Source of the DNA: Planctomycetota bacterium | Lineage (GTDB): Bacteria > Planctomycetota > PLA2 > JAEUHO01 | Length of the DNA stretch: 64,000 bases | Direction: 5' to 3' | NCBI GenBank assembly: GCA_965223505.1 | Contig: CBDCWP010000026.1 | Span: forward strand, 96,001 to 160,000 | The notes under the pieces: model-generated | What the model was told of the DNA's origin: nothing | Seen by the model: the letters and a program-made list of their open reading frames with translations, nothing else | Databases searched by the model: none | In this document: in pieces, positions 1-64,000 of the stretch | Numbering within the stretch: position 1 is the stretch's first letter | Layout: every line of letters begins with the position of its first letter | Position numbers and translations under genes: made by a program

Positions 1-205
1 AGGTGGTGAAGGAGATGCGGCCTTCGCGTAGGACGCGGTCGAGGATGCGACCGAGGCCGGGCTCGTAGATGGGGACCTCGCCGCCTCGGAGGGCGTCGAT
101 CTTGGCGGGGTCGGTGTCGACGCAGACGACGTCGTGGCCTGTGTCGGCGAAGCAGACGCCGGCGACGAGGCCGACGTACCCGGTGCCGATGACGGCGATC
201 TTCAT
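1..205 (-). CDS. ugd: UDP-glucose/GDP-mannose 6-dehydrogenase, N-terminal part (runs off window start)
   Basis: Reverse translation MKIAVIGTGYVGLVAGVCFADTGHDVVCVDTDPAKIDALRGGEVPIYEPGL: Rossmann GxGYVG plus the family PIYEPGL motif; ATG at 205. Confidence 0.9.
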   Translation of the reverse strand, partial: MKIAVIGTGYVGLVAGVCFADTGHDVVCVDTDPAKIDALRGGEVPIYEPGLGRILDRVLREGRISFTT

Positions 206-286
206 GGTGGGAGGCTCCCTTTGGTGCCGTGTTGGAGGCGCGAGGTGGAAGCGGAAAATGTTACCCGCGGATGGCCGAGGCGCTGA

Positions 287-314
287 TTGACGGGGGGCGA
301 GGTGTCCCTAGAAT
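287..314 (+). promoter_or_regulatory. sigma70-type promoter for tRNA-Asp
   Basis: TTGACG (287-292), 16 bp, TAGAAT (309-314), about 25 bp upstream of the tRNA. Confidence 0.6.
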
Positions 315-338
315 CCGGCCGCTGCCCTAACAAATCGC

Positions 339-417
339 GGGGGTGTAGCTCAGTTCGGTTTAGAGCGCCGGCCTGTCAAGCCGGAGGTCGCGGGTTCGAG
401 TCCCGTCACTCCCGCCA
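339..417 (+). tRNA. tRNA-Asp (GTC)
   Basis: Acceptor stem GGGGGTG/CACTCCC, D arm TAGCTCAG, anticodon arm CCGGC-CTGTCAA-GCCGG, T loop GGTTCGAGTCC, encoded CCA. Confidence 0.97.
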
Positions 418-421
418 TTCT
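366..421 (+). repeat. att core 1 (tRNA-Asp anticodon arm to 3' end)
   Basis: Identical to 21344-21399 and, through the CCA, to 26120-26171. Confidence 0.93.
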
Positions 422-525
422 CCCTGCGCGTCCCTGCCCTAACTCGCGCGACGTTGCACGCTTGGGGCCGCTCCCCTACCCGGGCGCCCGACCCCTTACA
501 TCTCGCAGCAATGTGCGAGGACGTG

Positions 526-570
526 CGAGGTCGTGGCAGAAGAACAGCAAAGAAGTGGTCATAGTCGCTT
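526..570 (+). repeat. 45-bp arm motif copy 1 (CGAGGTCGTGGCAGAAGAACAGCAAAGAAGTGGTCATAGTC[G/A]CTT)
   Basis: One mismatch to the four identical copies at 21503, 26280, 27972 and 34226. Confidence 0.95.
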
Positions 571-652
571 GGCGGCGCTTGCTTCGCGTGGCGCCGATGC
601 CAGTGGCGCGAGGTTCGCGGGACTGCCCGCCTCTGTCGGTAGCGTGAATACG

Positions 653-2050
653 ATGCGGGGTTCCCCTGGAGCATCCGTGACACAGGCCGGACACGAAGCC
701 GAGAGGCTGCTGAACGAGCTACTGGGCTCGTCGTTGTGCTTGGACTTCGTCCTGTGGTCGCCCCAGTTCGACGATCGCGGAACGACCAAGGAGGTGTGCG
801 ACCACGTTCTGGAGCAGTCCGGTCAAGCGATTCCGATCCAGCTGAAGACGCAAGATCCCGCAGCAGAGCGCGACGGTGCCCGCGAACGGAAGTGGCTTCG
901 GAAGCATGGCGGGAAGGCCGTCCGGCAGCTCTCCGGCTCGATCTCGACGCTCGCTCGCCGTGACATCGACGTTTCGCACTTGCGTCGCGGCAGCTTCACG
1001 ATCAAGGCGGCGTCACTGGAAGTGATCCACGCCGTAGCCCTCGTGGACTCCCAGCAGGTCGCGGCCCTTGGGCTTCCCACGACTACGTCGCAAGGGGTCC
1101 CCGCTCACACTCTCACCGTCGCCGACTTCGTCTGGCTCGCGAACGAGCTGATGACGGTCCCGGACATGTTCATGTACCTGGACCGCCGGAGCGAGACTCT
1201 GGGTCGCCTCGAGCTGCCCGTGGGTGCGGAGAAGGCCCTGTACGCCTGGTATATCACCCACAAGAACTCCTTCGCCGAGCTCCAGGATCTCCCGTCCGCG
1301 GAATCCGCGGCCGTGGACCTCTACGTCGGCGACAACCAAGCGTTCTACGAGATGAAGCGCCAGGACGACCGGTTGGCGAAGCACTACCAGGACCTCATTG
1401 ACGGCACGCACAACGTCAACCCGGAGCTAAATACGGAGATGCCCGCGGAACTGGCAGCGGGCTGGACCTGGGAGCAGGCAGAGCGCGACTACATCAGGAT
1501 CGCCTACGAGTTGAATGCCGTTCCACGTGCGTTTCGGCGCGAGACGATGCGCAAGTTCCTTCACAAGTGCGAACTGGCTGAGGGGTCGTGGCGCCCGAGG
1601 TTCTACAGCGAGTACTTCTCGCCTCGAGAGACCGTATTTGTCTTTGCATCGTTCGACGGAGAGCCACAGAAGGCTTGGACGTGGCTCAACGGTCTTGCGC
1701 GGGGCGCCTGGGCCGCGATCGCTGAAAGGGGCTACCCGGTTGCCCGCGTCGTCGTTGCGATGGTGCCGAGCCGCGCCGGCGGAGACGGTGCGTTCCGTTA
1801 CCTGCACCTGGAACCTGAAGGCGAACCGGGTCCCAGGGATCGCGAAGCAGCAGCCCACCTGTTCGGCGCGACCTTCTCGCAGGAGGTGAACGAATTTCCG
1901 CACTTGCAGGCCCGGCCGGGTGAACTCCGTACGTTCGGGCCCGTGCCCGGCGAAGAGGTGAGGGCCGCTGCCCAGCAAATGAAGATCGGACGCAACGCAC
2001 CATGTCCATGCGGAAGCGGACGGAAGTACAAGAAGTGCCACGGGGCGTAA
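653..2050 (+). CDS. Putative PD-(D/E)xK/NERD-like nuclease fused to a C-terminal SEC-C motif
   Basis: N-terminal KEVCD...IPIQLK nuclease-like motif; C-terminal KIGRNAPCPCGSGRKYKKCHG. Start moved to ATG 653 because the ORF-track start lies in the repeat arm. Confidence 0.7.
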   Translation: MRGSPGASVTQAGHEAERLLNELLGSSLCLDFVLWSPQFDDRGTTKEVCDHVLEQSGQAIPIQLKTQDPAAERDGARERKWLRKHGGKAVRQLSGSISTLARRDIDVSHLRRGSFTIKAASLEVIHAVALVDSQQVAALGLPTTTSQGVPAHTLTVADFVWLANELMTVPDMFMYLDRRSETLGRLELPVGAEKALYAWYITHKNSFAELQDLPSAESAAVDLYVGDNQAFYEMKRQDDRLAKHYQDLIDGTHNVNPELNTEMPAELAAGWTWEQAERDYIRIAYELNAVPRAFRRETMRKFLHKCELAEGSWRPRFYSEYFSPRETVFVFASFDGEPQKAWTWLNGLARGAWAAIAERGYPVARVVVAMVPSRAGGDGAFRYLHLEPEGEPGPRDREAAAHLFGATFSQEVNEFPHLQARPGELRTFGPVPGEEVRAAAQQMKIGRNAPCPCGSGRKYKKCHGA

Positions 2051-2155
2051 CGTACCGCCACACACACTGCCCCGCGATCGGCTCGCCGTCTCGGCGCCTC
2101 GTAGGAGGCCGCTACGGATCCGGCTGCGTCAGCTGTTTCCACTACGCTGAGTACC

Positions 2156-3004
2156 ATGTCCGACGTCACGACTGCCTGGATTCGCGCGACCGACGAAGAG
2201 CTGGCGCGTAGGGAGATCCCTGCGCGACGGCGCCCCTGGTCTGCCTGGAGCGAGTGGTCCAAGAAGAACGGACCATCCAGCCTGAGCGGCCCGGCCGCTC
2301 AGTTGATCTTCAAGTGGTACGAGGAGAACTACACGCGCGACGCATTCATCGTCGGGAGCCTGTTCACCGGCGCCCTCTACTTTGATCAGGGCATCTGGCC
2401 CGTCGAGGTCCCACTGGTTTACGGTAGGTGCCGTCTGGATGTGAACGGAATGGTTGCCAGCATGCCGTCCATCGTTTTCGAGCGCATGGCGAAAGACCAA
2501 AGCGCTTTCCGCACTTTCGCCGCCCTCGCAGCTGACTGCATCGACTATGGCCTGGGATTCGACGATCTGGCGAACATCAGTCTGGCGTCTTCGCTGGCAA
2601 CTAACATGTTGGTCAGCGCCGACAAGGAGCTTCGCTCAGCGGTTGTCTTGTTGCTGTCAAATCGTCCCAATCAGAAGGTTGCTGAGTCTGCGCGCTTGGC
2701 AACAGAGATGTTCCTGAAGGGCTTTCTCGCTCACTACACGGGGCTTGACGAGAGAGGTGCCAGGAACATCGGCCACAATCTGCACAAGGCCCTCGATGAG
2801 TCCCTTGCTCACGACCCGAGTTCGGATCTTCGAGTCCTTAGCGGTCTGCTGGGCCGGCTCCCGGCCATCGCCGAGCGGTACAGGGTGGCGAAACGCTCGA
2901 TCGGTGAGTTGTGGAGCGCCTACTCACTAGCCCAGATCGCCGGGACTGCCCTTGTCCGATCCCTCTCTGATCGAGACTGTCGGCCGAGCATGATGGTGTC
3001 CTAG
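2156..3004 (+). CDS. Protein with C-terminal HEPN-like domain
   Basis: ARLATEMFLKGFL...GHNL...ERYR resembles the HEPN helical signature. Confidence 0.55.
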   Translation: MSDVTTAWIRATDEELARREIPARRRPWSAWSEWSKKNGPSSLSGPAAQLIFKWYEENYTRDAFIVGSLFTGALYFDQGIWPVEVPLVYGRCRLDVNGMVASMPSIVFERMAKDQSAFRTFAALAADCIDYGLGFDDLANISLASSLATNMLVSADKELRSAVVLLLSNRPNQKVAESARLATEMFLKGFLAHYTGLDERGARNIGHNLHKALDESLAHDPSSDLRVLSGLLGRLPAIAERYRVAKRSIGELWSAYSLAQIAGTALVRSLSDRDCRPSMMVS

Positions 3005-3373
3005 CCACCGTTTTGGACTCGCCGCCCAAAGGGGTCTTCATCTTCAGCGTGGGTTGCTCTAGGTAGTTGCACGTCAGCGCCGTCTCTTATCGTCACTTCA
3101 AGCTCGCTGGCGCCTGAGCCGGCCGAGAATGGGATCGGGCCGCATCCACGACCGTGCGCCCGACGCTATTCCCGCATGTCATCTACTGCGATGAGCCCTC
3201 CGGCACCTGAATGCGCATTGTCTTCTCAACTGTCACTCGCGCGCAGTCAAGTTCCACGTGGCTAGTGGGGGCACGGAACGATCGGCAGAGCGGGGAATGG
3301 TCTGCAAGCGGTATTCCCTTGGTCACACTGGAAGCAGCCTTGACTCTGAGTCTTGGCTGGAATCAACCCGTCG

Positions 3374-3841
3374 CTACTTCTTGCCGTTGGAGCCTTCGTC
3401 GGTGTCCGCCTTCTCGGCTTGGGCGTCGGTGAGCACGACTTCGGCCTTCCTCAGATTCATGATGGGCAAGAGTAGCGGCGGCTGACCAGCACGGACGGTG
3501 AGGCTCCAGACAATTTCCCTCAGGTAAGGCCAGAGAAACGCAGGTGCGTTGGTGCGTGCGAACTCCTCGGGGGGCATTGAAGGCTCGCCGGACCAGTTGA
3601 ACAGCGCCCTCATCACAATGGTAGCGTCGATCGCTGCCGTTTCTCCGTCCGCAGACTCAGACCGCAGCCCCGCAGTCACGACAATACTGCGGGCCTCTTT
3701 GTCGACGACGCTCCTGATGGCGTAGTCCCACTCGGGAGCACTGAGCTCGCTCTCGGCGCTCTCTTCGACACGGAAAGATGCAGACCGGAGCTTGATCTCC
3801 TTGGCTCGATAGCCCGACGGAGAACTCTTCGTGCGCGTCAT
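3374..3841 (-). CDS. SecB-like chaperone
   Basis: NAPAFLWPYLREIVWSLTVRAGQPPLLLPIMNL matches the SecB C-terminal signature; start overlaps the upstream stop (TGATG). Confidence 0.85.
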   Translation of the reverse strand: MTRTKSSPSGYRAKEIKLRSASFRVEESAESELSAPEWDYAIRSVVDKEARSIVVTAGLRSESADGETAAIDATIVMRALFNWSGEPSMPPEEFARTNAPAFLWPYLREIVWSLTVRAGQPPLLLPIMNLRKAEVVLTDAQAEKADTDEGSNGKK

Positions 3842-4272
3842 CAGGCGGCCAAACTGAAGCCCTGCATATCTTCGTCACTCAAATCGTCGTCAGTGGATCG
3901 GGGGCTCCACGCATTGCAGGACCAGAACCACTCGGTGTCGTGGACCACGATCGGATCACCGTGCGCATGATCGAGAAAGAACTCTCGAATTAGGACTTGC
4001 TCATGTTGGTCGGGATAGTGACGCTTCGTCGCCGAACGGTAGTGCGGAATGACGGACACGTCACAAAGCCTAGACGACTCGACGTCGGCGTAAACCTCAA
4101 GCATGAAGCGAACGAACTCCTCGCCGACGCCATCAGGCAGGCCGAACACGTCGAGCACTGGTCCTCCCTCATCGACAGGGAGGCTGTGGTCGAGTTGCGT
4201 GACCACTTGGGGCCACCGACTTCGCAGCACCCGCGTGTAGTGGTTCAGGATTTCGTCGTCGCTGTTCGCCAA
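3841..4272 (-). CDS. Putative antitoxin with an aromatic/acidic C-terminal tail ending in LAA
   Basis: Lies between the HEPN and SecB-like genes, tightly coupled; tail TEWFWSCNAWSPRSTDDDLSDEDMQGFSLAA; TTG start. Confidence 0.55.
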   Translation of the reverse strand: MANSDDEILNHYTRVLRSRWPQVVTQLDHSLPVDEGGPVLDVFGLPDGVGEEFVRFMLEVYADVESSRLCDVSVIPHYRSATKRHYPDQHEQVLIREFFLDHAHGDPIVVHDTEWFWSCNAWSPRSTDDDLSDEDMQGFSLAA

Positions 4273-4274
4273 GG

Positions 4275-4703
4275 CTATGTACTCACGTTCATGCTACCGA
4301 GATACTCGGGGATTCGCTCCCAAAGGGGAGCCAATTCGCCGGCTTCCACATCGTCCGGCTTGTAGTCCGACTTGATCCTCAAATCCCTGAGGCTCCTCGC
4401 GAAGGGCCCAGGCGGAGTGCCACCGAGGAGCGACCCGGCGAGTGGTGCGCAACCGCAGACAACGTCATGCGGCCATTGGCCACTTGCGTCCCCAGCACCC
4501 TGTTTGAAATCGCCAGGGACGCTTCCTCTGCTGGTCATGGCACCGACTATCGCCTGGTAGATGGCGTAGTAGGCTCGGCTGGCAGCACCGTTCATTTGAC
4601 GCGCCCTGTGTAGGGCCCTAGCTTCGCGCCATGTTGCCGCAGCCTTGCGCTTCACCGGTCCACCATCTCCCCACACGGTCGGCCCCCCGCGGGACCGATC
4701 CAC
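4275..4703 (-). CDS. HEPN domain protein (putative toxin)
   Basis: SRAYYAIYQA...WPH...LRDLRIKSDY is typical of small HEPN proteins; start could instead be GTG 4655. Confidence 0.8.
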   Translation of the reverse strand: MDRSRGGPTVWGDGGPVKRKAAATWREARALHRARQMNGAASRAYYAIYQAIVGAMTSRGSVPGDFKQGAGDASGQWPHDVVCGCAPLAGSLLGGTPPGPFARSLRDLRIKSDYKPDDVEAGELAPLWERIPEYLGSMNVST

Positions 4704-4859
4704 AATGCTACACGGCCGTCAGGTCTTGAGACAAGCGGTTGACACCGAGCGCTCTCGCCCACGCTCCGTGGGCCCGTGAGGGCGATCTTCATCTCGGTGC
4801 GGCTCGCGAGGCGACGAAACCTGAGCAGGCAGCGTCCCGTTCCAGGACACCTAGCCTGA

Positions 4860-5020
4860 ACTCCGCCTCGGCCGTACGCAGGTCCAACAGCGCTACGTCT
4901 GTGTACGTCTTCATCGTCAATCCGCGAGTGCCACGCCAGCGCGTGTGCGGTTCGCGGATGCTCGCCGGGGGAGGACAGCCGCGTGATGTACGTCACACGG
5001 AAGGAAGTCCAGCACGCAAC
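4860..5020 (-). pseudogene. Frameshifted remnant of a tyrosine integrase C-terminus
   Basis: VLDF/RVTYITRLSSPGEHPRTAHALAWHS/LTMKTYTDVALLDLRTAEA aligns with the C-terminus of the integrase at 6220-7452. Confidence 0.8.
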
Positions 5021-5051
5021 CGTCATCGGCTTACTCGCGCCTAGAACGTCA

Positions 5052-5447
5052 TCACTTGGCCTTGCTGATACTCCCGTCACGTATGCGCATGCACCATCGA
5101 CCCTCTCCGTCCGACACGGATCTCGACCACTTTCGGATCTTGTCCCAGTACCGCAGCAAGGTGAGAGCCTGCTGGCGAGCACGGAAGTTGGCGAACCCCT
5201 TCCCCAAGAAGAGAATTGGGCGAGAGCAGTCCGCCCATGCTCTCCTCTCGCGCTTCCCACGATCAAGTGTGACCACTACCCAGCCCGTTCTCGAATTGAG
5301 CTTGAGGATCCACTCAGCGTCAGGCGTCGGGGGATCAAAACTCTCCGTAAGGTGCTCGTACTCTTCTAACTCACCCTCAAGTTGGGCCAGCCTCGCGAGG
5401 AACTCGACAATGGGTCGCGGGACGCAGTTGTCGAAGAAGAACTTCAC
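5052..5447 (-). CDS. PIN-domain toxin (VapC45/DUF5615-like)
   Basis: MKFFFDNCVP...TPDAEWI...WVVVTLD PIN acidic residues; GTG start overlaps the antitoxin stop (GTGA). Confidence 0.85.
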   Translation of the reverse strand: MKFFFDNCVPRPIVEFLARLAQLEGELEEYEHLTESFDPPTPDAEWILKLNSRTGWVVVTLDRGKRERRAWADCSRPILFLGKGFANFRARQQALTLLRYWDKIRKWSRSVSDGEGRWCMRIRDGSISKAK

Positions 5448-6130
5448 GCAGCCGATCGATCGTCCAGGAACTGCTCGAATCGAACAGCGGCGCGGACCTC
5501 CGCGCCGGATGCACCGTACCAAGATGCCGTCGCCTCCACACCAGCCCCAGAGAGTGCGTGTGCCGCAAGAACCTGAGTTTCGACTCCCGCGATCGAAGTA
5601 ACGGGACGTCCAAACCGGTACTCAGGAGAGACCATCACAAGATCACGGACGTCGTGTAGCCCCCTACCGGGGTTCCACTTCGCCACCAGCCCGTCATCGC
5701 CAAACGTCACATCTTGAAGGTAGGGGTCCAGAATCGCGTGCCAGGCTTGCTGATTCTTGAGTAGCTCAACGAGGAGCGGCTCCTCCTCTTCCTGCGTGAT
5801 CTCGAGGAAGATGGTCCGGCCGAGTGTCCGAATGCGTTGACTCGCAAACGGATAGTCCAACGCCCAGGTCGTCCGGGCGCGATGAAGTGCCCGCCGAATG
5901 GCCTGAAGACTGACGCCCCGACTCCGAAGAATGTGAACCAATCTAAGTTGCTGAAGATCCAGAAACCCGAGAACAAGATCATCGTCGTAGCGGGGGCGCC
6001 ACAGGGGGCCGTAGCAGCGTCCCTTGGTCTGGTATCCATGCGTCCAATCGCGGACTCGGCGACGCGGAACACCGGTTAAGCGGCTCGCCGCCGGGACGTC
6101 GTACAGGCCATGACCGAGGACGGCGCTCAT
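5444..6130 (-). CDS. HTH + DUF433 antitoxin (VapB45-like)
   Basis: LYDVPAASRLTGVPRRRVRDW HTH; VSPEYRFGRPV...ASWYG...VRAAVRFE DUF433-like; ATG at 6130. Confidence 0.85.
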   Translation of the reverse strand: MSAVLGHGLYDVPAASRLTGVPRRRVRDWTHGYQTKGRCYGPLWRPRYDDDLVLGFLDLQQLRLVHILRSRGVSLQAIRRALHRARTTWALDYPFASQRIRTLGRTIFLEITQEEEEPLLVELLKNQQAWHAILDPYLQDVTFGDDGLVAKWNPGRGLHDVRDLVMVSPEYRFGRPVTSIAGVETQVLAAHALSGAGVEATASWYGASGAEVRAAVRFEQFLDDRSAA

Positions 6131-6219
6131 ACAACAACCACCTCTTTCTCCTTGCTCATATCGTACGTCGGTGCATCGCGCTTGTGTCCAAAGCGCGGGT
6201 GAAGGCAATTGTAAGACGC

Positions 6220-7452
6220 TCAATCGACATGAGCGGAGAGGGTCGGGCCGCAAGTCAGGCGTTTCATACCCGAGGACGCCGATGCGGCGCCTGCCTCGAC
6301 GGCGGAATGGAGGTCTAGAAGCCGCACGTCGGTGTAGGTCCTCATAGTCAACTCAAGCCGCGAATGACGAGCCAGCGCCTGCGCTGTCCTGGGATGAACG
6401 CCAGCAGCCGATAGGCGGCTGATCATCGTGACACGCAGGCTGTGGAAATCGACGATGCGCCCCTGGTCGTCCTCGCCGTCGAGCCTGGCGTGCTTGAGAT
6501 CGGCGTTGACGGTGCCGTGGGTCGGGAACAGGCGGCCCGGGAACAGGGCGTCGTGCGGCGCGGTCCCGAGCCCGGCTCCATCAACGCGAGCGCGATGCTC
6601 TGCCAGCCCGTCGGCCACGTCGCTGCGAAGGGGCAGTTCCGTCTGCTTCTTGGACTTCGTGATCGAGGCCCGCACGGTCAGCGTGCGCCGCTCCTCGTCC
6701 ACGTCGGCCCAGGTCAGGCCCCGCAGCTCGCCCTTGCGAAGCCCGGTGCCAAGCGCGAATAGATACAGGTACGCCCGCGTCTCCCCCAGCCGTCGCAGCT
6801 TCGCTTCCTGCGGGGGCGTCACGCCAGTCCGTGTGCGCTTGACGCGTGCCCGTTCCAAAGGACGCCGTCGGGCGGCGTCGAGCAGCCGCTCGACCTCCTC
6901 GTCGGTCAGGGCGCGGCGCACACGACGTCGATCCGTTTCCTCGTTGCGGGGCGAGAGGCCCTCAAATGGGTTGTGCGACCAGCGGCGTGTACGAACGAGC
7001 CAGTTGCCGAACTGCCGCAAGGATGCGAGTCGCTTGTTCACGGTTCGCGCCGAGAGCCGTTCCGCGAGCTCGGCCAGCCAATGCTGCGCCTCCACCAGGT
7101 CGATCTGAGGCAGCGTGCGCGCCTTGGTCATCTCGAGGTACGTGCGGAGCGAATGAACGCGATCGCGATGGTGCTCCTTGCTCACACCGCGGCTCTTGAG
7201 GAACGCACAGAACTCGTCGATGTGCTCCTTCAGCGGTCGCTCGGCGTTTTCCTCGAACGGGTTCGCCAGCCCCACCGCCTTGCGTTCCTCGCGCTCGATC
7301 ATTTGCAACGCCCGCATTTCGGCCACACGCTTGTCGCGGGTACCGAGCGACTTGCGGATGAGCTTGCGGTTGACGTTGGCCTGGACCCAGTAGACGCGAC
7401 CGGTCTGCATCTCGCCCTGGCGGTTCTTGAACTTGGGGCGGTAGATCCTCAT
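6220..7452 (-). CDS. int: Tyrosine recombinase/phage integrase
   Basis: Catalytic R (GTGLRKGEL), K (ITKSKK), HxxR (FHSLRVT), H (LARHS), Y (RTYTD); ATG 7452 overlaps the upstream stop. Confidence 0.95.
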   Translation of the reverse strand: MRIYRPKFKNRQGEMQTGRVYWVQANVNRKLIRKSLGTRDKRVAEMRALQMIEREERKAVGLANPFEENAERPLKEHIDEFCAFLKSRGVSKEHHRDRVHSLRTYLEMTKARTLPQIDLVEAQHWLAELAERLSARTVNKRLASLRQFGNWLVRTRRWSHNPFEGLSPRNEETDRRRVRRALTDEEVERLLDAARRRPLERARVKRTRTGVTPPQEAKLRRLGETRAYLYLFALGTGLRKGELRGLTWADVDEERRTLTVRASITKSKKQTELPLRSDVADGLAEHRARVDGAGLGTAPHDALFPGRLFPTHGTVNADLKHARLDGEDDQGRIVDFHSLRVTMISRLSAAGVHPRTAQALARHSRLELTMRTYTDVRLLDLHSAVEAGAASASSGMKRLTCGPTLSAHVD

Positions 7453-7967
7453 TTGCCCGACTCCCGGACGGTCCCGAGGGGCCAGCCGTCGGGTCCGGGG
7501 GAACGGGACAGGCGTACGTGGCCGCACTCACACTGGAAGGGACCGAGGTCGCCCTCCGCGTCCCAGACCTCGACGTCGTTGAGCGTCGCGCGATGAAGCG
7601 CCATGCCCGAGAGGTCCTTGCCGGTGTAGAGCGCGGTGGCGCCGGCGCAGGCCCTGCACATGCGCCGCTCGTTGTCGCCGTAGTACACGGCGTGGTCGAT
7701 GAGAACGGCTCTCGGCTCGGTCACCTCGTCCGTAGCGACATCGCGCGCCGCCATCAGCAGCGCGTTGGCGGCCACACAGGCGTTGGAGAGGCCGTCGAGC
7801 TGATGCCGGTACGCCGAAGCAATGCCAAGTGCCTGCAGCGGCGCTGCGTTACTCAGAGCATCCAGAGCCTGCGCCAGTTCGTCTGCAAGCGTCTCAGCCT
7901 TGTCCCGGCCGTCGTCGAGCATCTCCGCCGCGGCGGCAAGCAGAGAGGCCCTGGGCGCGGCGCTCAC
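7449..7967 (-). CDS. Hypothetical protein with CxxC and CxC motifs
   Basis: ORF coupled to both neighbours by overlapping start/stop; CRAC, CECGH. Confidence 0.6.
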   Translation of the reverse strand: MSAAPRASLLAAAAEMLDDGRDKAETLADELAQALDALSNAAPLQALGIASAYRHQLDGLSNACVAANALLMAARDVATDEVTEPRAVLIDHAVYYGDNERRMCRACAGATALYTGKDLSGMALHRATLNDVEVWDAEGDLGPFQCECGHVRLSRSPGPDGWPLGTVRESGK

Positions 7968-8224
7968 TTCGCACCGCCCTTCTTGCTGGCCTCATCGATG
8001 CCGAAGAAACGAGGACCCGAGACGCTCGCGTAACCGGTAATCGCCTTCGCGACGGCGGTCAACGAGCGGTACGACGCGCCCTTGTAGGTGAAACCATCGG
8101 CCGAGACCGTCACGACGTGCTTCTTGCCCTTGTAGAGACGCTCGATCGTCTCGGCCTTCTTGCGCTTCGGTGCGCGCTTCTTCGCGGCCTTGCGCTTCGT
8201 CGCAGTCTTCTTCTTCGCGGCCAT
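7964..8224 (-). CDS. DUF2924-like small basic protein
   Basis: ERLYKGKKHVVTVSADGFTYKGASYRSLTAVAKAITG...SGPRFFG. Confidence 0.8.
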   Translation of the reverse strand: MAAKKKTATKRKAAKKRAPKRKKAETIERLYKGKKHVVTVSADGFTYKGASYRSLTAVAKAITGYASVSGPRFFGIDEASKKGGAK

Positions 8225-8409
8225 CACGCACCGCCTTCCTTCTCCAGGCGGCCTTTGAGCTCGCGCAGCAGGTCTTCGGCTTCCTCGCGCGTGTCGCACG
8301 CGCACATCAGTCCCTCGCCCAGGACGTACAGCCCGTCCTTTCGGCGCTCGATGCGAAGCGGCCCCGACGTGTCGAACGTCTCGCCGTCGCTGAAGGTCAA
8401 CTTGGTCAT
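8224..8409 (-). CDS. Small hypothetical protein
   Basis: MTKLTFSDGETFDTSG..., RBS GAGGAG, stop overlaps the next start. Confidence 0.6.
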   Translation of the reverse strand: MTKLTFSDGETFDTSGPLRIERRKDGLYVLGEGLMCACDTREEAEDLLRELKGRLEKEGGA

Positions 8410-8881
8410 CTCGGTCTCCTCGCGGCGGGCCGATTCCCGCCGTCGGGAGACACAAGGGCTCCGTATCGCGCACACATCCAGGGCTTCTCGGGGTTGAATC
8501 TGCGTCGGCCACACAGAACCAGAGATCGCCCTATCGGCGCCGCTAGGGAGATGTGAGGGGCGCGATGCGGGCGGCGCAGGAAGGGCCGGGGCGGGTCATG
8601 CGACGACCCCCGCCACGGCGGCGTGCAACGTGTCCAGCACGGACCTGGATCAATGGGCCCGACCCGCGATCCAACCCGCATCAAGTTCAGCCGGAATCGA
8701 TCCAGCCGGACCTGGACCACTACCTGGCCACGTTGCGGCAGGGCCCTACGGGACAACGGCGGCTGGGGGCGGGTGGTGGCAAAGCCACCCACCCCCACCG
8801 GCCGTCTTGGACCCTTGATCGACCTGTCCAGCCAGGACACTTCTCTAGGGGAGCTGGCTGGCTGGACACATCGGTACAATA

Positions 8882-11152
8882 TCACCGCTCGCCTTCCGTG
8901 GACGGATCGCAGCCGCCTCCGAGCGGCTTGGGTAGGTACATGCGCAGCCCGTACCCGCCGGCCCGTCTCGCGCCCGGGTACTCGCCCTGCGCGACGTGTT
9001 CGACGCCTGGCAACTTCTCCAAAACGGCTTCGACGAGATCACGTCCAGGCGGCCGTCCCTGCCTGCCGTCGGAATCCGCCCAGACAGACTGGACCTCGGG
9101 TGTCAGCTTCTTCGGTGTCACGACTCGCGGCTTCCCCGCACGAGCGAGCCGATGTATGGCGCCAACGAGGGCCTCATTGATAGCGGCCTGGACATCGCCG
9201 TGCTCGTGGCGTGGCGTTGCGTTGGATCCGGCCTTGGAAGGAACGAGATCCGCTTCGGCGGCGCGGTACACCATGCGCCCTCGGTCGTTGTCCCAACCGA
9301 GCCGCAGCCACCAGCTGCGACTGGCCACTCCAGGTGGCTCGGGTGGTCGACACCCCTGCGCCAGTGCCTCCGCGCGCTGCGCGAGCCACCGAAGATGCCC
9401 AGGGTCTCGCGCCTCAACTTCGGCCTTCATGACCGTCGATTGCTCATCGACAACCCGAATCCCAAGGTTGGCGCTGGACGCGGCGCGGATCGCCGTGGAG
9501 CCGAGCATGTGGACATGCGACGACGAACCCTCGCCGGCCTTGCGGTCGTGGTGGCAGCACCAGACTGTCGCGGGAATCGCGAGTAGGGCGTTCACCATTG
9601 CGACAGCGTCGCCGGCCTCACTGATGCTCTGCCCCGAGCCCATGGCGGAGAAGGCCGTGTAGGTGTCGATCAAGACCAGATCAACACCTGACTTCTCGAC
9701 GACTCGTGCGACGCCATCGCGCAGTGCCTCAGGAGAAACGAGGAGACTCTTGAACTCGCGAGACGCGATGAGCAACCGGCCCGATCCGCGCAACTCGTAG
9801 TCCGGGTCGTAGAGATCGAAGAAGCTGTGTGCCATCGCCTCCGGCATCTCTGTGAGCACGAGCACGCGCTTCGGTGGCCGTTGACCGAGTTCAATGACGC
9901 CGGCGATCGGGTCGTTGCAACGAAGTGCCTCGCAGAGGCAGTAGAAGGCGAAGTTCGACTTCGAGGACTTGGGCGGGGCATGAACGAAGTTGAGCGCACC
10001 CGCAAGCACGGCCGGCCTCAACACGAATACCTGCTGCGGCGCAGGATTCTCCTTCGTGAAGATGGTCGCGAAGCCGCCGGAGGTGATGAGTTCGTCGAGT
10101 CGATCGATCTCGCTCTGAGCATCCACCATGACATCCCTCCATCGGCTTGGCATGGAGATCCAGCCGGGGATTCCTGCCGCGCGGGCGTCGCGAGCCATCC
10201 TGTTCAGAGTGCCGAGCGTGATTCGATCCTGACCAACGCTGCGCTTGAACGACGCAAGCTTGTTCTTGACGTCTTCGCGCCCGCGGTACTTGTCACGGGA
10301 CTGCTTCGACCAGTCGTCGGCCAGGTCAACAACGACCTCGCGTGCGTCGTCACCCCACGCGTCAATCACGCTCTGCAGGCCAGCAAGGACGCGAATCCAC
10401 GTTTCGTAGTCCGCTGCGACGGGAGCGCCAAGACCCGACAGAGCCCTCACCGCGTCCGAGATGGCGCGACGCGATGACGATCCGCTGCACTGTGCTGGAC
10501 TGCTTCGCGCGCCAGAAGTCTCGGACACGAGCAACACATCAAGGAGCCAGGACGGACCATTGGGGATGTCCTCGGGATATGGCAGATCGTCTTCCCACGC
10601 GTATTCGCCCTCGGCACCCTTCTCACGCACGACGCTCGGTTCGAGCATCAGATAGAACGAGTTCGCCCATCCGCACTCAACACCGGTCCCAATGCCGAGA
10701 GGCTTGCGCGACGGCGTACGTCCGCTCGGATAGCGCATGAGGAAGTGCCAGCCGCCGCTCCATGACCGCTGCGTCGGGAAGCGGCCCCGAAGCCAACCGA
10801 CCGGATCCGTAAGGAACTCCCCCGGCACTTCGGCACGTTCCCCAACCGCCACGGCAAGGTCGCGCGGCCCGTCCTTCTCGTCCTTCGTGTCGACGTCGAG
10901 GTAGAGCACGCCCGGCGGCGGAAGCCCTGCGAGATTAGCTTGCCCTCCGAAGTCTCTGTCGAGAACTGCCTCGAGCTCGTGAATGTCCGCGGTCGCGTCG
11001 TTCTTCCCTGCGGACCCCTTGGTCGGCTTCTTCGAGAAGCGCGGGACCCAGAACTGGGTCCACCCCCTAGCACTGTTCTGTGCAGCGGCTTCGACAAGTT
11101 CGTCGCGCGGTGGCATCGCACGCACGACTTCTGACCTGGCAAGTGTCGGCAC
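8882..11152 (-). CDS. Primase-polymerase / PriCT-2 / AAA_25-type helicase replication protein
   Basis: Prim-pol LDVD and GGWHF; PriCT-2-like DYETWIRV...WSKQS..KY; Walker A APPKSSKS, Walker B LVLIDT. Confidence 0.85.
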   Translation of the reverse strand: MPTLARSEVVRAMPPRDELVEAAAQNSARGWTQFWVPRFSKKPTKGSAGKNDATADIHELEAVLDRDFGGQANLAGLPPPGVLYLDVDTKDEKDGPRDLAVAVGERAEVPGEFLTDPVGWLRGRFPTQRSWSGGWHFLMRYPSGRTPSRKPLGIGTGVECGWANSFYLMLEPSVVREKGAEGEYAWEDDLPYPEDIPNGPSWLLDVLLVSETSGARSSPAQCSGSSSRRAISDAVRALSGLGAPVAADYETWIRVLAGLQSVIDAWGDDAREVVVDLADDWSKQSRDKYRGREDVKNKLASFKRSVGQDRITLGTLNRMARDARAAGIPGWISMPSRWRDVMVDAQSEIDRLDELITSGGFATIFTKENPAPQQVFVLRPAVLAGALNFVHAPPKSSKSNFAFYCLCEALRCNDPIAGVIELGQRPPKRVLVLTEMPEAMAHSFFDLYDPDYELRGSGRLLIASREFKSLLVSPEALRDGVARVVEKSGVDLVLIDTYTAFSAMGSGQSISEAGDAVAMVNALLAIPATVWCCHHDRKAGEGSSSHVHMLGSTAIRAASSANLGIRVVDEQSTVMKAEVEARDPGHLRWLAQRAEALAQGCRPPEPPGVASRSWWLRLGWDNDRGRMVYRAAEADLVPSKAGSNATPRHEHGDVQAAINEALVGAIHRLARAGKPRVVTPKKLTPEVQSVWADSDGRQGRPPGRDLVEAVLEKLPGVEHVAQGEYPGARRAGGYGLRMYLPKPLGGGCDPSTEGER

Positions 11153-11178
11153 GGCTAAGCCCTGAGCCCTGCCGGCTC

Positions 11179-11370
11179 TTAGGCCCTACGCCGTTGTTCG
11201 ATGTACGACGCGATGTCGCCCGGGTGGAACGCGATGCGGCGGGCGGAGACTCGTACGGTGGTCAGCGCCCCTGATGCGACCAGGGATCTCAGGGTGCGCA
11301 AGCTCACTGTGAGCTGTCGCGCCGCCTCCTGCGCAGAGACGAGTTGAACGGCGGGAATCGACTGGCGCAT
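11179..11370 (-). CDS. Excisionase/AlpA-like HTH protein
   Basis: LVSAQEAARQLTVSLRTLRSLVASGALTTVRVSARRIAF; 63 aa; directly upstream of the primase. Confidence 0.85.
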   Translation of the reverse strand: MRQSIPAVQLVSAQEAARQLTVSLRTLRSLVASGALTTVRVSARRIAFHPGDIASYIEQRRRA

Positions 11371-11463
11371 GTGCTTGCTCCATTGCGACGGTGTTGTCGT
11401 GCAATGGGGTGTAGCAGTCTCCGACAGCGGTCCGTAAGCCGCCCGCCGTAAAACAAATCACCG

Positions 11464-12234
11464 CTACGGCGATTGTCTTACGCGGCCTTCCCACCTTCCC
11501 GTCTGCGGGTGCTTCCTGGCCTCGACATCAGAGACCTCGGGATCATCACGGTGGCATCGAAGTTCGCCTGCCGCCGAACGTACGCTCGAGAATAGGCCCT
11601 CATGCTCGAAGCGAACGAGCGCGATCCACTGGTGCTTCTGCGCCACGCCATTCTCGCGAATGAGTTGCGCGAGGCGCTTCCATGCCGGATTCTCCTTCGG
11701 TGGCGCTCCCCGGCGTTTGGGGTGCGCCGGAGGCCGTGGAACTTCGAGCGCATCCAGAAAAGTCCACTTGGTTCTGAAGACCTTGGCAGCGGTTTCCGCG
11801 CCGCTAGCGAGGCGCCCGCCAAGTCGCCGCGAACGTGCGTAGAACCCTGTCTTTCGGGTCTCCCAATCCTCGGAGAGTCCTTCCTTAAAGAGCCCGAGAA
11901 TCTCCCGTGCGAGAACCCCCGCCCGGTGCAATGAGGCTCGCGTCGTCGGGTTCTCCCCGAGACGGTAGAAGCGTTCGAGCTGCTGGTGCGTCACGTAGGT
12001 GCGGATGAGCGGCTCAACCGGAGCGCCGTCCTTCTCGGGCCAGCCACGCCCCGCCGCCGCATACTCGTACATCATCCTCTGCAACTCGATGATCCGAGAG
12101 ACGACATCGCGCGGATCCTCGATGTATGCGCTCGCCCCCGTCCACCTACACCCTAGCGCCATCAACTCCGTCAACTCACCATGAAGGTCATGGAATGTCG
12201 GGTGCGGAATGTGATCAACTCGCAACTCTTCCAT
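11464..12234 (-). CDS. Hypothetical protein
   Basis: Long ORF; likely ATG at 12234 (MEELRVDH). Confidence 0.55.
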   Translation of the reverse strand: MEELRVDHIPHPTFHDLHGELTELMALGCRWTGASAYIEDPRDVVSRIIELQRMMYEYAAAGRGWPEKDGAPVEPLIRTYVTHQQLERFYRLGENPTTRASLHRAGVLAREILGLFKEGLSEDWETRKTGFYARSRRLGGRLASGAETAAKVFRTKWTFLDALEVPRPPAHPKRRGAPPKENPAWKRLAQLIRENGVAQKHQWIALVRFEHEGLFSSVRSAAGELRCHRDDPEVSDVEARKHPQTGRWEGRVRQSP

Positions 12235-12371
12235 TCTGCGAGTGTATCTAGCGGAAGGGACGTGCAGGGAGTCCAGCCCTGTGCAGTGCTCATTGCGATA
12301 GCTGCGGACGGGGCTATTTCTGGGGGCGGGACAACCGCGGCGCCAACCGCCAGCTGCTTCGTTCGGAGCCA

Positions 12372-13706
12372 ATGCAAATGCGGATCAGTGTCCAGTATCT
12401 GCCGGCCGACAAGTTGCTCCCGGACCCGGCGAACCCGCGGGTGATCTCGGACTCCGAGATGGCGGCGCTCGTCCGCTCGATCGAAACGTGGGGCCTCGTT
12501 GACCCCATCATCGTGCGCAAGGCCGACAGAACGGTGATTGGCGGCCATCAGCGCCTGCAAGCAGCGCGACGGCTTGGCTACAACTCGGTCCCCGTTGTCG
12601 AGGTCGATCTCTCGGAGGATCAGGCGCGGGCTCTCAACGTGGCGTTGAATCGAATCGGCGGCGAGTGGGACGTGCCCAAGCTGGCCGAACTTCTTCGCGG
12701 TCTCCCCGAGGACCTCGCCACGCTGACCGGCTTCGACCAGGACGCCATCGGGCGTGTGATGCACGAAGCCGAGCAAGCGATCCGCGCCATCCAGGGCGAG
12801 CAGGATCTCGACGCCGTGCCCGAACCGCCCGACGAGGCGGTCACGCAACGGGGCGATCTGATCCTGCTGGGTGAGCACCGCCTCTTGTGTGGTGACGCCG
12901 GAAGTACCGAGGATCTGGACCGACTACTCGACGGAGCGCCGATCCACTTGGCGAATTGTGACCCTCCCTACAACGTCAAGGTCGAGCCCAGGTCGAACAA
13001 TGCCATCGCAGCCGGCCTGACGACGAAGAACGACACGCGCGCCAAGACGCACCATCAGCAACTCGACGTGGCGCGCCATCCGGGCAAGGCCAAGGCGACG
13101 CACGATCGGCTGCGCGCGAAGGACCGTCCGTTAGAGAACGACTTCGTTTCCGACGAGGAGTTCGACCAACTCCTCCATGCGTGGTTCGGCAACCTGTCGC
13201 GTGTGCTACTCCCCGGTCGTGCAGCATACATCTGGGCCGGCTACGCCAACGTCGTGAACTTTCCGCAGGCGCTCAAGGAGGCGGGGCTCTACTTCTCACA
13301 GTGGATCATCTGGGACAAACAGTGGCCGGTGCTGACGCGCAAGGACTTCATGGGCGCCCACGAGGTCTGCTACTACACCTGGAAGGAAGGCGCGGCACAT
13401 CAGTTCTTCGGCCCGCCTAACGTGCCCGACGTATGGGCGGTGAAGAAGGTCAACCCGCAGTCCATGGTTCACCTCACGGAGAAGCCCGTCGAGTTGGCGA
13501 TCCGCGCGATTGAGTACAGCAGCGTTCCCGGTGAGAACGTGCTGGATCTGTTCGGCGGATCCGGTTCGACGCTGATTGCCTGTGAGCAAACGCAGCGCAA
13601 CGGCTACCTGATGGAGCTGGATGGTCTGTATTGCGACATCATCGTCGCTCGGTACGAGCATCTCACCGGGAAGAAGGCGGAACGCGTCCGTTCCGAACCG
13701 TCGTGA
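12372..13706 (+). CDS. ParB/Srx N-terminal domain + N6/N4 DNA methyltransferase (phage type)
   Basis: NPR...SIETWGLVDPIIV...IGGHQRL ParB-like; DPPY; H-TEKPV; VLDLFGGSGST. Confidence 0.92.
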   Translation: MQMRISVQYLPADKLLPDPANPRVISDSEMAALVRSIETWGLVDPIIVRKADRTVIGGHQRLQAARRLGYNSVPVVEVDLSEDQARALNVALNRIGGEWDVPKLAELLRGLPEDLATLTGFDQDAIGRVMHEAEQAIRAIQGEQDLDAVPEPPDEAVTQRGDLILLGEHRLLCGDAGSTEDLDRLLDGAPIHLANCDPPYNVKVEPRSNNAIAAGLTTKNDTRAKTHHQQLDVARHPGKAKATHDRLRAKDRPLENDFVSDEEFDQLLHAWFGNLSRVLLPGRAAYIWAGYANVVNFPQALKEAGLYFSQWIIWDKQWPVLTRKDFMGAHEVCYYTWKEGAAHQFFGPPNVPDVWAVKKVNPQSMVHLTEKPVELAIRAIEYSSVPGENVLDLFGGSGSTLIACEQTQRNGYLMELDGLYCDIIVARYEHLTGKKAERVRSEPS

Positions 13707-13775
13707 CCGAGGACCCGGCCAGCGCCCTGGACCCCGCCGACCTCGAAGAACAGGCCAAGGCCACGATCGAGTCGT
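13703..13775 (+). pseudogene. 5' stub of the next element gene, cut by the transposon
   Basis: GTG overlapping the MTase stop; VTEDPASALDPADLEEQAKATIES runs into the transposon end. Confidence 0.5.
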
Positions 13776-13874
13776 TGTCTCCCTCGACGAATAGGTGACC
13801 TGCGAAGGGCAGGAAACCGGTGTTGATAAGGCTCTCTCCTTTGGCTGGCCTATGTGCCAGGGAAAGGAAGAGAG

Positions 13875-15236
13875 ATGAACGACGATACGAAGGCGCCCGA
13901 GAGGTTGGACGGCCCGCTTCCGAAGGGAGGCGGAGGCGACGAAGTCGCCGGAGCCGAGCGGAGGAAGCGGGCCGTGAGCGGCTACGTGCCCCGCGGCACA
14001 CGCAGCCGTCGTGCTCGAACGGTGCGAAGCGACGCATCGCGTAGCGCGGAGTTCACGGGCGAGCAGCGCCTGTTGGCGCTTGACTGTTGGTTTCGCAGCG
14101 AGCTTGCGGCCACGGAGTTCGCGCCGCTGATCGGCGTGAGCACGGCGTCGCTGTACGCGTGGCGTCGCAAGTTCGAGGAGGAGGGCCCCGCCGGTTTGCT
14201 CGGGCACAAGCGCGGCATGAAGGGCAGCGGGCTGCCCGAGCCGGCGCGCCGTGCGATCCTGATGATGAAGGACGCGCATCCGGACTGGGGCCAGGATCGG
14301 ATCCACGACATGCTGATCCGAACGGAGGGTATCTCGGTTTCAGGCGGCGCGGTTCAGCGCGTGCTGAAGGAAGCGGGCTACGAGGTGGAGGCGGTTGCGC
14401 CGGCGCGCAACCCGCCCAAGGTGAAGCGATTCGAGCGCAAGCGACCGAACGAGCTTTGGCAAACGGATCTATTCACGTTTCTCCTGAAGCGCGAGCGTCG
14501 GCGCGTGCACCTGGTTTGCTACCTGGACGACTTCTCGCGTTTCATCGTGGGCTTCGGGCTTCACGCATCGGCGTCGGGTGCGATGGTTCGGGAGACGTTC
14601 GAGCAGGCGATCGCGAACTTCGGCGCGCCCGAGGAGATTTTGACCGACAACGGCGCGCAGTATCAGACCTGGCGCGGGAAGAGCTCGTTTCGCAAGCTTT
14701 GCGAGAAGCGCGGCATCAAGCAGATCGTGGCCAGGCCGAGGCGGCCGCAGACGCTTGGCAAGATCGAGCGTTTCTGGGGCACGCTGTTTCGCGAGCTGAT
14801 CGACGGAGCGATCTTCCGCGGCATGGAGGACGCCAAGACGCGCATTGCCCACTTCATCGGCTTCTACAACTTCCAGCGCACCCACCAGGGCATTGGCGGC
14901 CTGGTTCCAGCGGACCGATTCTTCGAAGCCTCGCAGAGCGTGCGCAGCGCCCTGCAGGAGGCGGTTGCAACGAACGCCAAGGAGTTGGCGCTTCACGGTG
15001 AGCCGCGCAAGCCCTTGTACCTGGCGGGTCGAATCGGCGACGAGCCGGTGTCGCTTCACGCCGAGGGCGACAAGGTGCTGTTGACGGACAAGGACGGCGT
15101 TCGCGAAGAGGTCGACTTGCGGGCATCGGGCAAGCGCAAGGATGCGGCCAAGGAGGGGCCGGGCGAGAGCGTGCTCGACGACGTGCTCGAGGAGCTCAAG
15201 GCCCTTGACGAGGCGCCCACGAAGGAGCAGGAGTAA
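13875..15236 (+). CDS. DDE transposase (IS481-like, HTH + rve)
   Basis: LWQTD, LDDFSR, LTDNG, PQTLGKIER; ATG 13875 follows an AG-rich RBS. Confidence 0.92.
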   Translation: MNDDTKAPERLDGPLPKGGGGDEVAGAERRKRAVSGYVPRGTRSRRARTVRSDASRSAEFTGEQRLLALDCWFRSELAATEFAPLIGVSTASLYAWRRKFEEEGPAGLLGHKRGMKGSGLPEPARRAILMMKDAHPDWGQDRIHDMLIRTEGISVSGGAVQRVLKEAGYEVEAVAPARNPPKVKRFERKRPNELWQTDLFTFLLKRERRRVHLVCYLDDFSRFIVGFGLHASASGAMVRETFEQAIANFGAPEEILTDNGAQYQTWRGKSSFRKLCEKRGIKQIVARPRRPQTLGKIERFWGTLFRELIDGAIFRGMEDAKTRIAHFIGFYNFQRTHQGIGGLVPADRFFEASQSVRSALQEAVATNAKELALHGEPRKPLYLAGRIGDEPVSLHAEGDKVLLTDKDGVREEVDLRASGKRKDAAKEGPGESVLDDVLEELKALDEAPTKEQE

Positions 15237-15742
15237 TGCCTACGAAGAAGAAGAACGTGACGACGATCACGGCGAGCAAGACGTCGCGCAAGCACGTGGC
15301 AGTGATATTGGAAGCGCTCTCAGGCGAGATCGGCACGAGCGAGGCGGCTGAGCAGATGGGCGTGTCGCTCTCGCGCTACTACCAGCTCGAAGGCCGTGCT
15401 TTGAAGGGCATGCTGCGGGCGATGGAGCCGAAGAAGCGCGGCATCCAGAAGACGCCGCAGCGCGAGATATTGGCGCTGAAGGCCGAGAAACAGCACCTGG
15501 AGAAGGAGCTTCGGCGGCACCAGTCCCTGCTTCGTGCGGCCAATCGAAGCCTGGGGCTGGCGCGCGGCGGGCGCAAGCAGGCATCCTCGAAGAAGGGCCG
15601 CAGCGCCAAGCGCGGCCACCGCGGCAAGACGGTGCTGAAGACGCTGCGCACGGGCCTTGAAGAGAAAGGAAACGGCGATGGGACGGCGAAGCGAGATGCC
15701 GACGCTGGTGGCGCGCACGTCGGCGAGCGAGACGGCGCGTGA
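15236..15742 (+). CDS. Transposon accessory HTH/coiled-coil protein
   Basis: TSEAAEQMGVSLSRYYQLE HTH; start coupled to the transposase stop. Confidence 0.8.
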   Translation: MPTKKKNVTTITASKTSRKHVAVILEALSGEIGTSEAAEQMGVSLSRYYQLEGRALKGMLRAMEPKKRGIQKTPQREILALKAEKQHLEKELRRHQSLLRAANRSLGLARGGRKQASSKKGRSAKRGHRGKTVLKTLRTGLEEKGNGDGTAKRDADAGGAHVGERDGA

Positions 15743-16073
15743 GCGCGTGAAGGTGATTCTGCTCACGCTTGGCCGGCAGTGGAGCGTTGGCGATGCGTGC
15801 GAGCGTTTGGGCATCGGCCGAACGCGCTTCCAGGATCTTCGACGTAGGTTCTTGCAGGCCGGCGTTGAGGCGCTTGAAGGCGGCGCTTGTGGCCGGCCGC
15901 GCGCCGTGCTGCCTGACGACGATCATGAGCTTGAGCGCGAGGTGTCGAAGCTACGGCACCGAGTGCGCGTGGTGCGCACGCAGGTGGACATCTTCGATTG
16001 CGGGCTTGGCGAGGCGCCGCGGGTTCGGCACGCGCTGCATGTGGCGCACCAGGAAGGTTGGAGGCAGCGATGA
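15678..16073 (+). CDS. Transposon accessory HTH protein
   Basis: SVGDACERLGIGRTRFQDLRRRF...GRPR; RBS AAAGGA. Confidence 0.8.
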   Translation: MGRRSEMPTLVARTSASETARERVKVILLTLGRQWSVGDACERLGIGRTRFQDLRRRFLQAGVEALEGGACGRPRAVLPDDDHELEREVSKLRHRVRVVRTQVDIFDCGLGEAPRVRHALHVAHQEGWRQR

Positions 16074-17176
16074 GCGAGAAGATGTCGTACGAGGAGCAGG
16101 TGAAGTTCCGGCTTCAGGCCGTGGAGGTGATGCGGCGAAGTGGCTGGGACAAGGAAACACGCGCCTACCTGGCGCGAGTCCTTGGCGTGGCCGAGCGAAC
16201 GATCAGGCGTTGGGAGCTTCGCGTTCGCCAGGGCAAGCCGGTGTACGAGAAGCGTGGCCGCAAGGCCGATGACGTACCACGAGCGAAGCGGCAGAAGGTG
16301 CTGCATGCGATGTTCAAGCTGGGGCCGTTCTCGGGTGTGGCCGTACTTCGGGGCATGTTCAGCGACGTACCGTATCGCGTGCTTTCAGAGATGAAGAGGC
16401 GCCTGCTACGGGTGGCGCTGCGTCGATGGCGCTGGTATCGCAAGCGGCTAGAGTGGGTTCGTTCCGGGGCGGTGTGGGCGGCGGACTTCACCAGGCCCAA
16501 GGCTGGCCTCTGGCAGGGCAAGGATCGACTGTTCCTGGTTCGCGATCTCGGAAGCGGAGCGCAGCTGGCGGCCGTAGCCTGCCGGGGCGAGAAGACGAAG
16601 ACTGTGTGCGCGGCGCTGCTCGCTTTGATCACGCTGTTCGGAGCGCCGCTGATTCTGAAGAAGGACAACGCGGGCGCGTTTCGCTCGGAACAGACGGCCG
16701 CGTTGCTCGAGGAGCACGGCATCACGCCACTCACGTCGCCGCCGTACACGCCCGCCTACAACGGCGCGTGCGAGCGCAGCGGCGGGAACTTCAAGCGACG
16801 TGTACAGCACATCGCGCAGATGGAAGGACATCCCCGCATCTGGCTACCTCAAAACCTCGACGACGCCTTGCTCGTTGCGAATACGACGGCGAGGCCATGG
16901 GGTGCGACTGGGCCGACGCCGGCGGAGGCTCTTGAAGACCGCCGGCCGATCACGAGGCAAGAGAGAACGGCATTTGAGCACGATCTGAAGTTCGAGACCG
17001 ATGCCGCGCTCAAGACATTCAAGGAAAGAAACGCTAGAATGCCGACGTGCATCGAGCGCGCGTCAATCGACCGCAGCGCGACGCAGAGAACGCTCTGCAA
17101 GCACGGCTATCTACAGTTCCGGAGAGGGCGCTTATCAACACTAGTTTCCGCTTGGCGGACGCGGCCTAACGCGTAG
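16070..17176 (+). CDS. Second DDE transposase/integrase (HTH + rve)
   Basis: LARVLGVAERTIRRW HTH; WAADF, KKDNA, PAYNGACER; ATGA overlap at the start. Confidence 0.9.
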   Translation: MSEKMSYEEQVKFRLQAVEVMRRSGWDKETRAYLARVLGVAERTIRRWELRVRQGKPVYEKRGRKADDVPRAKRQKVLHAMFKLGPFSGVAVLRGMFSDVPYRVLSEMKRRLLRVALRRWRWYRKRLEWVRSGAVWAADFTRPKAGLWQGKDRLFLVRDLGSGAQLAAVACRGEKTKTVCAALLALITLFGAPLILKKDNAGAFRSEQTAALLEEHGITPLTSPPYTPAYNGACERSGGNFKRRVQHIAQMEGHPRIWLPQNLDDALLVANTTARPWGATGPTPAEALEDRRPITRQERTAFEHDLKFETDAALKTFKERNARMPTCIERASIDRSATQRTLCKHGYLQFRRGRLSTLVSAWRTRPNA

Positions 17177-17184
17177 GGGACACA

Positions 17185-18388
17185 GTACACGGACGTCGGT
17201 GGGACTACGCAGGTCTCAGATTCAAACGGGAATCTGACGGACAACGGAACGTATCTGTTCGAATACGACTACAGGAACCAGATCGTTCGCGTGAAACTGA
17301 AGTCAGATAGCTCGACTGTGGCGGAGTACCTCTACGACGCGCTGGGGCGGCGGGTCGAGAAGGAGGTAGGCGGCGACGTCTGGCGGTTCATCTACTCGGA
17401 CCTAGAGACAGTCGCCGTCTACGATGGGAGCAATAGCTGGCTGCAAGACTTCGTGTTCGGTCAACGAATCGATGAGGTCTTGATGCTCGAGCAGGCGGAC
17501 GTGCTCGACTTCGATGGGGATTCGAATACGACCGAGACGACGCGATCCTTCTACCATCTAAATGCCCTGGGGTCGGTGACTGAGATCACCGAGATGGACG
17601 AGGACGTTGCCGCCAGCTACCGCTACGACCCCTACGGCGCCGTGACGATTATTCGGAACAGCACCGAAGAGTCCGAGGACCCACTTGGGCAACCCTGGAT
17701 GTTCACAGGCAGGTTTGCCGATGAAGAGACGGGGATGTACTACTACCGCTCAAGGGCGTACGATCCGGAAGTTGGGAGATTCACTCAGCGAGACGGACTC
17801 AGCTACGCATCGGGTCCCAATCTATACGAGTACGTCGGGAGCCATCCTCCTTCCGGAAGAGATCCTCTCGGGCTTGAGGAAGAAGACACCGACGAGAAGA
17901 GCGCCGAAGACAAGCCGGACCAAGGTCCGGACACAGAGAAACTCATGAAGCCCAGGTGGCGGCCACCCGGCCGCGCAGGCTGGACCGCCGCATTTACGAA
18001 GGCACACCTCGAGTGGTGGGAGGTTATTATCCGCGAGTACGAGCTGCACGGGCATCCGGCGGAGCGCCGCCGTCCCGCTCCCGCGAAGCCCGAGAAAACC
18101 GCGTTCGACAAGGACGGCACGTCCCCACCGCCCTGGATGGTGATCCCCCATGTACCTGCAGGTGGGGGGGGGACGACCGTCTGCCCTGGGTCTGGGCCGA
18201 AGTCTCTGCGTGATTGGCTGGGTGATAAGGATCTGCCTCCGTGGCTGGTCGCGCCCCATCTTCTTGACGAACCGCTCGACGGCGAGAGTAACGCTGACGG
18301 CTCGGACGACGCGGGAAGTGACGGCGCGGGCAAGGGTGAGACAGAAGGCGACAAGAAGACCGGCGAGAGCGGGAAGCCCGCCAAGTAG
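17185..18388 (+). pseudogene. 5'-truncated Rhs/YD-repeat protein: core plus variable C-terminal tip
   Basis: Frame open from the transposon end; YDALGRR, YDPYG, FTGR..DEETGMYYYRSRAYDPEVGRFTQRD, PPSGRDPLGL (PxxxxDPxG) followed by a distinct tip. Confidence 0.9.
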
Positions 18389-18501
18389 CGCCCCCCCGGG
18401 GGAGCTTGGCGGCCGCCCAATCACTTGAACCTGAAGCAGCGATTCGCGGTTCCGGTACGATAGCGATGTGGTGCCGTACGCACTCTCGGAGTTTCGCCCC
18501 G

Positions 18502-20010
18502 ATGGCCCTTCGTATGACTCTAGCGGTCACTCTTCTATTGGCAGCGCCTTCAATTTGGGCTGACGAGTCGCCAGAGATGGGACGCATGACGGAGGCAACA
18601 AGTGTTGTCGAGCGCAACCTTAGGATGCTGGTCCAGGGCCAAGAAGTTGGCGGTACGCGCGTCCGTGTCGGAAGGACGAAAGATGGGAACCGGCTGGCCG
18701 AGACCGAATCGCTTATCCGCATGACACTCGGGGACGGCGATCGCGACGACAGAGTGATCGAGTCGCGAGCATACTCGCTTGAGTGCTTCGACAGCGACGG
18801 CAGGATGCGTTGGATACGCACCCGAGCGACCGAAGGCGAAGCCGCGACGACGATGAGTGTCCGGTTCAGCGTCACCCACGCACGAATCAAGTGGGACTCG
18901 CCCGACGGCGATGGAGAGGAGCGCATCGAACTGCCCGCAGACTTTAGTTCGGACTACCAGGTCTTTCAGTCACTCGTGAGAGACTTCCGTCGGAACGAAT
19001 CAAGTGCGGCGTCGTACTCGAGATGGGTGGGGGGAGACATCCCGTTCGAAGCAGCTCAAATGACCGTCATTGAGAAGACGTCAGTCACGCATCGGGGCAA
19101 GAAGCACGACGGCTTTCTCATTCAGATGGAAGGGGGCCGAATCGTCGTGGACGCGGATTTCGTTCCCATGCGCGCTACTAGGTTCGGGATATACGAAATT
19201 AAGTGGATCGACGCCCCCCCCTTCGATTTCTCGCCTAGTGGCTGGAACGTAAGCAGTTCCATCCCGGTCGAAGGGCTGGCTCCGACCTCAAAGCACCTCG
19301 AATCGCTAGAGATGATCGCGACCCTCGTTGAAGATGATCCGGCGCCAGTGTTCTCGAGCAATCGATATCAGGACGTGAAAAGGGATGGAAAGACCTACTC
19401 TCTCACCCTAGGTTCGACGCGGCCCAAGTTAGCCGCCCGCCTTGAGTTTCCTCTTGAAGTCACAGATGAAAGGGCCAAGCACTATCTCTCGCCGACTCTC
19501 CTGAGCCAGTCCGACCACCCGCTGATCGTCGAACGGGCGAAGAAGATCGTAGACGGGTCGGGCGACGCGATTGAAGCCGCAACGCGCATCGTGCAATGGG
19601 TCTACACAAACCTTGAGAAGTCGAGCGGTACGATCAGTTCTGCGTCCTCCATTCAAGCCCTCAGGGCGAGAATCGGCGACTGCACCGAGCACGCGGCGCT
19701 TGTTGTGGCGCTTTGTCGTGCCGTTGGAATCCCCGCTCGCAACGTTCGTGGGATCATGTACTTCGTGGCACGCGGCGCGCCCAGAGCTGGATATCACGCG
19801 TGGGCGGAGATATGGCTGGGAGTGTGGACTGGTGTTGATGCGACTATTCCTGAGGTAGGGACTGCGGCCCGCTACATCCTACTCTACGTCGATGAGCCAG
19901 GGGAAAGCGTGAGTCTCGCTGAGCGCTCTCGAGCATTGCTCGGAAAAGTCCGCCTGCGCGTCACCGCATATAGGCCCCAAGGCGGAAAGCGAACGGTCGT
20001 AGAGCGCTGA
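18502..20010 (+). CDS. Secreted transglutaminase-like domain protein
   Basis: Signal peptide; GDCTEHAALVVALCRAVGIPAR, YHAWAE, VDAT give a Cys-His-Asp triad. Confidence 0.88.
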   Translation: MALRMTLAVTLLLAAPSIWADESPEMGRMTEATSVVERNLRMLVQGQEVGGTRVRVGRTKDGNRLAETESLIRMTLGDGDRDDRVIESRAYSLECFDSDGRMRWIRTRATEGEAATTMSVRFSVTHARIKWDSPDGDGEERIELPADFSSDYQVFQSLVRDFRRNESSAASYSRWVGGDIPFEAAQMTVIEKTSVTHRGKKHDGFLIQMEGGRIVVDADFVPMRATRFGIYEIKWIDAPPFDFSPSGWNVSSSIPVEGLAPTSKHLESLEMIATLVEDDPAPVFSSNRYQDVKRDGKTYSLTLGSTRPKLAARLEFPLEVTDERAKHYLSPTLLSQSDHPLIVERAKKIVDGSGDAIEAATRIVQWVYTNLEKSSGTISSASSIQALRARIGDCTEHAALVVALCRAVGIPARNVRGIMYFVARGAPRAGYHAWAEIWLGVWTGVDATIPEVGTAARYILLYVDEPGESVSLAERSRALLGKVRLRVTAYRPQGGKRTVVER

Positions 20011-20047
20011 GTTCACTCGCGTTCAGTCGCCAACTCGCTGAGCGATC

Positions 20048-21121
20048 CTACTTGTTGGAGAGAGCGCGCAAGATGCCGGAGTTCGAGTCGGCGACAGCGG
20101 CAATCGAGTCTCCGTCGCCCAAACCTAGCTGGCTGCGAGTCATGACTCTCACACTTCCGTTGGCGAAACCAACGATAGCCACGTCGCGAAAGTGAAGGTC
20201 GGCTACTAGCGGCTCCGAGCCGCTGCCGTCTTCGGACGCTAGCCTGTAGGCAGCTTCCGCGTTGCGCCGGCCGGCGTACGACGTCAGGTCGCTGAAGTCG
20301 TCGACGCGTGAGAACTCACCGCTCGCGATCGCGTCATAGCGACTTCGCCCCACTGACGCAAGTGAGCGGTGCCTGTCCGCCGGACTGAAGAGGATCTCTA
20401 GATGGGCCTCACCGCGAACATCCAGTCGGCCATCCGCCACGAGCGCGACAATGAACGCCTTCCCGGAATAGGGCGGATACCCTCCCGTGTTCGGCTTGTT
20501 GAGTGCAGTCAGGATCTTTCGGATGTTGTCGATAGAGCGAGCCTGGTCAGCTGCGACCCGCTGCCCCGCCAGCAAGCCCTTCATGTAGCGTCCAGGTGAC
20601 TTCGCGGACTCCGCCCACTGACGCTTCAGAAACGTAGTCATCATGCCATGAGCACCCGTACCGGTATCCACGAGCATCGGCCGCCCCGTGTTCGACGAAG
20701 TAGCCCAATCGAGATGGACGCGCCGAGAGCCAACTGTGTACGTCACCCTCCGCGACCCAGTCGAGAGTTCGCTTGAGACCAGCTCAGTTTCAGCCGGATT
20801 GTCTGGTCTGGGGGCCCTATCGATCAGACTGACCACGAGAAATCGCGCAAGATCGCGCATTAGTGAGTCGCTCTCGGCGGCCAGACTCGCGACGGCACGA
20901 ACGCCAAAGACCCGTCGCGCGATCTCAGGCACGTCAACATAGCGCGCCAGAACATCGAGGCTATCGGGCTCACCCAAATTCGCCGGAACCCGTAGGAGAT
21001 TGCGGGTTGCCGCGGTGACTGCCTCCTCGCTCGGTGCACGTACTCCGTCGTTTTCCTTCGCGGACACGTGCACTACGCCCCAGAGACCAAGAACAACAGC
21101 TATGCAAAGCGCGCGACGCAT
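20048..21121 (-). CDS. Secreted protein with C-terminal H-X9-DG-like domain; paralog of 25301-25873
   Basis: Signal peptide MRRALCIAVVLGLWG; HFRDVAIVGFANGSVR; aligns by eye with 25301-25873. Confidence 0.7.
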   Translation of the reverse strand: MRRALCIAVVLGLWGVVHVSAKENDGVRAPSEEAVTAATRNLLRVPANLGEPDSLDVLARYVDVPEIARRVFGVRAVASLAAESDSLMRDLARFLVVSLIDRAPRPDNPAETELVSSELSTGSRRVTYTVGSRRVHLDWATSSNTGRPMLVDTGTGAHGMMTTFLKRQWAESAKSPGRYMKGLLAGQRVAADQARSIDNIRKILTALNKPNTGGYPPYSGKAFIVALVADGRLDVRGEAHLEILFSPADRHRSLASVGRSRYDAIASGEFSRVDDFSDLTSYAGRRNAEAAYRLASEDGSGSEPLVADLHFRDVAIVGFANGSVRVMTRSQLGLGDGDSIAAVADSNSGILRALSNK

Positions 21122-21244
21122 GTGAATCCTCCGTGCCACTTCCGCCAGAACACGGCGAAGGGCAGCCGCGCTCATCCCCGGTCTCGACGGCCCGCCACAG
21201 GATACCGTAGGTTGTCGCTCCCACGCCGACGGCGATCGTGCAGA

Positions 21245-21555
21245 GTCGTGCACGGACGTGCGCACAGTCATGCCGATTTGTGGCAAAGACACCCGAGGCT
21301 GAATCTGCAACTTACGCCGTTGCAAACAGTTACGACTTGGGCTCGCCGGCCTGTCAAGCCGGAGGTCGCGGGTTCGAGTCCCGTCACTCCCGCCATTCTT
21401 GTTGCGCCCAGTTGCACTATCTCGCGCCCCGGTGCGCACTTCGGGCGATCTCGCGCCACGGCCGCCGATTCCTTACATCTCGCAACGATGTGCGAGGAAG
21501 TGCGAGGTCGTGGCAGAAGAACAGCAAAGAAGTGGTCATAGTCACTTTGCGGCGC
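21245..21555 (+). repeat. Junction att site 2: left arm (21245-21343), tRNA-Asp 3' core (21344-21399), right arm with the 45-bp motif (21503-21547)
   Basis: Core identical to the tRNA; left arm homologous to 26021-26119; right arm homologous to 422-575. Confidence 0.92.
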
Positions 21556-21574
21556 GGGTTCTTCGTGGACCCAC

Positions 21575-22509
21575 TCACACCTTCCAGAGGAGCTGACTTC
21601 CCTCTCGGCGCACGCGGCCTCGCTGTACCAGCACATCCAGCCCCAGGCTCATGCGGGCCTTCAGTTGCTTGCCCATTCGGTTGAACCCTAGGACACGGCC
21701 GGCCTCGCGAGACAAGTCGTCCGCGTCCATGCTGACTTGGTCGCGCAGCACCGCTGCAGCGGCGTTGGCAACCTCTTCGGGGGGGATTTCGTTCGCGTTG
21801 CGGCGGTCCCGATCTTCACGGCCCTGGACTCTCACGACGTCGTACGTGCGGGGGTCCTGGTGCGAGGCCCATAGGAACGTCGACGGTCCGGCCTTCGTCT
21901 CGATCAATGCGAGAGGTCGCAGTGCCTGCGCCATGCGACCAAGGACACGGTCTGTTGCTTTCTGGAGCCCGAATGCCTCCACAACCCGGCGGCAGAGCAA
22001 GCGGTACTCGATCGGTGCCTCTTGGTCGAGCACGCGCTGGGCGAGTTCCTGTATTGCTGCGGTTCGGGAGCTTGAATAGAAGGCATCCGGTCCGCCACGG
22101 GCCTTGAGCACCGGGGTTGCTCGGTACGTCCGGCCCGCCGGCGCGAACACCTGTTTCGCTGGCGCGGGTGAAGGTGAAGCTACGGCCGCCATGTGTGCAC
22201 TGGACGCGAAGAGGCCGGAGCTAGTCGCCATGACGTCATCAGCTCCGCCGCCTTCGGCATTGGTTGAGGTGGGACGTCCGAGTTCCTCAAAACGTTGAAC
22301 GACACGCTCAATCTCGCGATCCGGATCCAGCCACCAGTCCGTCGACCAGATGCGGTGCAATGACCAACCGAGACTTTCCAACACGGCTTGTCGTAGGCGG
22401 TCTCGGTCACGAGCCGTCTTGCCGCTGTGGTACATGGCTCCGTCGCACTCAATCCCCAATCGGAACCGGCCCGGCACGTCGGGGTCCTTGATGCCAAGAT
22501 CGACACGGT
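21575..22509 (-). pseudogene. C-terminal fragment of a DUF4011/SF1-helicase-type protein (Vsr-like nuclease + DUF3320-like)
   Basis: RVDLGIKDP..PGRFRLGIECDGAMYHSGKTARDRDRLRQAVLESLGWSLHRIWSTDW; 5' part replaced by the partial transposon. Confidence 0.8.
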
Positions 22510-23298
22510 GAGGCGCCTGCTACGGGTGGCGCTGCGTCGATGGCGCTGGTATCGGAGGCGGCTAAAGTGGGTTCGTGCCGGGGCGGTGTGGGCGGCGGAC
22601 TTCACCAGGCCCAAGGCTGGCCTGTGGCAGGGCAAGGATCGACTGTTCCTGGTTCGCGATCTCGGAAGCGGAGCGCAGCTGGCGGCCGTAGCCTGCCGGG
22701 GCGAGAAGACGAAGACTGTGTGCTCGGTGCTGCTCGCTTTGATCACGCTGTTCGGAGCGCCGCTCGTTCTGAAGAAGGACAACGCCGGCGCGTTTCGCTC
22801 GGAGCAAACGAAGGCGTTGCTCGAGGAGCACGGCATCACGCCACTCACGTCGCCGCCGTACACGCCCGCCTACAACGGCGCGTGCGAACGAAGCGGCGGC
22901 AACTTCAAGCGACGTGTGGAGCACATCGCGCAGATGGAAGAACATCCCCGCATCTGGCTCCCTCAAAACCTCGACGACGCCTTGCTCGTTGCGAATACGA
23001 CGGCGAGGCCATGGGGTGCGACCGGGCCCACGCCGGCGGAGGCCCTCGAAGACCGCCGGCCCATCACGAGGCAAGAGAGAACAGCATTCGAGCACGATCT
23101 GAAGTTCGAGACCGATGCCGCGCTCAAGACATTCAAGGAAAGAAACGCTAGAATGCCGATGTGCATCGAGCGCGCGTCAATCGACCGCAGCGCGACGCAG
23201 AGAACGCTCTGCAAGCACGGCTATCTACAGTTCCGGAGAGGGCGCTTATCAACACTAGTTTCCGCTTGGCGGACGCGGCCTAACGCGTAGGGGACACA
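22510..23298 (+). mobile_element. Partial copy 3 of the dual-DDE transposon (3' part of second transposase + right end)
   Basis: Near-identical to about 16397-17184; ends GGGGACACA. Confidence 0.92.
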
Positions 23299-23801
23299 GA
23301 AGCACCATGCCGAGAAAGAATGGACCTGGACTATGGTCTGTGATCCACAGGACAGCCTTTACTACGTGACGTCGCACTACACAACGTCAGCGCAAAGCTA
23401 CATGTTCACAGAGGTTGACGATATCCTGGACTGTGATTACGCCAACGCGATTAACTACATTCGGATCAAGAACAGAGGTTGACGATATCCTGGACTGTGA
23501 TTACGCCAACGCGATTAACTACATTCGGATCAAGAACGACAATCTGGGCGAAGCATACCGCACCTACAAGGACGAGATTGAATCTGAGAACACCAATTCC
23601 AGTTCAGAAAATGTCAGAAGCAAGCAAAGCGGCACCGGAACAACGGCCGCAGTCGGGGATGGGTCGTTGTTCAGCGCGAGCACGAAGATAGAGTGTCACA
23701 CGTACGCAAAGAGCGAAGCACACGCACACGGCAACTTGGTCGAGTACACCTGTGGCCCGAATTTCCTTCCGATTCCAGCACCTCCGGATGACGACGACTA
23801 G
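23299..23801 (+). pseudogene. 5'-truncated low-GC gene fragment frameshifted by a 64-bp duplication
   Basis: Frame KHHAEKEWTWTMVCDPQ...TEVDDILDCDY runs on to PAPPDDDD-stop if one 64-bp unit is removed. Confidence 0.6.
23408..23537 (+). repeat. Perfect 64-bp tandem duplication
   Basis: ACAGAGGTTGACG...GGATCAAGA begins at both 23408 and 23472. Confidence 0.95.
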
Positions 23802-23807
23802 GCTCCT

Positions 23808-25295
23808 TTGCGATTCCGTACCGTCGTTTTCCTTCTGGTCTTGGCAGTGGCGGGCGCCTTCTCATGGGTCGCGATACGAGACCGGCCGCACGCCAACAGT
23901 ACTCAGCAGACTGGCGCATGGCCCATTCCCGCTACTGAATCACCATCGCTTTCGGGCGCGGCAGCTCAGACGCGGCCAGACGATGAGGCCCCATCGCGTC
24001 ATGATCCGCTATCGCGGCGCATGCGAGCGCTAAGTGATGCGATCTTGAACGCGGGTCCGATGGAAGTCAGGGCGACCCTGATGTCTCTCGCAGAGCTTGT
24101 ATGCCGTGACCCGAGACTTGCAGGTCGGCTTGCGTCCGAGGCCCTGAGTGCTAGCGAGCGCGGGAACCAACGCCTCGCGGCCGACATTCTCTATGCGATG
24201 GGGCGATGCAAGAACAGCGAGGTCTTGGAACACTTGATCCGAGTGCTCCGGGACGAAGACGCGCCCGCGCCGCTACGCGGAGCCGCAGCGATCGGCCTGG
24301 CGCAGCGTCGAGTTATCGACCTGCGCTACAGGGCCGGGCGAGTGGGAATTGCATTCGGCGATACGCATCTTGACGGGCCAATCGAAGAGGCGTTTGTACG
24401 AGAGGCCATACTCGAAACACTTGTCACCATGTTTCGTGATCGGAACATCTCCAAGGAACACAGCGGCCATACCCTTTACCAGTTAATTCATGCGCTTGGA
24501 GGCAGCGCCACAGTGGACCATGGCGTGTTTTCGACACTGGAAGAGATCGGAGATGCGGCTCCTAGCTACACACCCTGGGTTCTGTCTGCGTTCCAACTCT
24601 CCCTTGGCAGCAGCCAGGCGGCGTATGCCAGGGCGATATTGTTTCGCCCCGATGCAGACGACGCCACCCTTCAAGCTGCGATGTCGCTATTGATCCGTTC
24701 GGACCTAAAGGGGGCGGCTGCTATCGCGGCGTCTCTCCTCGCCGCACGTTCCGGCTCCGATGCCGTCGCGCTCCTAACCGCAATGGGCACCATAGGCGTT
24801 GTCGAGGAGGGCGAAATGCATGCAGTTGAAGCGCTGTGTCAAGCGGCGGTTGAGTGGGCGCGGCAGCATCCGACAGTTCGGCTAGAGGACCAAACCGAGG
24901 TGAGTACTGGAAGCGCATTGCAAGGGGTGCTCAGCGTGGCTCTCGCTCGAGGCGCATCCGAGTCGAGAGTCATAGTAGGGTACTGCGCGAACGCCTTACT
25001 CGAACGCCTCGAGTCAGACAATTTGTCATCCGATCGGGAGCTGGCAATCGCTGTCCAAACATGCGTGTCGCTCGGTCGGTCACAGTTCATTGACGAGTTC
25101 GTCTCGCGGCTAAGGGGAAGCACCCTGAACTCTGAACGTTTGGCGCATACGATACTCTCCATTCGCCAAGGGACATCGCGCAAGAGATGGGAGAAGTTTG
25201 AGGCGAGAATACTCAGCCTCCTGGACCGTCTTCCACCAGAACTGATGAAGCGCACCGAGAAGGCCCTAGGAGAGTTCCCAGACCCACGGAAGTAG
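23808..25295 (+). CDS. Membrane-anchored HEAT-repeat-like protein
   Basis: N-terminal hydrophobic helix; LIRVLRDEDAPAPLRGAAAIGLA. Confidence 0.65.
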   Translation: MRFRTVVFLLVLAVAGAFSWVAIRDRPHANSTQQTGAWPIPATESPSLSGAAAQTRPDDEAPSRHDPLSRRMRALSDAILNAGPMEVRATLMSLAELVCRDPRLAGRLASEALSASERGNQRLAADILYAMGRCKNSEVLEHLIRVLRDEDAPAPLRGAAAIGLAQRRVIDLRYRAGRVGIAFGDTHLDGPIEEAFVREAILETLVTMFRDRNISKEHSGHTLYQLIHALGGSATVDHGVFSTLEEIGDAAPSYTPWVLSAFQLSLGSSQAAYARAILFRPDADDATLQAAMSLLIRSDLKGAAAIAASLLAARSGSDAVALLTAMGTIGVVEEGEMHAVEALCQAAVEWARQHPTVRLEDQTEVSTGSALQGVLSVALARGASESRVIVGYCANALLERLESDNLSSDRELAIAVQTCVSLGRSQFIDEFVSRLRGSTLNSERLAHTILSIRQGTSRKRWEKFEARILSLLDRLPPELMKRTEKALGEFPDPRK

Positions 25296-25300
25296 CGCCT

Positions 25301-25873
25301 CTACTCGGAGAGGAGTCTCAGCAATGGTGACAATGAGTCAGGCCCGGCGCGAATCGGGTCGTCCCCAGAAATTCCAAGCTCCTCGCGGCTGAGAACTCTC
25401 ACGGAGCCGTCAAAGAACGCAATGACCGCGAAGTCCTCGAAGCACAGCTCAGCGATCAGCGGGGGAGGAAGACTAGACTGCCTTGGTTCGTTTGCGCGAT
25501 CGGTGCTGCGCCCGACCGGACCTACGAAGCTCGTCAGATTCGGGAACCGCTCGCTTCTGAGCGCCTCTCCGGTGACCATCGCGTAGGCGCCTGCCGCCGG
25601 TCGCCGGCGACTGTCGTTCGGCGAGAAGAGGAGTTCAAGGTGATCCGGGTTTCTGAGCGGGTCGAGAGTGCCGTCCGCAACCAGCGAAAGGACGTAGCTC
25701 TTCCCGACTTCGATCCGGTTGGCGCTCGATCGCATCAGCAGGGCTGAAAGCGTCTTCAGCCTGTCAACGGAGACACTCAGATCGCGGTCCAAACTCGAGT
25801 GTGCAGGCGTGAGCAGCCACGCGCCGAGCGCTGCGGCGGCCACAAACAGCAGAAGAGCTACGTATCTTGACAC
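25301..25873 (-). CDS. Membrane-anchored protein, paralog of the C-terminal domain of 20048-21121
   Basis: LVADGTLD..HLELLFSP..TSFVG..AVIAFFDGSVRVLSREELG. Confidence 0.7.
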   Translation of the reverse strand: MSRYVALLLFVAAAALGAWLLTPAHSSLDRDLSVSVDRLKTLSALLMRSSANRIEVGKSYVLSLVADGTLDPLRNPDHLELLFSPNDSRRRPAAGAYAMVTGEALRSERFPNLTSFVGPVGRSTDRANEPRQSSLPPPLIAELCFEDFAVIAFFDGSVRVLSREELGISGDDPIRAGPDSLSPLLRLLSE

Positions 25874-26020
25874 ACCTCTTTCATTTTACTCCAGTGGAGC
25901 AACTTCGCCACTGTATCGAGCGTGTCGACCCCATCGCGCGCGGGCAAGGTGGCCCGGTCGGTCGAGACGGACCTCGCGCGCCAACGATCGTCGGAGCCAT
26001 CGCCGCTCGCTCAACGCGAG

Positions 26021-26330
26021 GTCGTGCAACGACGCGCGCACAGTCATGCAGATTTGTGGCAAAGACGCTCGCGGCCGGTCTTGCAACTGACGCCGTTGCA
26101 AGCAGTTACGACTTGGCCTCGCCGGCCTGTCAAGCCGGAGGTCGCGGGTTCGAGTCCCGTCACTCCCGCCAGTCTTCTTGCACGACGTCGCCCCAACTTG
26201 CGCGACGTTGCACGCTTGCGGCGATCTCCCTAGCGGAGCGCCCGATCCCTTACTTCTCGCAGCAATGTGCAAGGACGTGCGAGGTCGTGGCAGAAGAACA
26301 GCAAAGAAGTGGTCATAGTCACTTGGCGCT
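26021..26330 (+). repeat. Junction att site 3: left arm, tRNA-Asp 3' core (26120-26171), right arm with the 45-bp motif (26280-26324)
   Basis: Homologous to 21245-21555 and to 366-575. Confidence 0.92.
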
Positions 26331-26432
26331 TCTCAGTCAGCCGGCCGAGTGTGGCGTTCCGACCGATCGGCAGGGACGGAGTGGTGACCCGGGTCCCAAC
26401 TTCCGGTTACCGAGCGGGGTGAAGCTACTCGC

Positions 26433-27957
26433 GTGAGGCGTTGTCTTCCCCATCTGCTCTTGCTCGGCGCCATCACACTGGTAACAGCCTTCACGGCCTC
26501 GACGGTCGGAGAAACGTCTGCAGCACCTGAGGCCGACGCTGGCGGGCCGTGCGGCCTACCCGACAGCGGTGCCGTCTGCGAACGGCCGCTTCTCGGCGCG
26601 AAGCCATCAGACGGAATCGATGAAAGTCCTTGGACGCAATCGCCGCCAGTCGAGCTTCCGACGAAGGCCCGCGGGCTCGGCGCGAGACCGTTTGGCGGCA
26701 TGGATTTCGATCCTTGGACGCAATCATCGCCCACCGATCCTCGGACGCAGTTGCCACCGGCCGTTCCGCGGAAGCGATCGCCGCCCGCCGTTGTTCCGTC
26801 GCGAGCCGGACGGCGCGACAAGAGCAAAGAGAAGTGGCGAGTTCAACGCGCACTACCGGGTACGAACGGCGAACTGATCGTCGCTGAGGAGTATCTCGAA
26901 GAAGCGAGCGCGACCAAAGCGGCCCTCGTCGCCTATGACCTGTCCTCGCTTGCACCTAGTTTCCGTGGGCATAGCGCCTCCGCGCCGCTCAAAGGCCACG
27001 AGCCACTTGCTGCATGGCCCCCCCGCGACCATGACTGGTGGACCCGGCTCGCTACGGCCATCGTGGACAGGGTCGGCGAATCCGGCTGGGCGAAAGACAG
27101 TACGCTCCTCGCCTGGGACAAGGAACGGGCGCTGCTCTTCGCGGCTAGGGGACATCGACCTCGAGGTGTCGTGGTGCACGCACGCACCTCGCTTCGGGAC
27201 GTTCTCGACGAGTCTCGTTGGATCCCACGTCAACGTCACGATCGAGATCCCAGACACAGACCCGTTGAGCTGGCGAGGCCGCCTGCCCGCAGTGCCGGGC
27301 ACCAGCTCGGTGATCCCCCTGGGCGAGGGCCTCTCGTGTGAAATCGAAGTAGGCGAGCCGAAGCGCGCCGACCGACCCCTGAAGCGCACCTGGCGCCGCG
27401 CCTCACCGTCGTTAGGTCCCCCACCCCCAGCGGGCGAGGGCTCGGTACTCGTGTTCGATCTCTCAGGCTCCGAGAGCGGGAAACTCGGCGAGGGGCAAGT
27501 CACCCTGCGTGGCCCACATCAGGTCGTCCAAAGTGATGTCCGACGCTGTTCTCCTGCGTGGCTTGCGGCGGCGTACGACCGAGACCCTCTCCGACCGCCA
27601 GGAGTCGGCACCGGACCCGTTGCCTGTGGGCAGATTCGCGTGCAGGCATCGTCGTTCGACGCCACCCGCGAGCCCTCTCGTATCGATCTTGTGCTCGTGG
27701 TCAGCGAGTGGACCGGGGACACACGGCTAGTTCAACTGCGACCTGGCGGCACGCCGGAGTTTGACCGCAGCCGCTTAGTGGAACTTCCGTCGGATCATGC
27801 CGTGGTCACGAGCCGCCACGTTTTCATTTCGCCGGAAGGCGAAGGCTCCGTCTCCTTTGCCGGCGACATCGGCCGCGGTCCCGAGCTCTTCACCCTTGCC
27901 TTACAGCGACGTCAGGTGCCGCAAGATACGGATGCAGGCTCGCGTCGCGGGCAGTGA
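26433..27957 (+). pseudogene. Probable frameshifted secreted protein (two overlapping ORFs)
   Basis: Signal peptide at 26433; internal PWTQS repeat; plausible frame switch near 27150 into ORF 26935-27957. Confidence 0.4.
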
Positions 27958-27971
27958 CCAGTCAGGAAGCA

Positions 27972-28016
27972 CGAGGTCGTGGCAGAAGAACAGCAAAGAA
28001 GTGGTCATAGTCACTT
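27972..28016 (+). repeat. Solo 45-bp arm motif, copy 4 (no tRNA core)
   Basis: Exact match to 21503-21547; lies 14 bp after the preceding stop codon. Confidence 0.95.
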
Positions 28017-28106
28017 GGCGGCGCGGGTCTCGGGTGCGCTCACGAGCGTCAAGCGCTACTCTCGTCGGTAGCTCCCCCTCGATGGGCGTGTCCTCAGGGC
28101 CTGGCC

Positions 28107-28550
28107 ATGACCGAGCTCATGATCATCCAAGACAGCCTCTGTCGTCCCACGGCGTTCTTCTGGAACGGTGCGATCGACGCAGCTCGCCTGCGAGCGTGGC
28201 TTCACCGCAACGGTCTAGAAGCCAAGTGCCCGAACGACCTTGTCCGACTGTGGCAAGTCACAGGCGGCGGAAACTTCTTCGAGTCGGAGACCATCCTTGG
28301 GCCGTACGGAGATGCCCAAATGGGGGACGACTTCTTGGGAGCGAACGAGCACCTGAGGGCTCGGGGGCTGCCGCCCCGGTTCCTGGCGTTCTCTACGGGA
28401 ATGTCCATCGGTGCCGTGGATGTTTCCACAGGTGAGTTCGTGGAGCTGGGCAATGAAGGACTTGACGTGCGCTGTCGCTACGTGTCGCTGGACCATTGGT
28501 ACTCAAGTACGGTCAGAGACGAACTCGGCGCGAGGTATGGCTTGGCCTGA
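28107..28550 (+). CDS. SMI1/KNR4 (SUKH)-like immunity protein
   Basis: CPNDLVRLWQVTGGG...FLAFS...SLDHWY pattern; 147 aa. Confidence 0.65.
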   Translation: MTELMIIQDSLCRPTAFFWNGAIDAARLRAWLHRNGLEAKCPNDLVRLWQVTGGGNFFESETILGPYGDAQMGDDFLGANEHLRARGLPPRFLAFSTGMSIGAVDVSTGEFVELGNEGLDVRCRYVSLDHWYSSTVRDELGARYGLA

Positions 28551-28823
28551 GCGTCCCCAGCGCCGCGACGACGGCGCGGGCCAGCGTCGCCGTCGTCAGG
28601 GCAACTGCGAAACTCCATCCGTTCACCGGCGTATGACTCCAATCGGCACAATGATGGATCATACTGGACCGAATCGCCGCCGCCCCTGCGGAAGTGCAGC
28701 GGGGGCCAATAGGGCGGAGTATGGCCCGGAGAGCACTCGGGTATGAGACGTCGCTTCCGTCTAAGCTAGCCGGCCGTCCGGGAAGAGCACTTCGATGCGG
28801 ATCGAACGGAAGTACGTCGGCGA

Positions 28824-29686
28824 GTGAGCACAGCTAGAGCACATCTTCAGCAGGCTACAGTCGTGTTCGCACTCGTGGCCGCTTGCGGCCTGCGAACACC
28901 CACGACAGTTCATGGGGAACCAACTCCGGCGGACTCCACACTTGATGTTCACATAGTCGGCGCGACAGATGCCGGCGACAAGTGGATGCGAGTTGTGGTT
29001 CGCGAGTTGATTCCGTCCTCAACGAGACGACATCACTCGATTGGACAACTGCTTTGGGTTGCTAGAGTCAAGTCTAAGGGTGGTAGAGCGCGGACTTCTC
29101 TTCCTCATAGCGCAGTTCGCGAGTTTCTGGCGGTCTCTGCGTCAACTTCGCAGTCCTGCGAGTACTGGAACGCCGCGGGCCCGCTGCAAGTGGACAAACC
29201 GAATGTGGTAAGGATCCCTGTAGAACTGACGCTGGCACGAACCGCCACTGGTAAAGTCCGTCACTCCAATGAGTGCCGCTGCGAGAAGTCAGTCGTCTGG
29301 TTTCGCAGAGCCAAAGCTCCCTGGGCACCACGCGGTTCAGCGGCCTCCGCGATGCGCCTTTTCCCACTTGATTTGGGCGGTGAGCCCAAAGCAGTAGTCT
29401 CCAGGCTGTGGGTATCCCGGTCTGTGCAGGTGCAGCCGTCTGGCCGATATGTACTTAGAGGGATCGAAGCCGGCGCTGACTACGATCTTGACGTGGTCTC
29501 CTCTACCTGTGGAGAGTCTCAGACCGTTACCTGGAAGGCCGAAGATGGAGAAAGGGCGCCCGAGCTTGTGGTTCAAGAGCCGGGCGACCTTGTCGTACGC
29601 ATCGATTGGCGCGTCGAGCAATCGAAGTCCCGCTATTCGCTCGATTTGGGACCCGCTCCCTTCAGACGCCGACGGTTCAGCGCGAC
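28824..29686 (+). pseudogene. Secreted beta-sandwich (carboxypeptidase-regulatory-like) protein, 3'-truncated by transposon copy 2
   Basis: Signal-like N-terminus; SGRYVLRGIEAGADYDLDV; ORF runs into the transposon end. Confidence 0.55.
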
Positions 29687-29694
29687 TGTGTCCC

Positions 29695-30801
29695 CTACGC
29701 GTTAGGCCGCCTCCGCCAAGCGGAAACTAGTGTTGATAAACGCCCTCTCCGGAACTGTAGATAGCCGTGCTTGCAGAGCGTTCTCTGCGTCGCGCTGCGG
29801 TCGATTGACGCGCGCTCGATGCACGTCGGCATTCTAGCGTTTCTTTCCTTGAATGTCTTGAGCGCGGCATCGGTCTCGATCTTCAGATCGTGCGCGAATG
29901 CCGTTCTCTCTTGCCTCGTGATGGGCCGGCGGTCTTCGAGGGCCTCCGCCGGCGTGGGCCCGGTCGCACCCCATGGCCTCGCCGTCGTATTCGCAACGAG
30001 CAAGGCGTCGTCGAGGTTTTGAGGTAGCCAGATGCGGGGATGTCCTTCCATCTGCGCGATGTGCTGTACACGTCGCTTGAAGTTCCCGCCGCTGCGCTCG
30101 CACGCGCCGTTGTAGGCGGGCGTGTACGGCGGCGACGTGAGTGGCGTGATGCCGTGCTCCTCGAGCAACGCGGCCGTCTGTTCCGAGCGAAATGCGCCGG
30201 CGTTGTCCTTCTTCAGAATGAGCGGCGCTCCGAACAGCGTGATCAATGCGAGCAGCGCCGCGCACACAGTCTTCGTCTTCTCGCCCCGGCAGGCTACGGC
30301 CGCCAGCTGCGCTCCGCTTCCGAGATCGCGAACCAGGAACAGTCGATCCTTGCCCTGCCACAGGCCAGCCTTGGGCCTGGTGAAGTCCGCCGCCCACACC
30401 GCCCCGGCACGAACCCACTTTAGCCGCCTCCGATACCAGCGCCATCGACGCAGCGCCACCCGTAGCAGGCGCCTCTTCATCTCTGAGAGCACTCGATACG
30501 GCACGTCGCTGAACATTCCCCGAAGTACGGTCACACCCGAGAACGGCCCGAGCTCGAACATCGCACGCAGCACCTTCTGCCGCTTCGCTCGTGGTACGTC
30601 ATCGGCCTTGCGGCCACGCTTCTCGTACACCGGCTTGCCCTGGCGAACGCGAAGCTCCCACCGCCTGATCGTTCGCTCGGCCACGCCAAGGACTCGCGCC
30701 AGGTAGGCGCGTGTTTCCTTGTCCCAGCCACTTCGCCGCATCACCTCCACGGCCTGAAGCCGGAACTTCACCTGCTCCTCGTACGACATCCTCTCGCTCA
30801 T
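29695..30801 (-). CDS. Second DDE transposase (copy 2)
   Basis: Near-identical to 16070-17176. Confidence 0.9.
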   Translation of the reverse strand: MSERMSYEEQVKFRLQAVEVMRRSGWDKETRAYLARVLGVAERTIRRWELRVRQGKPVYEKRGRKADDVPRAKRQKVLRAMFELGPFSGVTVLRGMFSDVPYRVLSEMKRRLLRVALRRWRWYRRRLKWVRAGAVWAADFTRPKAGLWQGKDRLFLVRDLGSGAQLAAVACRGEKTKTVCAALLALITLFGAPLILKKDNAGAFRSEQTAALLEEHGITPLTSPPYTPAYNGACERSGGNFKRRVQHIAQMEGHPRIWLPQNLDDALLVANTTARPWGATGPTPAEALEDRRPITRQERTAFAHDLKIETDAALKTFKERNARMPTCIERASIDRSATQRTLCKHGYLQFRRGRLSTLVSAWRRRPNA

Positions 30802-31193
30802 CCCTGCCTCCATCCTCCCTGGTGCGCCACATGCAGCGCGTGCCGAACCCGCGGCGCCTCGCCAAGCCCGCAATCGAAGATGTCCACCTGCGTTCGCACC
30901 ACGCGCACTCGGTGCCGTAGCTTCGACACCTCGCGCTCAAGCTCATGATCGTCGTCAGGCAGCACGGCGCGCGGCCGGCCACAAGCGCCGCCTTCAAGCG
31001 CCTCAACGCCGGCCTGCAAGAACCTACGTCGAAGATCCTGGAAGCGCGTTCGGCCGATGCCCAAACGCTCGCACGCATCGCCAACGCTCCACTGCCGGCC
31101 AAGCGTGAGCAGAATCACCTTCACGCGCTCACGCGCCGTCTCGCTCGCCGACGTGCGCGCCACCAGCGTCGGCATCTCGCTTCGCCGTCCCAT
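30798..31193 (-). CDS. Accessory HTH protein (copy 2)
   Basis: Near-identical to 15678-16073. Confidence 0.8.
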   Translation of the reverse strand: MGRRSEMPTLVARTSASETARERVKVILLTLGRQWSVGDACERLGIGRTRFQDLRRRFLQAGVEALEGGACGRPRAVLPDDDHELEREVSKLRHRVRVVRTQVDIFDCGLGEAPRVRHALHVAHQGGWRQG

Positions 31194-31635
31194 CGCCGTT
31201 TCCTTTCTCTTCAAGGCCCGTGCGCAGCGTCTTCAGCACCGTCTTGCCGCGGTGGCCGCGCTTGGCGCTGCGGCCCTTCTTCGAGGATGCCTGCTTGCGC
31301 CCGCCGCGCGCCAGCCCCAGGCTTCGATTGGCCGCACGAAGCAGGGACTGGTGCCGCCGAAGCTCCTTCTCCAGGTGCTGTTTCTCGGCCTTCAGCGCCA
31401 ATATCTCGCGCTGCGGCGTCTTCTGGATGCCGCGCTTCTTCGGCTCCATCGCCCGCAGCATGCCCTTCAAAGCACGGCCTTCGAGCTGGTAGTAGCGCGA
31501 GAGCGACACGCCCATCTGCTCAGCCGCCTCGCTCGTGCCGATCTCGCCTGAGAGCGCTTCCAATATCACTGCCACGTGCTTGCGCGACGTCTTGCTCGCC
31601 GTGATCGTCGTCACGTTCTTCTTCTTCGTAGGCAT
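31129..31635 (-). CDS. Accessory HTH/coiled-coil protein (copy 2)
   Basis: Protein identical to 15236-15742. Confidence 0.8.
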   Translation of the reverse strand: MPTKKKNVTTITASKTSRKHVAVILEALSGEIGTSEAAEQMGVSLSRYYQLEGRALKGMLRAMEPKKRGIQKTPQREILALKAEKQHLEKELRRHQSLLRAANRSLGLARGGRKQASSKKGRSAKRGHRGKTVLKTLRTGLEEKGNGDGTAKRDADAGGAHVGERDGA

Positions 31636-32996
31636 TACTCCTGCTCCTTCGTGGGCGCCTCGTCAAGGGCCTTGAGCTCCTCGAGCACGTCGTCGAGCAC
31701 GCTCTCGCCCGGCCCCTCCTTGGCCGCATCCTTGCGCTTGCCCGATGCCCGCAAGTCGACCTCTTCGCGAACGCCGTCCTTGTCCGTCAACAGCACCTTG
31801 TCGCCCTCGGCGTGAAGCGACACCGGCTCGTCGCCGATTCGACCCGCCAGGTACAAGGGCTTGCGCGGCTCACCGTGAAGCGCCAACTCCTTGGCGTTCG
31901 TTGCAACCGCCTCCTGCAGGGCGCTGCGCACGCTCTGCGAGGCTTCGAAGAATCGGTCCGCTGGAACCAGGCCGCCAATGCCCTGGTGGGTGCGCTGGAA
32001 GTTGTAGAAGCCGATGAAGTGGGCAATGCGCGTCTTGGCGTCCTCCATGCCGCGGAAGATCGCTCCGTCGATCAGCTCGCGAAACAGCGTGCCCCAGAAA
32101 CGCTCGATCTTGCCAAGCGTCTGCGGCCGCCTCGGCCTGGCCACGATCTGCTTGATGCCGCGCTTCTCGCAAAGCTTGCGAAACGAGCTCTTCCCGCGCC
32201 AGGTCTGATACTGCGCGCCGTTGTCGGTCAAAATCTCCTCGGGCGCGCCGAAGTTCGCGATCGCCTGCTCGAACGTCTCCCGAACCATCGCACCCGACGC
32301 CGATGCGTGAAGCCCGAAGCCCACGATGAAACGCGAGAAGTCGTCCAGGTAGCAAACCAGGTGCACGCGCCGACGCTCGCGCTTCAGGAGAAACGTGAAT
32401 AGATCCGTTTGCCAAAGCTCGTTCGGTCGCTTGCGCTCGAATCGCTTCACCTTGGGCGGGTTGCGCGCCGGCGCAACCGCCTCCACCTCGTAGCCCGCTT
32501 CCTTCAGCACGCGCTGAACCGCGCCGCCTGAAACCGAGATACCCTCCGTTCGGATCAGCATGTCGTGGATCCGATCCTGGCCCCAGTCCGGATGCGCGTC
32601 CTTCATCATCAGGATCGCACGGCGCGCCGGCTCGGGCAGCCCGCTGCCCTTCATGCCGCGCTTGTGCCCGAGCAAACCGGCGGGGCCCTCCTCCTCGAAC
32701 TTGCGACGCCACGCGTACAGCGACGCCGTGCTCACGCCGATCAGCGGCGCGAACTCCGTGGCCGCAAGCTCGCTGCGAAACCAACAGTCAAGCGCCAACA
32801 GGCGCTGCTCGCCCGTGAACTCCGCGCTACGCGATGCGTCGCTTCGCACCGTTCGCGCACGACGGCTGCGTGTGCCGCGGGGCACGTAGCCGCTCACGGC
32901 CCGCTTCCTCCGCTCGGCTCCGGCGACTTCGTCGCCTCCGCCTCCCTTCGGAAGCGGGCCGTCCAACCTCTCGGGCGCCTTCGTATCGTCGTTCAT
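31635..32996 (-). CDS. IS481-like DDE transposase (copy 2)
   Basis: Protein identical to 13875-15236. Confidence 0.92.
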   Translation of the reverse strand: MNDDTKAPERLDGPLPKGGGGDEVAGAERRKRAVSGYVPRGTRSRRARTVRSDASRSAEFTGEQRLLALDCWFRSELAATEFAPLIGVSTASLYAWRRKFEEEGPAGLLGHKRGMKGSGLPEPARRAILMMKDAHPDWGQDRIHDMLIRTEGISVSGGAVQRVLKEAGYEVEAVAPARNPPKVKRFERKRPNELWQTDLFTFLLKRERRRVHLVCYLDDFSRFIVGFGLHASASGAMVRETFEQAIANFGAPEEILTDNGAQYQTWRGKSSFRKLCEKRGIKQIVARPRRPQTLGKIERFWGTLFRELIDGAIFRGMEDAKTRIAHFIGFYNFQRTHQGIGGLVPADRFFEASQSVRSALQEAVATNAKELALHGEPRKPLYLAGRIGDEPVSLHAEGDKVLLTDKDGVREEVDLRASGKRKDAAKEGPGESVLDDVLEELKALDEAPTKEQE

Positions 32997-33095
32997 CTCT
33001 CTTCCTTTCCCTGGCACATAGGCCAGCCAAAGGAGAGAGCCTTATCAACACCGGTTTCCTGCCCTTCGCAGGTCACCTATTCGTCGAGGGAGACA

Positions 33096-33901
33096 AGCCA
33101 TGCACGCCAGAGTCGCACATCAGTTCCGAAGTCCTGGCCCGTTGCCGCCTTGAGTGCCTTGGAACATAGGTCGCGCCTGCGCGTCGTTGTCTGTCGCGCG
33201 AGAGCATCAACGAGAGCGCTTGCCGCCTTTGGATATGGATGCGTCCGGAACCAGTCGAGTACGAACTCTTCATCATCCGCTTCCAGGCCGGCATCGAGTG
33301 CACGCACGAGTCGAGGTGCTGCGGCCGCCGCATCCACTGCAGCGAGGGCTTGGAGAGCGGCGAAGCGTACCTCCGAATCCCCGGCGCCCGTGAGGTTCGC
33401 TAGGCGAGCGGAGAGTTGTCGCGCAGACGCTCCCAGCAACTCGACGGCACCAAGCACAGTCCGGCGAACGTAGGAGGGCTGGGATTCGTCTTCAGCGACT
33501 TCGAGCACCTCTGAGGAGTGGGCCCGAGCGGCGTCACGTATCCCGTCTCGGGCGGCTGAAACCACGTCACCGGGTTGAGTCTCGTCGAGAGCCGCGAGCA
33601 ATACGGAACGACTCTGCTCGAACGAGAGCGTGCCCAAATGGCGGAGCGCCTTCAGCTTCGCTTGGTCGTGCCCTGACGCGCGGGCGCGATCGAGAAGTGC
33701 CTTCGTGGCCTGGCGGTCACCGGTGGCCGCCCTTAGAGCCAGCATGGCGGCGCTGGCTTCCGCGGCATTGAGCTCCGGTTCTGATTGGACGATGGCGGAG
33801 GCGAATTGCTGCACGTCGCTCCTGCGCCGAGATGAGCCTCTATGTGAGGCGCCTGCCAGCCTCTCTTGCGCGCGTGTTGCTCGGTCGGCTTGAGGATCCA
33901 A
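33096..33901 (-). pseudogene. HEAT-repeat protein fragment
   Basis: DSEVRFAALQALA, TGQDFGTDVRLWRAWL; last codons supplied by the transposon; 5' end uncertain. Confidence 0.6.
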
Positions 33902-34221
33902 AGGAGGACATAGAGGTTGCGCTCCCCTGCGCGCGGACCCTGAATCGGCACGAACGCTGGCTCACTCAGCGGCTGTTCGATGCCGTCATGGCGCTGCACG
34001 GCCGGCATCCGAAACGCGGTGAGGTCCTCCTTCACCTCAACGCGTTCGTCCGCACCCACACCGACGTCGTCCTGAAGATTTGGGCCGACGCAGTCGAAGC
34101 GACGATCGTGAACTGGTTGAACTTCGCCGGATCGCTCCGGGACCTTCCTGCAAGCGCCCTCGATCCGTATCCAGAGGCACGCAAGGCGGTGGCGTTCATC
34201 AGGAAACTGCCGCGCCGATGA
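33900..34221 (+). pseudogene. Possible C-terminal gene fragment whose stop abuts arm motif copy 5
   Basis: Protein-like frame DIEVALPCARTLNRHERWL...FIRKLPRR-stop with no convincing start. Confidence 0.35.
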
Positions 34222-34225
34222 AGTG

Positions 34226-34270
34226 CGAGGTCGTGGCAGAAGAACAGCAAAGAAGTGGTCATAGTCACTT
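34226..34270 (+). repeat. Solo 45-bp arm motif, copy 5 (no tRNA core)
   Basis: Exact match to copies 2-4. Confidence 0.95.
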
Positions 34271-34524
34271 CGCGGCACGCGCCTCGGCGTGCCCCGAGCG
34301 CGACTTGCCCGCTTCCTATGTCACAGGCGATTCACGATGTGGCGCGTCGTTGCTCGCCGCTCCTACTGGCTCTCGCTACGCGTCGCTGGTTCGACGGGAG
34401 GCGCCCCGACCAACACGACGCCCCTCATGCCAATCACGGCGCGCGTCTCCAATCGTGAGCTCCGTAGCAAGCGGAGCAGGGTCAAGCGCCCGGTCGTGCG
34501 ATGCAGGCCGGCCGCGCAAGGGGG

Positions 34525-37125
34525 CTAGACGCTGCTTGAGGCCTGCGTCGGGCCCTCTGAAGCGGTTGCGATCGGCTCTCTTGCCTTCTTCACCTTGCAG
34601 ACAAGCAAAGTCAGGTCGTCGTCCGTCTCCTGCCCTGCGGCAAAGGAGTGGGCGGAGTCGTAGAGGGCTTCCACGATGCCCGACGCCGTCTTCCCACGCT
34701 GGTCGCGAACCGTCCCCAGCACGCGCTCGGACTCGTAGAGCTCCCCATCGGGTGCATGCACCTCCGTGATCCCGTCCGTCACGAGCGCGATGACATCGCC
34801 CTCGTGAAGTCCAAGCGGCTCACCCTCACCATACGTGGCGCCTTGAAGCAAGCCCAGGGCCGGTCCCGTCGGGGCGAGCTCTGCACGAACCGCGCCCATT
34901 GCCCCCATGACCAGGCCCGCCGGGTGACCGGCATTGGCGTACGCCAGGTGCAGCGTCCGATGGTCGAAGCGCACCAAGAGAAGCGACACGAAGCGATCGT
35001 CCGGAATGTCCTCGCACAGGAGCTCGTTCAGGAGCGCAAGCGCCTCGTGGATGGAGTTGCCGGCGGTCAGCAAGGAGCGCAGGTGGGCGCGCACCTCCAT
35101 CATGATCAGTGCGGGCCCGACGCCATGGCCGCTGACGTCACCAATGACGAGCGCCACCGTGTCGTCAGGCAACGGAATCACGTCGAAGTAGTCGCCGCAT
35201 GTGACGCCTGCCGGATACACCACGCCCGCGACGTCAAGGCCCGCGACGCGAGGTGTGTCCGTGGGATAAAGCCGCTGCTGGATGATCCCCGCCACGCGCA
35301 TTTCAGCCTCTCGCTCGTGCAGCAAAATCCTCTCCGTCATGTCCTTGGTAACCGAGACGAAGTGGGTCACCTGCCCCTGTGTGTCCCGGATCGGCGTGAC
35401 CGACTGCTCGCCATGCCAGAGGGCGCCGTCCTTCCTGCGATTGACCGTCGTGCCCCGGTAGACGTCCCCCCGCAGGATCGTGTCCCACATCAGCCGGAAG
35501 TGTTCGGCGTCATGGGTACCGGAGTTCAAGATGCGGGGCGTCTTGCCCAGGGCCTGCTTTCGCGTGAAGCCCGTCGTCCCCTCGAACCCGCGGTTGACGT
35601 AGTGGATCTTCCCAACGCGATCGGTGACGAAGATCGCATCGGCAGACTGATCCACCGCCGCCGTGAGCCGCCTGATGCTGTCGTCTTTGGCCTTCGCTGC
35701 CGTGATGTCGTGGAACACCACGACGCCACCGAGCGCCTCGCCCCGGTCCGACCGCAAGGGGGCGCCGCTGACAAGCAGCCACACGCCATCCGTCGCCGAG
35801 GCGCGGCGAACGAAGAACTCCTCGTCCTCGAAGTGCTCTCCCGCGACCGCACGGGCCAGGGGCAGGGTGCCCGGCGCCTCGGGGGATGCCGGATCGCCCA
35901 CGAGGCTGCCGACGCCGACCGCGGCCCAGCCCCGGCGCGCGACGGTGTCCTCGAGCCCACCGACGATCCGCGTCGCCGCCTCATTCACGAGCTGGATTTC
36001 GCCGCTCTTGTCCGCGACGACAACGCCTTGGTCCAGGCTCCGCAGGAGCGAACGCGTCAGGTGCAGGCTGCGTTTCTCTTGCGCGAGCCGCTCCCTCGCC
36101 TCCCGGAAGCCCAGGCCCGTCGCCGCCAGCGTGAGCAACAACCACACCAGCAGACCGAGCAGGATCGAGCCACGGCTCCTGCTCCTCGCCATGAATGCGG
36201 GCCCTGGCGCAGCGCCGAACCGCAGTGCGCGACCGGCGACCTCCAGTCGTGCCGTCGCTCGGAAGTCTCCGGAGCGGGCCCCCTGCCGGTCGGCATCAGC
36301 GACCAGGGGCAGCCAGATGCGATCGTCGCGCGCGTCCCGCAGCTCGACGCGGTCGCCGCGAAGCGTGCCGTCCAGCACTCCGTGAGCCAGCCTCGCGAGG
36401 AGGTTGTCGACGCGCCATGACAACAGCACGACGCCCAGCGGGTTGTCGGACGCATCACTCGTGACGGTGCCGGCCGTACGGAAGATCGGCAGCATGACGA
36501 GCAGCGCATCCGAAGAGGTCGTCTCGTGGACGAGGCGCACGGGATCCGAGAGCTGCGGTCGACCGGTTGCAACCGCCCGCTGGAGCGCCGCGCTGCAGAT
36601 GGCGTCCGACGCCAGGTCGAAGCCAAGCGACGGCTCTACGCCTTCTCGGGCCTCTATGTACGTGACAGGAAAGAGCTCCGGGGACGGGGGCGCGGCCGAG
36701 AGCTGCCCCTCGCGTCCGCGGTGCGTAATCGCGTAGTCCTTGAAACCCTCCGCCCGCATGCGAGCGACGTGCGCCTCCCGACCCTGCGCGGTTACCCGCG
36801 GCGCCCACTCGACCGCTTGGATGTCGGGATGCCTGGCGAGCGCCAGCCGCGCGAAGTCCAAGAACTCACGACGGGTCACGAACTCGGAGCTTCGGTAGAG
36901 TCCCGCGAGGTACTCGAGCATCTCGACAGAGGACCCGATCTCCGCTTCGACGGAGGCGACCTGCTTGGCGAGGTACTCGCGAAACCGCTCGTGTACTTCT
37001 TCCCGCTCGCCCGTGCGGGCCACGTGGTAGGCCCCGAAGCCGGCGATCGGAGCCGCAGTGAGAAGGAGCAGCAAGAACAGGCGGCTGCGGCGGGCGGTCG
37101 TCAACATGGGGCGGGCGGGGTTCAC
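34525..37125 (-). CDS. CHASE-PAS-PAS-SpoIIE (PP2C-type) sensor phosphatase
   Basis: TM-CHASE (LGFDLASD...A..TG)-TM; two PAS domains; CGDYFD, IGDVSGHGVGPAL, YANAGH, LVTDGITE, DDLT. Confidence 0.92.
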   Translation of the reverse strand: MNPARPMLTTARRSRLFLLLLLTAAPIAGFGAYHVARTGEREEVHERFREYLAKQVASVEAEIGSSVEMLEYLAGLYRSSEFVTRREFLDFARLALARHPDIQAVEWAPRVTAQGREAHVARMRAEGFKDYAITHRGREGQLSAAPPSPELFPVTYIEAREGVEPSLGFDLASDAICSAALQRAVATGRPQLSDPVRLVHETTSSDALLVMLPIFRTAGTVTSDASDNPLGVVLLSWRVDNLLARLAHGVLDGTLRGDRVELRDARDDRIWLPLVADADRQGARSGDFRATARLEVAGRALRFGAAPGPAFMARSRSRGSILLGLLVWLLLTLAATGLGFREARERLAQEKRSLHLTRSLLRSLDQGVVVADKSGEIQLVNEAATRIVGGLEDTVARRGWAAVGVGSLVGDPASPEAPGTLPLARAVAGEHFEDEEFFVRRASATDGVWLLVSGAPLRSDRGEALGGVVVFHDITAAKAKDDSIRRLTAAVDQSADAIFVTDRVGKIHYVNRGFEGTTGFTRKQALGKTPRILNSGTHDAEHFRLMWDTILRGDVYRGTTVNRRKDGALWHGEQSVTPIRDTQGQVTHFVSVTKDMTERILLHEREAEMRVAGIIQQRLYPTDTPRVAGLDVAGVVYPAGVTCGDYFDVIPLPDDTVALVIGDVSGHGVGPALIMMEVRAHLRSLLTAGNSIHEALALLNELLCEDIPDDRFVSLLLVRFDHRTLHLAYANAGHPAGLVMGAMGAVRAELAPTGPALGLLQGATYGEGEPLGLHEGDVIALVTDGITEVHAPDGELYESERVLGTVRDQRGKTASGIVEALYDSAHSFAAGQETDDDLTLLVCKVKKAREPIATASEGPTQASSSV

Positions 37126-37608
37126 GGATCGTGCCTACGAGAGACACGCCACATATCGTGCCGCCCACCGAGAGCCTCGATCTGGGCGTCTCGGACTCGA
37201 GCTAGGACCTGAGGATACTCGTCCCCTGCGGGTGGACGGCGCATAAAGGGGCCGTCCCCCCCTCGCTCGGTGCAAGCCAGGCGAGAAGAGCCTGCGCTGC
37301 AGGCGCAACGGCAGCGAGCGGGCAGGGCTCGTGTGCCCACTTCGGAATCCGACCCGGATGCCGGGCGATGGTGCCCTTGGGATGTTCTGCCCCCGACTAC
37401 GCTCTACTTGTTCCCTCCAACTCGAATCGGACACCGCCCCATGAAGTCGCACTCAATGCCATCCCCCTTGCTTAATATCTGTCGAACCCCGGCCCTCTGC
37501 GTTGCACCGAGCGCCACCGTGAGCGACGCGACTCGTGTGATGGTCGAGAACCGGGTCGGGGCCGTCGCCGTCGTCAAGGACGACGTCCTGGTGGGCATCC
37601 TCACCGAG

Positions 37609-39006
37609 GAGGGTGTACCGTTCTTTCTGTAAATGGCTCCCCGGAGGAGAGGCGCTCGCTTCGCTTGAATCAGCTAGCTGATTCAAGCGAAGCGGGCGCG
37701 CCGCCATCTCCCGGGGCGAACTGAGTGGCGGATCAACGCCGTACCTTTGCAGGTAACGACACCACGCAAAGGAGGAACGACGTGACCCACCACGAACAGC
37801 GTACGCCTTGGGGCGACGCACTGGAAGCGCTCAGCGAGAACGGGTTCGACGGCATGGCTGAGGCGATGCGGGTGCTGGTGAACGAGGCCATGAAGGTCGA
37901 ACGCAGTGCCTTCCTCGGCGCCGAGCCCCACGAACGCACGGATCAGCGCCGCGGCTACGCCAACGGCTTCAAGCGCAAGCGCGTCAGAACCCGCTTGGGC
38001 GAGATCGACGTCCAGGTGCCCCAGGTTCGCGACGTCGAGGGCGGCGACACGTTCTACCCCTCCAGCCTCGAACGCGGCCAGCGAAGCGAGAGAGCGCTCA
38101 CGCTGGCCCTGGCGGAGATGTACGTCCAGGGCGTCTCGACGCGGCGTGTCGAGGCGATCACGAAGGTGCTTTGCAACGGCCTGGAGATCAGCTCCACGAG
38201 CGTGTCTCGAGCAGCTGCGCTGCTCGACGAGGAGCTCGAGCGCTGGCGCACACGTCCGCTCGGCGCGTTCAAGTACCTCGTACTCGACGCTCGCTACGAG
38301 AAGGTGCGCCACGGCGGATCGGTGCGCGACTGCGCTGTGCTGATCGCCATCGGCGTCGATTCTCACGGCAAGCGCAGCGTGCTGGGAACGAGCGTGAGCC
38401 TCTCGGAGGCCGAGGTCCATTGGCGCGAGTTCCTCGCTTCTCTCCAGGATCGCGGCCTTCACGGCGTCGAGCTCATCACCAGCGACGGCCACAAGGGCAT
38501 TGCGGCCGCGCTGGCGGCGCGGTTCGCCGGCGTGGCCTGGCAGCGCTGCCAGTTCCACCTGCAGCAGAACGCGCAGAGCTACGTTCCGCGCCAGAAGCTT
38601 CGACGCGACGTTGCCGCTGACCTTCGCGCCGCGTTCAATGCGACGTCGCGTCGCGAGGCCGAAGAGAAGCTCAAGGCCTTCGTGAAGAAGTGGGACAAGC
38701 CCGCGCCCGACCTGGCGCGCTGGGCCGAAGAGAACATTCCGCAGGGCTTCACCGTGTTCGATCTCGGCCTGAACGAAGCGCAGCGCAAGCGCCTTCGCAC
38801 CACCAACAGCCTCGAGAACCTGAATCAGCAGATCCGCCGCCGCACTCGCGTCGCCGGATTGTTTCCGAACGAAGCGTCCTTGCTGCGGCTCGCAAGCGCG
38901 GTGCTCATCGAGATCAGCGAGGAATGGGAAACCGGACGGAGGTACTTGCCGAGGGACGACGCTTGATCAACCGCTCAGCGATTTACAGAAAGAACGTTGC
39001 TCTGCC
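37609..39006 (+). mobile_element. IS256-family insertion sequence
   Basis: 26-bp imperfect IRs sharing CGTTCTTTCTGTAAAT; 8-bp TSD TCACCGAG at 37601-37608 and 39007-39014. Confidence 0.95.
37782..38966 (+). CDS. IS256-family (mutator) transposase
   Basis: EMYVQGVSTRRV, LDARYEKVR, ITSDGHKG, WQRCQFH, RTTNSLENLN; GTG after AAAGGAGG. Confidence 0.95.
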   Translation: MTHHEQRTPWGDALEALSENGFDGMAEAMRVLVNEAMKVERSAFLGAEPHERTDQRRGYANGFKRKRVRTRLGEIDVQVPQVRDVEGGDTFYPSSLERGQRSERALTLALAEMYVQGVSTRRVEAITKVLCNGLEISSTSVSRAAALLDEELERWRTRPLGAFKYLVLDARYEKVRHGGSVRDCAVLIAIGVDSHGKRSVLGTSVSLSEAEVHWREFLASLQDRGLHGVELITSDGHKGIAAALAARFAGVAWQRCQFHLQQNAQSYVPRQKLRRDVAADLRAAFNATSRREAEEKLKAFVKKWDKPAPDLARWAEENIPQGFTVFDLGLNEAQRKRLRTTNSLENLNQQIRRRTRVAGLFPNEASLLRLASAVLIEISEEWETGRRYLPRDDA

Positions 39007-39475
39007 TCACCGAGCGCGACTTGATGGTGAAGGTCACGGATCGTGACGGCGACCCGGCGCGCCTCCTCGTCGAAGGCACGATGGAGACCGACGTGCGGAC
39101 CGTCGCACCGAGTGCTTCCCACGAGCATGCCGCGAACGTGATGCTCACGCACCACTGCCGGCATCTGCCCGTGATCGACGCCCGTGGCAAGGTCTTGGGC
39201 ATGCTCTCGATCCGTCATCTATATCGGGAGCAACTGCGGCGCTTGCAGGGCCAGATGGACTCCCTCGAGGCGTACATGAGTGCGGACGGACCGGGCGGCT
39301 AGGACGAGAATGCCACATTGCCAGCCTGTCCCGTACGCCCTCGCTCCGTCGCGACCCTGTGCAGGCCCGTTCGCGTCCGCTGGCTTGTCTCCGGTCAAGC
39401 GCAGACCGTCCGCCACCAGAGCTTCCCGCGAGAGGAGCCCGCCAAGGAGCGGGCCTCCGCAGCTGGAGAACGAAC

Positions 39476-39808
39476 ATGTACCGCCACGATGAGCCGAGCC
39501 TGCGCAGCGCGTCACGAGACGGCAAGTCGCTGTACGTCCACCTGGCCGAGCGCTTGGACGGACTTTGTGCGAGTCACGATAGGGCGGCCGCCGAACTCTA
39601 CCTCCTTGGGCGCCGCGACTTCGAGCGTGCCCGCGGCGCGATGCGTCGCTTCGGGCACCTCCGGGACCTCATGCGCCTGCGCTTGTTCGCCGCCGACTGC
39701 TGTCAGCCTGAGAACTCGTCCGCGACGAGAACGCGACTGCTGGCTGAGTGGGCCGACTTGGTTCGCGCAGCGAAGCGGTTCGACCATTTGGCGAGGGCAC
39801 TGCCGTGA
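39476..39808 (+). CDS. Hypothetical helical protein
   Basis: ATG after GGAG RBS; 110 aa. Confidence 0.5.
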   Translation: MYRHDEPSLRSASRDGKSLYVHLAERLDGLCASHDRAAAELYLLGRRDFERARGAMRRFGHLRDLMRLRLFAADCCQPENSSATRTRLLAEWADLVRAAKRFDHLARALP

Positions 39809-40075
39809 GCCGCGCCGCACTTGCAGCGCAACGTCAGTGCTGCGGTGGCGGTGTCCCTGCCCCTTGGTCTCGGCAATTCCGGGTCCGATCCTCAGCCTGG
39901 GGTAGTATGGTTGCGACAGATCTTCTCTCGCTCATCGGGCGCAGCGTGGAACGGGTCCAACCCGTTTCCCTTACCTCCGACGCTTTGGCGGCTTTGTCAT
40001 TGGACAAAATGAAGCCCCAGCGTGCCCGATCCCGTATTTGGCCGGGGGCATAACCTAAGGATTCGAAGAATACAC

Positions 40076-40360
40076 ATGTCTCAGAACAAGCTCTATGTGG
40101 GCAACCTGTCTTTCAACAGCACGGAAGACGATATCACCGGCGCATTCTCCTCCTACGGGACGGTGACCAGCGTCAACCTCATTACCGACCGGGAAACCGG
40201 CCGGCCGCGCGGCTTCGGCTTCGTGGAGATGAGCTCCGATGCGGAGGCGCAGTCTGCGATGCAGGCCATGGATGGCCAGGACCTGGACGGTCGCAGCCTC
40301 AAGGTCAATGTTGCCAAGCCGCGCGAGTCGCGCTCCGGCGGCGGCGACAACCGCTGGTAG
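40076..40360 (+). CDS. RRM RNA-binding protein
   Basis: RNP2 KLYVGNLSF; RNP1 RGFGFVEM. Confidence 0.95.
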   Translation: MSQNKLYVGNLSFNSTEDDITGAFSSYGTVTSVNLITDRETGRPRGFGFVEMSSDAEAQSAMQAMDGQDLDGRSLKVNVAKPRESRSGGGDNRW

Positions 40361-40377
40361 TCCAGCTCAAGACAACT

Positions 40378-40415
40378 GCGCATCGGCCGGGTCCGACCCG
40401 GCCGATTGCGTTTTT
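40378..40415 (+). terminator. Intrinsic terminator after the RRM gene
   Basis: ATCGGCCGGGT/ACCCGGCCGAT hairpin followed by a T-run. Confidence 0.75.
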
Positions 40416-40443
40416 GGGTGCAACGATGGAAGCGGAGAATCTC

Positions 40444-40548
40444 ATGGCCAAGGGTCAAGTGAACAGAAGCAAGAGCAACAAACCCAAGCTCACGCCGAAG
40501 CAGAGAAAGGCCAAGAAGCAGGAGAAGCAGGCCAGGACGCGGAAGTAG
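40444..40548 (+). CDS. 34-aa lysine-rich small protein
   Basis: MAKGQVNRSKSNKPKLTPKQRKAKKQEKQARTRK; GGAG RBS; below the ORF-track cutoff. Confidence 0.6.
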   Translation: MAKGQVNRSKSNKPKLTPKQRKAKKQEKQARTRK

Positions 40549-40714
40549 CACTCGGCCGACCGCCTGCCCTCGCCTGCCACCAACTCCAGCGTCAGCTCGT
40601 AGCGTCCCGCCGGGAACGGGTCGTCTCGGTCGGGCGCCTCGACTCGCACCGAGCACAAGCCGCCCTCCTTCTTGTCCTTGTCAGCTTTCACTTCCTCGAG
40701 CTTCGCGTTTGGTC

Positions 40715-41400
40715 CTATGCAGAGTTGCGACTGCCTGCCCCGCGCGAGGCGGAGAACTCGACCGCTGATCGAAGGTCCAGCAGCCGCACATCGGTGTACG
40801 TGCGCATGGTCAACTCGAGCTTGCTGTGCCGCGCCAGCGCCTGGGCCGCTCGAGGATGGACTCCTGCCGCTGCGAGTCGGCTAATCATCGTCACGCGCAG
40901 GCTGTGGAAGTCGACGACGCGCCCCTGGTCGTCCTCGCCGTCGAGTTTGGCGTAAGCAAGATCGGCGTTGACGGTGCCGTGGGTCGGGAACAGGCGGCCG
41001 GGAAACAGGCGATCCTGCGGCCCCGTTCCGAACCCGGCAGCCTGAACGCGGGCGCGATGCGCTGCCAGCCCGTCGGCCACGTCGCTACGAAGCGGCAGCT
41101 CGGCCTGCCTCCTGGACTTCGTAATCGAGGCCCGCACCGTCAGCGTGCGCCGTTCCTCGTCCACGTCGGCCCAGGTCAGCCCCCGGAGCTCGCCCTTGCG
41201 AAGTCCTGTTCCGAGGGCGAACAGATACAGGTAGGCGCGTACCTCCCCCAGCCGGCGGAGCTTCGCTTCCTGGTCTGACGTGACGCCGGTCCTGGTGCGC
41301 TTGATGCGCGCACGCTCCAGGGGGCGCCGTCGGGCAGCGTCGAGCAGCCGCTCAACCTCGTCGTCGGTCATCGCCCGCCGCACGCGACGTCGATCCGTCT
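40715..41400 (-). pseudogene. 5'-truncated tyrosine integrase (catalytic half), close paralog of 6220-7452
   Basis: ETDRRRVRRAMTDDEVERLL...GTGLRKGEL...FHSLRVT...RTYTD; N-terminal half replaced by a transposase fragment. Confidence 0.92.
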
Positions 41401-42030
41401 CACCGAGCCGACAAACATGGGTTTCACCACACCCTTGAGGCGCGTGAAGTCGATCATCCAGATGTGGTTCGGGCGCGTTGCAAGAAGGCCCGGCGCTACC
41501 TGGGTTACGAGTCGGTCCTCGGGAGCGGGCGACGTCGGCCTGCGCAGGATGCGCTGCACACTCGAGCGCGACGCCTCCACTCCGAGCCGAGCCAGCTCTC
41601 CGGCGATGCGCCGCGTGCCCCAACGCGGCCACTCGCGCTTCATCCTGCGGGCCAGTTCAATGACGAGATCCGTGAGCGTTCCGATTCGCGGTAGCAGCCG
41701 CGGGTCTTTCCGGCGCGACAAGCGCCTCCAGTTCAGAATCGTCTGCCGCGTGATTCCGAACGCCGCGGCCGTTCGCGTCACGGACATGCGATATCGCGCG
41801 GCGTGCCACAGGATCTCGAGTCGCTCATGCGGGCGGTAGTGAGGACGTCGGCGGGAAGCAACGCGGGCAAAGCGTGCGCGAAGGAGTCCGTTCTCGGCTT
41901 CGAGCTGCTCGACCCTCTCCTCGAGCACGGCGATCTTGCCCGACAGCGGGCGGCGCCTGCCGACCGACCTTCGCCAGTGGTCGTGAGCCAGGGCGATGGC
42001 GCGTGCGAATAGGATCAGGGCCTCGTGCAT
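41401..42030 (-). pseudogene. Truncated DDE transposase (HTH + first catalytic Asp)
   Basis: AAAFGITRQTILNW, WGTRRIAGEL, RPNHIWMIDFT, then fused to integrase sequence. Confidence 0.8.
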
Positions 42031-42305
42031 CGCGGGAATCTAGCCGCGGATGAGGGCTCGGCTTCAAAGCCCAGAAGTCAGGCGTTTGCGGCGAGCTGTC
42101 AAAGGTCGTGGGCCGCTACAGTGGAGCGTGTAGTAACGGGTGACGGCAGCTCGGGTAGAGACATCCAACTCCCAGAAGGAGCACCCGTTACCCGGGGGGA
42201 GCGGTTCAGCGCGGCCCGTCCTCGCAGGTGCGCCCGGTTACGAAGTAGCCGAACACAAGGACCGTCTTTACACCGTGCGCTCCCGCACGGCTCCGCTGCG
42301 CGCGT

Positions 42306-43160
42306 CTACTTCTTCGCTCTTGCCCAAGCCTGCGTCTCCTTGAGGAGCGTCACTTGCTTCGCAAGCGCTTCATCCAGCTTGACGACGAGTTGCTGCAGCC
42401 GCTCGGGGCTCGTGCCGAGCCACTCTCTGACTTCTGCGGCGCGCTCGAATTCCTCTCCTGTCAGGTCTTCAACGGCCTTCGAGACTGCAGGTCGAAGCTT
42501 CGTCTTTCCGAGGAGTCGACGTCCTCGGCCGCCGGATAGCGCTCCGTTCCCCTGCGCCCCCCCGGATCGCGACCTTGCTTCCGCTCGATCGCTCTCGGCC
42601 CAAATGCTCACAAGCGCATCCATCATCCGCACGTCGCCGAGTTTCGCGATCGCGGCGATGGACGACTTTTGCACGGAGACATCTGGATGCTTGAGCAGCT
42701 TCTTCCACACTCTCTCCGATGGCACAAAGGGAAGAAGCTGAAGTCGTTCGATGACGGTCAGGACAGATGTGGAGTCCTTTCGGATCTTCCGCTTCTCCAA
42801 TGCGCGTGACAAGTGCTCTCCGGCATACGCAGGCATGTCTTTCATAGATCCCAGTGCAAACAGTGCACTCGTCCGAATCTCCTCGGTGCCCGAGTTCGTT
42901 GCGATCCTGAGCAGCTTGTCAGCAATCAGAGGGTGAGCGACCTTCGCAAGCTCCTGCAAAGCGTCGCTCTGCGCCCACGTCTTTGCGGCCCCCTTCTTGC
43001 CTTTCGCCCGAAACGCGATTGAGAACGCATCAAGCGCCGCAATTGCCTTACTCCGGGCTGCAAGTCGGGCTGACGCGTCTGGGTCCTTGACGATCAGAGC
43101 GTCCGCTGGAGCAGCAAGAAGCAGGAGCACCATCAACCCCGTAATTCCAATTTCACGCAT
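42306..43160 (-). CDS. Secreted HEAT-repeat protein
   Basis: Signal peptide; LLKHPDVSVQKSSIAAIAKLGD. Confidence 0.75.
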   Translation of the reverse strand: MREIGITGLMVLLLLAAPADALIVKDPDASARLAARSKAIAALDAFSIAFRAKGKKGAAKTWAQSDALQELAKVAHPLIADKLLRIATNSGTEEIRTSALFALGSMKDMPAYAGEHLSRALEKRKIRKDSTSVLTVIERLQLLPFVPSERVWKKLLKHPDVSVQKSSIAAIAKLGDVRMMDALVSIWAESDRAEARSRSGGAQGNGALSGGRGRRLLGKTKLRPAVSKAVEDLTGEEFERAAEVREWLGTSPERLQQLVVKLDEALAKQVTLLKETQAWARAKK

Positions 43161-43312
43161 GTCGGAGTTCGAGCAAGTGCTATGCCAGCTCGTCGCCGGC
43201 GCCGCCAACGACCAACCAGCGTGACGCATTCCGCCCTTCGCTAGCCACTCGAGATCAGTCGATACACCTCGAAGATTGCACGGTCTCCGTCCTTCTCATC
43301 CCACCTGGGGAG

Positions 43313-46300
43313 CTAGGGCAGCCCCCATGCCACGAACGACGCCCAAGCGCTGGGATGGGCCAGAGGCCCGCCAGCCGCCAGGCGCTCGAGCTGCGCCAGG
43401 CGGAGCGCACTGACCACCTCACGTTGCTGCCCCGCCCAGGCTTCGTAGAAGCGCGCCATGAACGCCGGCGTGTGCTCGTCGCTCACGCGCCAGCACGACG
43501 CGACCACGCGCCGAGCGCCCGCGATGAAGAACGCGCGTACGAGCCCGCGTTGTCCCTCGCCCGCCGTGGGCGTACCCCGGGCACTATCGCAGCACGAGAG
43601 CGTCACGAGGTCGCACTCGAGCCGCATGCGTCGCACGGTATCTACGGTGAGCATCTCGCCCCCGGTCAAGGCGATGCCGCTCCGCGCAGGATTGAGACCG
43701 TCGACGAACGCGTGCGCTGCGACATGCAGAGCGCGCAAACCGCCCGATCGCTCCTCGCAGGCCCGGCGCAGCGCGGCCACGCCGGCCTCCGCGCCCGTCA
43801 GTCGAGTGCGCACCGACGGATCGAATGGGCCTTCCACACCCGCAGCCTCCTTGCCCGCATGCGGCAGCGATACGAGTCCCGTACCCGCATAGTCGGGGGC
43901 AGCCACGACCACGATCCCCGTGCGACGCGTGTCGTTCGCGCCGGCGCGCAAGATCGCGTAGCTCGTGGCGCTCGGCACATAGAGCACCTCGTGATCCTCG
44001 ATCACGCGGCGGCCATCGGACGTGACGAGCGCGCCGAGCGGAATCGCAGCCAGCGCGCCGGCGGGCGCAATCAGAATGCGCCGCACGCCCTGCAGCGTCG
44101 CAGCAAGGGGCGCAAGTAGACGGACGTGTAGCTTGCGAGCAAGCGGACGATCGTCCGCTCCCGGCGTGGAGACCGCCCGCCGCCAGTCTTCGAGAGCGCG
44201 CTCGATGGACGCCCGTGCTCCGAGGTCAGCCAGCGTCAGCACTTCGCGGCCCACCCCTAGCGCCACGATCGACTCGCCCGCGTCGTGGAACGCGATGCAG
44301 ATCTCGTCCGACGCGAGCATTCGGCGGAACTCGTCGAGTCCGATGCTCCGCCCCCCCACGGCGAGGGCGGCCCTGCGACTGACGCGCTCGATCTCCGTCA
44401 CGGCGCGCTCGCGCGCCTTCCAAGCGGCCTCGAGTACCTGCTCGGCCCGACGCATGTCGAGCGCAGGGACGTCGGCTTGCTGCGCGAGGCGCACGACGTT
44501 GCTGCGGGCATCCTCGACGGCCGACCGCGTACTCTCCTCCCGCGCGCGAAGCGTCGCGGGCAAGGCAGCGAGACTCTCCGAGCGCACCGAATGCAGGGCG
44601 GCATTCAGCTGCATCGCCCGACCGGCTTCGATGAACGCGAACGCGTCCGATGCGCGGCCGAGAGCGACGGACGAACGCAGGCCGTAGGCGGCCGCATTGG
44701 CGAGATGCCGCTGACCGAAGCGCGTGTCGCCCTCCGGCATGCCGCCCAGGAGGTCACGACGCAACGCGATGGACCGCCGCGCCTCCTCGATGCACTCCCC
44801 GTGGCGTCCGAGCGCATAGAGCGCGGCACATCGCAGTCGTGCAAATCGTTCCTGGAAGGCGTGCCGAGCGTGCAGCAGTGCGCTGCCGCGGTCCGCTGCG
44901 GCAAGCGCCGCAGCGGCGTCGCCGGCTTGCATGCGGTAGGCCCCGGTACCCCACAACGCGAACGCCTCGCCGAGTCCGTCGCGCCGGCTCTCAGCGGCGG
45001 CGCGGGCCCGCTCGAGCAACGCATACGCCTCTTCGCGCGAGCCGCCACGCCACAGCAGGCTCGCGACGATGCGCTGCGCCTCGCTGTGCCGCACCGGATC
45101 GTCGGCCTCCTCCTGGATGCGCAGGCCCGCGCGGGCCGAGGCGAGGGCTTCGGCAAAGCGCCCCAGGCCTGCCTGCGCCTTGGCGAGGTGCAGAAGATCT
45201 TGCGCTTCGTCAGCGCGCTTGCCGAGCTTGCGAGAGAGGGCGAGAGCGCGACGCGCCTCGGTCTCGGCCTCCGCGTACCGTCCAAGCTCGCTCCAGATCC
45301 CTGACAGGCCGATGCGCACGAGGCGCTCGACGCGCGGTACGGACGTCAGATCCAGTGCGAGGGCTTCCTGATAGCGCTCGATTGCCTCCGGGATGCGCCC
45401 GACCGCTTCCAATGCATGTCCCATGCTGCGGAGCGCGTGCGCCCGGGCGCCGGGCTGGTCCACACGCGTTGCGACGGCCCACAGATCGTGCGCGGTTGCC
45501 AGCGTGCGCTCGGGCAGGTTCGAAACCGACCGAACGTTGAAGGCGACCAGGTAGAACGCGTAGCGGTCGCGGAGGTCCAGCCAGTCCTCCGTGGGCTCGT
45601 TGGCACGAAGCGTGGCGAGTGCCTCGGCCCGCTGTCCGGCCCAGAACAGCAGGCTCGTGAGCAGCGTCGCGCTCCGGCAGATCTCGCGCGGATGACCCGC
45701 TGCTCGGGCGACGGCAAGAGCCTCGCTTGCACTGTCCAGGGCGCGCTGCCGCGCGCCGCGCTGATGGGCCGCTCGGGCGGCACCGACCAAGGAGTGCGCA
45801 CGCGACGTCAGCATGTGAGAAGCACGTGCGTAGGCCGCTGCATCGAGGAAACGCGCTTCGGCGTCCTCGAGCAAGCCGAGTCTTTGAAGGCGCTCGGCGT
45901 AGTGGTGGCGCAAGCGCCACGCGGCCAGGCTGCCAGGCTCCTCGAGCGCCTCGGAGACCGACGCCAGCACGTGCTCTGCCGCCGCAGCGTCTCGAGCGCG
46001 CTGCATCGCCGCGATGCGTGCGGTGATCGTGCGCTCACGGTCACGTACCGCGCCCCCCGCGGCCGCGACACGCTCGATCAGACGGTCCAGGCCGCCGAGA
46101 TCTCGATGCCCGGCCGCGTCCGCGCGCCAGCGGCGAAGGTGCCGAAGGGCGGACTCCGCATCCGGTGCCGCCTCGAGCAGCAGTGCGCCTACGCGTGCCG
46201 GGTCGTGTTGGAGTGCGGACGCGATCTTGCGTGCGGTTGCGTCGTCGCCTGCCGAACGGGCCCGGGCCCACGCGTTCGCGGCCGCATTCAGCTCGAATGG

Positions 46301-46378
46301 CACCTCTGCCTCGTCGCCGGCTCGTGCCGGCGTAGCGACGAGAGTCAGCACGATCAGTGCGGCGACGACGAAGCGCAT
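43313..46378 (-). CDS. Exported TPR + CHAT (caspase-like) protease
   Basis: Signal peptide, TPR-like repeats, catalytic dyad motifs LHVAAHA and LVTLSCCDS, HPSAWASF. Confidence 0.92.
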   Translation of the reverse strand: MRFVVAALIVLTLVATPARAGDEAEVPFELNAAANAWARARSAGDDATARKIASALQHDPARVGALLLEAAPDAESALRHLRRWRADAAGHRDLGGLDRLIERVAAAGGAVRDRERTITARIAAMQRARDAAAAEHVLASVSEALEEPGSLAAWRLRHHYAERLQRLGLLEDAEARFLDAAAYARASHMLTSRAHSLVGAARAAHQRGARQRALDSASEALAVARAAGHPREICRSATLLTSLLFWAGQRAEALATLRANEPTEDWLDLRDRYAFYLVAFNVRSVSNLPERTLATAHDLWAVATRVDQPGARAHALRSMGHALEAVGRIPEAIERYQEALALDLTSVPRVERLVRIGLSGIWSELGRYAEAETEARRALALSRKLGKRADEAQDLLHLAKAQAGLGRFAEALASARAGLRIQEEADDPVRHSEAQRIVASLLWRGGSREEAYALLERARAAAESRRDGLGEAFALWGTGAYRMQAGDAAAALAAADRGSALLHARHAFQERFARLRCAALYALGRHGECIEEARRSIALRRDLLGGMPEGDTRFGQRHLANAAAYGLRSSVALGRASDAFAFIEAGRAMQLNAALHSVRSESLAALPATLRAREESTRSAVEDARSNVVRLAQQADVPALDMRRAEQVLEAAWKARERAVTEIERVSRRAALAVGGRSIGLDEFRRMLASDEICIAFHDAGESIVALGVGREVLTLADLGARASIERALEDWRRAVSTPGADDRPLARKLHVRLLAPLAATLQGVRRILIAPAGALAAIPLGALVTSDGRRVIEDHEVLYVPSATSYAILRAGANDTRRTGIVVVAAPDYAGTGLVSLPHAGKEAAGVEGPFDPSVRTRLTGAEAGVAALRRACEERSGGLRALHVAAHAFVDGLNPARSGIALTGGEMLTVDTVRRMRLECDLVTLSCCDSARGTPTAGEGQRGLVRAFFIAGARRVVASCWRVSDEHTPAFMARFYEAWAGQQREVVSALRLAQLERLAAGGPLAHPSAWASFVAWGLP

Positions 46379-47281
46379 TCACTCGACCATCGGTGCGAGG
46401 AGCGCGCGCAAGCGCTTGACGCGGGCATCGTCGGGCATGTGCGCCTCCAGTTCGGTCAATCCCTCTAGCGCAACCGCGTATCGCTCGCGCGATGCCGCAT
46501 GAAAGGCCAGCAGCAGCGTGCGTTCGTCCCCGCTGGTGCGAGATTCGATTGCCGCTCGCGCCGCTGCGTGGTCGGCGCGCGCTGTCGCATCGGCTATGCG
46601 GAACATGCTCGTCGTTGTGTGTTCGCCGAAGGGGCCCCGCGTGCGCACCTCGAGCAAGTAGCGCGTACCGTCCGTAAGCGGCTCGGCATCGGCCGGCCAC
46701 GCCATGGGCGAGTGATCGGCGGAGAAGGTGCGGACATCCTCGCCTGACTCGGTGGCAATGCGGATCTCGTAGCGCGACGCACCCGCGACGCGAACCCAGC
46801 GGATTTCCGGTCGCGCGGTCAGGCTCTCGCCGTGCGGCGCGAGGACCCGCAGGCCCCCCCGGTCGACCGTCGCCCGTACGGCTGGACCCGACGCGGTGAT
46901 CGCGGCACGCAGCCCGCCGAAGCGCTCCCCGTCGTCGGCGGCCAGGCGGTCGGCGGCCGCGAGGAGACTGGCGAACGACTCGGGGGGCGGCGGTTCGTCG
47001 CGCCCCCACAGAACCCAAAGGACGCCGACGGCCACCAGCACGGAAGCCGCGATCGCGAGCGGGGCCAGTGGCAGGCGGCGAGGCGCCACGGAGGAGGCCG
47101 CTTCGGTGGCCGGCAGCGCACTACGCAACGCGCGTACGAGCGTGCGTGCCTCGGCATCGTGGACGAGTCGCTCCTCGACGACGTCGCGCTCCTCGTCGGT
47201 GAGTCGGCTCTCCACGTAGCTGATCAGCAGGTTGTCGTCGAGCGGCTCGAGCTCGGTCGGGGACGGGTCATGCGTCGTCAA
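46379..47281 (-). CDS. Transmembrane anti-sigma-like protein
   Basis: LLISYVESRLTDEERDVVEERL (anti-sigma-like, lacking the HxxxCxxC ligands), one TM helix, extracytoplasmic domain; TTG overlaps the sigma stop. Confidence 0.75.
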   Translation of the reverse strand: MTTHDPSPTELEPLDDNLLISYVESRLTDEERDVVEERLVHDAEARTLVRALRSALPATEAASSVAPRRLPLAPLAIAASVLVAVGVLWVLWGRDEPPPPESFASLLAAADRLAADDGERFGGLRAAITASGPAVRATVDRGGLRVLAPHGESLTARPEIRWVRVAGASRYEIRIATESGEDVRTFSADHSPMAWPADAEPLTDGTRYLLEVRTRGPFGEHTTTSMFRIADATARADHAAARAAIESRTSGDERTLLLAFHAASRERYAVALEGLTELEAHMPDDARVKRLRALLAPMVE

Positions 47282-48171
47282 CGGCCACCTCCAGCTTCGT
47301 GACCCTCGATCGTAGGAGGCGCAACAGTGGGCAAAGTTGCGAGCGCCCGTGCCGCCGTCGCGACCGCCACGGCCCACGTTCGCTGCTCGAGCCCGTCCGG
47401 CAGCCGCGGGACAGCGACGTCCCGAAGGCGCTGGTGGGCGCGGTGAAGCACCTGGCTTACGCGCGGCACACCAACGCCCAAGGTGGCGGCGATGTCGCGA
47501 TGCGGAAGATCGTCGCGATGCTTGAGGACGAGCACGAGCCGCTCGCGCGGCGTGCAGCGGGCCAGGCCGTCGCGAAGCGCGGCGGAAACGACCGCCACTA
47601 CGTCGGCCTCGTCCGATGGGAGCGTGGGGTCCCCGTGCTGCGCCGCACGGTGCGCGGCGTGGTCGGGAGAGAGCCGCTCGGGGCTCTTGCGCCGGGCGCC
47701 TGCCGCGATGCGACGAACGAGGATGGTGGCCAGCCAGCCGAAGAGACTGCCCCAGCCCTGGAAGGTGCCGAGTAGGGTCGCGGCGGCCGGGCGTCGCGGA
47801 GGCGGCAACGCGAGGTCCGCCAACAAGGACTCCGCCAGGTCCTCGGCGTCTGCGCGCGCCTTGCCTTGTTTGGTGGCAAGACCCACGAGCCGCGGCATGT
47901 ACTCGTCACGCAGCACGGTCCACGCGCCGGGCTCGCCGCGGTCGCACGCGATTGCCAGCACCAGGTCTTCCAGGCAGAGGCGCTTCACGGCTGCAGCCAT
48001 TCGCTCGGTCGTGGGCTCGAGGTCGAGGGCGACCAGCCGATCGTGCACGCGCGCATCCACGATCCGCGCGAACTCCCCGAACGAGAGCGCAAGACCACCC
48101 GCGCGTGCGAGCCCCGCTGCGTGCGCGTGCCGCAGGAGCAACTCGTCAGCGGGAACCGGCTCATCGTCCAT
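47278..48171 (-). CDS. ECF RNA polymerase sigma factor
   Basis: LEDLVLAIAC..G...AW, GSLFGWLATI (region 2); TPRERLVLVLKHRDDLPHRDIAATLGV (region 4). Confidence 0.88.
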   Translation of the reverse strand: MDDEPVPADELLLRHAHAAGLARAGGLALSFGEFARIVDARVHDRLVALDLEPTTERMAAAVKRLCLEDLVLAIACDRGEPGAWTVLRDEYMPRLVGLATKQGKARADAEDLAESLLADLALPPPRRPAAATLLGTFQGWGSLFGWLATILVRRIAAGARRKSPERLSPDHAAHRAAQHGDPTLPSDEADVVAVVSAALRDGLARCTPRERLVLVLKHRDDLPHRDIAATLGVGVPRVSQVLHRAHQRLRDVAVPRLPDGLEQRTWAVAVATAARALATLPTVAPPTIEGHEAGGGR

Positions 48172-48199
48172 CTGCCAGTCAGTGTACCGACGGGGCCTA

Positions 48200-48225
48200 A
48201 ACAAAGGGGCTCCAGCGCATCCTAC
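48200..48225 (+). promoter_or_regulatory. Putative ECF promoter AAC-N14-GCATCCTAC
   Basis: Same motif and spacing upstream of three consecutive lipoprotein genes. Confidence 0.6.
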
Positions 48226-48246
48226 GCGCATCAAGGGAGCTCCCCC

Positions 48247-49017
48247 ATGCAGACGAGCCTGCGCCCGATCCTGATCACCCTTGTTCTGTTGTCCGCAAGC
48301 TGCGGCAGTTCGGGCCCCTGCACGTGCCCCGAACTCGCGGAGGCCCCGATCGCGGACGCGGCGCTTTCGTTCGACGGCGTCGACGATCTGGCTCAGATGA
48401 GTGCGCCGCCCGGCCACTTCTCGTTTGCCGGCGGTCTCACGCTCGAGGCGTGGATCCGCCCCAATACGATTCCCCAGCTCAGCGAGACCTCGCAGCGATT
48501 CATCGGACAGGACGGCTCGGTGGTCTTCGCGCTCGTCACCGGAGCCAGCGGCGTCCTGCGGGGCTCGATCTGGACCGGAGGCAGCACGGCCCTGCTCTCG
48601 CCGCCCGCGACCATCCAAGCCGGCGTGTGGCAGCACATCGCCCTCACCTACGACCTGACGACCGTGCGTATGTACGTGGACGCCTTCGAGGTCGCCAGCA
48701 TGCCCCTGTCCGCGGGACCGGCCGACCCGATGACCGACCTGTACCTGGGCAACATGCCCACGATGATCCACGACGGCGCCTACGAGGGCGAGATCGATGA
48801 CGTCCGTGTGTGGGGCTTGGCACGCACACCCTTCGACATCGCAGCGGGGATCTTCGGAACCGTCGGCCCCACCAGTCCGGGCCTGCTTGCGCACTACCGA
48901 TTCGAGGGCAGCGGCCAGACGGTGACCGATTCCAGCCAGCACGGTATCGACGGCGCACTGGGCTCGAACGGCTTCATCGTCGATCCCCGCGACCCGGAGC
49001 GCGTGTCCTCGGAGTAG
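48247..49017 (+). CDS. LamG/concanavalin-like lipoprotein
   Basis: Lipobox SASC; ALSFDGVDD, TLEAWI, WQHIALTYD, GEIDDVRVW. Confidence 0.88.
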   Translation: MQTSLRPILITLVLLSASCGSSGPCTCPELAEAPIADAALSFDGVDDLAQMSAPPGHFSFAGGLTLEAWIRPNTIPQLSETSQRFIGQDGSVVFALVTGASGVLRGSIWTGGSTALLSPPATIQAGVWQHIALTYDLTTVRMYVDAFEVASMPLSAGPADPMTDLYLGNMPTMIHDGAYEGEIDDVRVWGLARTPFDIAAGIFGTVGPTSPGLLAHYRFEGSGQTVTDSSQHGIDGALGSNGFIVDPRDPERVSSE

Positions 49018-49185
49018 CCCCCGCGACGCGCGATCGATACGGGGCAAGGGCCGGGCCATGGGCGCTCCGACCGGCACGGCGCCGGTTCTTCCGTGTGGGA
49101 TGCACTCGGCACCAGGAGTTGCGTCCGAAAACCCACTCGCCTCTGGACGTCCGCACCAGCGCTTCTCGACTTCGCTTGGCCCCGC

Positions 49186-49211
49186 AACTCCAAGGACCCC
49201 ACGCATCCAAC
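49186..49211 (+). promoter_or_regulatory. Putative ECF promoter AAC-N14-GCATCCAAC
   Basis: Matches the motifs at 48200 and 50803. Confidence 0.65.
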
Positions 49212-49249
49212 CCAGGAACCGACCCCTTTGCTCGACCCGGAGGCGCCTG

Positions 49250-50749
49250 ATGCGCACCCTCGCTTCCCTCTGCTCCCTGACACTCCTCCTCCTGCTCGCT
49301 GCCTGCGGCGGTGGCTCCGGCGGCGGCGCCGCCGGCCCGAGCAGCATCTCGTTCGCGGTCGGCATCGGCGGTGGCTCGGGAGACACCGCCGAGGCCGTTG
49401 GCGTCTTGTCGGACGGCACGACAGTGGTGGTCGGCTCCTTCCGGGACACCGCGGTCTTCGGGCAGGGCGAGACGAACCAAACGAGCCTCACCTCCGCAGG
49501 CGTGAGCGATGTCTATGTCGCTCGCTACGACGCCGCGATGCACCTCATGTGGGTACGTCACATCTACGGGCCGGCGAACGATCAGGGGCTCGCGATCGCC
49601 GTGACGTCGAGCGACGCCATCCTTGTCGCCGGTTCCTATCGGCAGGCGCTGACGTTCTCTCTCGGCGAGCCGAACCCCGTCACGCTCCAGTCGAATGGCT
49701 CGAGCGACACGAACGGGTTCCTGGCCCGCTTCTACGCCGACGGCTCGCTTGACTGGGTCCAGGACATCACGGGTTCCGGCATCCAGGCCGTGCAGGGGCT
49801 CTCCGTCGCGTCCGACGGCACGGCGTTCGTGACGGGCCTATTGACCGTGGGGGCCGTCTTTGCCCCGTCCCAGTCGGGGGAGACGACGCTCCCTTCCTTC
49901 GGCGCGGAAGACGCCTTCGTGGCGAGCTACGACGTGAACGGGCAGCTGCTCTGGGCGAAGCTCGCCGGGGGTACCGGCAACGAGTGGGGCGAGGCGGTCG
50001 GCGCTCATCCCGCCGGCGGGTGCGTGGTCACCGGCTCGTTCAGTGGCTCGGCCATCTTTGGGTTCTTCGAGGTCAACAACACCGTTTTGACATCCGCAGG
50101 AGGCGACGACGCCTTCATCGCGCGATTCGATTCCACCGGCGACCTCCTCTGGGCGAAGCGCGCGGGCGGCCCCATGGCGCAATCCGGCCGATGCATCGCA
50201 ACGACGCCGAACGGCGCCATCTACGTGACCGGCGACTTCGAGAGCACGATGGTCTTCGCCCCCGGCGAGACCTCCTCGACGGTGCTCAATGCCATCGGTA
50301 CGGCGGATGTATTCCTCGCGCGCTACCTTTCGGACGGGAGCATCGACTGGGCAACGCAGGTTGCAGGCTCCTCCGGCGCCTTCGGGAAGGCCGTCGCCAC
50401 GCGGCCGGACGAGTCGATCGTCATCGGCGGTCACTTCAAAGCCAACGCGACGTTCGATCCCGGGATGGGAACGCAGACGATCCTCACGACGGGGGCGGAG
50501 CAAATCGATGCCTTCGTGGCCTGCTACACGACGACGGGGGCCGTCCAGTGGGCCCTGCGCGCGGGGGGGATGGGAACGGACCGAACTCGCGGCCTGGCGT
50601 GCCTGCCGAGTGGACACACGATGGTCGTGGGGAACTTCCAGGAGACCGCTGCATTCGGCATCGGGGACGCGACCGAGACGACGCTCCAGTCGTTCGGTGC
50701 GAGCGACGCCTTCGTGGCGCGCTTCGGACCGACAGGCGTCTTGCAGTAG
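49250..50749 (+). CDS. Beta-propeller (SBBP-like) repeat lipoprotein
   Basis: Lipobox LAAC; repeated VTGxF...DAFVARY..xG.LLWA..AGG units. Confidence 0.88.
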   Translation: MRTLASLCSLTLLLLLAACGGGSGGGAAGPSSISFAVGIGGGSGDTAEAVGVLSDGTTVVVGSFRDTAVFGQGETNQTSLTSAGVSDVYVARYDAAMHLMWVRHIYGPANDQGLAIAVTSSDAILVAGSYRQALTFSLGEPNPVTLQSNGSSDTNGFLARFYADGSLDWVQDITGSGIQAVQGLSVASDGTAFVTGLLTVGAVFAPSQSGETTLPSFGAEDAFVASYDVNGQLLWAKLAGGTGNEWGEAVGAHPAGGCVVTGSFSGSAIFGFFEVNNTVLTSAGGDDAFIARFDSTGDLLWAKRAGGPMAQSGRCIATTPNGAIYVTGDFESTMVFAPGETSSTVLNAIGTADVFLARYLSDGSIDWATQVAGSSGAFGKAVATRPDESIVIGGHFKANATFDPGMGTQTILTTGAEQIDAFVACYTTTGAVQWALRAGGMGTDRTRGLACLPSGHTMVVGNFQETAAFGIGDATETTLQSFGASDAFVARFGPTGVLQ

Positions 50750-50802
50750 CGCGCGCCGGATCGCATGCGGCGACCGCGCCGCCGAAGACCGATTCGACCC
50801 GC

Positions 50803-50828
50803 AACTCGAAGGTCTGGACGCATCCAAC
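50803..50828 (+). promoter_or_regulatory. Putative ECF promoter AAC-N14-GCATCCAAC
   Basis: CCCGCAACTC.AAGG.....ACGCATCCAAC shared with 49181-49211. Confidence 0.65.
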
Positions 50829-50864
50829 GGTAAGAGTCGGCCCCCTGCCGGCCGGAGACCTGCC

Positions 50865-52352
50865 ATGCCCATCCGCCCCCACCTCCCTGCCTTGCTCCTC
50901 GCGCTGCTCCTGGTGCCGGCCTGCGGCCTCGGCGACTTCCCGACCTTCAGCTTTCCAGGTCCGGTGCGCAAGGCCGGCAGCGCGCTCTCGGATCGGGCAG
51001 TGGACGTGGCGTGCCATGTCGATGGGTGCATCAGCGTCACGGGCACGTTCGAAGGCACCGCCACGTTCGGCGCCGGGAGAACGGCAACGACGCTCTCGGC
51101 GTCTGGGCAACGGGATGTGTTCGTTGCACGCTACGACGCGGCGATGGAGCTCGTGTGGGTCGTTCACGGCTCGGGCCCGACCTTCGCAGACAGCTACGCG
51201 ATCGCGGCGGGACCCGCGGGCTCGTGCGTCGTCGTCGGCGACTTCGACGACCAGATCACGTTCACGGGCAGCAACGGATTCGTGACGCAGACGAGCACCG
51301 GTCCGACGGATCGTGACGGATTCGTCGTGAGCATACTCGCCGACGGATCGCTCTCCTGGACGGATCACATCCACGGTGCCGACTACCAGTCGGCTCGGGG
51401 CGTCGGCTTCGCGCCGGACACGCGCCTCTACGTGACCGGTTCGATGTCCGGCACGACCGTGATCGGCGACAACCACCCCGGTGAAGAGACGCTGCTGTCC
51501 TTCAGCGAGAAGACGGACATGTTCCTCGCCTGTTACGGGGGCGACGGGCTCATCCTATGGGCGACGCAGGCCGGGGGTGTCATGGACGATGCCGGCAAGG
51601 CTGTCGTTGCTGACCCCGCAGGCGGCGCCGTCGTGGTCGGAGGGCAAAACGACAGTGCGGTGTTCGGGCTCCTCGAGCCGAACGCCACGGTGCTGTCCAC
51701 GATGGGTTCCAATGCCATGTTCGTGGCGCGATTCGCCAACGACGGCTCACTCGTCTGGGCCAAGGGGGCTAGCGGGACACTGCCGATCTTCGCCACGGAT
51801 GTGGCTCTCCTCTCGGACGGCTCGGCCGCGCTGACCGGGTCCTTCCAGGGTGCCGCAACGTTCGGCGCAGGAACGCCCCAGCAAACGACCATGAGCGCGA
51901 GCGGCACCTTGGACCTCTATCTCGCTCGCTACCTGCCCGACGGCACGCTCTCGTGGGCTGAGCAAGCCGGAGGCGACGAGTACGTCTTTGGAAACGGCAT
52001 CGCGGTGGCTCCCGGCGACGCGCTCTACGTGACCGGTGGCGTGGAGGGCACGGCAACGTTCGGCGCGGGTCAGCCGGCGCAAACGACGCTCGGTGCCGGC
52101 CTCTTCTCCGACATCTATCTCGCGCGCTACGACAGCAACGGCTCGCTCGATTGGGTACGTTCAGCCGGAGGGGGCGCCATCGACACCGCCCACGGCGTCG
52201 CGCACACCTTCAGCGGGGGCGCTGCGGTCGTCGGATCGTTCAGCATGACCGCCACATGGGGCGCGGGCGCGCTCGACGTAGCGACGCTCACCGCCGAAGG
52301 CGGCCAGGACGCCTTCGTAGCCCGTTATGACCCCAACGGCTACCTGGATTAG
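50865..52352 (+). CDS. Beta-propeller (SBBP-like) repeat lipoprotein, paralog of 49250-50749
   Basis: Lipobox VPAC; same repeat units. Confidence 0.88.
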   Translation: MPIRPHLPALLLALLLVPACGLGDFPTFSFPGPVRKAGSALSDRAVDVACHVDGCISVTGTFEGTATFGAGRTATTLSASGQRDVFVARYDAAMELVWVVHGSGPTFADSYAIAAGPAGSCVVVGDFDDQITFTGSNGFVTQTSTGPTDRDGFVVSILADGSLSWTDHIHGADYQSARGVGFAPDTRLYVTGSMSGTTVIGDNHPGEETLLSFSEKTDMFLACYGGDGLILWATQAGGVMDDAGKAVVADPAGGAVVVGGQNDSAVFGLLEPNATVLSTMGSNAMFVARFANDGSLVWAKGASGTLPIFATDVALLSDGSAALTGSFQGAATFGAGTPQQTTMSASGTLDLYLARYLPDGTLSWAEQAGGDEYVFGNGIAVAPGDALYVTGGVEGTATFGAGQPAQTTLGAGLFSDIYLARYDSNGSLDWVRSAGGGAIDTAHGVAHTFSGGAAVVGSFSMTATWGAGALDVATLTAEGGQDAFVARYDPNGYLD

Positions 52353-52697
52353 ATACCGAGCCCGTTTGTAGATACCGAGCCCGGCTTTTCTGTTTGATAT
52401 TCGATCTACGAGAGCCGCCCGGTGTGAACCCCGTAGCGCCCCGGTGAGCACGAAGCGGCCACGGAAGAGAGCCGACGATCGAGGTCGATGATCGCTAGGC
52501 AGGCCCGACGCCTGCTCAGGGGGATGGAGACACCGAGTGCGTCGGTCGCGCACCTCTCGTCGAATGTCGTGGGAGTTCACCGCACTCAGTCCCGGCGGGC
52601 CGGGAACTGATCATGAGACCAGCTGGTCTCGTTACAGCCCGGTACTCCCATACCTCGCACCGCGTGACCACCCAGGCCGCTCGTGCGATGATGGCAC

Positions 52698-53219
52698 ATG
52701 ACAACCATGACCACCCTCTTCACACGCGCTCAATACAACCTGCTTCCTGAGGGCTTCCCGGCCCAACTCGTCGAGGGCATGCTCGTCCGTGAGCCGGCGC
52801 CGACGTATGGGCACCAGTACATCGCGAGCCGCCTGCACGCCCAACTCGTGAAGCTGGTTGGCCCCGATCGTGCGCTCACGGGGCCCGTTGACGTCGTCAT
52901 CGACGAGGTCAACGTCTACCAGCCCGACTTGGTCGTGCTCGCTCGGCCGACTGATCCTGCACAAAGCAGTGTCGGCATCCCTTTGATTGCAATCGAGGTA
53001 TTGTCGCCCTCCAGTCGCAAGCGCGATCGTGAGGTGAAACGCCATCGTCTCCTGGCGGCCGGTGTGCGCGAGGTCTGGCTCGTCGACCCGCAGGTACGTG
53101 CGATCGAACGCTGGAACGTCGACGGCATGCGGGAAGCCACAGGTCGCTCTTCGTTGTCCTCCGACGCCGTCGAAGGGTTCTCATTGACACCCGACGAGCT
53201 ACTCTCGCCGCCGCGATAG
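52698..53219 (+). CDS. Uma2/DUF820 family endonuclease-like protein
   Basis: QLVEG..P...HQ, QPDLVV, IEVLSPS, GVREVWLVDP. Confidence 0.92.
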   Translation: MTTMTTLFTRAQYNLLPEGFPAQLVEGMLVREPAPTYGHQYIASRLHAQLVKLVGPDRALTGPVDVVIDEVNVYQPDLVVLARPTDPAQSSVGIPLIAIEVLSPSSRKRDREVKRHRLLAAGVREVWLVDPQVRAIERWNVDGMREATGRSSLSSDAVEGFSLTPDELLSPPR

Positions 53220-53250
53220 AGCAGAGTCGGGAGTCGTAGAATGCTCACCC

Positions 53251-53541
53251 ATGACGTCAGATTCTCATCGCGTCCGGGAGTTGGTCGATCGCGGCAGGGT
53301 TTTCGCACGAGACCTCGCCGCGTCCGTGCCCGGATACCCGATGTATCCGGCAATCCTTCGGGATTTGGATAGGATCGCGTCCTACCCGCTACCGGGGGCC
53401 GCCGCTGAGGCAAGCAGGATCGCCGACGGTCTCGGGGTCTTGGCCGCTCGGGAACTAGACGCGGCAACGGGACCGGCGGCACAGTTGGCGCAGACGCTCC
53501 ACGGCTTGTCTGGAGCGCTCCGCCGATTGCGATCAGTGTGA
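53251..53541 (+). CDS. Hypothetical protein
   Basis: 96-aa ATG ORF directly after the Uma2 gene. Confidence 0.5.
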   Translation: MTSDSHRVRELVDRGRVFARDLAASVPGYPMYPAILRDLDRIASYPLPGAAAEASRIADGLGVLAARELDAATGPAAQLAQTLHGLSGALRRLRSV

Positions 53542-53664
53542 CGTAGCGCGCGGGCTGGCGTCAGCCTATCGGGCCGCGCGCTGCAGAGTGAGTACCGAGC
53601 CGGAGCAGAGAGTCACCGACCGAGTTCACAGGCGCGAATGGTGAGTAGTTGCTCTTGCTCCGTA

Positions 53665-54069
53665 CTATGCCCTGAAGCTATCGCGAAGCGCAGTTAGGCC
53701 AGCGTCGTAGACGCCCTTGATCACGGCGATCGTGTCTTCAGGCGAATCGGCGGTCACCTCGAAGCCCGAGGCCCACTCCACGGAGCAGCCACCCTCCGCG
53801 TCCACAACCCTCAGCGTGGCAAGGTACTCGCTCAGAGGCAGCGGGCTCTCGACAATCCGGTAGGTGTAGGACCGATTGGCCTCGTCGATCTCATCGATCT
53901 GCTCATCGATAAGGGCCCCGTCAGCCAGTGTGCAAAGACGGCGGGTGCCGTCCAGCGAACTCTTGGACACGACCGGGTGCCACTCACTGATGGCGCCGGG
54001 ATCGCCGATTGCGGACCAAACTCGTTCGGGTGTTGCAGAGATGTGTGTGGACACGCTGACGGTATGCAC
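53665..54069 (-). CDS. SRPBCC/polyketide cyclase family protein
   Basis: ISATPERVWSAIGDPGAISEWHP...RSYTYRI. Confidence 0.85.
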   Translation of the reverse strand: MHTVSVSTHISATPERVWSAIGDPGAISEWHPVVSKSSLDGTRRLCTLADGALIDEQIDEIDEANRSYTYRIVESPLPLSEYLATLRVVDAEGGCSVEWASGFEVTADSPEDTIAVIKGVYDAGLTALRDSFRA

Positions 54070-54272
54070 CTGGGGCTCCTATTGGATACGAATCTCCGCG
54101 AAGTTACCTCGGAGCCCACTCGCGCCTCAAGAGCCAAACGGGTCCCATCGCATCACGCCAAGGATCAGTGCGAACGCGCGGAGCCGGGACTTGCAGCCCA
54201 CCCCCGAGCCTGCATAGATTGCGCGGCGTCGCACATTCCCCGCGATGCGGCCGCCGCGCCGAGAGGAGCAAC

Positions 54273-54689
54273 ATGAGCACGATCAGGACCCAGGCCGAGA
54301 AGTTCTTTGAGGCGTGTGAGACGGGCAAGGGCTGGGAGACATGCCACGAGTTCTGCCACCCGAATGCGAGCTTCTCCTGCCAGGCGGGCGCGTTGGCCGA
54401 CGCGAGCACGCTCGAGAGCTACACGGACTGGATGAAGGGCCTTTTCACCCCAATTCCCGACGGCAGCTACGAAGTCAAGTCGTTCGCCGTGGACGAGCAG
54501 CGGGGCAACGTCACGGCGTTCGGTGTATTCCGCGGGACGCAGACCGGAGAAGGCGGGCCGGTTCCACCCACGGGCAACAGCGTCGAATCCGAGTACGTCT
54601 ACGTCATGGAGTTCGACGGAGACCGCATCCGTCACATGACGAAAGTCTGGAACGACGCCGCGTGTCTTGCACAGCTCGGCTGGACATAG
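54273..54689 (+). CDS. SnoaL-like ester cyclase family protein
   Basis: AEKFFEACETGKGW...FRGTQTGEGGPVPPTG...KVWND; RBS GAGGAG. Confidence 0.85.
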   Translation: MSTIRTQAEKFFEACETGKGWETCHEFCHPNASFSCQAGALADASTLESYTDWMKGLFTPIPDGSYEVKSFAVDEQRGNVTAFGVFRGTQTGEGGPVPPTGNSVESEYVYVMEFDGDRIRHMTKVWNDAACLAQLGWT

Positions 54690-55336
54690 TCGGCTCAGAG
54701 CGCGCGTGCGATGCGGGACATCGTCAGAGAGCGCATGGAGATCAAGAGAATCAAACGTGGCGATCAGTCAACGCCATGCGCCTGAGACCCTCGGCCTTCC
54801 GTTCGGTCATTCCGACGCACACCTCGATTCGACCGAACCGGTTTTGTGATTTGTGAACTTCACTATGAGTGCGCACCGCATTCACTAGAGTCGAGCGGTG
54901 CGTCAGCAGTCTCTCGAATTCGTTCGAGTCCTCCGAGCAGGTTTAGCGACTCTTTGGGGAAGTGGCTGCTGGCGCACTTTTTGCCTCCGCGCAAAGCACG
55001 GACCGATGACGAGCCATGCTCCACGACGCGTGACCTCGTTGCTGATTACGAGTTTGGGGATTGACGGCACTCCAACTCAGTACTACGGTCGGATTCGCTA
55101 AACCTGCTCGGTGTCGACGAACGCGTTCGGGAGGGTTGGGGGATCTTCTCGGGCCGCTCTGAGCCGGCAGCCAAACCCACGCAAGCGTGGTCGGCCGGCC
55201 ATGGCGAAACGCCAACGGTCGAACGTGCCGTGCGTGGGCCCAGCCTGAGACGCCCTTGCACCAAACACCGTGCTCGGATGCCTCAGGTGCAAGAGAAGGA
55301 CCATTGGCGTCGCGTCTGACGCAGAGAGGAATCGCA

Positions 55337-55819
55337 ATGAGACTACGATGGGATTGGGTGTTTTTTGCAGTGAGCGTGTCCTTGACCTGTTGGGCAGGTC
55401 TTGCCGAGGCGGCCAACGAGGACTGTCAACTGGCGGTCGAGTGGGTCACGGACTCCGAAGGGAATCCGACGCACGTACGCATGGCGGTGAAGGACTACAC
55501 GCTCTTTCCGACGAACGTCACCTACGAGGGGTGTCCCGATATCATGTGCGAGGGAGAAGAGCCTGACGAATGCGCGTTGATGGTTCAGACACCGAGCACG
55601 TATCACTGCAGTTGCGGTGGTGCGGACAGCCCCGGCTGCGAGACCTACTTCACCGCGAATTCGGCGCCCTACGGCGGGAACTACTACTATGGGACCGTGT
55701 ACTGCGCGAAGAACAGCGCGTGTTCCGGTACATGCGACAAGCAAGAGTCGCTCAGCCCGTGGTACACGTCGCTCGACGGCGCCATGGCCTGGATGAAGGT
55801 CGAGTGCGTCTGCAACTGA
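55337..55819 (+). CDS. Secreted cysteine-rich protein
   Basis: RBS GAGGA, signal peptide, 12 Cys in the predicted mature part. Confidence 0.75.
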   Translation: MRLRWDWVFFAVSVSLTCWAGLAEAANEDCQLAVEWVTDSEGNPTHVRMAVKDYTLFPTNVTYEGCPDIMCEGEEPDECALMVQTPSTYHCSCGGADSPGCETYFTANSAPYGGNYYYGTVYCAKNSACSGTCDKQESLSPWYTSLDGAMAWMKVECVCN

Positions 55820-55825
55820 CCCCAT

Positions 55826-57949
55826 ATGACCCGGCGTGGAGGTCATGTCGTGTGGCTCCATAGGATCGCTCCGGTCACACTTGGAGCCGCGTGGCTCTTT
55901 TTCGGCTCTGCGAAAATGGCCTCCGGCGGGATCGCGAGGTCGCTGGAGACAGTGCTTCCGGCGACCTCCTTTGCGGTCGTACTTGCGTGGGCGCTGGCCG
56001 GGTTGGAGATCTGCCTGGCGCTCACGCTCCTATTCGCCCCCCGTGGCCCCGCACGCTTCGCCGCGCTCGGATCCGGACTGTTGGCGATCGTGTTCGGCGT
56101 CTTCGTGGTCTCTTCCGAGCCGCAAAGCTGCTGGTGCGCGGGACGCGTAGTCGCCTTCGACGTCGTCGAGCACTCCTTGGTCGTCGCAGCACTCGCGCTT
56201 CTTTCGGGACTGGCGTGGCGAGCTCTCGACCACGGGGAGAGGGCGCTGCGCGCCCGAGCCGTTTCAGGGGTCGCGGTCGCGGGAGCGATCGCACTCTGGC
56301 TCGTCTGGGCTCCGGCATCGAACGACGATTCACACGCGACGGCTGCTGCCGACGCCGGCGCCGCGACGGCATCACCCACGTCCGAACGACCGCTGTTGAT
56401 TTCGCCGGATCCAGCGAAGGCGTCCGACGCATTGACCGAGGGGAACGGCCCGACGGACGAAACGGCTGGGATTCACGGCTTCGTCGTCTCCGCTACCGAC
56501 GCCTCCCCCGTCGCCGGCGCAATCGTGCTGGAGCAGGTCGACGACGACGCGGTCGCCTCGCGAAGCGGTGAGGACGGATCGTGGTCGATGCAGCGTGCCG
56601 CCGGCGATCGCGCCGTGGGCGTTCGACTCGCCGCGTGGGCACAGGGATACCTGCCGTACGTCGCGGCCGACGCCGTCATCCCCACCGACGCACCGATCTT
56701 CATCCGTCTCGAACAAGGCAAGACCATCTCCGGGAAGACCATCGATCAGTTCGCCCGGCCTCTTCCTGATGCACGTGTCGTGGCGCAGGGCGCATTGGCA
56801 GCCGACTTCCTCGAAACGCCGGTGCGTGTGCTCGGCCATGGGAACGTGCCGCGCTTCGGCTCTGCCACGTCGAATGAAGACGGCGAGTTCCGGATAACCG
56901 GTTTGGCGCACGGTACGTACCGCCTCTTCGTGTATCCGGAAGGCGACGTTCGCTCGGCGATGGCCACGGGCGGGGTCGAGGTCCGTGCGGGCGAGGCCGA
57001 CGTCGTCCTCACGGTCACGGTCGTTGATCGATTGCGCGTGCGGGCGGTCGACGCGAAGACAGGAGAGGTCATTCCCTACGCGGACATTCAGATCAGCATC
57101 CGGAAGTGGGATCAGAAGAGTCTGCCGCACCCCGACCCGGCCGTTCGAACAGAGCTTCGCGCGGGAAGCGCCTACCCGTTTTCCGGATCGACGTCGATTG
57201 CGATGGCGGCACGGGATGCCGATCGCCCTTGGACGATCGAGGTGACCGCACAGGCGGTTGGGTATGAACGCAAGCGAGTGAGCGCGGCGTTGCGCGCCCG
57301 AGATGCGGACGCCCCGTTGGACGTTGCGTTGTCAGCGACGGACGGGCTCGGCGTCGAGATGATCCCGGTGACGGCCGTCTGGTCGAGCGGCCGGGTGTTC
57401 GACGGCATCTTGGATCTTCGGGTCGGCTCGCCCGCGAATCGACGTGGCTGGCCGCAGATTCCGATGGCGTTCCGCGACGGACGCGCCGTCGGACGCCTGC
57501 CCGTACCGCGTGGCAGTGCGGTCGTCGAAGTCCGGGGGATGCGTGGCTCGCCGTACGGTGGCCCGGGCGTCGAGCAGGAGATTCGCCTCGTGCCGTCCGA
57601 CGGCATCGCAACGCCGAGGCACCTCGATCTCGTCCTGAAGGGAGCCGAGCTTCGCATTCGTGCGCGGGCGGGCGAGCACGGTGCTCTGCTGCGACGCTTC
57701 CTGCTCAACGTCGGCTCGCGCACGAGCGGCGGACCGCAAGGCGAGTTCGGAACCGAGGGTGGTCCCTTCAGCCTCACACGCCTCGTGCGCGAGCGCTTCT
57801 CTACGGGCATCTGCCTGCCGCCGGGCAAGCATCACCTTACGCTGCGCGCGTCGGGCTTCGAACACGTGTCACGCGACGTCGAGGTCGACGGCGAAGAGGA
57901 TCTGATCCTCTGGGACGTGATCCTGCGCGCCGCCGGCGAGGACGGCTGA
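55826..57949 (+). CDS. MauE/DoxX-like membrane domain fused to carboxypeptidase-regulatory-like beta domains
   Basis: LGAAWLFFGSAK...LEICLALTLL...SCWCAG; ISGKTID..RPLPDARV; DGEFRITGLAHGTYRL. Confidence 0.75.
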   Translation: MTRRGGHVVWLHRIAPVTLGAAWLFFGSAKMASGGIARSLETVLPATSFAVVLAWALAGLEICLALTLLFAPRGPARFAALGSGLLAIVFGVFVVSSEPQSCWCAGRVVAFDVVEHSLVVAALALLSGLAWRALDHGERALRARAVSGVAVAGAIALWLVWAPASNDDSHATAAADAGAATASPTSERPLLISPDPAKASDALTEGNGPTDETAGIHGFVVSATDASPVAGAIVLEQVDDDAVASRSGEDGSWSMQRAAGDRAVGVRLAAWAQGYLPYVAADAVIPTDAPIFIRLEQGKTISGKTIDQFARPLPDARVVAQGALAADFLETPVRVLGHGNVPRFGSATSNEDGEFRITGLAHGTYRLFVYPEGDVRSAMATGGVEVRAGEADVVLTVTVVDRLRVRAVDAKTGEVIPYADIQISIRKWDQKSLPHPDPAVRTELRAGSAYPFSGSTSIAMAARDADRPWTIEVTAQAVGYERKRVSAALRARDADAPLDVALSATDGLGVEMIPVTAVWSSGRVFDGILDLRVGSPANRRGWPQIPMAFRDGRAVGRLPVPRGSAVVEVRGMRGSPYGGPGVEQEIRLVPSDGIATPRHLDLVLKGAELRIRARAGEHGALLRRFLLNVGSRTSGGPQGEFGTEGGPFSLTRLVRERFSTGICLPPGKHHLTLRASGFEHVSRDVEVDGEEDLILWDVILRAAGEDG

Positions 57950-58170
57950 CCCGGATGCAGGGTCGAGGTGTGGCGGCAGCGTGTCCCCCATCGAAGTCGT
58001 CTACGCGGCTCCGGTCGATTTAGTTCGTACGGCAGAACTCCGGTCGGCGGACCACGATGTGTTTGCGCTCGGCCCGGAGCGTGCCCAGCCACCTCCCGCT
58101 TCGTCCCGGACACGGAAAGCTGGTGATCCGAGCGCTTGGACGCTAGCCTCCGCGCACCAGGAGGAATCCC

Positions 58171-58296
58171 ATGAAGCTCGTTCGCAACATCGCCCTCGTC
58201 GCACTCGTCGTCTCGGCGTTCGCCTTCAGTGCCTGCAACAGCGGCGGAGCATGCTGCGACGCCTGCGGACAGGGCAACCCCTGCGAGTGCAGGTAG
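58171..58296 (+). CDS. 41-aa cysteine-rich lipoprotein (metallothionein-like tail)
   Basis: AGGAGG RBS; MKLVRNIALVALVVSAFAFSA-CNSGGACCDACGQGNPCECR. Confidence 0.7.
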   Translation: MKLVRNIALVALVVSAFAFSACNSGGACCDACGQGNPCECR

Positions 58297-59043
58297 CCGC
58301 ACTCACCTCGGACGGATGCTAGACAACGTGCGGTGAGGGCGCGCCGCAGTCAGCGCCCTCCCTTGCGTGCCGCGGGCCTCGCCTCTGCGTTTTCCTGCGC
58401 GGCGAACGCGCGTACGAAGAGCGAGCGTTCGTACCGGTCATGAGGATAGGCAGCCAGGTGCACGAGGGTGTCCTGATGCCAGATCCCGCTCCCGAAGACG
58501 CCCGGACCTCGGACCGTCTTCGCCTTCACGTCGGTCTCGATCACGCTCTTCCGGCGCATAGTGCCAATAGGTCGCGAGCCGAATGCTCGATGGCATGTTT
58601 CGCGTCCTCACCCGTGGCGCTTCAGGATCAGCGGAAGGACCGCCGTCGTCGAGCCTCCCCGCGTCCAGGTGGGACGTTCGCAAAGCGCAGTGCGGAACGC
58701 CATCGCTTTCCCCGAAGGTCCGCTCGGCCACCTGCGTGGCATTGGTCAGGTCCGCGGAAATGACAACGCGGCCGTGGAGGACGACGATGGTGCTTCCGTA
58801 CTACACGCCGCGGCCGGGGCCCATCTTCTGCGGCGACGCCCGCCGACATCGGTGTGAATCCCGCTCCCGAGGCGGCGGAAACACCTGGTGTGTACGCTCT
58901 ACACACCCTGCAGGCGCCACGCGCGCACCCCCGATTCTTCTGGGCTTGGCACACGTCATGCGTAGCTACGCGGCGAGAACGGACGCTCGTTCGTTGCGCC
59001 GCATCACGGCGCTCCGCGACGTCCCGAACAATGGGAGCCTGTC

Positions 59044-59853
59044 ATGAAGGTCAAGAGGCCACGAATCGTGTTCGCCGTCGCCGCCGCGGCGGCCCTGATG
59101 GTCATCGCGCCCGCGTGGGCGCAGGAGGACGCCGCGATCCCCGCGCCGTCCGCAATCGATGCGGACTGTCGCATCGAGGTCCTGCCCGCGCACACCCGCC
59201 GGATGTCACGCACGATCGAAGTTCCGCCGGTCGTGTGCGAGCGGCAGGTGCCGCGCTACGAGACGGTGCGCGTTCCCGTGTACGAGACGCGGCGCGTGCC
59301 CGTGTTCAAGACGGTCGACCGGCCGGTGTTCGAAGAGCGAGAGGTCCCCGTCTACAAGACCGAGCGTGTCCCCGTGTGGGGTGAGAAGGAAGTGACGACG
59401 TACCACGAGGTGCGTACGCCGGTCACGATCAAGCTGTGGAGCCCGTTCAAGTGCGAGGACCGCTGCATCGAGCTTTGGGACAAGTGCGAGAAGGTCCCGA
59501 GCGGCACCGCCGTCGTTCCTGCGATCGTCGACTACGAGGAGCGTCAGGTCGAATGCGGCCGTCGAATCGAGCGCGTGCAGGTCGGCACCGAGCCGGAGCG
59601 CGTTCTTTGCGGGTACGAGACGGTGCGCGAGCAAGTCGGCGAACGCGAGGAGCAGCGCCTGGCCGGTTTCGAGTCGCAGAGCGTGGTCGTCAAGCCCGCT
59701 TCCGTACGCACGGTGACGGACTGCGTCGAGGTGCCGCGTGAGCGCGTGACGGTCATCCCCGACGGTACGCACCGCGACACGCCGCTCGAAGGCACGAATC
59801 GGGTCCTGACCGAGTCGGAGTACCGCTCGACGCTGGCCGACACGACCCGGTAG
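59044..59853 (+). CDS. Secreted Val/Glu/Arg-rich repeat protein (YETVRVPV-type repeats)
   Basis: Signal peptide; about 8-aa repeats VPRYETVR/VPVYETRR/VPVFKTVD/VPVYKTER. Confidence 0.8.
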   Translation: MKVKRPRIVFAVAAAAALMVIAPAWAQEDAAIPAPSAIDADCRIEVLPAHTRRMSRTIEVPPVVCERQVPRYETVRVPVYETRRVPVFKTVDRPVFEEREVPVYKTERVPVWGEKEVTTYHEVRTPVTIKLWSPFKCEDRCIELWDKCEKVPSGTAVVPAIVDYEERQVECGRRIERVQVGTEPERVLCGYETVREQVGEREEQRLAGFESQSVVVKPASVRTVTDCVEVPRERVTVIPDGTHRDTPLEGTNRVLTESEYRSTLADTTR

Positions 59854-59896
59854 CACCAACGGATTCCCCTCGCGCGGCTTCGCCGCGCAGCACCCC

Positions 59897-59933
59897 CGGC
59901 CGCGACCGATCCGTCGGTCGCGGCCGTTTCTTT
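59897..59933 (+). terminator. Intrinsic terminator between convergent genes
   Basis: CGGCCGCGACCGA-TCCG-TCGGTCGCGGCCG followed by TTTCTTT. Confidence 0.8.
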
Positions 59934-59949
59934 GCGCACCTGAATCGCA

Positions 59950-60993
59950 CTACTTCGCCGGCGGCTTGGCCCAGCTCTCCGCGGCCCACGTCTGTCCGTC
60001 CCACATGCGGATGCCCCGCGTGTTCCAGATGACGATCAAGGGCGACGGGCGACCGTGGAAGTATGCGACGCCTCGCCGCTCCGTGTTGAAGAAGCTCGTC
60101 AACACGTTCGGCGTCGCCGCGGCGTGCAGCTCGACCGGCTTCGATCCGTCGAACGCGAACAACCTCGACGGTCCCGGACCGCCGTCGGGCATCACGCTGT
60201 GCGCTCGCCCTTTTGCGAAGGCGAAGACCTGGTGCCCGTACGGAAGGTCCGTGACCTTGCCCGTCTCCGTATCGACGACCTTCTTCCTGCCCGCCACGTA
60301 CCGCCCGTCGAACGCTCGGATCGAGCCCACCGCAGGAAAGGAACGCGACGTCTTCGTCTTCAGGTCGAACACCGACGTCGCGAAGGCGATCTTCGAACCG
60401 ACACGGAAGAACGGCCAGTGCGTATTGCAGTACACGCCCCTCTCGTCCGTGATCGGGACGCGCTTCTTCATCTGCGGCGTCGTGCCCTCGAGCGGAACCC
60501 AGTAGAGCGGGAAGTAGGCCATCGAGCGCCAGGGTTGCACGACGAGGCCTTCCGGGTCCGCGTATCGCGCGAACGCCTCCGTGGTCCCGCTGCCGGGCAC
60601 AGGCGGCATGTCGAACGTCGCCTCGTGCCGTAGGACGTTGCTCATCACCGGGGCGTCGGGTGCGACCCACCAGACCTGCCGGCCGTAGTGGAACATCAGC
60701 GTTCCGTCCTTCAGCACGGTTGCGACCTTCAGCGGGTAGTGGTTGACGAACTCGGCGCGCAGGACCGCCTTGGCGTCGCTCGTTCGCTGCGTCCAATACC
60801 AGTAGCGACTGTGGCCTCCGCGAAGCTGCGACGGGATGCGCTCGGACTTCGCCCAGACGACGAATTCGTCGGTCACGTGGACGGGCTCGGCTTTCGGTGG
60901 CGCGAAGGCGGGCCGAAACACCTCGGCCTTTTCGTCACCCCAAGCGAGCGGGGCACCGAGGCACAGCAAGACCAGGAGAAGACGCGGGACCAT
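59950..60993 (-). CDS. Secreted hypothetical protein
   Basis: Signal peptide MVPRLLLVLLCLGAPLAWG; 347 aa. Confidence 0.75.
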   Translation of the reverse strand: MVPRLLLVLLCLGAPLAWGDEKAEVFRPAFAPPKAEPVHVTDEFVVWAKSERIPSQLRGGHSRYWYWTQRTSDAKAVLRAEFVNHYPLKVATVLKDGTLMFHYGRQVWWVAPDAPVMSNVLRHEATFDMPPVPGSGTTEAFARYADPEGLVVQPWRSMAYFPLYWVPLEGTTPQMKKRVPITDERGVYCNTHWPFFRVGSKIAFATSVFDLKTKTSRSFPAVGSIRAFDGRYVAGRKKVVDTETGKVTDLPYGHQVFAFAKGRAHSVMPDGGPGPSRLFAFDGSKPVELHAAATPNVLTSFFNTERRGVAYFHGRPSPLIVIWNTRGIRMWDGQTWAAESWAKPPAK

Positions 60994-61077
60994 GCAAGGG
61001 TTTGAACGAGCCGCGCCGTTCGGCCGCCGTCCAAAACTCGACGGCCCCCGCGCTCCGACGGCCTTTCGGCCCGCCTC

Positions 61078-62025
61078 CTACCGCGCGACGCGAATCTCGA
61101 CGGGCTCGCTCACGATGCGCCCGCCGCCCGTCCGGAGGCTCTTCAGCGCCACGGTCAGGCGCACGACCTCGGCGTCGGCATCCGGCTTCAGATCGTGCCG
61201 CGCGGACCAGCCTGCGAACGCCACCGAAGACCCGCCGGGGGCGAGCTCACGCGGGTTGTCGTGGTCGACGGGCATGACGACGTCGTTCTTGCTCAACCAG
61301 CCACCCTCGATCTCGACCTGCGGCTTCCACTCCATCGGTTGCCAGTGCAGCGGCTTCTTCGTGTTGTTGACGCCGCGAACGTTGATCACCGATCCGATCG
61401 ACGCTCCGTTTGCTGGCACGTCGCCAAGCACCTCGATCTTCACGTCGAGCGGTCGCTCGAGCGTGAACGGGACGGCATCGCTGACGATCTGAAACGCCGG
61501 GACGTCACGCATGCGTCCGAGGTCGCCGTCGGTGCCGGCAACCGGCTGCCGTCGCCACGCGTAGTGCGCAGTGAGTCGATACGCCCCCGGCTTCTGCAGC
61601 GCGTACCGGCTCGGATCGCGGGCCCACGAACGAACGTCGAGCTCGCCACCCGCGGAGATCTCCACCACGTCCTCGCGCCAGTCCGGCTTGTGCGACTTGC
61701 AGCGAACGACCTTGCGTTTCGGCGCCTGGGCCCAGGCGCCGTCCGCGGTCTTGCGGTGAACCTCGAACCAGACGTGCGGCTCGCGCCAGCCCTCGTCCGA
61801 ACCGTCGCCCGGACGAACGACGCGGTGCGGCCCAAGCGGCGACGTGTTCCTCAGCACGAGCCCGGTCTCGAGGATCTGTCCCGGCCGGACGACGTCGGGG
61901 AAGCGCTTGACGATCACGAGCTCGAGATCGGCGGTGGGCGAGCCGTCCGACTTGCGGTCATCCGCGAGGGACGTCCCGGCGGCGACCACGGCCAACAGCG
62001 CGGCGATCGGCGTGAACATGCGCAT
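61078..62025 (-). CDS. Secreted hypothetical protein
   Basis: Signal peptide MRMFTPIAALLAVVAAGTSLA; the longer ORF-track extension is low-complexity antisense sequence. Confidence 0.7.
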   Translation of the reverse strand: MRMFTPIAALLAVVAAGTSLADDRKSDGSPTADLELVIVKRFPDVVRPGQILETGLVLRNTSPLGPHRVVRPGDGSDEGWREPHVWFEVHRKTADGAWAQAPKRKVVRCKSHKPDWREDVVEISAGGELDVRSWARDPSRYALQKPGAYRLTAHYAWRRQPVAGTDGDLGRMRDVPAFQIVSDAVPFTLERPLDVKIEVLGDVPANGASIGSVINVRGVNNTKKPLHWQPMEWKPQVEIEGGWLSKNDVVMPVDHDNPRELAPGGSSVAFAGWSARHDLKPDADAEVVRLTVALKSLRTGGGRIVSEPVEIRVAR

Positions 62026-62226
62026 GCGGTCGCGTCTCCGAAAGGACCTCGGGCGATTGGACACGCTCGTTCCGCGCTCGTTCTCGCTTCGGGCGCGGGA
62101 CCGAGACCTTCGTCCGTGGACCGCGTGGGCCTCCGACGTCTGGGCGGAGTTTTCGAGTCCGCTTTCGCGGGGAGGTGGGTTCGGCATCCCTACCGGACGA
62201 TGGGTGCCCGGGGATTGGAGCGAACG

Positions 62227-62727
62227 ATGTCGAACACCGACCCGAAGCGGCAGGACGCGCAGGGCCGCACGTTTTGCCTGGTGCTGGGGGTGTTGCTCGC
62301 TCTCTCGCTGATTCTGCCCTGGATCCAGGGCACGCAGTCCTACCTGGGATTCCAGTGGTTCCTGACCGCTCTCACCGGCGGGGCCGAAGGAGAAGACCGA
62401 GGCGCCATGTGGGTCTCGGACGCTCGCGCCACGTTTCCGCCGGTCGTGATGGTGACGCTCGTCGGCGTCGTGCTGTGGATGGTCGCGGTCGTATCCTGCG
62501 CACGCGATCGTGACGGCGCACTCGGCCTCCGCAATCGGGTTCTCTGCATCCTGGGCAGCGTTCTCGCCGTTCCGATGATCACGATCATGCTCGACACGCA
62601 CCGCAAGGGAGAATCGGCGTTCTATGCGGTCGGCTGGTACCTGACGTGCGCGCTCGCGATCGGCTTCCTCGTGCTCGGCATCTTTGCGCCGCGCCGACCG
62701 GCGCCGACAGCCAGGTCTGCTCGGTAG
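62227..62727 (+). CDS. Four-TM membrane protein
   Basis: GGAG RBS, ATG 62227, four hydrophobic segments. Confidence 0.7.
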   Translation: MSNTDPKRQDAQGRTFCLVLGVLLALSLILPWIQGTQSYLGFQWFLTALTGGAEGEDRGAMWVSDARATFPPVVMVTLVGVVLWMVAVVSCARDRDGALGLRNRVLCILGSVLAVPMITIMLDTHRKGESAFYAVGWYLTCALAIGFLVLGIFAPRRPAPTARSAR

Positions 62728-62883
62728 CGCCCGAGACCGATCCGCCGGTGTGCCGCGTCGCGCCCCGGAGGGCGCGATCCCGTCGGCGCCTTCGCGCGCT
62801 GACAGGGAAGAGTATCTGGCCATGAGACATGCGGGCGAGAGCCCGGCCGTGGCGGCTCCGGGCGGCGGGTGCATAATCCGCCG

Positions 62884-64000
62884 ATGCAGGCAATCGATCT
62901 CGTACTGGTCGGGAACCGGCCCGGGGCGCTCCACGCCGCCGCCCGACTCGGACTGAACGTCCTGCTGGTCGACGATCGGACGCCCTCAGCGGTCGCGAGG
63001 CGGCGCGTCGCCGAGTGGCTGTCCGCGCCGCTCGAACGCGATTCCGTCCCACTGAGCGAATCCGTTCGAGAACACCTCGGCGATCGCGAGCCGCGCGCCG
63101 TCGTCGCCTCGGGGGAACGGGGCGTCCTCGGCGCGGCCGCCCTGCGCACCCTGTACGGACTCGCCGGCGTCACCGATGTCGTCGCGTCCCGCGCGCGCGA
63201 CAAACCGACGATGAAGGCCGCGGCGCGGGCGGCCGGCGTTCCATGCACCGACTGGCTGGTGCTCGAGGCGGCGTCCGAGGCCGACGAGCTCGTCGAAGCG
63301 CTGGGCCTGCCCGTCGTCATCAAGCAACGCGCGGGCGTCGGCAGTCGCGAGCTCGTTCGCGCGAGCTCCCGCGCCGAAGTCCGAGACGCCCTCACGCGTA
63401 TTCCCGCCGGCGAGCGCAGTGGATGGATGGCCGAGCGGTTCGTCAAAGGGGTGGAGATGAGCGTAGAGAGCTTCCTGCTCGACGGACGAACGCTCCTCGT
63501 GAATCCCACCGAGTACTACCGGCCGGCTTTCGCGAACATCGCCCCGGCGAGGCTCGACGACGAAGTGCGGGCTGCTGTCGAGGCGCTCAATGCCGCCGCC
63601 CTGGACGCGCTCGACATCCGCGTGGGCATGACGCACCTGGAGCTGTTCCTCACGGAGGACGGTCCGATGTTCGGCGAGGTCGCCGTGCGGCCGCCGGGGG
63701 GGCGCATCATGCGGCTCCTGCGCCGCGCGTACGGCTTCGACCCTTGGGAAGCGCTGATCCGGCTCGAGCTCGGCGAGCAGCCCCAGCTGCCTGCGCGCGC
63801 CGCGAGAGCCGCCGGCGTCTGGATGCTGCACCCCGGCGCCGGCAACGTTCGCTCGGTTCGCGGGCTCGCCGCTGCGCGACGCATCCGTGGGGTTCGCAAG
63901 CTCGTCTGCCGGATTCGAGCGGGCAGCGTCGTCACGCGGCGCGAGAGCACGGGCGCCGACGTCGGCTGGATCGAAGTGACGGCGCCGAACCGCGATCGCG
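62884..64000 (+). CDS. ATP-grasp ligase (runs off window end)
   Basis: RDKPTMK, PVVIKQRAGVGS, ERFVKGVEMSVE, THLELFL...FGEVAVRPPGG. Confidence 0.85.
   Translation, partial: MQAIDLVLVGNRPGALHAAARLGLNVLLVDDRTPSAVARRRVAEWLSAPLERDSVPLSESVREHLGDREPRAVVASGERGVLGAAALRTLYGLAGVTDVVASRARDKPTMKAAARAAGVPCTDWLVLEAASEADELVEALGLPVVIKQRAGVGSRELVRASSRAEVRDALTRIPAGERSGWMAERFVKGVEMSVESFLLDGRTLLVNPTEYYRPAFANIAPARLDDEVRAAVEALNAAALDALDIRVGMTHLELFLTEDGPMFGEVAVRPPGGRIMRLLRRAYGFDPWEALIRLELGEQPQLPARAARAAGVWMLHPGAGNVRSVRGLAAARRIRGVRKLVCRIRAGSVVTRRESTGADVGWIEVTAPNRDR

Follow-up and report, generated by a model that had tools for sequence, protein, structure and literature searches.

A 45-bp motif that occurs five times in the 64,000-nt stretch of DNA analysed here (the window) can be considered part of an accretion array of integrative elements at a tRNA-Asp gene. 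In this reading, to which we assign a probability of about 0.55, the motif would be the integrase-proximal block of the attachment arm, and the two copies that lie apart from any tRNA fragment (solo copies) would be the boundaries of imported segments. The five copies, all on the plus strand, four identical and one with a single mismatch, were re-found as originally described, and the number of chance matches expected from shuffled sequences was 0.00. Here and below, positions are counted leftward from the start of the motif (−) or rightward from its end (+).

526-570, plus strand: motif copy 1, in the arm of element E1, with one mismatch (A to G at motif position 41)
21503-21547, plus strand: motif copy 2, in the arm of element E2
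26280-26324, plus strand: motif copy 3, in the arm of the oldest, truncated element E3
27972-28016, plus strand: solo copy of the motif (copy 4), with homology extending from about −8 to +12
34226-34270, plus strand: solo copy of the motif (copy 5), with homology extending from about −10 to +6

When the window was searched with a profile, these five copies scored E ≤ 8e-24 and no other match was better than E 6.6; in the genome collection no exact match to the motif was found. With a G+C content of 22/45 the motif is AT-rich for this genome (window, 60-71%).

Copies 1 to 3 belong to tyrosine-integrase elements lined up in tandem at a single tRNA gene, which is a known pattern. The target gene and its displaced fragments are the following.

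339-417, plus strand: tRNA-Asp(GTC), the integration target (ARAGORN; Rfam tRNA, 72 bits)
21344-21395, plus strand: displaced tRNA-Asp 3′ half, internal att site 1 (exact 52-nt repeat)
26120-26171, plus strand: second displaced tRNA-Asp 3′ half (exact 52-nt repeat)

The 52-nt 3′ block common to both displaced fragments corresponds to bases 366-417 of the tRNA gene, and this arrangement, an intact tRNA at one end and identical displaced 3′ fragments in direct orientation, is that of a tRNA-targeting island. The distance from the tRNA CCA to the start of the motif is 108, 107 and 108 nt in copies 1, 2 and 3, respectively, within the 105-110 bp that had been claimed. Pairwise comparisons of these copies showed 52/52 identical bases in the tRNA part, 46-55/75 in the spacer (61-73%), 27-31/33 at positions −33 to −1 (82-94%), 44-45/45 in the motif (98-100%), and 8-16/27, which is near random, at positions +1 to +27; the divergence of the arm around a conserved motif that had been described was thus confirmed. 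Since 52/52 bases are kept in non-functional fragments next to a spacer of 61-73% identity, the tRNA half is the identity block that was exchanged in copies 1 to 3. A related right arm of about 108 nt precedes the tRNA halves of copies 2 and 3, and for copies 1 to 3 the proposal of an integrase-built array holds. An exact-repeat search found no fourth tRNA fragment closing the array in the window.

The arms have a substructure of their own, to which the following segments contribute.

493-525, plus strand: pre-motif, integrase-proximal arm of E1 (27-31/33 identical among copies 1-3)
21236-21343, plus strand: E1 right arm; three GTGC repeats in phase at 21238-21260
26012-26171, plus strand: right arm of E2 together with the second displaced tRNA half (repeat comparison)

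The pre-motif arm includes CCTTACAT, the dyad CTCGCA-N6-TGCGAG and the first GTGCGAGG repeats, and the phased GTGC pattern spans nucleotides 513-535. The arrangement GTGC-N6-GTGC-N6-GTG occurs four times in the window (0.07 expected), always in att arms: in left arms at 513, 21490 and 26267, and in a right arm at 21238. Judged by sequence, the phased GTGC triple is a robust feature common to the arms. Arm-type repeats distinct from the core are thus present in both arms as a sequence pattern, in agreement with the original prediction that the motif is integrase-related attachment DNA. An echo of the motif in the opposite arm, also predicted, exists but is weak, consisting of one 7-mer common to the motif and the E1 right arm and the 11-mer GCGAGGTCGTG common to the motif and the E2 right arm. 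The last ~28 nt of the motif contain three related words in 11-bp phase and AAGTG-N8-CACTT, the only dyad in the motif by inspection, with 5-bp arms and an 8-nt spacer.

The genes of E1 and the remnants of the other elements are listed next.

653-6222, both strands: cargo of E1, situated between arm and stop codon of the integrase (Pfam, NCBIfam, PADLOC, Atlas, tblastn)
533 or 653 to 2050, plus strand: SEC-C protein (SEC-C motif)
2156-3004, plus strand: ORF in E1 cargo
3374-3841, minus strand: SecB-like PD-T4-9_C
3841-4272, minus strand: ORF in E1 cargo
4275-4703, minus strand: weak HEPN
4870-5020, minus strand: integrase C-terminal fragment in E1 cargo (tblastn)
5444-6253, minus strand: MerR-type HTH ORF
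6220-7527, minus strand: tyrosine integrase int1 (Pfam)
7449-13706: E1 backbone (Pfam; conserved ORF at 7449-7967, DUF2924)
8882-11152: Prim-Pol/AAA_25 primase-helicase of the E1 backbone (Pfam)
12372-13706: ParB_N-N6/N4 methylase of the E1 backbone (Pfam)
13775-17186, plus strand: IS-like unit copy 1, 3,412 nt, with two rve transposases (Pfam)
21575-22477, minus strand: C-terminal ~300 aa of a ~1,900-aa ProA/Hhe/PDC-S37-type anti-phage helicase
40715-41632, minus strand: int2, an N-terminally truncated int1 paralogue (88% at the amino acid level over residues 197-415)

Backbone genes of E1 also occur in relatives L002, L003 and L010. The label of nuclease given earlier to the SEC-C protein was not substantiated, as only SEC-C was found and NERD is present in 25% of the members of one low-scoring Atlas cluster. 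The database gene call for int1 is a 410-aa protein (6223-7452), in which a SAM-like and a catalytic domain (Pfam Phage_integrase, 1.2e-20, plus the SAM-like domain) accompany an N-terminal beta-sheet-plus-helix domain. Its AF2 model (pLDDT 92) includes a confident N-terminal domain, its top fold matches included Tn1549 Int, full-length lambda Int and XerA (E ~1e-10), and homologues occur in Planctomycetota MAGs. Element E2 (21396-26119), an inner element, has an att site on either side, and searches with Pfam and with int1 by tblastn found no integrase in it. The stop codon of the helicase fragment is located 27 nt to the right of motif 2, and the N-terminal part of the gene was lost beside a partial IS copy (22510-23299). 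The int2 gene has the same orientation as int1, has no adjoining motif, and is probably the integrase of E3. Together with the integrase fragment at 4870-5020 it shows repeated recombination among sibling elements. No second recombinase was found beside the motifs using Pfam and tblastn.

Relatives of the integrase permitted a comparison of the arms. Members of the family target tRNA genes of at least five kinds (Asp, Gly, Met, Val and Arg). In 10 of the 12 relatives examined, less than 500 nt separate the integrase 3′ end from the tRNA and arm, which are on the other strand, and typical relatives have the stop codon of the integrase 25-230 nt beyond the arm block. The GTGC triple was present in 5 of 80 relatives' loci, four times within ~100 nt of an att match. 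The motif is native arm DNA, because distant relatives in the Planctomycetota carry 10-bp-phased GTGC repeats in the corresponding place, the stretch from the tRNA to the stop codon of the integrase. Relative L074 has a motif of ~70% similarity, equally far from a tRNA fragment, and it retains TGGCGG-N5-CAGCA followed by a plus-oriented gene. Within the tRNA-Gly subgroup, no segment of the arm is better conserved than the block at the corresponding position (97% over 33 nt between L009 and L002). A profile made from this subgroup alone did not detect the motif of the window, and therefore the family-wide homology of the right part of the motif rests on position, on L074, and on the words CCTTACA and AGTCAC. 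In L012 the cargo, which includes TIR and ankyrin genes, is likewise situated between integrase and arm.

The two solo copies are found among the following genes.

26433-27957, plus strand: gene X, two overlapping ORFs of one frameshifted gene
28107-28550, plus strand: full-length SMI1/KNR4 (SUKH)-like immunity-type protein (Atlas score 0.96)
29685-33096, minus strand: IS-like unit copy 2, within a probable minus-strand HEAT-repeat gene
33832-34221, plus strand: 129-aa ORF without homologue
34525-37125, minus strand: CHASE-PAS-SpoIIE sensor phosphatase (Pfam; GC3 0.84, like core genes)

Both have sharp limits, at about −10 on the left and +6/+12 on the right, beyond which the DNA is unrelated. 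BLAST homology to the arm copies was confined to 0 to +7 for copy 4 (27972-28023) and −6 to +6 for copy 5 (34220-34276), and the 400-nt flanks of the solo copies had no similarity to any other copy (z < 2.5). The left homology limits are −8/−9 for copy 4 and −10/−11 for copy 5, an agreement within ~2 nt that, by our own arithmetic, random end points of deletions or imports over the ~270-nt att region would give ~2% of the time; the right limits of the motif copies vary from +4 to +12 or more. The shared left breakpoint is what had been proposed as a test against deletion scars. The location of the solo copies just past the stop codons of unrelated ORFs was also as described, at distances of 14 nt (27955-27957, copy 4) and 4 nt (34219-34221, copy 5), and the TGA of the 129-aa ORF is made by a single G to T difference at position −7 of the left flank of the motif. 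Flanking bases have changed (4/10 at copy 4 and 1/10 at copy 5), against none of the 45 in the motif. Constraint thus seems to act on the solo copies without an adjoining core, and a binding site of the arm type alone is no obvious reason for it. The loci of 80 relatives (integrases ≤51% identical; 10-kb flanks) yielded no solo copy.

The interval between motifs 3 and 4 (26325-27971) has a cassette-like look, as it consists of exactly one frameshifted plus-strand gene with short spacers. The product of this gene X had been described as a secreted protein; its N-terminus is indeed signal-peptide-like, but the two ORFs are a single frameshifted gene, which is shorter than its ~560-aa homologues and belongs to no known family. 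The next interval (28017-34225) includes the plus-strand SUKH-like gene, which starts 90 nt past motif 4 and whose product had no Pfam match, the probable minus-strand HEAT-repeat gene (29337-29684 plus 33097-33901) split by the IS, the IS itself, which is 99% identical to the copy at 13775-17186 and inverted with respect to it, and the ORF without homologue. To the right of motif 5, the stop codon of the sensor phosphatase is found after 254 nt. Of the cargo said to follow the individual copies, the helicase fragment and the sensor phosphatase are encoded on the other strand and read towards the motif.

In the accretion array that we favour, each element would integrate by means of a lambda-type tyrosine integrase with crossover in the tRNA anticodon-stem region, and the three att sites would be in direct order because each element brings its own perfect tRNA 3′ half. 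The 45-mer would be the outer, integrase-proximal block of the attachment arm and is most likely a set of integrase and accessory-factor binding sites: the first ~17 nt finish three 10-bp-phased GTGC(R)AGG repeats, which are probably integrase arm-type sites, and the remaining ~28 nt are a putative landing pad for an accessory or directionality factor. The motif could have stayed invariant while the spacer drifted because it is the cis-acting site read by the one intact resident integrase, int1; any current mobility of the elements would be as presumptive as this binding. In this lineage the arm-to-integrase interval would have become a cargo hot spot of 5.6 kb in E1 and of ~14 kb, ending at int2, in the decayed E3, within whose cargo region the solo copies would sit. 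These may be arm blocks imported with cargo segments of sibling elements or leftovers of decayed sibling elements, the integrase 3′ fragment having perhaps been left inside the E1 cargo in the same way, and would then be boundaries of imported segments and not sites of cassette capture. In summary, the accretion array is ordinary, and the cargo hot spot between arm and integrase and the solo arm blocks are additions to it.

The original prediction was that the motif may be a second recombination site, integron-like but without IntI or attC. In the form considered here, the site would be a block of ~57-65 bp, and circles with one copy plus cargo would insert at a resident copy, so that motif-cargo-motif arrays would build up beside the integrase. 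We consider this unlikely, although it agrees with the sharp bounds of both solo copies, their left limits, the invariance of the motif where its flanks have drifted, the direct orientation of all five copies, and the single-gene interval that ends 14 nt before the next motif. Simple tyrosine-recombinase cores consist of inverted arms with a 6-8 nt spacer, and AAGTG-N8-CACTT is laid out in this way, but the dyad has no similarity to the tRNA core. Copies 1 to 3 are already fully explained by a crossover in the tRNA, the block that was exchanged there, and the varying right limits do not support a precise crossover on that side. Moreover, E1 has 5.6 kb of cargo yet only one motif, no solo copies were found in the loci of 80 relatives, and Pfam and tblastn gave no further recombinase beside the motifs. 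As to integron-like cassettes, one interval is a single plus-strand gene, the second includes several genes on both strands plus an IS, so that not all genes are co-oriented, and none of ten strands (five copies, both strands) had an attC-like DNA fold when compared with shuffles (z −1.56 to +1.63).

A variant that we regard as rather improbable is that the outer arm block doubles as a gene-capture site, by which a motif-gene-motif array would grow between arm and integrase. Circles or linear pieces made of a 45-mer plus a gene would insert at a resident 45-mer, a step equally doubtful, and the agents, just as conjectural, could be the integrase of the element and an accessory factor or a cut at the conserved dyad just left of the 45-mer.

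It is improbable that the motif is or contains an outward-facing regulatory element, either a promoter or an operator to which the integrase or directionality factor of the element binds, conserved since it travels with cargo genes. Sigma-54 promoters have the consensus TGGCAC-N5-TTGCW with GG and GC 10 nt apart. The motif includes TGGCAG-N5-CAGCA, with the GG-N10-GC spacing, a complete plus-strand gene starts 82-108 nt downstream of three of the five copies (653, 26433 and 28107), L074 keeps the related sequence and the orientation of the next gene, and both the AT-richness of the motif and the apparent constraint on the solo copies without a core site would fit. However, the match covers ~8/12 specified bases, which is not significant alone, and the element is absent from the tRNA-Gly subgroup. 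In typical relatives, as in two of the five copies, the next gene converges on the motif. A search of the five copies for sigma-70-like promoters gave none, and promoters rarely need 45 invariant bases.

The solo copies are still less probably plain scars of two more accreted elements from which right arm, tRNA fragment and spacer were randomly deleted. The region is heavily decayed (truncated helicase, partial IS, int2, integrase fragment, frameshifted gene X) and the array has no closing tRNA fragment, but two independent deletions would have had to end within ~2 nt of each other, to begin just past ORF ends, and to leave 45 bases intact next to changed ones. Finally, chimeric joins made by the assembler at a short repeat, conceivable in a metagenome-assembled contig of 172,781 nt, or a small structured RNA are very improbable, since two full 3.4-kb IS copies, 99% identical, were assembled through, which suggests long reads or a robust assembly, and since at none of the five copies was there an Rfam match, the RNA fold was no better than shuffles (z −1.44 to +2.06), and covariation gave no support (alifold term +2.24, unfavourable).

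Stacking of elements at a tRNA gene is in itself ordinary, and here it is documented for an integrase family of the Planctomycetota that had not been characterised. What is added is a cargo hot spot between arm and integrase, with defence-type genes in both the window and L012, and an invariant 45-bp arm block that bounds this hot spot and recurs inside it. Such a portable invariant flank is a candidate for cargo exchange, as a recombination site or a homology anchor. Gene capture at the arm block, if true, would represent an integron-like cassette platform without IntI or attC and a mechanism for refilling cargo and defence hot spots in integrative elements. Should the solo copies prove to be inert scars, a well-annotated case of accretion and decay would be what remains.

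Heterobivalent attP arms of the lambda type include arm-type Int sites plus Xis and IHF sites. The window resembles them in the extra N-terminal domain of the integrase, in the direct repeats that occur in phase in both arms, ~100-150 nt away from the core, and in an accessory-looking segment beside the repeats on the integrase side, its binding sites being putative; it differs in the tRNA anticodon-stem target, the 45-bp block that is invariant despite spacers of 61-73% identity, and the core-free arm blocks. Integron gene cassettes depend on IntI, attI and attC, the latter an imperfect palindrome that folds as single-stranded DNA, and their arrays consist mostly of single, promoterless ORFs in one orientation, each with its site behind it. 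In the window, too, copies of a short site are interspersed with unrelated genes not far from a tyrosine recombinase, and one single-ORF interval ends just before the site. However, there is no attC-like palindrome, not all genes are co-oriented, the integrase, with its arm-binding-like domain, is lambda-type, and the site is native arm DNA of a tRNA-integrating element; int1 and int2 belong to a family that adjoins tRNA genes in relatives and are 5.6 kb and 6.4 kb, respectively, from the nearest motif, whereas IntI is next to attI.

The dif modules are based on 28-bp XerC/XerD sites with an 11-6-11 layout. In Acinetobacter plasmids, according to the available parts of PMC13141974 and PMC6449649, these Xer-dependent modules bracket accessory genes with short sites and, as in the window, unrelated genes are bracketed by a recombination-type site without dedicated integron machinery; the block of 45-57 bp described here is unlike dif by inspection, has all its copies direct and gives no indication of Xer. 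The tycheposons of Prochlorococcus, as far as the consulted part of bioRxiv 10.1101/2020.12.28.424599 describes them, are also tRNA-targeting tyrosine-recombinase elements with cargo, in which successive integrations push older ones inward and islands are littered with partial tRNAs and fragmented integrases. The scattered remnants there are partial tRNAs, whereas two of the five repeats in the window have no tRNA part.

Accretion arrays with cis-mobilizable elements, in which inner elements keep att ends and lose the integrase, are represented by the ICESt1/CIME type (PMC5704250, in part). As in the window, several elements in direct order are located at the 3′ end of a target gene with internal att sites, and E2 corresponds to their decayed inner elements in keeping both att ends without an integrase. 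The phylum and integrase family are different, and core-free outer-arm copies among cargo are not described in the available part of that source. In hot spots of the P4 and P2 type, where the authors of PMC13586616, in the part considered, leave the mechanism of cargo exchange open, a fixed position holds fast-changing, largely defence-type cargo, comparable to the PD-T4-9_C-like gene, the Hhe/ProA-type helicase, the weak HEPN and, in L012, the TIR gene. The hot spot described here differs in being bounded by an invariant arm block that recurs inside the cargo.

The 45-bp direct repeat, referred to here as the motif, starts at nucleotides 526, 21503, 26280, 27972, and 34226, always on the + strand; its copies, numbered 1 to 5 from left to right, include four that are identical and one, copy 1, with one mismatch. 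The number of matches expected in the shuffled window was 0.00, and a profile of the five copies recovered no others in the window (E ≤ 8e-24 for the five, 6.6 for the next best hit). ARAGORN identified a single tRNA in the window, Asp(GTC), at 339-417, and its 3′-terminal 52 nt, which extend from the 5′ anticodon-stem strand through the CCA, are repeated exactly at 21344-21395 and 26120-26171. Copies 1, 2, and 3 start 108, 107, and 108 nt from the CCA end and are part of ~230-nt repeats consisting of tRNA half, spacer, and motif. These copy positions, tRNA-half repeats and distances show that the original prediction, which described five copies, some of them linked to tRNA-Asp, was correct. 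Its claim that the arm DNA around the motif had diverged also held: among the arm copies 44-45 of the 45 motif bases are identical, as opposed to 46-55 of 75 (61-73%) in the spacer. The motif-centre 22-mer was not matched exactly in any of 185,579 species genomes, a collection that does not include the source genome, and blastn of the 105-nt arm plus motif against plasmids and phages gave no match. Other motif-carrying contigs were sought in the protein database by means of a spurious minus-strand ORF running through the motif (peptide SDYDHFFAVLLPRP...), which yielded three candidates, none of them scored.

About 108 nt of related sequence precedes copies 2 and 3. The resulting order of right arm, core, and left arm around copies 1-3 is the anatomy of a tandem array at tRNA-Asp, with an attL and, after it, two internal att sites. 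The components of the array are as follows.

Stacked elements, integrases, and IS copies (coordinates, strand where it applies, description).
418-21343, E1, 20.9 kb, complete-looking element with tyrosine integrase, DUF2924, Prim-Pol/AAA_25 primase-helicase, and ParB_N-methylase
6223-7452/7527, minus, int1, tyrosine integrase of E1
13775-17186 and 29685-33096, inverted copies, 99% identical, of a 3,412-nt IS-like unit encoding two rve transposases, plus an HTH ORF
21396-26119, E2, 4.7 kb, both att ends, integrase absent
22510-23299, partial IS copy, 790 nt
26172 onward, E3, closing tRNA fragment absent from the window
40715-41632, minus as int1, int2, truncated paralogue 88% identical over residues 197-415

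The E3 integrase is likely int2, which is missing the N-terminal ~195 residues, adjoins an IS3-type HTH ORF (41368-42030, minus), and has a C-terminal tail that departs from that of int1 past ...LLDL(H/R)SAVE. It is preceded by a gene for an RRM-domain RNA-binding protein (40022-40357) and a short, very basic lysine/glutamine-rich ORF (~40445-40548). Neither an att arm nor a motif was found after int2, nor was a motif remnant at the stop codons of int1 and int2. Crossover in the tRNA is the one reading that accounts for the conservation in copies 1-3: the non-functional tRNA fragment stays identical at 52 of 52 positions beside a spacer that is just 61-73% identical. The orientation of all five motifs is uniform although three lie between the inverted IS copies; no sign of IS-mediated inversion as the cause of the layout and no target-site duplications of the IS copies were seen.

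The chance of 45 unchanged bases at the 73% background identity is ~7e-7 by our own arithmetic. The first ~17 nt of the motif are the tail end of a run of GTGC repeats, and the window has four occurrences of GTGC-N6-GTGC-N6-GTG, as compared to 0.07 expected, each of them in an att arm (a left arm in three cases, the right arm of E1 in one). The proposed echo of motif words in an attachment arm was modest in the right arm of E2 and not significant in that of E1. As the 22-mer had no exact match, we turned to 80 loci around distant relatives of int1 (best 46-51% identical), a family that occurs in Planctomycetota MAGs. The integrases nearest to int1 in the protein search were P0002 and P0004, with 89% and 76% identity. 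Matches to the att-region profile of the window adjoin the integrase in many of these loci. In 10 of the 12 loci inspected closely, the opposite strand carries a tRNA or tRNA fragment <500 nt from the 3′ end of the integrase gene; in the other two, L012 and L074, the distance is 2.7-3.5 kb. The tRNAs are those for Asp, Gly, Met, Val, and Arg. The canonical order that follows from these positions is tRNA, a spacer of ~110 nt, repeats, a conserved block, and, after 25-230 nt, the integrase stop codon. The GTGC triple was found in 5 of the 80 loci, in 4 of them within ~100 nt of the att match, and L074 has a version of the whole motif with ~70% similarity, right flank GGCGGCG...GGGT included, at the same distance from a tRNA fragment. 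Within a tRNA-Gly subgroup, no part of the arm is better conserved than the block at this position, with 97% identity over 33 nt for L009 versus L002. A profile of this subgroup alone did not detect the window motif, and the case for family-wide homology of the right 28 nt of the motif is therefore made from position, from L074, and from the short shared words CCTTACA and AGTCAC.

The integrases of two loci of one MAG, L002 (3100-3480) and L010 (11150-11530), are just 58% identical in protein; their arms are ~96% identical between the tRNA-Gly anticodon stem and the third repeat (GACGCTGG), and this identity falls abruptly midway through the motif-equivalent. In this case as well, arm and integrase differ in their histories. 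In L074 the motif-equivalent and the next gene are separated by about ten units of a (GGAGGC)n microsatellite (13515-13575, minus).

The confident model of int1 (pLDDT 92) has an N-terminal five-strand sheet and helix (residues ~1-60) followed by SAM-like and catalytic domains. Taken with the structural match to lambda integrase, the GTGC pattern in the arms, and the arm layout of the relatives, this model identifies the motif as the outer block of the arm next to the integrase; the block most likely consists of arm-type sites and an accessory-factor site, which the integrase and such a factor would bind. We give a probability of about 0.55 to the complete reading, in which the array arose by accretion at tRNA-Asp, the motif is an arm block for integrase and accessory factors, and the solo copies 4 and 5 are arm blocks from the cargo region of sibling elements; that the motif is part of an arm stands on much firmer ground than where the solo copies came from.

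By BLAST, the solo copies have in common with the arm copies just 27972-28023 and 34220-34276; by inspection, homology extends on the left to about −8 in copy 4 and about −10 in copy 5, beyond which the flanks are unrelated to those of every other copy. The original prediction proposed that the motif may be a second recombination site by which cargo is stacked or shuffled in an integron-like way, and named a shared breakpoint at the solo copies as a test. The two left limits do agree within ~2 nt, in the right half of the conserved dyad CTCGCA-N6-TGCGAG, and while 4 of 10 and 1 of 10 flank bases have changed (one change creating the TGA stop of ORF 33832-34221, which had no homologue among 5.8 billion proteins), the 45 motif bases are intact. 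Also in favour of a site-specific process, the 1,647-nt interval between motifs 3 and 4 is one gene, gene X. ORFs 26433-27338 and 26935-27954 match the same 564-amino-acid protein at residues 133-213 (E 1e-6) and 339-564 (E 1e-22), the latter match reaching its last residue. Gene X is therefore a single gene that has been frameshifted and shortened, and its end lies 14 nt short of motif 4. It includes two 75-nt repeats (26592-26750), 71% identical, that encode the peptide LGA(K/R)P..G.D..PWTQ; its ~560-amino-acid homologues belong to no Pfam family.

Capture is an unlikely explanation. Against it, the right limits vary from +4 to +12 or more, the cargo of E1 holds a single motif, and the second interval (6,209 nt, or 2,797 nt without the IS) includes a full-length SUKH-like gene, a probable HEAT gene on the minus strand that the IS interrupts, and the homologue-less ORF. 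Beside the solo copies there was neither a core-like sequence nor a piece of tRNA nor a recombinase, and searches to their left (nhmmer at E ≤ 100, Smith-Waterman against shuffles, and mismatch searches) detected no tRNA fragment or arm. Solo copies of the equivalent block were not found in the 80 relatives' loci, which are distant and were inspected with 10-kb flanks. The motif has no attC-like single-strand DNA fold.

Less probable still is a regulatory or promoter function, to which TGGCAG-N5-CAGCA could be ascribed: it has the spacing of sigma-54 promoters and is kept in L074, and a co-oriented gene lies 82-108 nt downstream of three of the five copies. Against it, none of the five copies has a sigma-70-like promoter; no common leader or promoter was found to the right of the motifs. 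A weak minus-strand hairpin plus T-run was flagged at copy 5 only and is not kept in the tRNA-Gly subgroup, and a terminator role was set aside. A coding role was rejected: one reading frame of the motif codes for RGRGRRTAKKWS-stop, with the upstream ORFs out of that frame. Random deletion scars at the solo copies, with their concordant left limits, are slightly more doubtful again. An artefact or an RNA gene is very improbable: the assembly passed through both 3.4-kb IS copies, themselves 99% identical, a sign that it is not fragile, and the motif has neither an Rfam match nor a fold signal.

In the accretion reading, the solo copies would be arm blocks brought in with DNA from the cargo region of a sibling element, or left by it. 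The interval between arm and integrase, short in the relatives, is expanded into a cargo hot spot in the window lineage. That of E1 spans 5.6 kb and includes a SEC-C protein, a SecB-like protein (defence model PD-T4-9_C), a weak HEPN ORF, and a MerR-type HTH ORF (5444-6253). It also holds a third integrase piece (4870-5020, minus), 1.2 kb from int1, that matches the last ~52 residues (int1 358-409) in two segments, 57% and 76% identical, with an E value of 5e-10. This piece suggests that the E1 cargo region is a fusion of parts of two sibling elements, and such a 3′ fragment would be a parallel for the solo arm blocks. In E2, the stop codon of an opposite-strand fragment of a ProA/Hhe-type anti-phage helicase is found 27 nt past motif 2; the last ~300 residues of a ~1,900-amino-acid protein remain, the N-terminal part having been cut away beside the partial IS copy. 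L012 has a TIR protein and an ankyrin protein between integrase and arm, and L074 a + oriented gene after the motif-equivalent.

Nucleotides 17291-20010 code for an RHS-associated core domain protein, variable at its C-terminus, and then for a transglutaminase-core protein; N-terminal homologues of the former number four in L009 and three in L012. Together with a SUKH-type immunity-like gene at 28107, 8 kb away, the RHS protein suggests that this element family carries polymorphic toxins as cargo. E2 also includes a perfect 2 × 64-nt tandem duplication (23408-23535, 100%) overlapping ORF 23415-23801. Five 52-nt units, 62-100% identical at ~400-nt spacing (49478-52329), are probably part of a repeat-domain protein gene outside the island.

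With regard to known systems, the modelled int1 resembles lambda integrase, which in its full-length form is among the best structural matches. The mechanism of cargo swapping in P4 and P2 elements is called unresolved by the authors of PMC13586616. Decayed elements like E2 are termed cis-mobilizable in the accretion literature (PMC5704250), and E2 resembles the element so described in that the att ends are kept and the integrase is gone.

Follow-up and report, generated by a model that had tools for sequence, protein, structure and literature searches.

The window analysed here, a stretch of 64,000 nucleotides from a member of the Planctomycetota, carries three co-oriented and tightly coupled genes, T, A and C, all on the minus strand (Table 1). 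As read from the sequence, the TAG stop of T (4277-4275) is followed after a gap of 2 nt by the TTG start of A (4272), and the TGA stop of A overlaps the ATG of C by 1 nt (TGATG, 3843-3839). This is the toxin-antitoxin-SecB order, with the tight coupling, of toxin-antitoxin-chaperone (TAC) systems, and it agrees with the gene order given in the available part of Sala 2013. The original prediction of three coupled minus-strand genes in this order is thus confirmed by the gap and the overlap, each open reading frame lying where it had been placed. The reading frame of T is open back to a GTG at 4703, which would give a 142-aa form (4275..4703). In a BLASTP comparison the alignment with the homologue from a second locus (L001, see below) begins at residue 20 of this form, and T therefore probably begins at the GTG at 4655, which has a GGAG 11 nt upstream.

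Table 1. Features of the T-A-C module and of the island carrying it (positions within the window).
Feature	Position	Strand	Remarks
tRNA-Asp, integration site of the island	339..417	+	ARAGORN
C, SecB-like chaperone, 155 aa	3374..3841	-	Pfam SecB
A, 143 aa	3841..4272	-	TTG start; ends ...MQGFSLAA
A, C-terminal Leu-Ala-Ala, putative ClpX degron	3844..3852	-	read from sequence
A, C-terminal tail, residues 103-143, ChAD-like	3844..3966	-	HGDPIVVHDTEWFWSCNAW, acidic STDDDLSDEDMQGF, then SLAA
A, N-terminal globular domain, residues 1-102, putative toxin-binding	3967..4272	-	unnamed family
T, putative HEPN-domain toxin, 126 aa	4275..4655	-	start GTG 4655, by homologue alignment
T, Arg93-Ile-Lys-Ser-Asp-Tyr98	4362..4379	-	at the Rx4-6H position, Tyr replacing His
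T, His63 (WPHD), candidate alternative catalytic His	4467..4469	-	invariant in 4/4 aligned relatives
Tyrosine integrase of the island	6220..7527	-	Pfam Phage_integrase, E 1.2e-20

At the sequence level the trio is more than a set of chance open reading frames: C matches Pfam SecB, A has 26 relatives, and T has a homologue with 34% identity. Automated gene calling missed T and shortened A to a 105-aa protein (P0001), and neighbourhood surveys would therefore overlook modules of this kind. A search for regulatory signals of the operon revealed no promoter-like site, no inverted repeat upstream of T and no operon terminator; the sole terminator-like site, at 5237-5217, is located within a PIN_10 gene, ahead of the operon. 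A has no recognisable DNA-binding domain that would account for autoregulation.

The module sits within the ~5.8 kb that separate the tRNA-Asp gene from the integrase gene. The 3' 52 nt of the tRNA-Asp gene together with ~160 nt of flanking sequence are repeated at 21344-21555 and 26120-26328. Judging by the neighbours, a location in a defence hotspot is plausible. One of these neighbours is a SEC-C-motif protein of 505 aa (533-2050), the last 22 residues of which match the peptide by which SecA docks on SecB. It could be a second client or a competitor of C.

The third gene had been called SecB-like, and this holds: C reaches 29.6 bits against Pfam SecB (PF02556; cut-off 26, E 7.6e-7), matches the PADLOC model of the CmdTAC chaperone, PD-T4-9_C, with an E of 3.5e-11, and misses all NCBIfam SecB equivalog cut-offs widely (26.7 vs 143 bits), with better scores for TAC-chaperone models than for the equivalog models. 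The best match among PDB sequences is the Mycobacterium tuberculosis TAC chaperone Rv1957 (5mtw, E 0.0013), with SecB 1fx3 behind it (E 0.076). C can thus be grouped with the SecB-domain proteins associated with toxin-antitoxin (TA) systems, a grouping drawn from profile and sequence scores. A tblastn search with C in plasmids gave two matches only, both of them third genes of triplets (191/208-aa, 97-aa and SecB genes), the middle proteins of which end in ...FPLAAS and ...DDEYLLAA; in phages tblastn gave no match to C.

The original prediction of a small HEPN protein devoid of the canonical RxxxxH histidine is borne out for T by several comparisons. T itself stays below the gathering cut-off of Pfam HEPN (PF05168, 22 bits), with 19.0 bits for the 126-aa form and 18.6 for the 142-aa form, the match covering the N-terminal helix only. 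Two of its relatives, P0030 (35.4 bits) and P0031 (24.1 bits), pass this cut-off, so that the HEPN membership of T follows by transitivity. A profile built from four relatives matches PDB 9xbd, annotated as "HEPN domain-containing protein" (E 1.3e-7), and AF0298 (2hsb, E 0.012). The AF2 model (pLDDT 79.8, pTM 0.78) is predicted to be all-alpha with the four-helix HEPN fold. Foldseek gave no match at E≤0.001 for this model; the top seven rows are all of HEPN type (TM 0.62-0.71, probability 0.96-0.99, E 0.27-0.74), with 2hsb at TM 0.71. Furthermore, HEPN was found in 30 of 30 clusters in the ESM Atlas (score 0.96). T is absent from a set of 5.8 billion proteins: a word-index search for it came back empty, and a two-sequence profile returned three proteins. 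The codon-position GC signal of T is weak (GC1/2/3 = 0.62/0.56/0.67).

T contains the motifs SRAYYA and RIKSDY. The latter stands where HEPN RNases have Rx4-6H and ends in Tyr98 in place of the histidine. The residues His63, Arg93, Lys95, Asp97 and Tyr98 are invariant in all four aligned relatives, at an overall identity of 34–37%. His63 is located N-terminal to the Arg motif. According to PMC3710099, AF0298-like HEPNs likewise have a conserved histidine N-terminal to the Arg motif, and this 2013 analysis proposed for them an alternative active site based on histidine. Its sequence identifies T as a genuine HEPN protein of this AF0298-like, non-Rx4-6H type, and its conserved residues fit the proposed alternative site. 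The same pattern is seen in 9xbd (RNRSDY), of which 9xbc is a Y-to-F variant; no publication behind these two entries was found in the literature. The RxxxxY pointed out earlier is accordingly present in T, where it is no peculiarity but the pattern of the AF0298-like group. Since T lacks the histidine of Rx4-6H, the toxicity of this HEPN type is only putative.

A consists of a globular domain and a tail. An exhaustive phmmer search with A returned 28 proteins with E≤0.001; alignments to residues ~6–97 were obtained for 26 relatives. None of the 26 matches a Pfam family at E≤0.01, and A itself has no match in Pfam, NCBIfam, PADLOC or PHROGs; in the set of 5.8 billion proteins it is represented only by the shortened P0001. 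The AF2 model has a pLDDT of 84–98 across the blocks covering residues 1–100, with the topology H-E-E-H-E-H-H. A Foldseek search of this fold against the PDB gave no match at E≤0.001, the best being a BolA-like protein (E 0.066), and no significant match was found in a viral structure library. The A profile gave only a chance match among PDB sequences (E 0.28), the ESM Atlas yielded no usable match, and tblastn gave none in plasmids or phages. Modelling suggests that the N-terminal ~100 aa form an alpha/beta domain of an unnamed family with 26 distant relatives. A degenerate MNT fold, which had been suggested for A, was considered and rejected: rows for MntA or minimal nucleotidyltransferases reach only E 0.7–1.8 and TM 0.3–0.45, beta1 and beta2 of the modelled alpha-beta-beta-alpha-beta-alpha-alpha domain pair as a hairpin without a helix between them, and the GSx10DxD motif of the Pol-beta-type minimal nucleotidyltransferases of type VII systems is absent from the A alignment.

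Past the globular domain the pLDDT of A drops to 75 at residues 101–110 and to 47–53 beyond residue 110, and the tail is predicted to be disordered. The 56 residues past the conserved domain include 7 aromatic, 13 acidic and 2 basic ones. This upholds the earlier description of an aromatic/acidic tail ending in LAA. The terminal SLAA places an LAA/AA degron-like sequence at the end of the putative antitoxin. The LAA end is real and nothing new, the published TAC antitoxins having the same ending (Vassallo et al.). According to published accounts, TAC antitoxins have a ChAD tail with aromatic residues and are acted on by ClpXP via LAA/AA (PMC11618068; bioRxiv 10.1101/2024.02.24.581848). CmdA is among the TAC antitoxins for which LAA is described as the signal to ClpXP (PMC11618068), and an AA-to-DD substitution abolishes CmdTA toxicity (bioRxiv 10.1101/2024.02.24.581848). 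ChAD/SecB pairs have also been found to be transferable among TA families. An AA ending occurs in 6 of the 27 members of the A family, against 0.0078 expected per protein, and in 5 of the 26 relatives, P0004, P0006, P0013, P0019 and P0023 (binomial P 1.7e-6), with tails of 40–134 aa containing 4–21 aromatics. Lys/Arg-rich tails (9–15 Lys/Arg) are found instead in 10 of the 26 relatives, the homologue from L001 being one of these. No match to the AA-tailed relatives P0013, P0006 and P0019 was obtained by tblastn in plasmids.

The pairing of T with A recurs in one other Planctomycetota genome. At this second locus, L001, the T homologue (3575-3988; 34% identity, E 2e-24, BLASTP) ends 9 nt before a homologue of A that is 29% identical to A over residues 1–88. 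The tail of the latter is basic (Lys/Arg-rich), and no SecB relative was found at L001 (best tblastn E 0.15 over 15 aa). A predicted disordered, ChAD-type extension thus distinguishes A from its chaperone-free homologue. No second T-A-C triplet was found among GTDB species representatives searched with one narrow peptide pattern (four matching stretches, one locus), a very shallow survey built on a six-sequence alignment of A that returned one locus. In plasmids and phages, tblastn gave no match to T.

Co-folding supports the notion that A binds T. The pair T + A(1–105) scored 0.86, with 0.01 for the best of three controls. The mark of this pair is attained by 116 of the 157 solved complexes and by 2 of the 215 mismatched pairs (rough counts, since the alignments were our own). 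At least 96% of contacts are common to the runs, and the partner pLDDT is at least 86. On the side of T the predicted interface comprises residues 62–64, 94–95 and 98–101, on the side of A residues 31–85 of the globular domain, including the conserved IPH strand (73–78). A is thereby predicted to sit over the conserved His/Arg/Tyr face of T.

We consider T-A-C to be, probably, a TAC module on a tRNA-Asp integrative island, that is, a known design with a new toxin-antitoxin pair. T would be a growth-arresting RNase that uses His63 together with Arg93/Lys95 instead of the canonical Rx4-6H pair. The N-terminal alpha/beta domain of A would bind T and mask its His/Arg/Tyr face, a type II neutralisation with no AMPylation involved, and the disordered aromatic/acidic tail with its LAA degron would render A unstable. 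We infer that C, as a SecB-like tetramer, binds this tail and protects it against ClpXP, so that T would be kept neutralised only for as long as C remains free. If the module works like CmdTAC and HigBAC, another client that competes for C may free the tail, whereupon A would be degraded and T released. Proteins unfolded under stress are candidates for such a client, as is a freshly synthesised capsid or tail protein of a phage, and the module may act in defence. More tentatively, the AF0298-like "class II" HEPNs may be genuine toxins with a non-MNT antitoxin family of their own, in which a new alpha/beta fold plugs the His/Arg/Tyr face and which exists in two natural states, one basic-tailed and chaperone-free, the other with an aromatic/acidic, AA-ending tail and a captured SecB. 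This wider reading we regard as possible rather than probable.

Another explanation is that T is catalytically dead and the trio represents a regulatory or RNA-binding module under chaperone control, or else what is left of a decayed TA system. The missing Rx4-6H histidine and the Pfam score of T below the cut-off would fit such a state. According to PMC11586414, the motif on which RNase activity depends is missing from class II HEPNs, and Anantharaman 2013 (PMC3710099) allows for non-catalytic HEPNs. However, the five invariant polar residues of T form the very pattern that the same text ties to an alternative active site, the interface predicted for A falls on exactly these residues, and a degron-tagged, chaperone-guarded partner would be of little use with nothing to restrain; we hold a dead T to be rather unlikely. 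C could also be an unrelated neighbour of a two-gene T-A pair, serving the island e.g. as a general chaperone. SecB is missing from the only other T-A locus, the binding of the A tail by C is itself conjectural, and the SEC-C-motif protein could be the real partner of C. Against this stand the overlap of the A stop with the C start, the better scores of C against TAC chaperones than against SecB equivalogs, the additional LAA-ending tail of A that its SecB-less homologue does not have, and the acidic-aromatic-LAA ending shared by the middle proteins of two unrelated SecB triplets, which together make an unrelated C quite improbable.

The remaining explanations concern the nature of A and of T. 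A disguised HEPN-MNT (type VII) system, where A is a diverged nucleotidyltransferase AMPylating Tyr98 of T, would agree with the usual pairing of HEPN toxins with MNTs, with the conserved tyrosine at the T motif and the crystallised Y-to-F variant of a related HEPN (9xbc), and with the weak MntA/minimal nucleotidyltransferase rows in the fold search. The scores of these rows, the missing motif and the uninterrupted hairpin speak against it, as do the toxin gene coming first and the lack of any Pfam, NCBIfam or PADLOC nucleotidyltransferase match for A or of any Pfam family among its 26 relatives, and we judge it very improbable. Toxin-less antitoxin-chaperone pairs are described in the available part of Sala 2013, and the weak codon-position GC signal of T and its absence from the 5.8-billion protein set could suggest that the frame of T is open by chance in GC-rich DNA, with only A and C being real genes. 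This is effectively refuted by the full-length T homologue that occupies the corresponding place, upstream of an A homologue, in another genome; the passing Pfam HEPN scores of P0030 and P0031 and the confident AF2 model of T argue likewise, leaving a chance frame a negligible probability.

Within the literature searched, the Sala 2013 supplement included, no HEPN-based TAC was found, in agreement with the original statement that no characterised one was known. The T-A-C module, which we favour as a TAC system, resembles M. tuberculosis HigB1-HigA1-SecB^TA (Rv1955-57), E. coli CmdTAC/PD-T4-9, MqsRAC, HigBAC and the HicAB-type systems in the gene order with overlapping genes, the SecB-domain third gene (C being closest to TAC chaperone models), the predicted disordered, aromatic-bearing antitoxin extension ending in LAA and the location on a mobile island. 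It differs in that their toxins are HigB, MqsR, HicA or an ADP-ribosyltransferase, whereas the present module, as described from sequence and models, has a HEPN, and in that its antitoxin has a predicted, unnamed alpha/beta fold as its globular domain and lacks a DNA-binding domain of the HTH, RHH or MqsA type.

With the type VII HepT/MntA systems the module shares a small HEPN as presumed toxin beside a small neutralising protein, and a conserved tyrosine adjoining the Arg motif. The motif is RX4HXY in those systems and RxxxxY in T, A does not appear to be a nucleotidyltransferase, the toxin gene comes first, and neutralisation is predicted to occur by binding, with a chaperone encoded by a third gene. 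T is like the AF0298-like HEPN-T/PF05168 "class II" HEPNs (2hsb, 9xbd) in profile, predicted fold, missing motif histidine and conserved upstream histidine. The members covered in the accessible published text stand alone or are linked to MNTs, whereas the partners of T are the new A family and SecB. RnlA-RnlB and LsoA-LsoB, as portrayed in the available text of PMC3710099, are similar to the proposed module in that a HEPN toxin is held by an unstable protein, the loss of which frees the RNase. We saw no sequence or fold relation of A to RnlB, and RnlA, unlike T, is large, has several domains and carries the canonical HEPN motif, in a system with no chaperone.

TAC systems have come to be known as sensors that act against phages, the structural proteins of the virus being read by the chaperone. 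To our knowledge, the TAC toxins in print are HigB, MqsR, HicA and the ADP-ribosyltransferase CmdT. A HEPN-based TAC, if true, would bring into this repertoire the RNase fold that is most widespread in defence, and would make it feasible to test non-canonical (RxxxxY) HEPNs for activity as toxins. A would represent an unnamed antitoxin family with a strongly predicted interface at the putative active site of its partner. Furthermore, the split of this family into basic-tailed and AA-ending members could reveal the natural acquisition of chaperone addiction; the two tail states, if true, would document how such addiction was added in nature to a fourth TA family, unrelated to the others.

Three open reading frames encode a putative HEPN toxin (T), a putative antitoxin (A) and a SecB-like chaperone (C), at the positions named in the original prediction of a toxin-antitoxin-chaperone (TAC) system. 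Their tight coupling can be read from the sequence: the TAG stop of T and the TTG start of A are 2 nt apart, and A and C overlap by 1 nt, the last base of the TGA stop being the first of the ATG. SRAYYA and RIKSDY, the predicted motifs, are both found in T. The start of T is most likely GTG 4655, giving 126 aa, because a T homologue from another Planctomycetota genome (locus L001) aligns its residue 4 with residue 20 of the 142-aa form; a GGAG lies 11 nt upstream of this GTG. The alignments of A relatives from an exhaustive phmmer search begin at about residue 6–14 of A, which supports TTG 4272 over the 105-aa database call, P0001. The codon-position GC signal of T is weak, and it is homology that argues for T as a real gene. 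T is absent from a large public set of 5.8 billion proteins, in which A is present only as the truncated 105-aa call, so automated annotation would show only a short orphan and a "SecB".

Features of the T-A-C region of the window and of related loci
Feature	Position	Strand	Remarks
tRNA-Asp	339-417		
SEC-C protein	533-2050	plus	505 aa; C-terminal ~22 residues form a SEC-C zinc motif (Pfam E 3.8e-10)
282-aa protein	2156-3004	plus	follows SEC-C protein on same strand
C	3374..3841	minus	155 aa
A	3841..4272	minus	143 aa; TTG start; C-terminus MQGFSLAA
T	4275..4703	minus	open reading frame as listed, 142-aa form
PIN_10 + HTH pair	5052-5522 and 5444-6253	minus	PIN_10 E 1.8e-16; MerR/HTH-like protein precedes PIN_10; overlap as listed, starts approximate
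Integrase	6220-7527		
L001 T homologue	3575-3988		137 aa
L001 A homologue	3998-4384		Lys/Arg-rich tail
L002 triplet	1407-2749		Thiodictyon plasmid pTs417; third gene annotated "protein-export chaperone SecB"
L003 triplet	1423-2791		Acinetobacter indicus pBDT201-1; third gene annotated "protein-export chaperone SecB"

The SecB-like identity of the third gene was confirmed. C passes the Pfam SecB cut-off (29.6 against 26 bits) and matches PADLOC model PD-T4-9_C (CmdTAC chaperone) at E 3.5e-11; it is far under all NCBIfam SecB equivalog cut-offs (best 26.7 against 143 bits). Among solved structures it is closest in sequence to Rv1957, the TAC chaperone of M. tuberculosis (5mtw, E 0.0013), with SecB of H. 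influenzae behind (E 0.076). A tblastn search of plasmids gave only two matches to C, each being the third gene of a triplet (191 or 208 aa, 97 aa, "SecB"; L002 and L003). The middle proteins of these triplets end in ...FPLAAS and ...DDEYLLAA, and for their first two genes neither Pfam nor PADLOC gave a family above threshold. Both resemble unannotated TAC modules whose toxins are unknown.

T itself scores below the Pfam HEPN cut-off of 22 bits (18.6 for the 142-aa and 19.0 for the 126-aa form), the match spanning the N-terminal helix only. Three proteins were retrieved for T by a word-index search with a two-sequence profile. Of these, P0030 (35% identical to T, E 3e-15) and P0031 pass the Pfam HEPN cut-off over the whole domain, with 35.4 and 24.1 bits. 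A four-sequence profile matched PDB 9xbd, a "HEPN domain-containing protein", almost full length (E 1.3e-7), as well as its Y-to-F variant 9xbc, and AF0298/2hsb at E 0.012. HEPN clusters made up 30 of 30 ESM Atlas matches (top score 0.96). The 9xbd match, the ESM Atlas result and the Pfam scores of the relatives bear out the predicted HEPN identity. The AF2 model, built on an alignment of four sequences only, has a pLDDT of 79.8 and a pTM of 0.78; its top seven Foldseek rows are all HEPN-type (TM 0.62–0.71, probability 0.96–0.99, E 0.27–0.74), with no match at E≤0.001.

In the shallow T alignment R27, Y29, Y30, H63, R93, K95, D97, Y98 and D101 are invariant in all four sequences. Anantharaman et al. 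2013 (PMC3710099) describe an AF0298-like HEPN-T family in which the His of Rx4-6H is missing and the Arg retained, and a second conserved, N-terminal His is proposed as an alternative active site. T matches this pattern exactly as described there. RNase activity of a T-type HEPN is unproven, since a 2024 study (PMC11586414) states that the canonical motif, which RNase function requires, is present in class I HEPN-MNT toxins alone (MNT, minimal nucleotidyltransferase). That T is toxic is something we infer entirely.

Exhaustive phmmer retrieved 28 proteins for A at E≤0.001, of which 26 were aligned, leaving out the window's own truncated P0001 and the 1698-aa P0002 (no scored stretch). Only the first ~90 residues are common to these relatives, at 23–35% identity to A, with the motifs LDVFxIPD and LIPHxxSxTxxxYP. 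At E≤0.01 no Pfam family matched any of these 26, and A itself belongs to no family in Pfam, NCBIfam, PADLOC or PHROGs. AF2 with the 26-relative alignment gave a confident domain of H-E-E-H-E-H-H topology (pLDDT 84–98 per block to residue 100); in the tail, confidence is low, at 75 for residues 101–110 and 47–53 beyond. This fold had no match in a viral structure library and nothing significant in Foldseek, the best being a BolA-like protein (E 0.066, TM 0.59 on target). The suggestion that A is a degenerate MNT found no support, as MntA and minimal nucleotidyltransferases appeared only at E 0.7–1.8.

A genome scan using the single peptide pattern P[VL][LF]DVF[CG][VLI]PD matched four stretches, two of them encoding a relative, and yielded one other T-A locus (L001, from a Planctomycetota MAG) and no second T-A-C triplet. 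The L001 T homologue is 34% identical to T (E 2e-24), and the A homologue begins 9 nt past its end. On this evidence T and A form a conserved pair. No SecB relative was found across the 8.3 kb of L001 (best tblastn E 0.15, 15 residues). Elsewhere, then, T and A make up a module of two genes, to which the window's version has added the tail and the chaperone.

Co-folding T with A(1–105) scored 0.86, against 0.01 for the best of three controls. Of 157 solved complexes, 116 attained this mark, as did 2 of 215 mismatched pairs; the calibration applies here only approximately because the alignments were our own. The runs share at least 96% of contacts, with a partner pLDDT of at least 86. The predicted interface comprises residues 62–64 (His63), 94–95 and 98–101 of T (Lys95, Tyr98–Asp101) and helix 50–65 and the conserved strand 73–78 (IPH) of A. 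In the model the two families thus meet at their most conserved motifs, and A is predicted to cover the putative active face of T. Model recall is possible because HEPN-MNT complexes are solved; A, however, is unlike an MNT. The co-fold supports T-A binding without demonstrating it.

The predicted aromatic and acidic tail was seen: of the 56 residues past the conserved domain of A, 7 are aromatic, 13 acidic and 2 basic, and the sequence ends in SLAA. Six of 27 family members end in AA, namely A and 5 of the 26 relatives (expected rate 0.0078 per protein; binomial P for 5/26, 1.7e-6), with tails of 40–134 residues and 4–21 aromatics; 10 of the 26 have tails with 9–15 Lys/Arg. The nearest AA-ending relative, P0004, aligns with A to residue 118, inside the first aromatic cluster. 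According to published TAC work, aromatic residues of the ChAD, the chaperone-bound antitoxin extension, make the antitoxin chaperone-dependent and the terminal Ala-Ala of CmdA is a ClpXP signal (bioRxiv 10.1101/2024.02.24.581848), the ChAD of HigA1 holds both degron and chaperone site (PMC8165232), and two-gene toxin-antitoxin systems accept grafted ChAD/SecB modules (PMC5105189).

The 3' 52 nt of tRNA-Asp with ~160 nt of flank (366-578) recur as direct copies at 21344-21555 and 26120-26328 (85–90% identity), indicating that related tRNA-Asp islands lie here in tandem. A second integrase fragment (40757-41398) matches the first (6295-6936) at 83% DNA identity. The T-A-C module lies in the first island, within the 5.8 kb separating tRNA from integrase, and adjoins, together with the integrase, the PIN_10/HTH genes, probably a second toxin-antitoxin-like pair. 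The best PDB sequence matches of the SEC-C protein are SecA C-terminal peptides, including 1ozb_I, crystallised bound to SecB; its gene lies 1.3 kb from C in convergent orientation. It may thus be another partner of C, or a competitor, but SEC-C motifs are common and the proximity may be coincidence. For the 282-aa protein, searches of Pfam, NCBIfam, PHROG and PDB sequences gave nothing, and PADLOC gave only a weak match to HEC-01A (E 0.031). The region further on encodes a Prim-Pol/AAA_25 protein and a ParB-methylase and carries IS copies. Among these, a 3.4-kb inverted repeat (13775-17186 and 29685-33096, 99% identity) with two rve-type transposase ORFs is two copies of one insertion sequence, a 790-bp piece of which recurs at 22510-23299. 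Calling the island a defence hotspot is reasonable, but only one PADLOC match, that of C, is above threshold.

We read the module as a TAC with a HEPN toxin and a binding antitoxin. A would bind T and thereby restrain it; by analogy with known TACs, the tail of A may be held by a SecB-like tetramer of C, and titration of the chaperone would expose LAA to ClpXP. In line with the original prediction, which knew of no characterised HEPN TAC, a full-text literature search covering papers outside subscription-only journals, bioRxiv supplements excepted, found no link between HEPN toxins and SecB chaperones, and the co-mentions examined were reference lists or unrelated passages. The toxin here is a HEPN protein, whereas the TAC partners named in Sala 2013 are HigBA, MqsRA, HicAB and unclassified (one of its supplements does not mention "HEPN"), Bordes 2016 (PMC5105189) gives three antitoxin families, and CmdTAC added an ADP-ribosyltransferase toxin. 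Since the TAC design is known and shown to be modular, the module is a variant rather than the new class proposed, and its novelty lies in the toxin-antitoxin pair.

Follow-up and report, generated by a model that had tools for sequence, protein, structure and literature searches.

Does an insertion sequence that encodes two different DDE enzymes use both of them to transpose? To our knowledge, all bacterial DDE insertion sequences characterised so far rely on a single catalytic protein, and we know of no multi-protein transposon that adds a second DDE enzyme rather than an ATPase or a restriction-type nuclease. The question is raised by a 3409-bp element at 13776-17184 of the window, the stretch of 64,000 nucleotides analyzed here, which encodes two DDE proteins (O1 and O4) and two small HTH proteins (O2 and O3). 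We consider it fairly probable that this is one autonomous insertion sequence, belonging to a large clade of IS481 and IS3 relatives, and that its transposition uses both DDE proteins. The element family would be a natural system for studying how two integrase-fold enzymes share strand cleavages or ends.

Boundaries, genes and copies of the element

The boundaries, the four genes and the rve and HTH profile matches of the 3409-bp unit described in an earlier note on this DNA were all recovered (Table 1). The element is bounded by TGT...ACA, and its inverted repeat is imperfect and bipartite, with TGTCTCCC at the left end (13776) and GGGACACA at the right end (17177-17184); at each end, a conserved tip block is followed about 36 bp further in by a subterminal block. 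The terminal sequences quoted in that note were located, as was the subterminal motif, GGAAACNNGTGTTGATAAG, which lies 36 bp from the left tip (13812-13830, plus strand) and 35 bp from the right tip (17131-17149, minus strand). In total, five matches to this motif were identified in the window, as compared to 0.05 expected from shuffles, and the remaining three belong to a second full copy and a right-end fragment. The end profile matches at the IRL position in every copy, and the C-terminal codons of O4 overlap the right subterminal repeat.

Table 1. Positions of the ends and genes of the element and of its further copies in the window.
Feature	Position	Strand	Description
Left end (IRL)	13776..13840	+	tip TGTCTCCC, ACG..TAGG block, subterminal GGAAACCGGTGTTGATAAG at 13812-13830, then CTCTCC
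O1, IS481-like HTH-rve DDE transposase	13875..15236	+	453 aa from ATG; GTG at 13854 gives 460 aa
O2, small OrfA-like HTH protein	15236..15742	+	168 aa; HTH_28 E 0.0011, HTH_Tnp_1 E 0.0077 (weak)
O3, small OrfA-like HTH protein	15696..16073	+	125 aa; HTH_28 E 1.3e-8
O4, second divergent HTH-rve DDE protein	16070..17176	+	368 aa; rve 43.5 bits
Right end (IRR)	17120..17184	-	tip TGTGTCCC on the minus strand; subterminal repeat 17131-17149
5'-truncated, more diverged copy	22427..23298	+	O4 residues 77-368 at 88% identity, and right end
Second full copy	29687..33095	-	3409 bp; 34 differences from the first copy, inverted relative to it

The genes overlap or abut, as had been claimed: the start codon of O2 lies over the stop codon of O1 (TAATG), O2 and O3 overlap by at most 86 nt and O3 and O4 are joined by ATGA. 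The operon is translationally coupled. For O3, we chose the ATG that aligns with the start of O2 (alternatives at 15657 and 15678); the two proteins are paralogs (E 9e-9). O1, which matches HTH_32, contains two HTH domains, an rve core (75.8 bits) and a small C-terminal beta domain, and its predicted structure has a mean pLDDT of 72. The predicted structure of O4 (pLDDT 83) has a core that superposes on the cores of retroviral integrase and TnsB with an E-value of about 1e-9. Both proteins fit the rve superfamily core with a D, D(about 60), E(about 35) triad, which corresponds to D198/D258/E298 in O1 (ATG numbering; motifs WQTD/TDNG/KIER) and to D139/D199/E235 in O4 (motifs WAADF/KDNA/ACER). 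The second enzyme had been described as unrelated to the first, a view that needs revision: O1 and O4 share the HTH-rve architecture and are 26% identical over 240 residues (E 0.006). Searched at a threshold of E 0.1, the four proteins showed no ATPase domain, in agreement with the earlier note, and a TnsA-type nuclease was likewise not identified among them in domain-profile searches.

The genome contains five full copies, including the second copy that had been noticed in the window, each 3409 bp long with identical boundaries, 99-100% identity and flanks unrelated to one another, and the 3409-bp unit is therefore mobile as a whole. Word depth was 24-28x in the element versus 2-7x in its flanks (two sample runs, contigs only). 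Among the relatives, the contigs of L051 and L062 start and finish exactly at TGT...ACA, and L062 is 89% identical to L074 over a region that spans exactly the element. Two truncated copies are also present in this genome, which at the break abut unique DNA rather than another insertion sequence. The full copies have a mosaic composition, showing that modules of the element can recombine. A 41-nt match was also detected on contig C43.

Comparison with known transposon families

IS481 elements have a single transposase ORF, a length of roughly 1-1.3 kb, terminal inverted repeats that typically start with TGT and target site duplications of 4-15 bp. O1 residues 72-356 align end to end with positions 2-284 of the NCBIfam IS481 model (NF033577), but its score of 207.2 bits falls below the cut-off of 224 bits, as does that of O4 (65.1 bits). 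Among annotated plasmid proteins, those closest to O1 belong to the IS481 family transposases, with about 30% identity; no match to O4 was found in the plasmid collection at E 1e-5. All 78 of the 78 ends examined, relatives included, start with TGT. In contrast to IS481, the element has four genes rather than one, including a second DDE protein, a size of 3.4-4.5 kb across the family (3404-4480 bp in the relatives), and no 4-15-bp duplication in the copies and relatives examined.

The likeness to IS3 lies in the OrfA-like O2 and O3 (HTH_Tnp_1, HTH_28), the atlas neighbors of which include a cluster automatically named "leucine-zipper of insertion element", in the -1 phase and natural fusions of O3 and O4, and in the TG...CA tips. 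However, IS3 elements produce OrfAB from OrfA and the rve protein OrfB by a -1 frameshift, whereas O4 has its own HTH and its own start codon preceded by GGAGG, with no A-rich slippery motif visible in the O3/O4 overlap region (15998-16073), and the element adds a second, IS481-like enzyme. The IS3 cut-off (NF033516, 160 bits) was missed by both O1 (146.9 bits) and O4 (68.9 bits).

What the element has in common with Tn7 (TnsA and TnsB), as well as with IS21, Tn552, Mu and Tn5053, is the notion that a transpososome may contain more than a single catalytic or core protein. The modelled O4 core resembles that of TnsB, and the ends are predicted to carry more than one protein-binding block. However, the AAA+ partner of the IS21, Tn552, Mu and Tn7-like systems (IstB, p271, MuB, TnsC) has no counterpart among the four proteins, there is no TnsA-type nuclease, the second enzyme is itself an rve DDE protein, and the 5-bp duplication of Tn7 is absent. 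RIT elements encode three tandem tyrosine recombinases. By this description, rather than by comparison of sequences, they resemble our element in being mobile units with a fixed set of co-occurring paralogous recombinases, but of the tyrosine rather than the DDE type.

None of the curated cut-offs for IS481, IS3, IS21 and ISNCY was passed by the element proteins, and no description of an insertion sequence with two DDE enzymes was found in the literature searched. The part of PMC10045372 drawn on here treats only the relations of IS481, IS3 and IS1202. The clade is thus apparently unclassified, as the earlier note had suspected, being set apart by the literature searched and the NCBIfam cut-offs rather than by comparison with ISfinder or TnCentral. 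Since the current genome annotation labels its genes as separate generic transposases, the element has gone unrecognised.

Co-occurrence, conservation and probable roles of the two enzymes

We compared the gene content of 80 loci identified with O4 as the seed. The four genes were found in the order O1-O2-O3-O4 in 61 of these loci, from several phyla, and O1 was located upstream of O4 in 7 more; of the other 12, 4 lie at contig edges and 8 are 5'-truncated copies. All four ORFs are intact in 39 loci. In the reverse test, on 401 genomes of the phylum, O4 was recovered on the same strand 0.9-2.7 kb downstream in 16 of the 21 places with an O1 protein at 54% identity or more, and the 5 places lacking it lie at contig edges, are degraded or have an unknown contig extent. 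A sister lineage, with O1 proteins at 39-45% identity, carries three genes (O1', one HTH, O4'), with an O4-like protein in 5/5 inspected loci, matching the O4 profile at E 1e-13 to 1e-19. In total, the clade comprises 941 representative clusters at 50% identity (E 1e-30 or better). These counts overstate the support, because related sequences are not independent, but the genes are inherited together across phyla.

The pairwise distances in the gene trees co-vary among the four genes (Mantel r 0.42-0.74, p 0.001, 40 elements), with the weakest of the six correlations observed between O1 and O4 (r 0.42), which, like the mosaic composition of the copies, counts against the two-enzyme reading. The D/D/E residues are invariant in 28/28 O1 and 22/22 O4 sequences, which bears out the earlier reading of an intact O4 triad; both triads are at least 95% conserved among 40 sequences and were found in 5/5 three-gene relatives. 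Among the copies in this genome, pN/pS is 0 for O1 (12-13 synonymous and 0 non-synonymous differences), 0.08 for O2, 0.07-0.36 for O3 and 0.09-0.25 for O4, indicating purifying selection on all four.

The constant pairing of two DDE enzymes with HTH helpers suggests that two transposases are required for movement. O1 and O4 would then both be needed for transposition, and the transposase would be a two-enzyme machine, perhaps the heteromer that the earlier note had proposed. O3 is probably the DNA-binding partner of O4, like OrfA with OrfB in IS3, because natural O3-O4 fusions exist (in 6 of the best 149 representatives of O4), although this argument is weakened by single fusions of O1-O2 (in L028) and O2-O3 (in L047). 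O2 is probably the partner of O1, because the two genes are coupled start to stop; most of the 39 intact elements have an O1/O2 overlap of 1 or 4 nt.

The two enzymes could divide their tasks in either of two ways, which are about equally served by the data. Each enzyme might serve one of two differing ends. There is a systematic difference between left and right tips, position 4 being C in 20/33 left ends as compared to 0/45 right ends, and G in 43/45 right ends, which is compatible with one enzyme per end. Alternatively, 3'-OH cleavage and strand transfer might both be the work of one enzyme, with the second strand cut by the other, in a functional parallel to TnsB and TnsA in Tn7.

A different reading, which we regard as unlikely although it fares best among the alternatives, is that O1 is the sole transposase and that O2, O3 and O4 are regulators encoded by the element, with O4 acting for example as an inhibitor, copy-number controller or target selector that has kept the integrase fold. 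IS481 and IS3 enzymes work alone, O1 comes close to the IS481 model, and O1 could be the only true transposase because it is the most conserved of the four genes and far more conserved among the relatives than the faster evolving O4 (49-77% versus 29-62% identity). However, a pure regulator would have no need of D139/D199/E235, the conservation of which, together with the low pN/pS of O4, speaks against this reading.

Still less likely, in our view, is an old fusion of an IS481-like insertion sequence (O1 and possibly O2) with an IS3-like one (O3 and O4 as OrfA and OrfB), which has lost its inner ends and in which one enzyme acts while the other is a passenger. The resemblance of O1 to a complete IS481-type enzyme, the paralogy of O2 and O3 and the OrfAB-like phase, ATGA overlap and occasional fusion of O3 and O4 all fit such an origin. 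However, the end profile located a single end on the upstream side of O1 and another beyond O4, with internal ends in 0/75 loci having end-profile hits. Likewise, independently moving halves, which the earlier note had named as a counter-indication, were sought in the 80 loci and none with its own ends was found; the O4-only loci L063, L087, L088 and L034 were considered as half-elements and rejected, being truncated copies or a 7.6-kb segmental duplication. A passenger enzyme should also decay, yet triads and ORFs persist across phyla and in the three-gene lineage, and O4 has a separate HTH and start codon, with no slippery motif visible in the overlap.

Target sites and junctions

The earlier note had proposed to collect the genomic copies in order to define the target duplication. 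The copies were obtained, five full and two truncated, but a flush target repeat of at least 3 bp was present in only 1/5 full copies (3 bp) and in 0/18 relatives with both flanks. Repeats displaced by 1-2 nt at one junction (shifts up to 3 nt tested) reached at least 3 nt in 7/21 cases, as compared to 16% of the non-cognate pairs (p 0.04), a marginal signal that does not convince as a target duplication. Cross-pairing of flanks between inverted copies yielded ACCT between the C44 copies, which was unconvincing.

The missing duplication is unexpected for rve enzymes, and the two-enzyme model offers no account of its absence. More tentatively, and with the odds somewhat against it, we suggest that the clade represents a new family of insertion sequences, with an obligate pair of distinct DDE enzymes, each with an OrfA-like partner, end- or strand-specific cleavage, and insertion without a staggered target cut or duplication. 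If true, the two-enzyme arrangement could account for the copies without target duplications.

It seems improbable that the enzymes take turns in a copy-out-paste-in pathway rather than acting together, one making a circle or abutted-end junction and the other integrating it. In favor of such a pathway, the tips of a left-type and a right-type end face each other in L028, separated by 1 bp, the form that would be expected from a circle or tandem-dimer junction, and the displaced repeats resemble the junction-base carry-over of IS2, but L028 provides the only junction relic, the repeat signal is marginal, and no IRR-IRL circle junction was present in the assembled contigs, which would miss rare forms.

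In one contig, other RHS-like sequence is joined to the right flank from a point 2 nt inside the element, with no counterpart of the left junction; this contig may represent an empty site or a paralog.

Gene content and catalytic sites

The 3409-bp element at window positions 13776-17184 starts with TGTCTCCC, finishes with GGGACACA and is filled by four plus-strand open reading frames, O1 to O4. The junctions O1/O2 (TAATG) and O3/O4 (ATGA) and the overlap of O2 with O3 agree with the four coupled genes of the earlier note, and a domain search identified no ATPase domain in the four proteins, as had also been claimed there. Having no ATPase, the element falls outside the IS21, Tn552, Mu and Tn7 types.

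Coordinates and main features of the element, its other copies and the upstream genes (window positions unless stated otherwise)
Feature	Position	Strand	Description
O1	13854, or more likely ATG 13875, to 15236	+	HTH_32, HTH_28, rve (75.8 bits)
O2	15236-15742	+	weak HTH_28 and HTH_Tnp_1 matches only
O3	15657/15696-16073	+	HTH_28, E 1.3e-8
O4	16070-17176	+	rve 43.5 bits, weak HTH matches
Second full copy	29687-33095	-	3409 bp
Truncated left part	element positions 1-1277 by DNA, other contig		O1 to residue 406
Truncated right part	22427-23298		diverged
Primase-helicase	8882-11149	-	Prim-Pol/PriCT_2/AAA_25
Fusion gene	12372-13706		ParB_N + N6_N4 methylase

O1 aligned end to end with the NCBIfam IS481 model (207.2 bits; cut-off 224), while O4 scored 68.9 bits against the IS3 model and 65.1 bits against the IS481 model, and the element falls below the curated cut-offs for IS481, IS3, IS21, IS630 and ISNCY. 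Among 72,556 plasmids, the nearest annotated relatives of O1 were IS481 family transposases with about 30% identity, and no match to O4 was identified. A full-text literature search, which included the consulted parts of PMC10045372, retrieved no paper on an insertion sequence with two DDE transposases. Judged by the literature and the family-model cut-offs, we rate the element as a DDE insertion sequence of a known general kind and its conserved two-enzyme gene set as apparently new; the group probably deserves its own family.

O2 and O3 share 34% identity over 64 residues (E 9e-9) and are paralogs. O1 and O4 are of one architecture, with 26% identity across 240 residues (E 0.006), which makes them distant paralogs; the earlier note had called them unrelated. 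In the O4 model (pLDDT 83) an RNase H-like core is preceded by two N-terminal helical bundles and followed by a C-terminal part that is also helical, and its top structural matches were retroviral integrase cores and TnsB (E ~1e-9). In the O1 model (pLDDT 72) two HTH units and the core are accompanied by a small C-terminal beta domain, predicted with low confidence and absent from the O4 model.

The second triad, previously noted as apparently intact, is D139, D199 and E235 of O4, which are invariant in 22/22 sequences with identities as low as 31% and conserved to at least 95% in a set of 40. D198, D258 and E298 of O1 (ATG numbering) are invariant in 28/28 sequences. From their sequences, both O1 and O4 look like active enzymes, and next to this conservation we find it doubtful that O1 is the sole catalyst of transposition and O4 regulatory.

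Copies, ends and insertion sites

The source assembly (44 contigs, 5.15 Mb) contains five copies of exactly 3409 bp, of which two are identical, two have 34 differences and one has 42. Their identity ends exactly at TGT and ACA and their flanks are unrelated, which bears out the suggestion that the unit moves as a whole; the element is one mobile unit. Two truncated copies both end in unique DNA, and the 12 end-profile matches in the genome are exactly the ends of the seven copies. Word depth in two runs was 24-28 in the element versus 2-7 in the flanks, a contig-based measure that shows repetition and nothing more.

Differences between the copies are mostly synonymous (12-13 synonymous and no non-synonymous in O1), with pN/pS values of 0.08 for O2, 0.07-0.36 for O3 and 0.09-0.25 for O4, showing that all four genes are under purifying selection. 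Since the differences are clustered, in the O4 part in one variant and from the 3' part of O1 to O3 in another, the copies are mosaics.

The two full window copies (13776-33095) are mutually inverted and bracket about 12.5 kb with an RHS-like ORF, a transglutaminase-like gene, a restriction-endonuclease-like fragment and a truncated copy. The right end of the first copy interrupts the RHS-like ORF; its flanks are unrelated, the left one lying downstream of the ParB-N/DNA methylase fusion gene and the right one within the RHS repeat ORF. This arrangement suggests an IS-mediated rearrangement. The genes upstream of the element (8882-13706) resemble those of an integrated mobile element.

A 19-nt subterminal motif, GGAAACNNGTGTTGATAAG, is located 36 bp from the left tip and, inverted, 35 bp from the right tip. 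It has 5 matches in the window versus 0.05 expected from shuffles, and the three outside the first copy are in the second full copy and the right-end fragment. In 75 loci with hits to an end profile built from 11 elements, we identified one plus-strand end 5' of O1 and one minus-strand end 3' of O4, and no ends between the O1-O4 genes; a frozen fusion of two insertion sequences appears unlikely beside this uniform layout. The end consensus is TGTGCCCCTCACGAAAT, about 20 variable bases, a AAATnGGTnGAGGAAT block and then CCTCC, with TGT at the start of 78/78 ends. Left and right tips differ systematically: position 4 is C in 20/33 left ends (G in 12, T in 1), as compared to G in 43/45 right ends (A in 2, C never). 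The contig starts and stops exactly at TGT and ACA in two relatives' assembled elements, and the 89% identity between relatives L062 and L074 spans exactly the element. Outside all of the copies, G000:C43:32302-32343 in the source genome has a 41-nt match with 93% identity to the right subterminal region (element 3316-3356).

The earlier note had proposed to define the target duplication from all copies; none was found when the source-genome copies and the relatives' flanks were compared. A flush repeat of 3 bp (AGC) borders one of the five source-genome copies; in the 18 relatives for which both flanks are available, no flush repeat reaches 3 bp, and the occurrence of a 2-bp one in two of them is at chance level. 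When the repeat was allowed to lie up to 3 nt from the tip, a match of at least 3 nt was seen in 7/21 cases versus 16% of non-cognate flank pairs, a marginal signal (p 0.04). The left flank of one copy on contig C44 has ACCT in common with the right flank of its inverted partner on that contig, as a 4-bp duplication and a later inversion would produce; the reciprocal pair of flanks does not match. The right flank begins with AC in 7/24 copies (p 0.0005 versus 1/16), reflecting either target preference or carried-over bases. The missing target duplications are not explained by any reading offered here.

Conservation of the gene set in relatives

A protein search with O4 identified 89 relatives among 8000 scored candidates, named, where at all, only "transposase InsO family protein" or "DDE-type integrase/transposase/recombinase", and a profile search of 1.84 billion representatives gave 941 proteins at E <=1e-30. 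Scanning species-representative genomes, we found 126 loci with an O4 relative. The best 80 of these 126 loci carry MAG labels of Planctomycetota, Acidobacteriota, Gemmatimonadota, NC10, Myxococcota, Thermodesulfobacteriota, Verrucomicrobiota and Pseudomonadota, a host range that is provisional because the binning of repeat contigs is unreliable. Copies in Thermoguttaceae and Akkermansiaceae MAGs (L039/L046) are 99.85% identical, and those in Gemmatimonadaceae and Betaproteobacteria MAGs (L062/L074) 89% identical; such near-identity across phylum labels points either to horizontal transfer in the recent past or to repeat contigs placed in the wrong bin.

The co-occurrence proposed as a check in the earlier note is seen in both directions. 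In 61/80 loci the order is O1-O2-O3-O4 on one strand, and in seven more O1 is 5' of O4 with one small gene missed by tblastn. Of the 12 loci without O1, eight are 5'-truncated copies and the other four have under 1.7 kb of sequence upstream of O4; four apparently intact ORFs are present in 39 of the 80. Conversely, when 401 genomes of the phylum were searched with O1 and with O4, 16/21 O1 places with at least 54% identity were followed by O4 on the same strand at a distance of 0.9-2.7 kb, the remaining five being at contig edges, of uncertain contig extent or degraded.

By tblastn, O4 appeared to be missing from a second O1 group of 15 places (39-45% identity). Each of the five loci examined (L089-L093; G199, G226, G359, G240, G034) has a shorter form with three genes, namely O1', a single HTH gene of the O2/O3 type and an O4-like gene that matches the O4 profile over its full length (E 1e-13 to 1e-19). 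Both DDE triads are kept in 5/5, and L089, L091 and L093 have recognizable homologous ends of the TGT..CGAAAT type, with provisional spans of ~2.85-3.3 kb. The gene set is thus fixed across phyla and in the three-gene sister lineage. Mantel tests on patristic distances in the four gene trees (40 elements) gave r from 0.42 (O1-O4) to 0.74 (O3-O4), p 0.001 each, values inflated by the relatedness of the sequences.

Proposed roles of the two DDE proteins

On the simplest reading, propagation of the element requires both DDE proteins, since the element is one mobile unit with a fixed gene set, differentiated tips and no ends between its genes, and since both DDE sites are conserved and all four genes are under purifying selection. 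We infer a division of work between O1 and O4, and we lean towards this two-enzyme reading together with a joint transpososome, in which each enzyme would act on its own end or on its own strand; a split by strand would be the functional counterpart of TnsA/TnsB. Sequential roles of O1 and O4 in a copy-out-paste-in cycle are highly unlikely, the sole hint being L028:1687-1823, some 390 bp upstream of a full element, where the tips of a left-type and a right-type end face each other across a single base (…ACA, one base, TGT…), as they would in the relic of a circle or tandem-dimer junction.

Of the 149 best O4 representatives, 21 have at least 480 aa, and in six of these a complete O3 is fused to a complete O4 in a single polypeptide of 529-598 aa (P0094, P0126, P0142, P0146, P0185, P0222), which is the arrangement of IS3 OrfAB; the fusion also occurs in 2/39 intact loci. 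As an argument for pairing of O3 with O4 it is suggestive only, because O1-O2 and O2-O3 read-through also occur, in single cases each. In most intact elements the O1 and O2 genes share 1 or 4 nt. In the atlas, O2 has hypothetical proteins as neighbours; HTH_28 or HTH_Tnp_1 is present in some, and the automatic name of one cluster is "leucine-zipper of insertion element".
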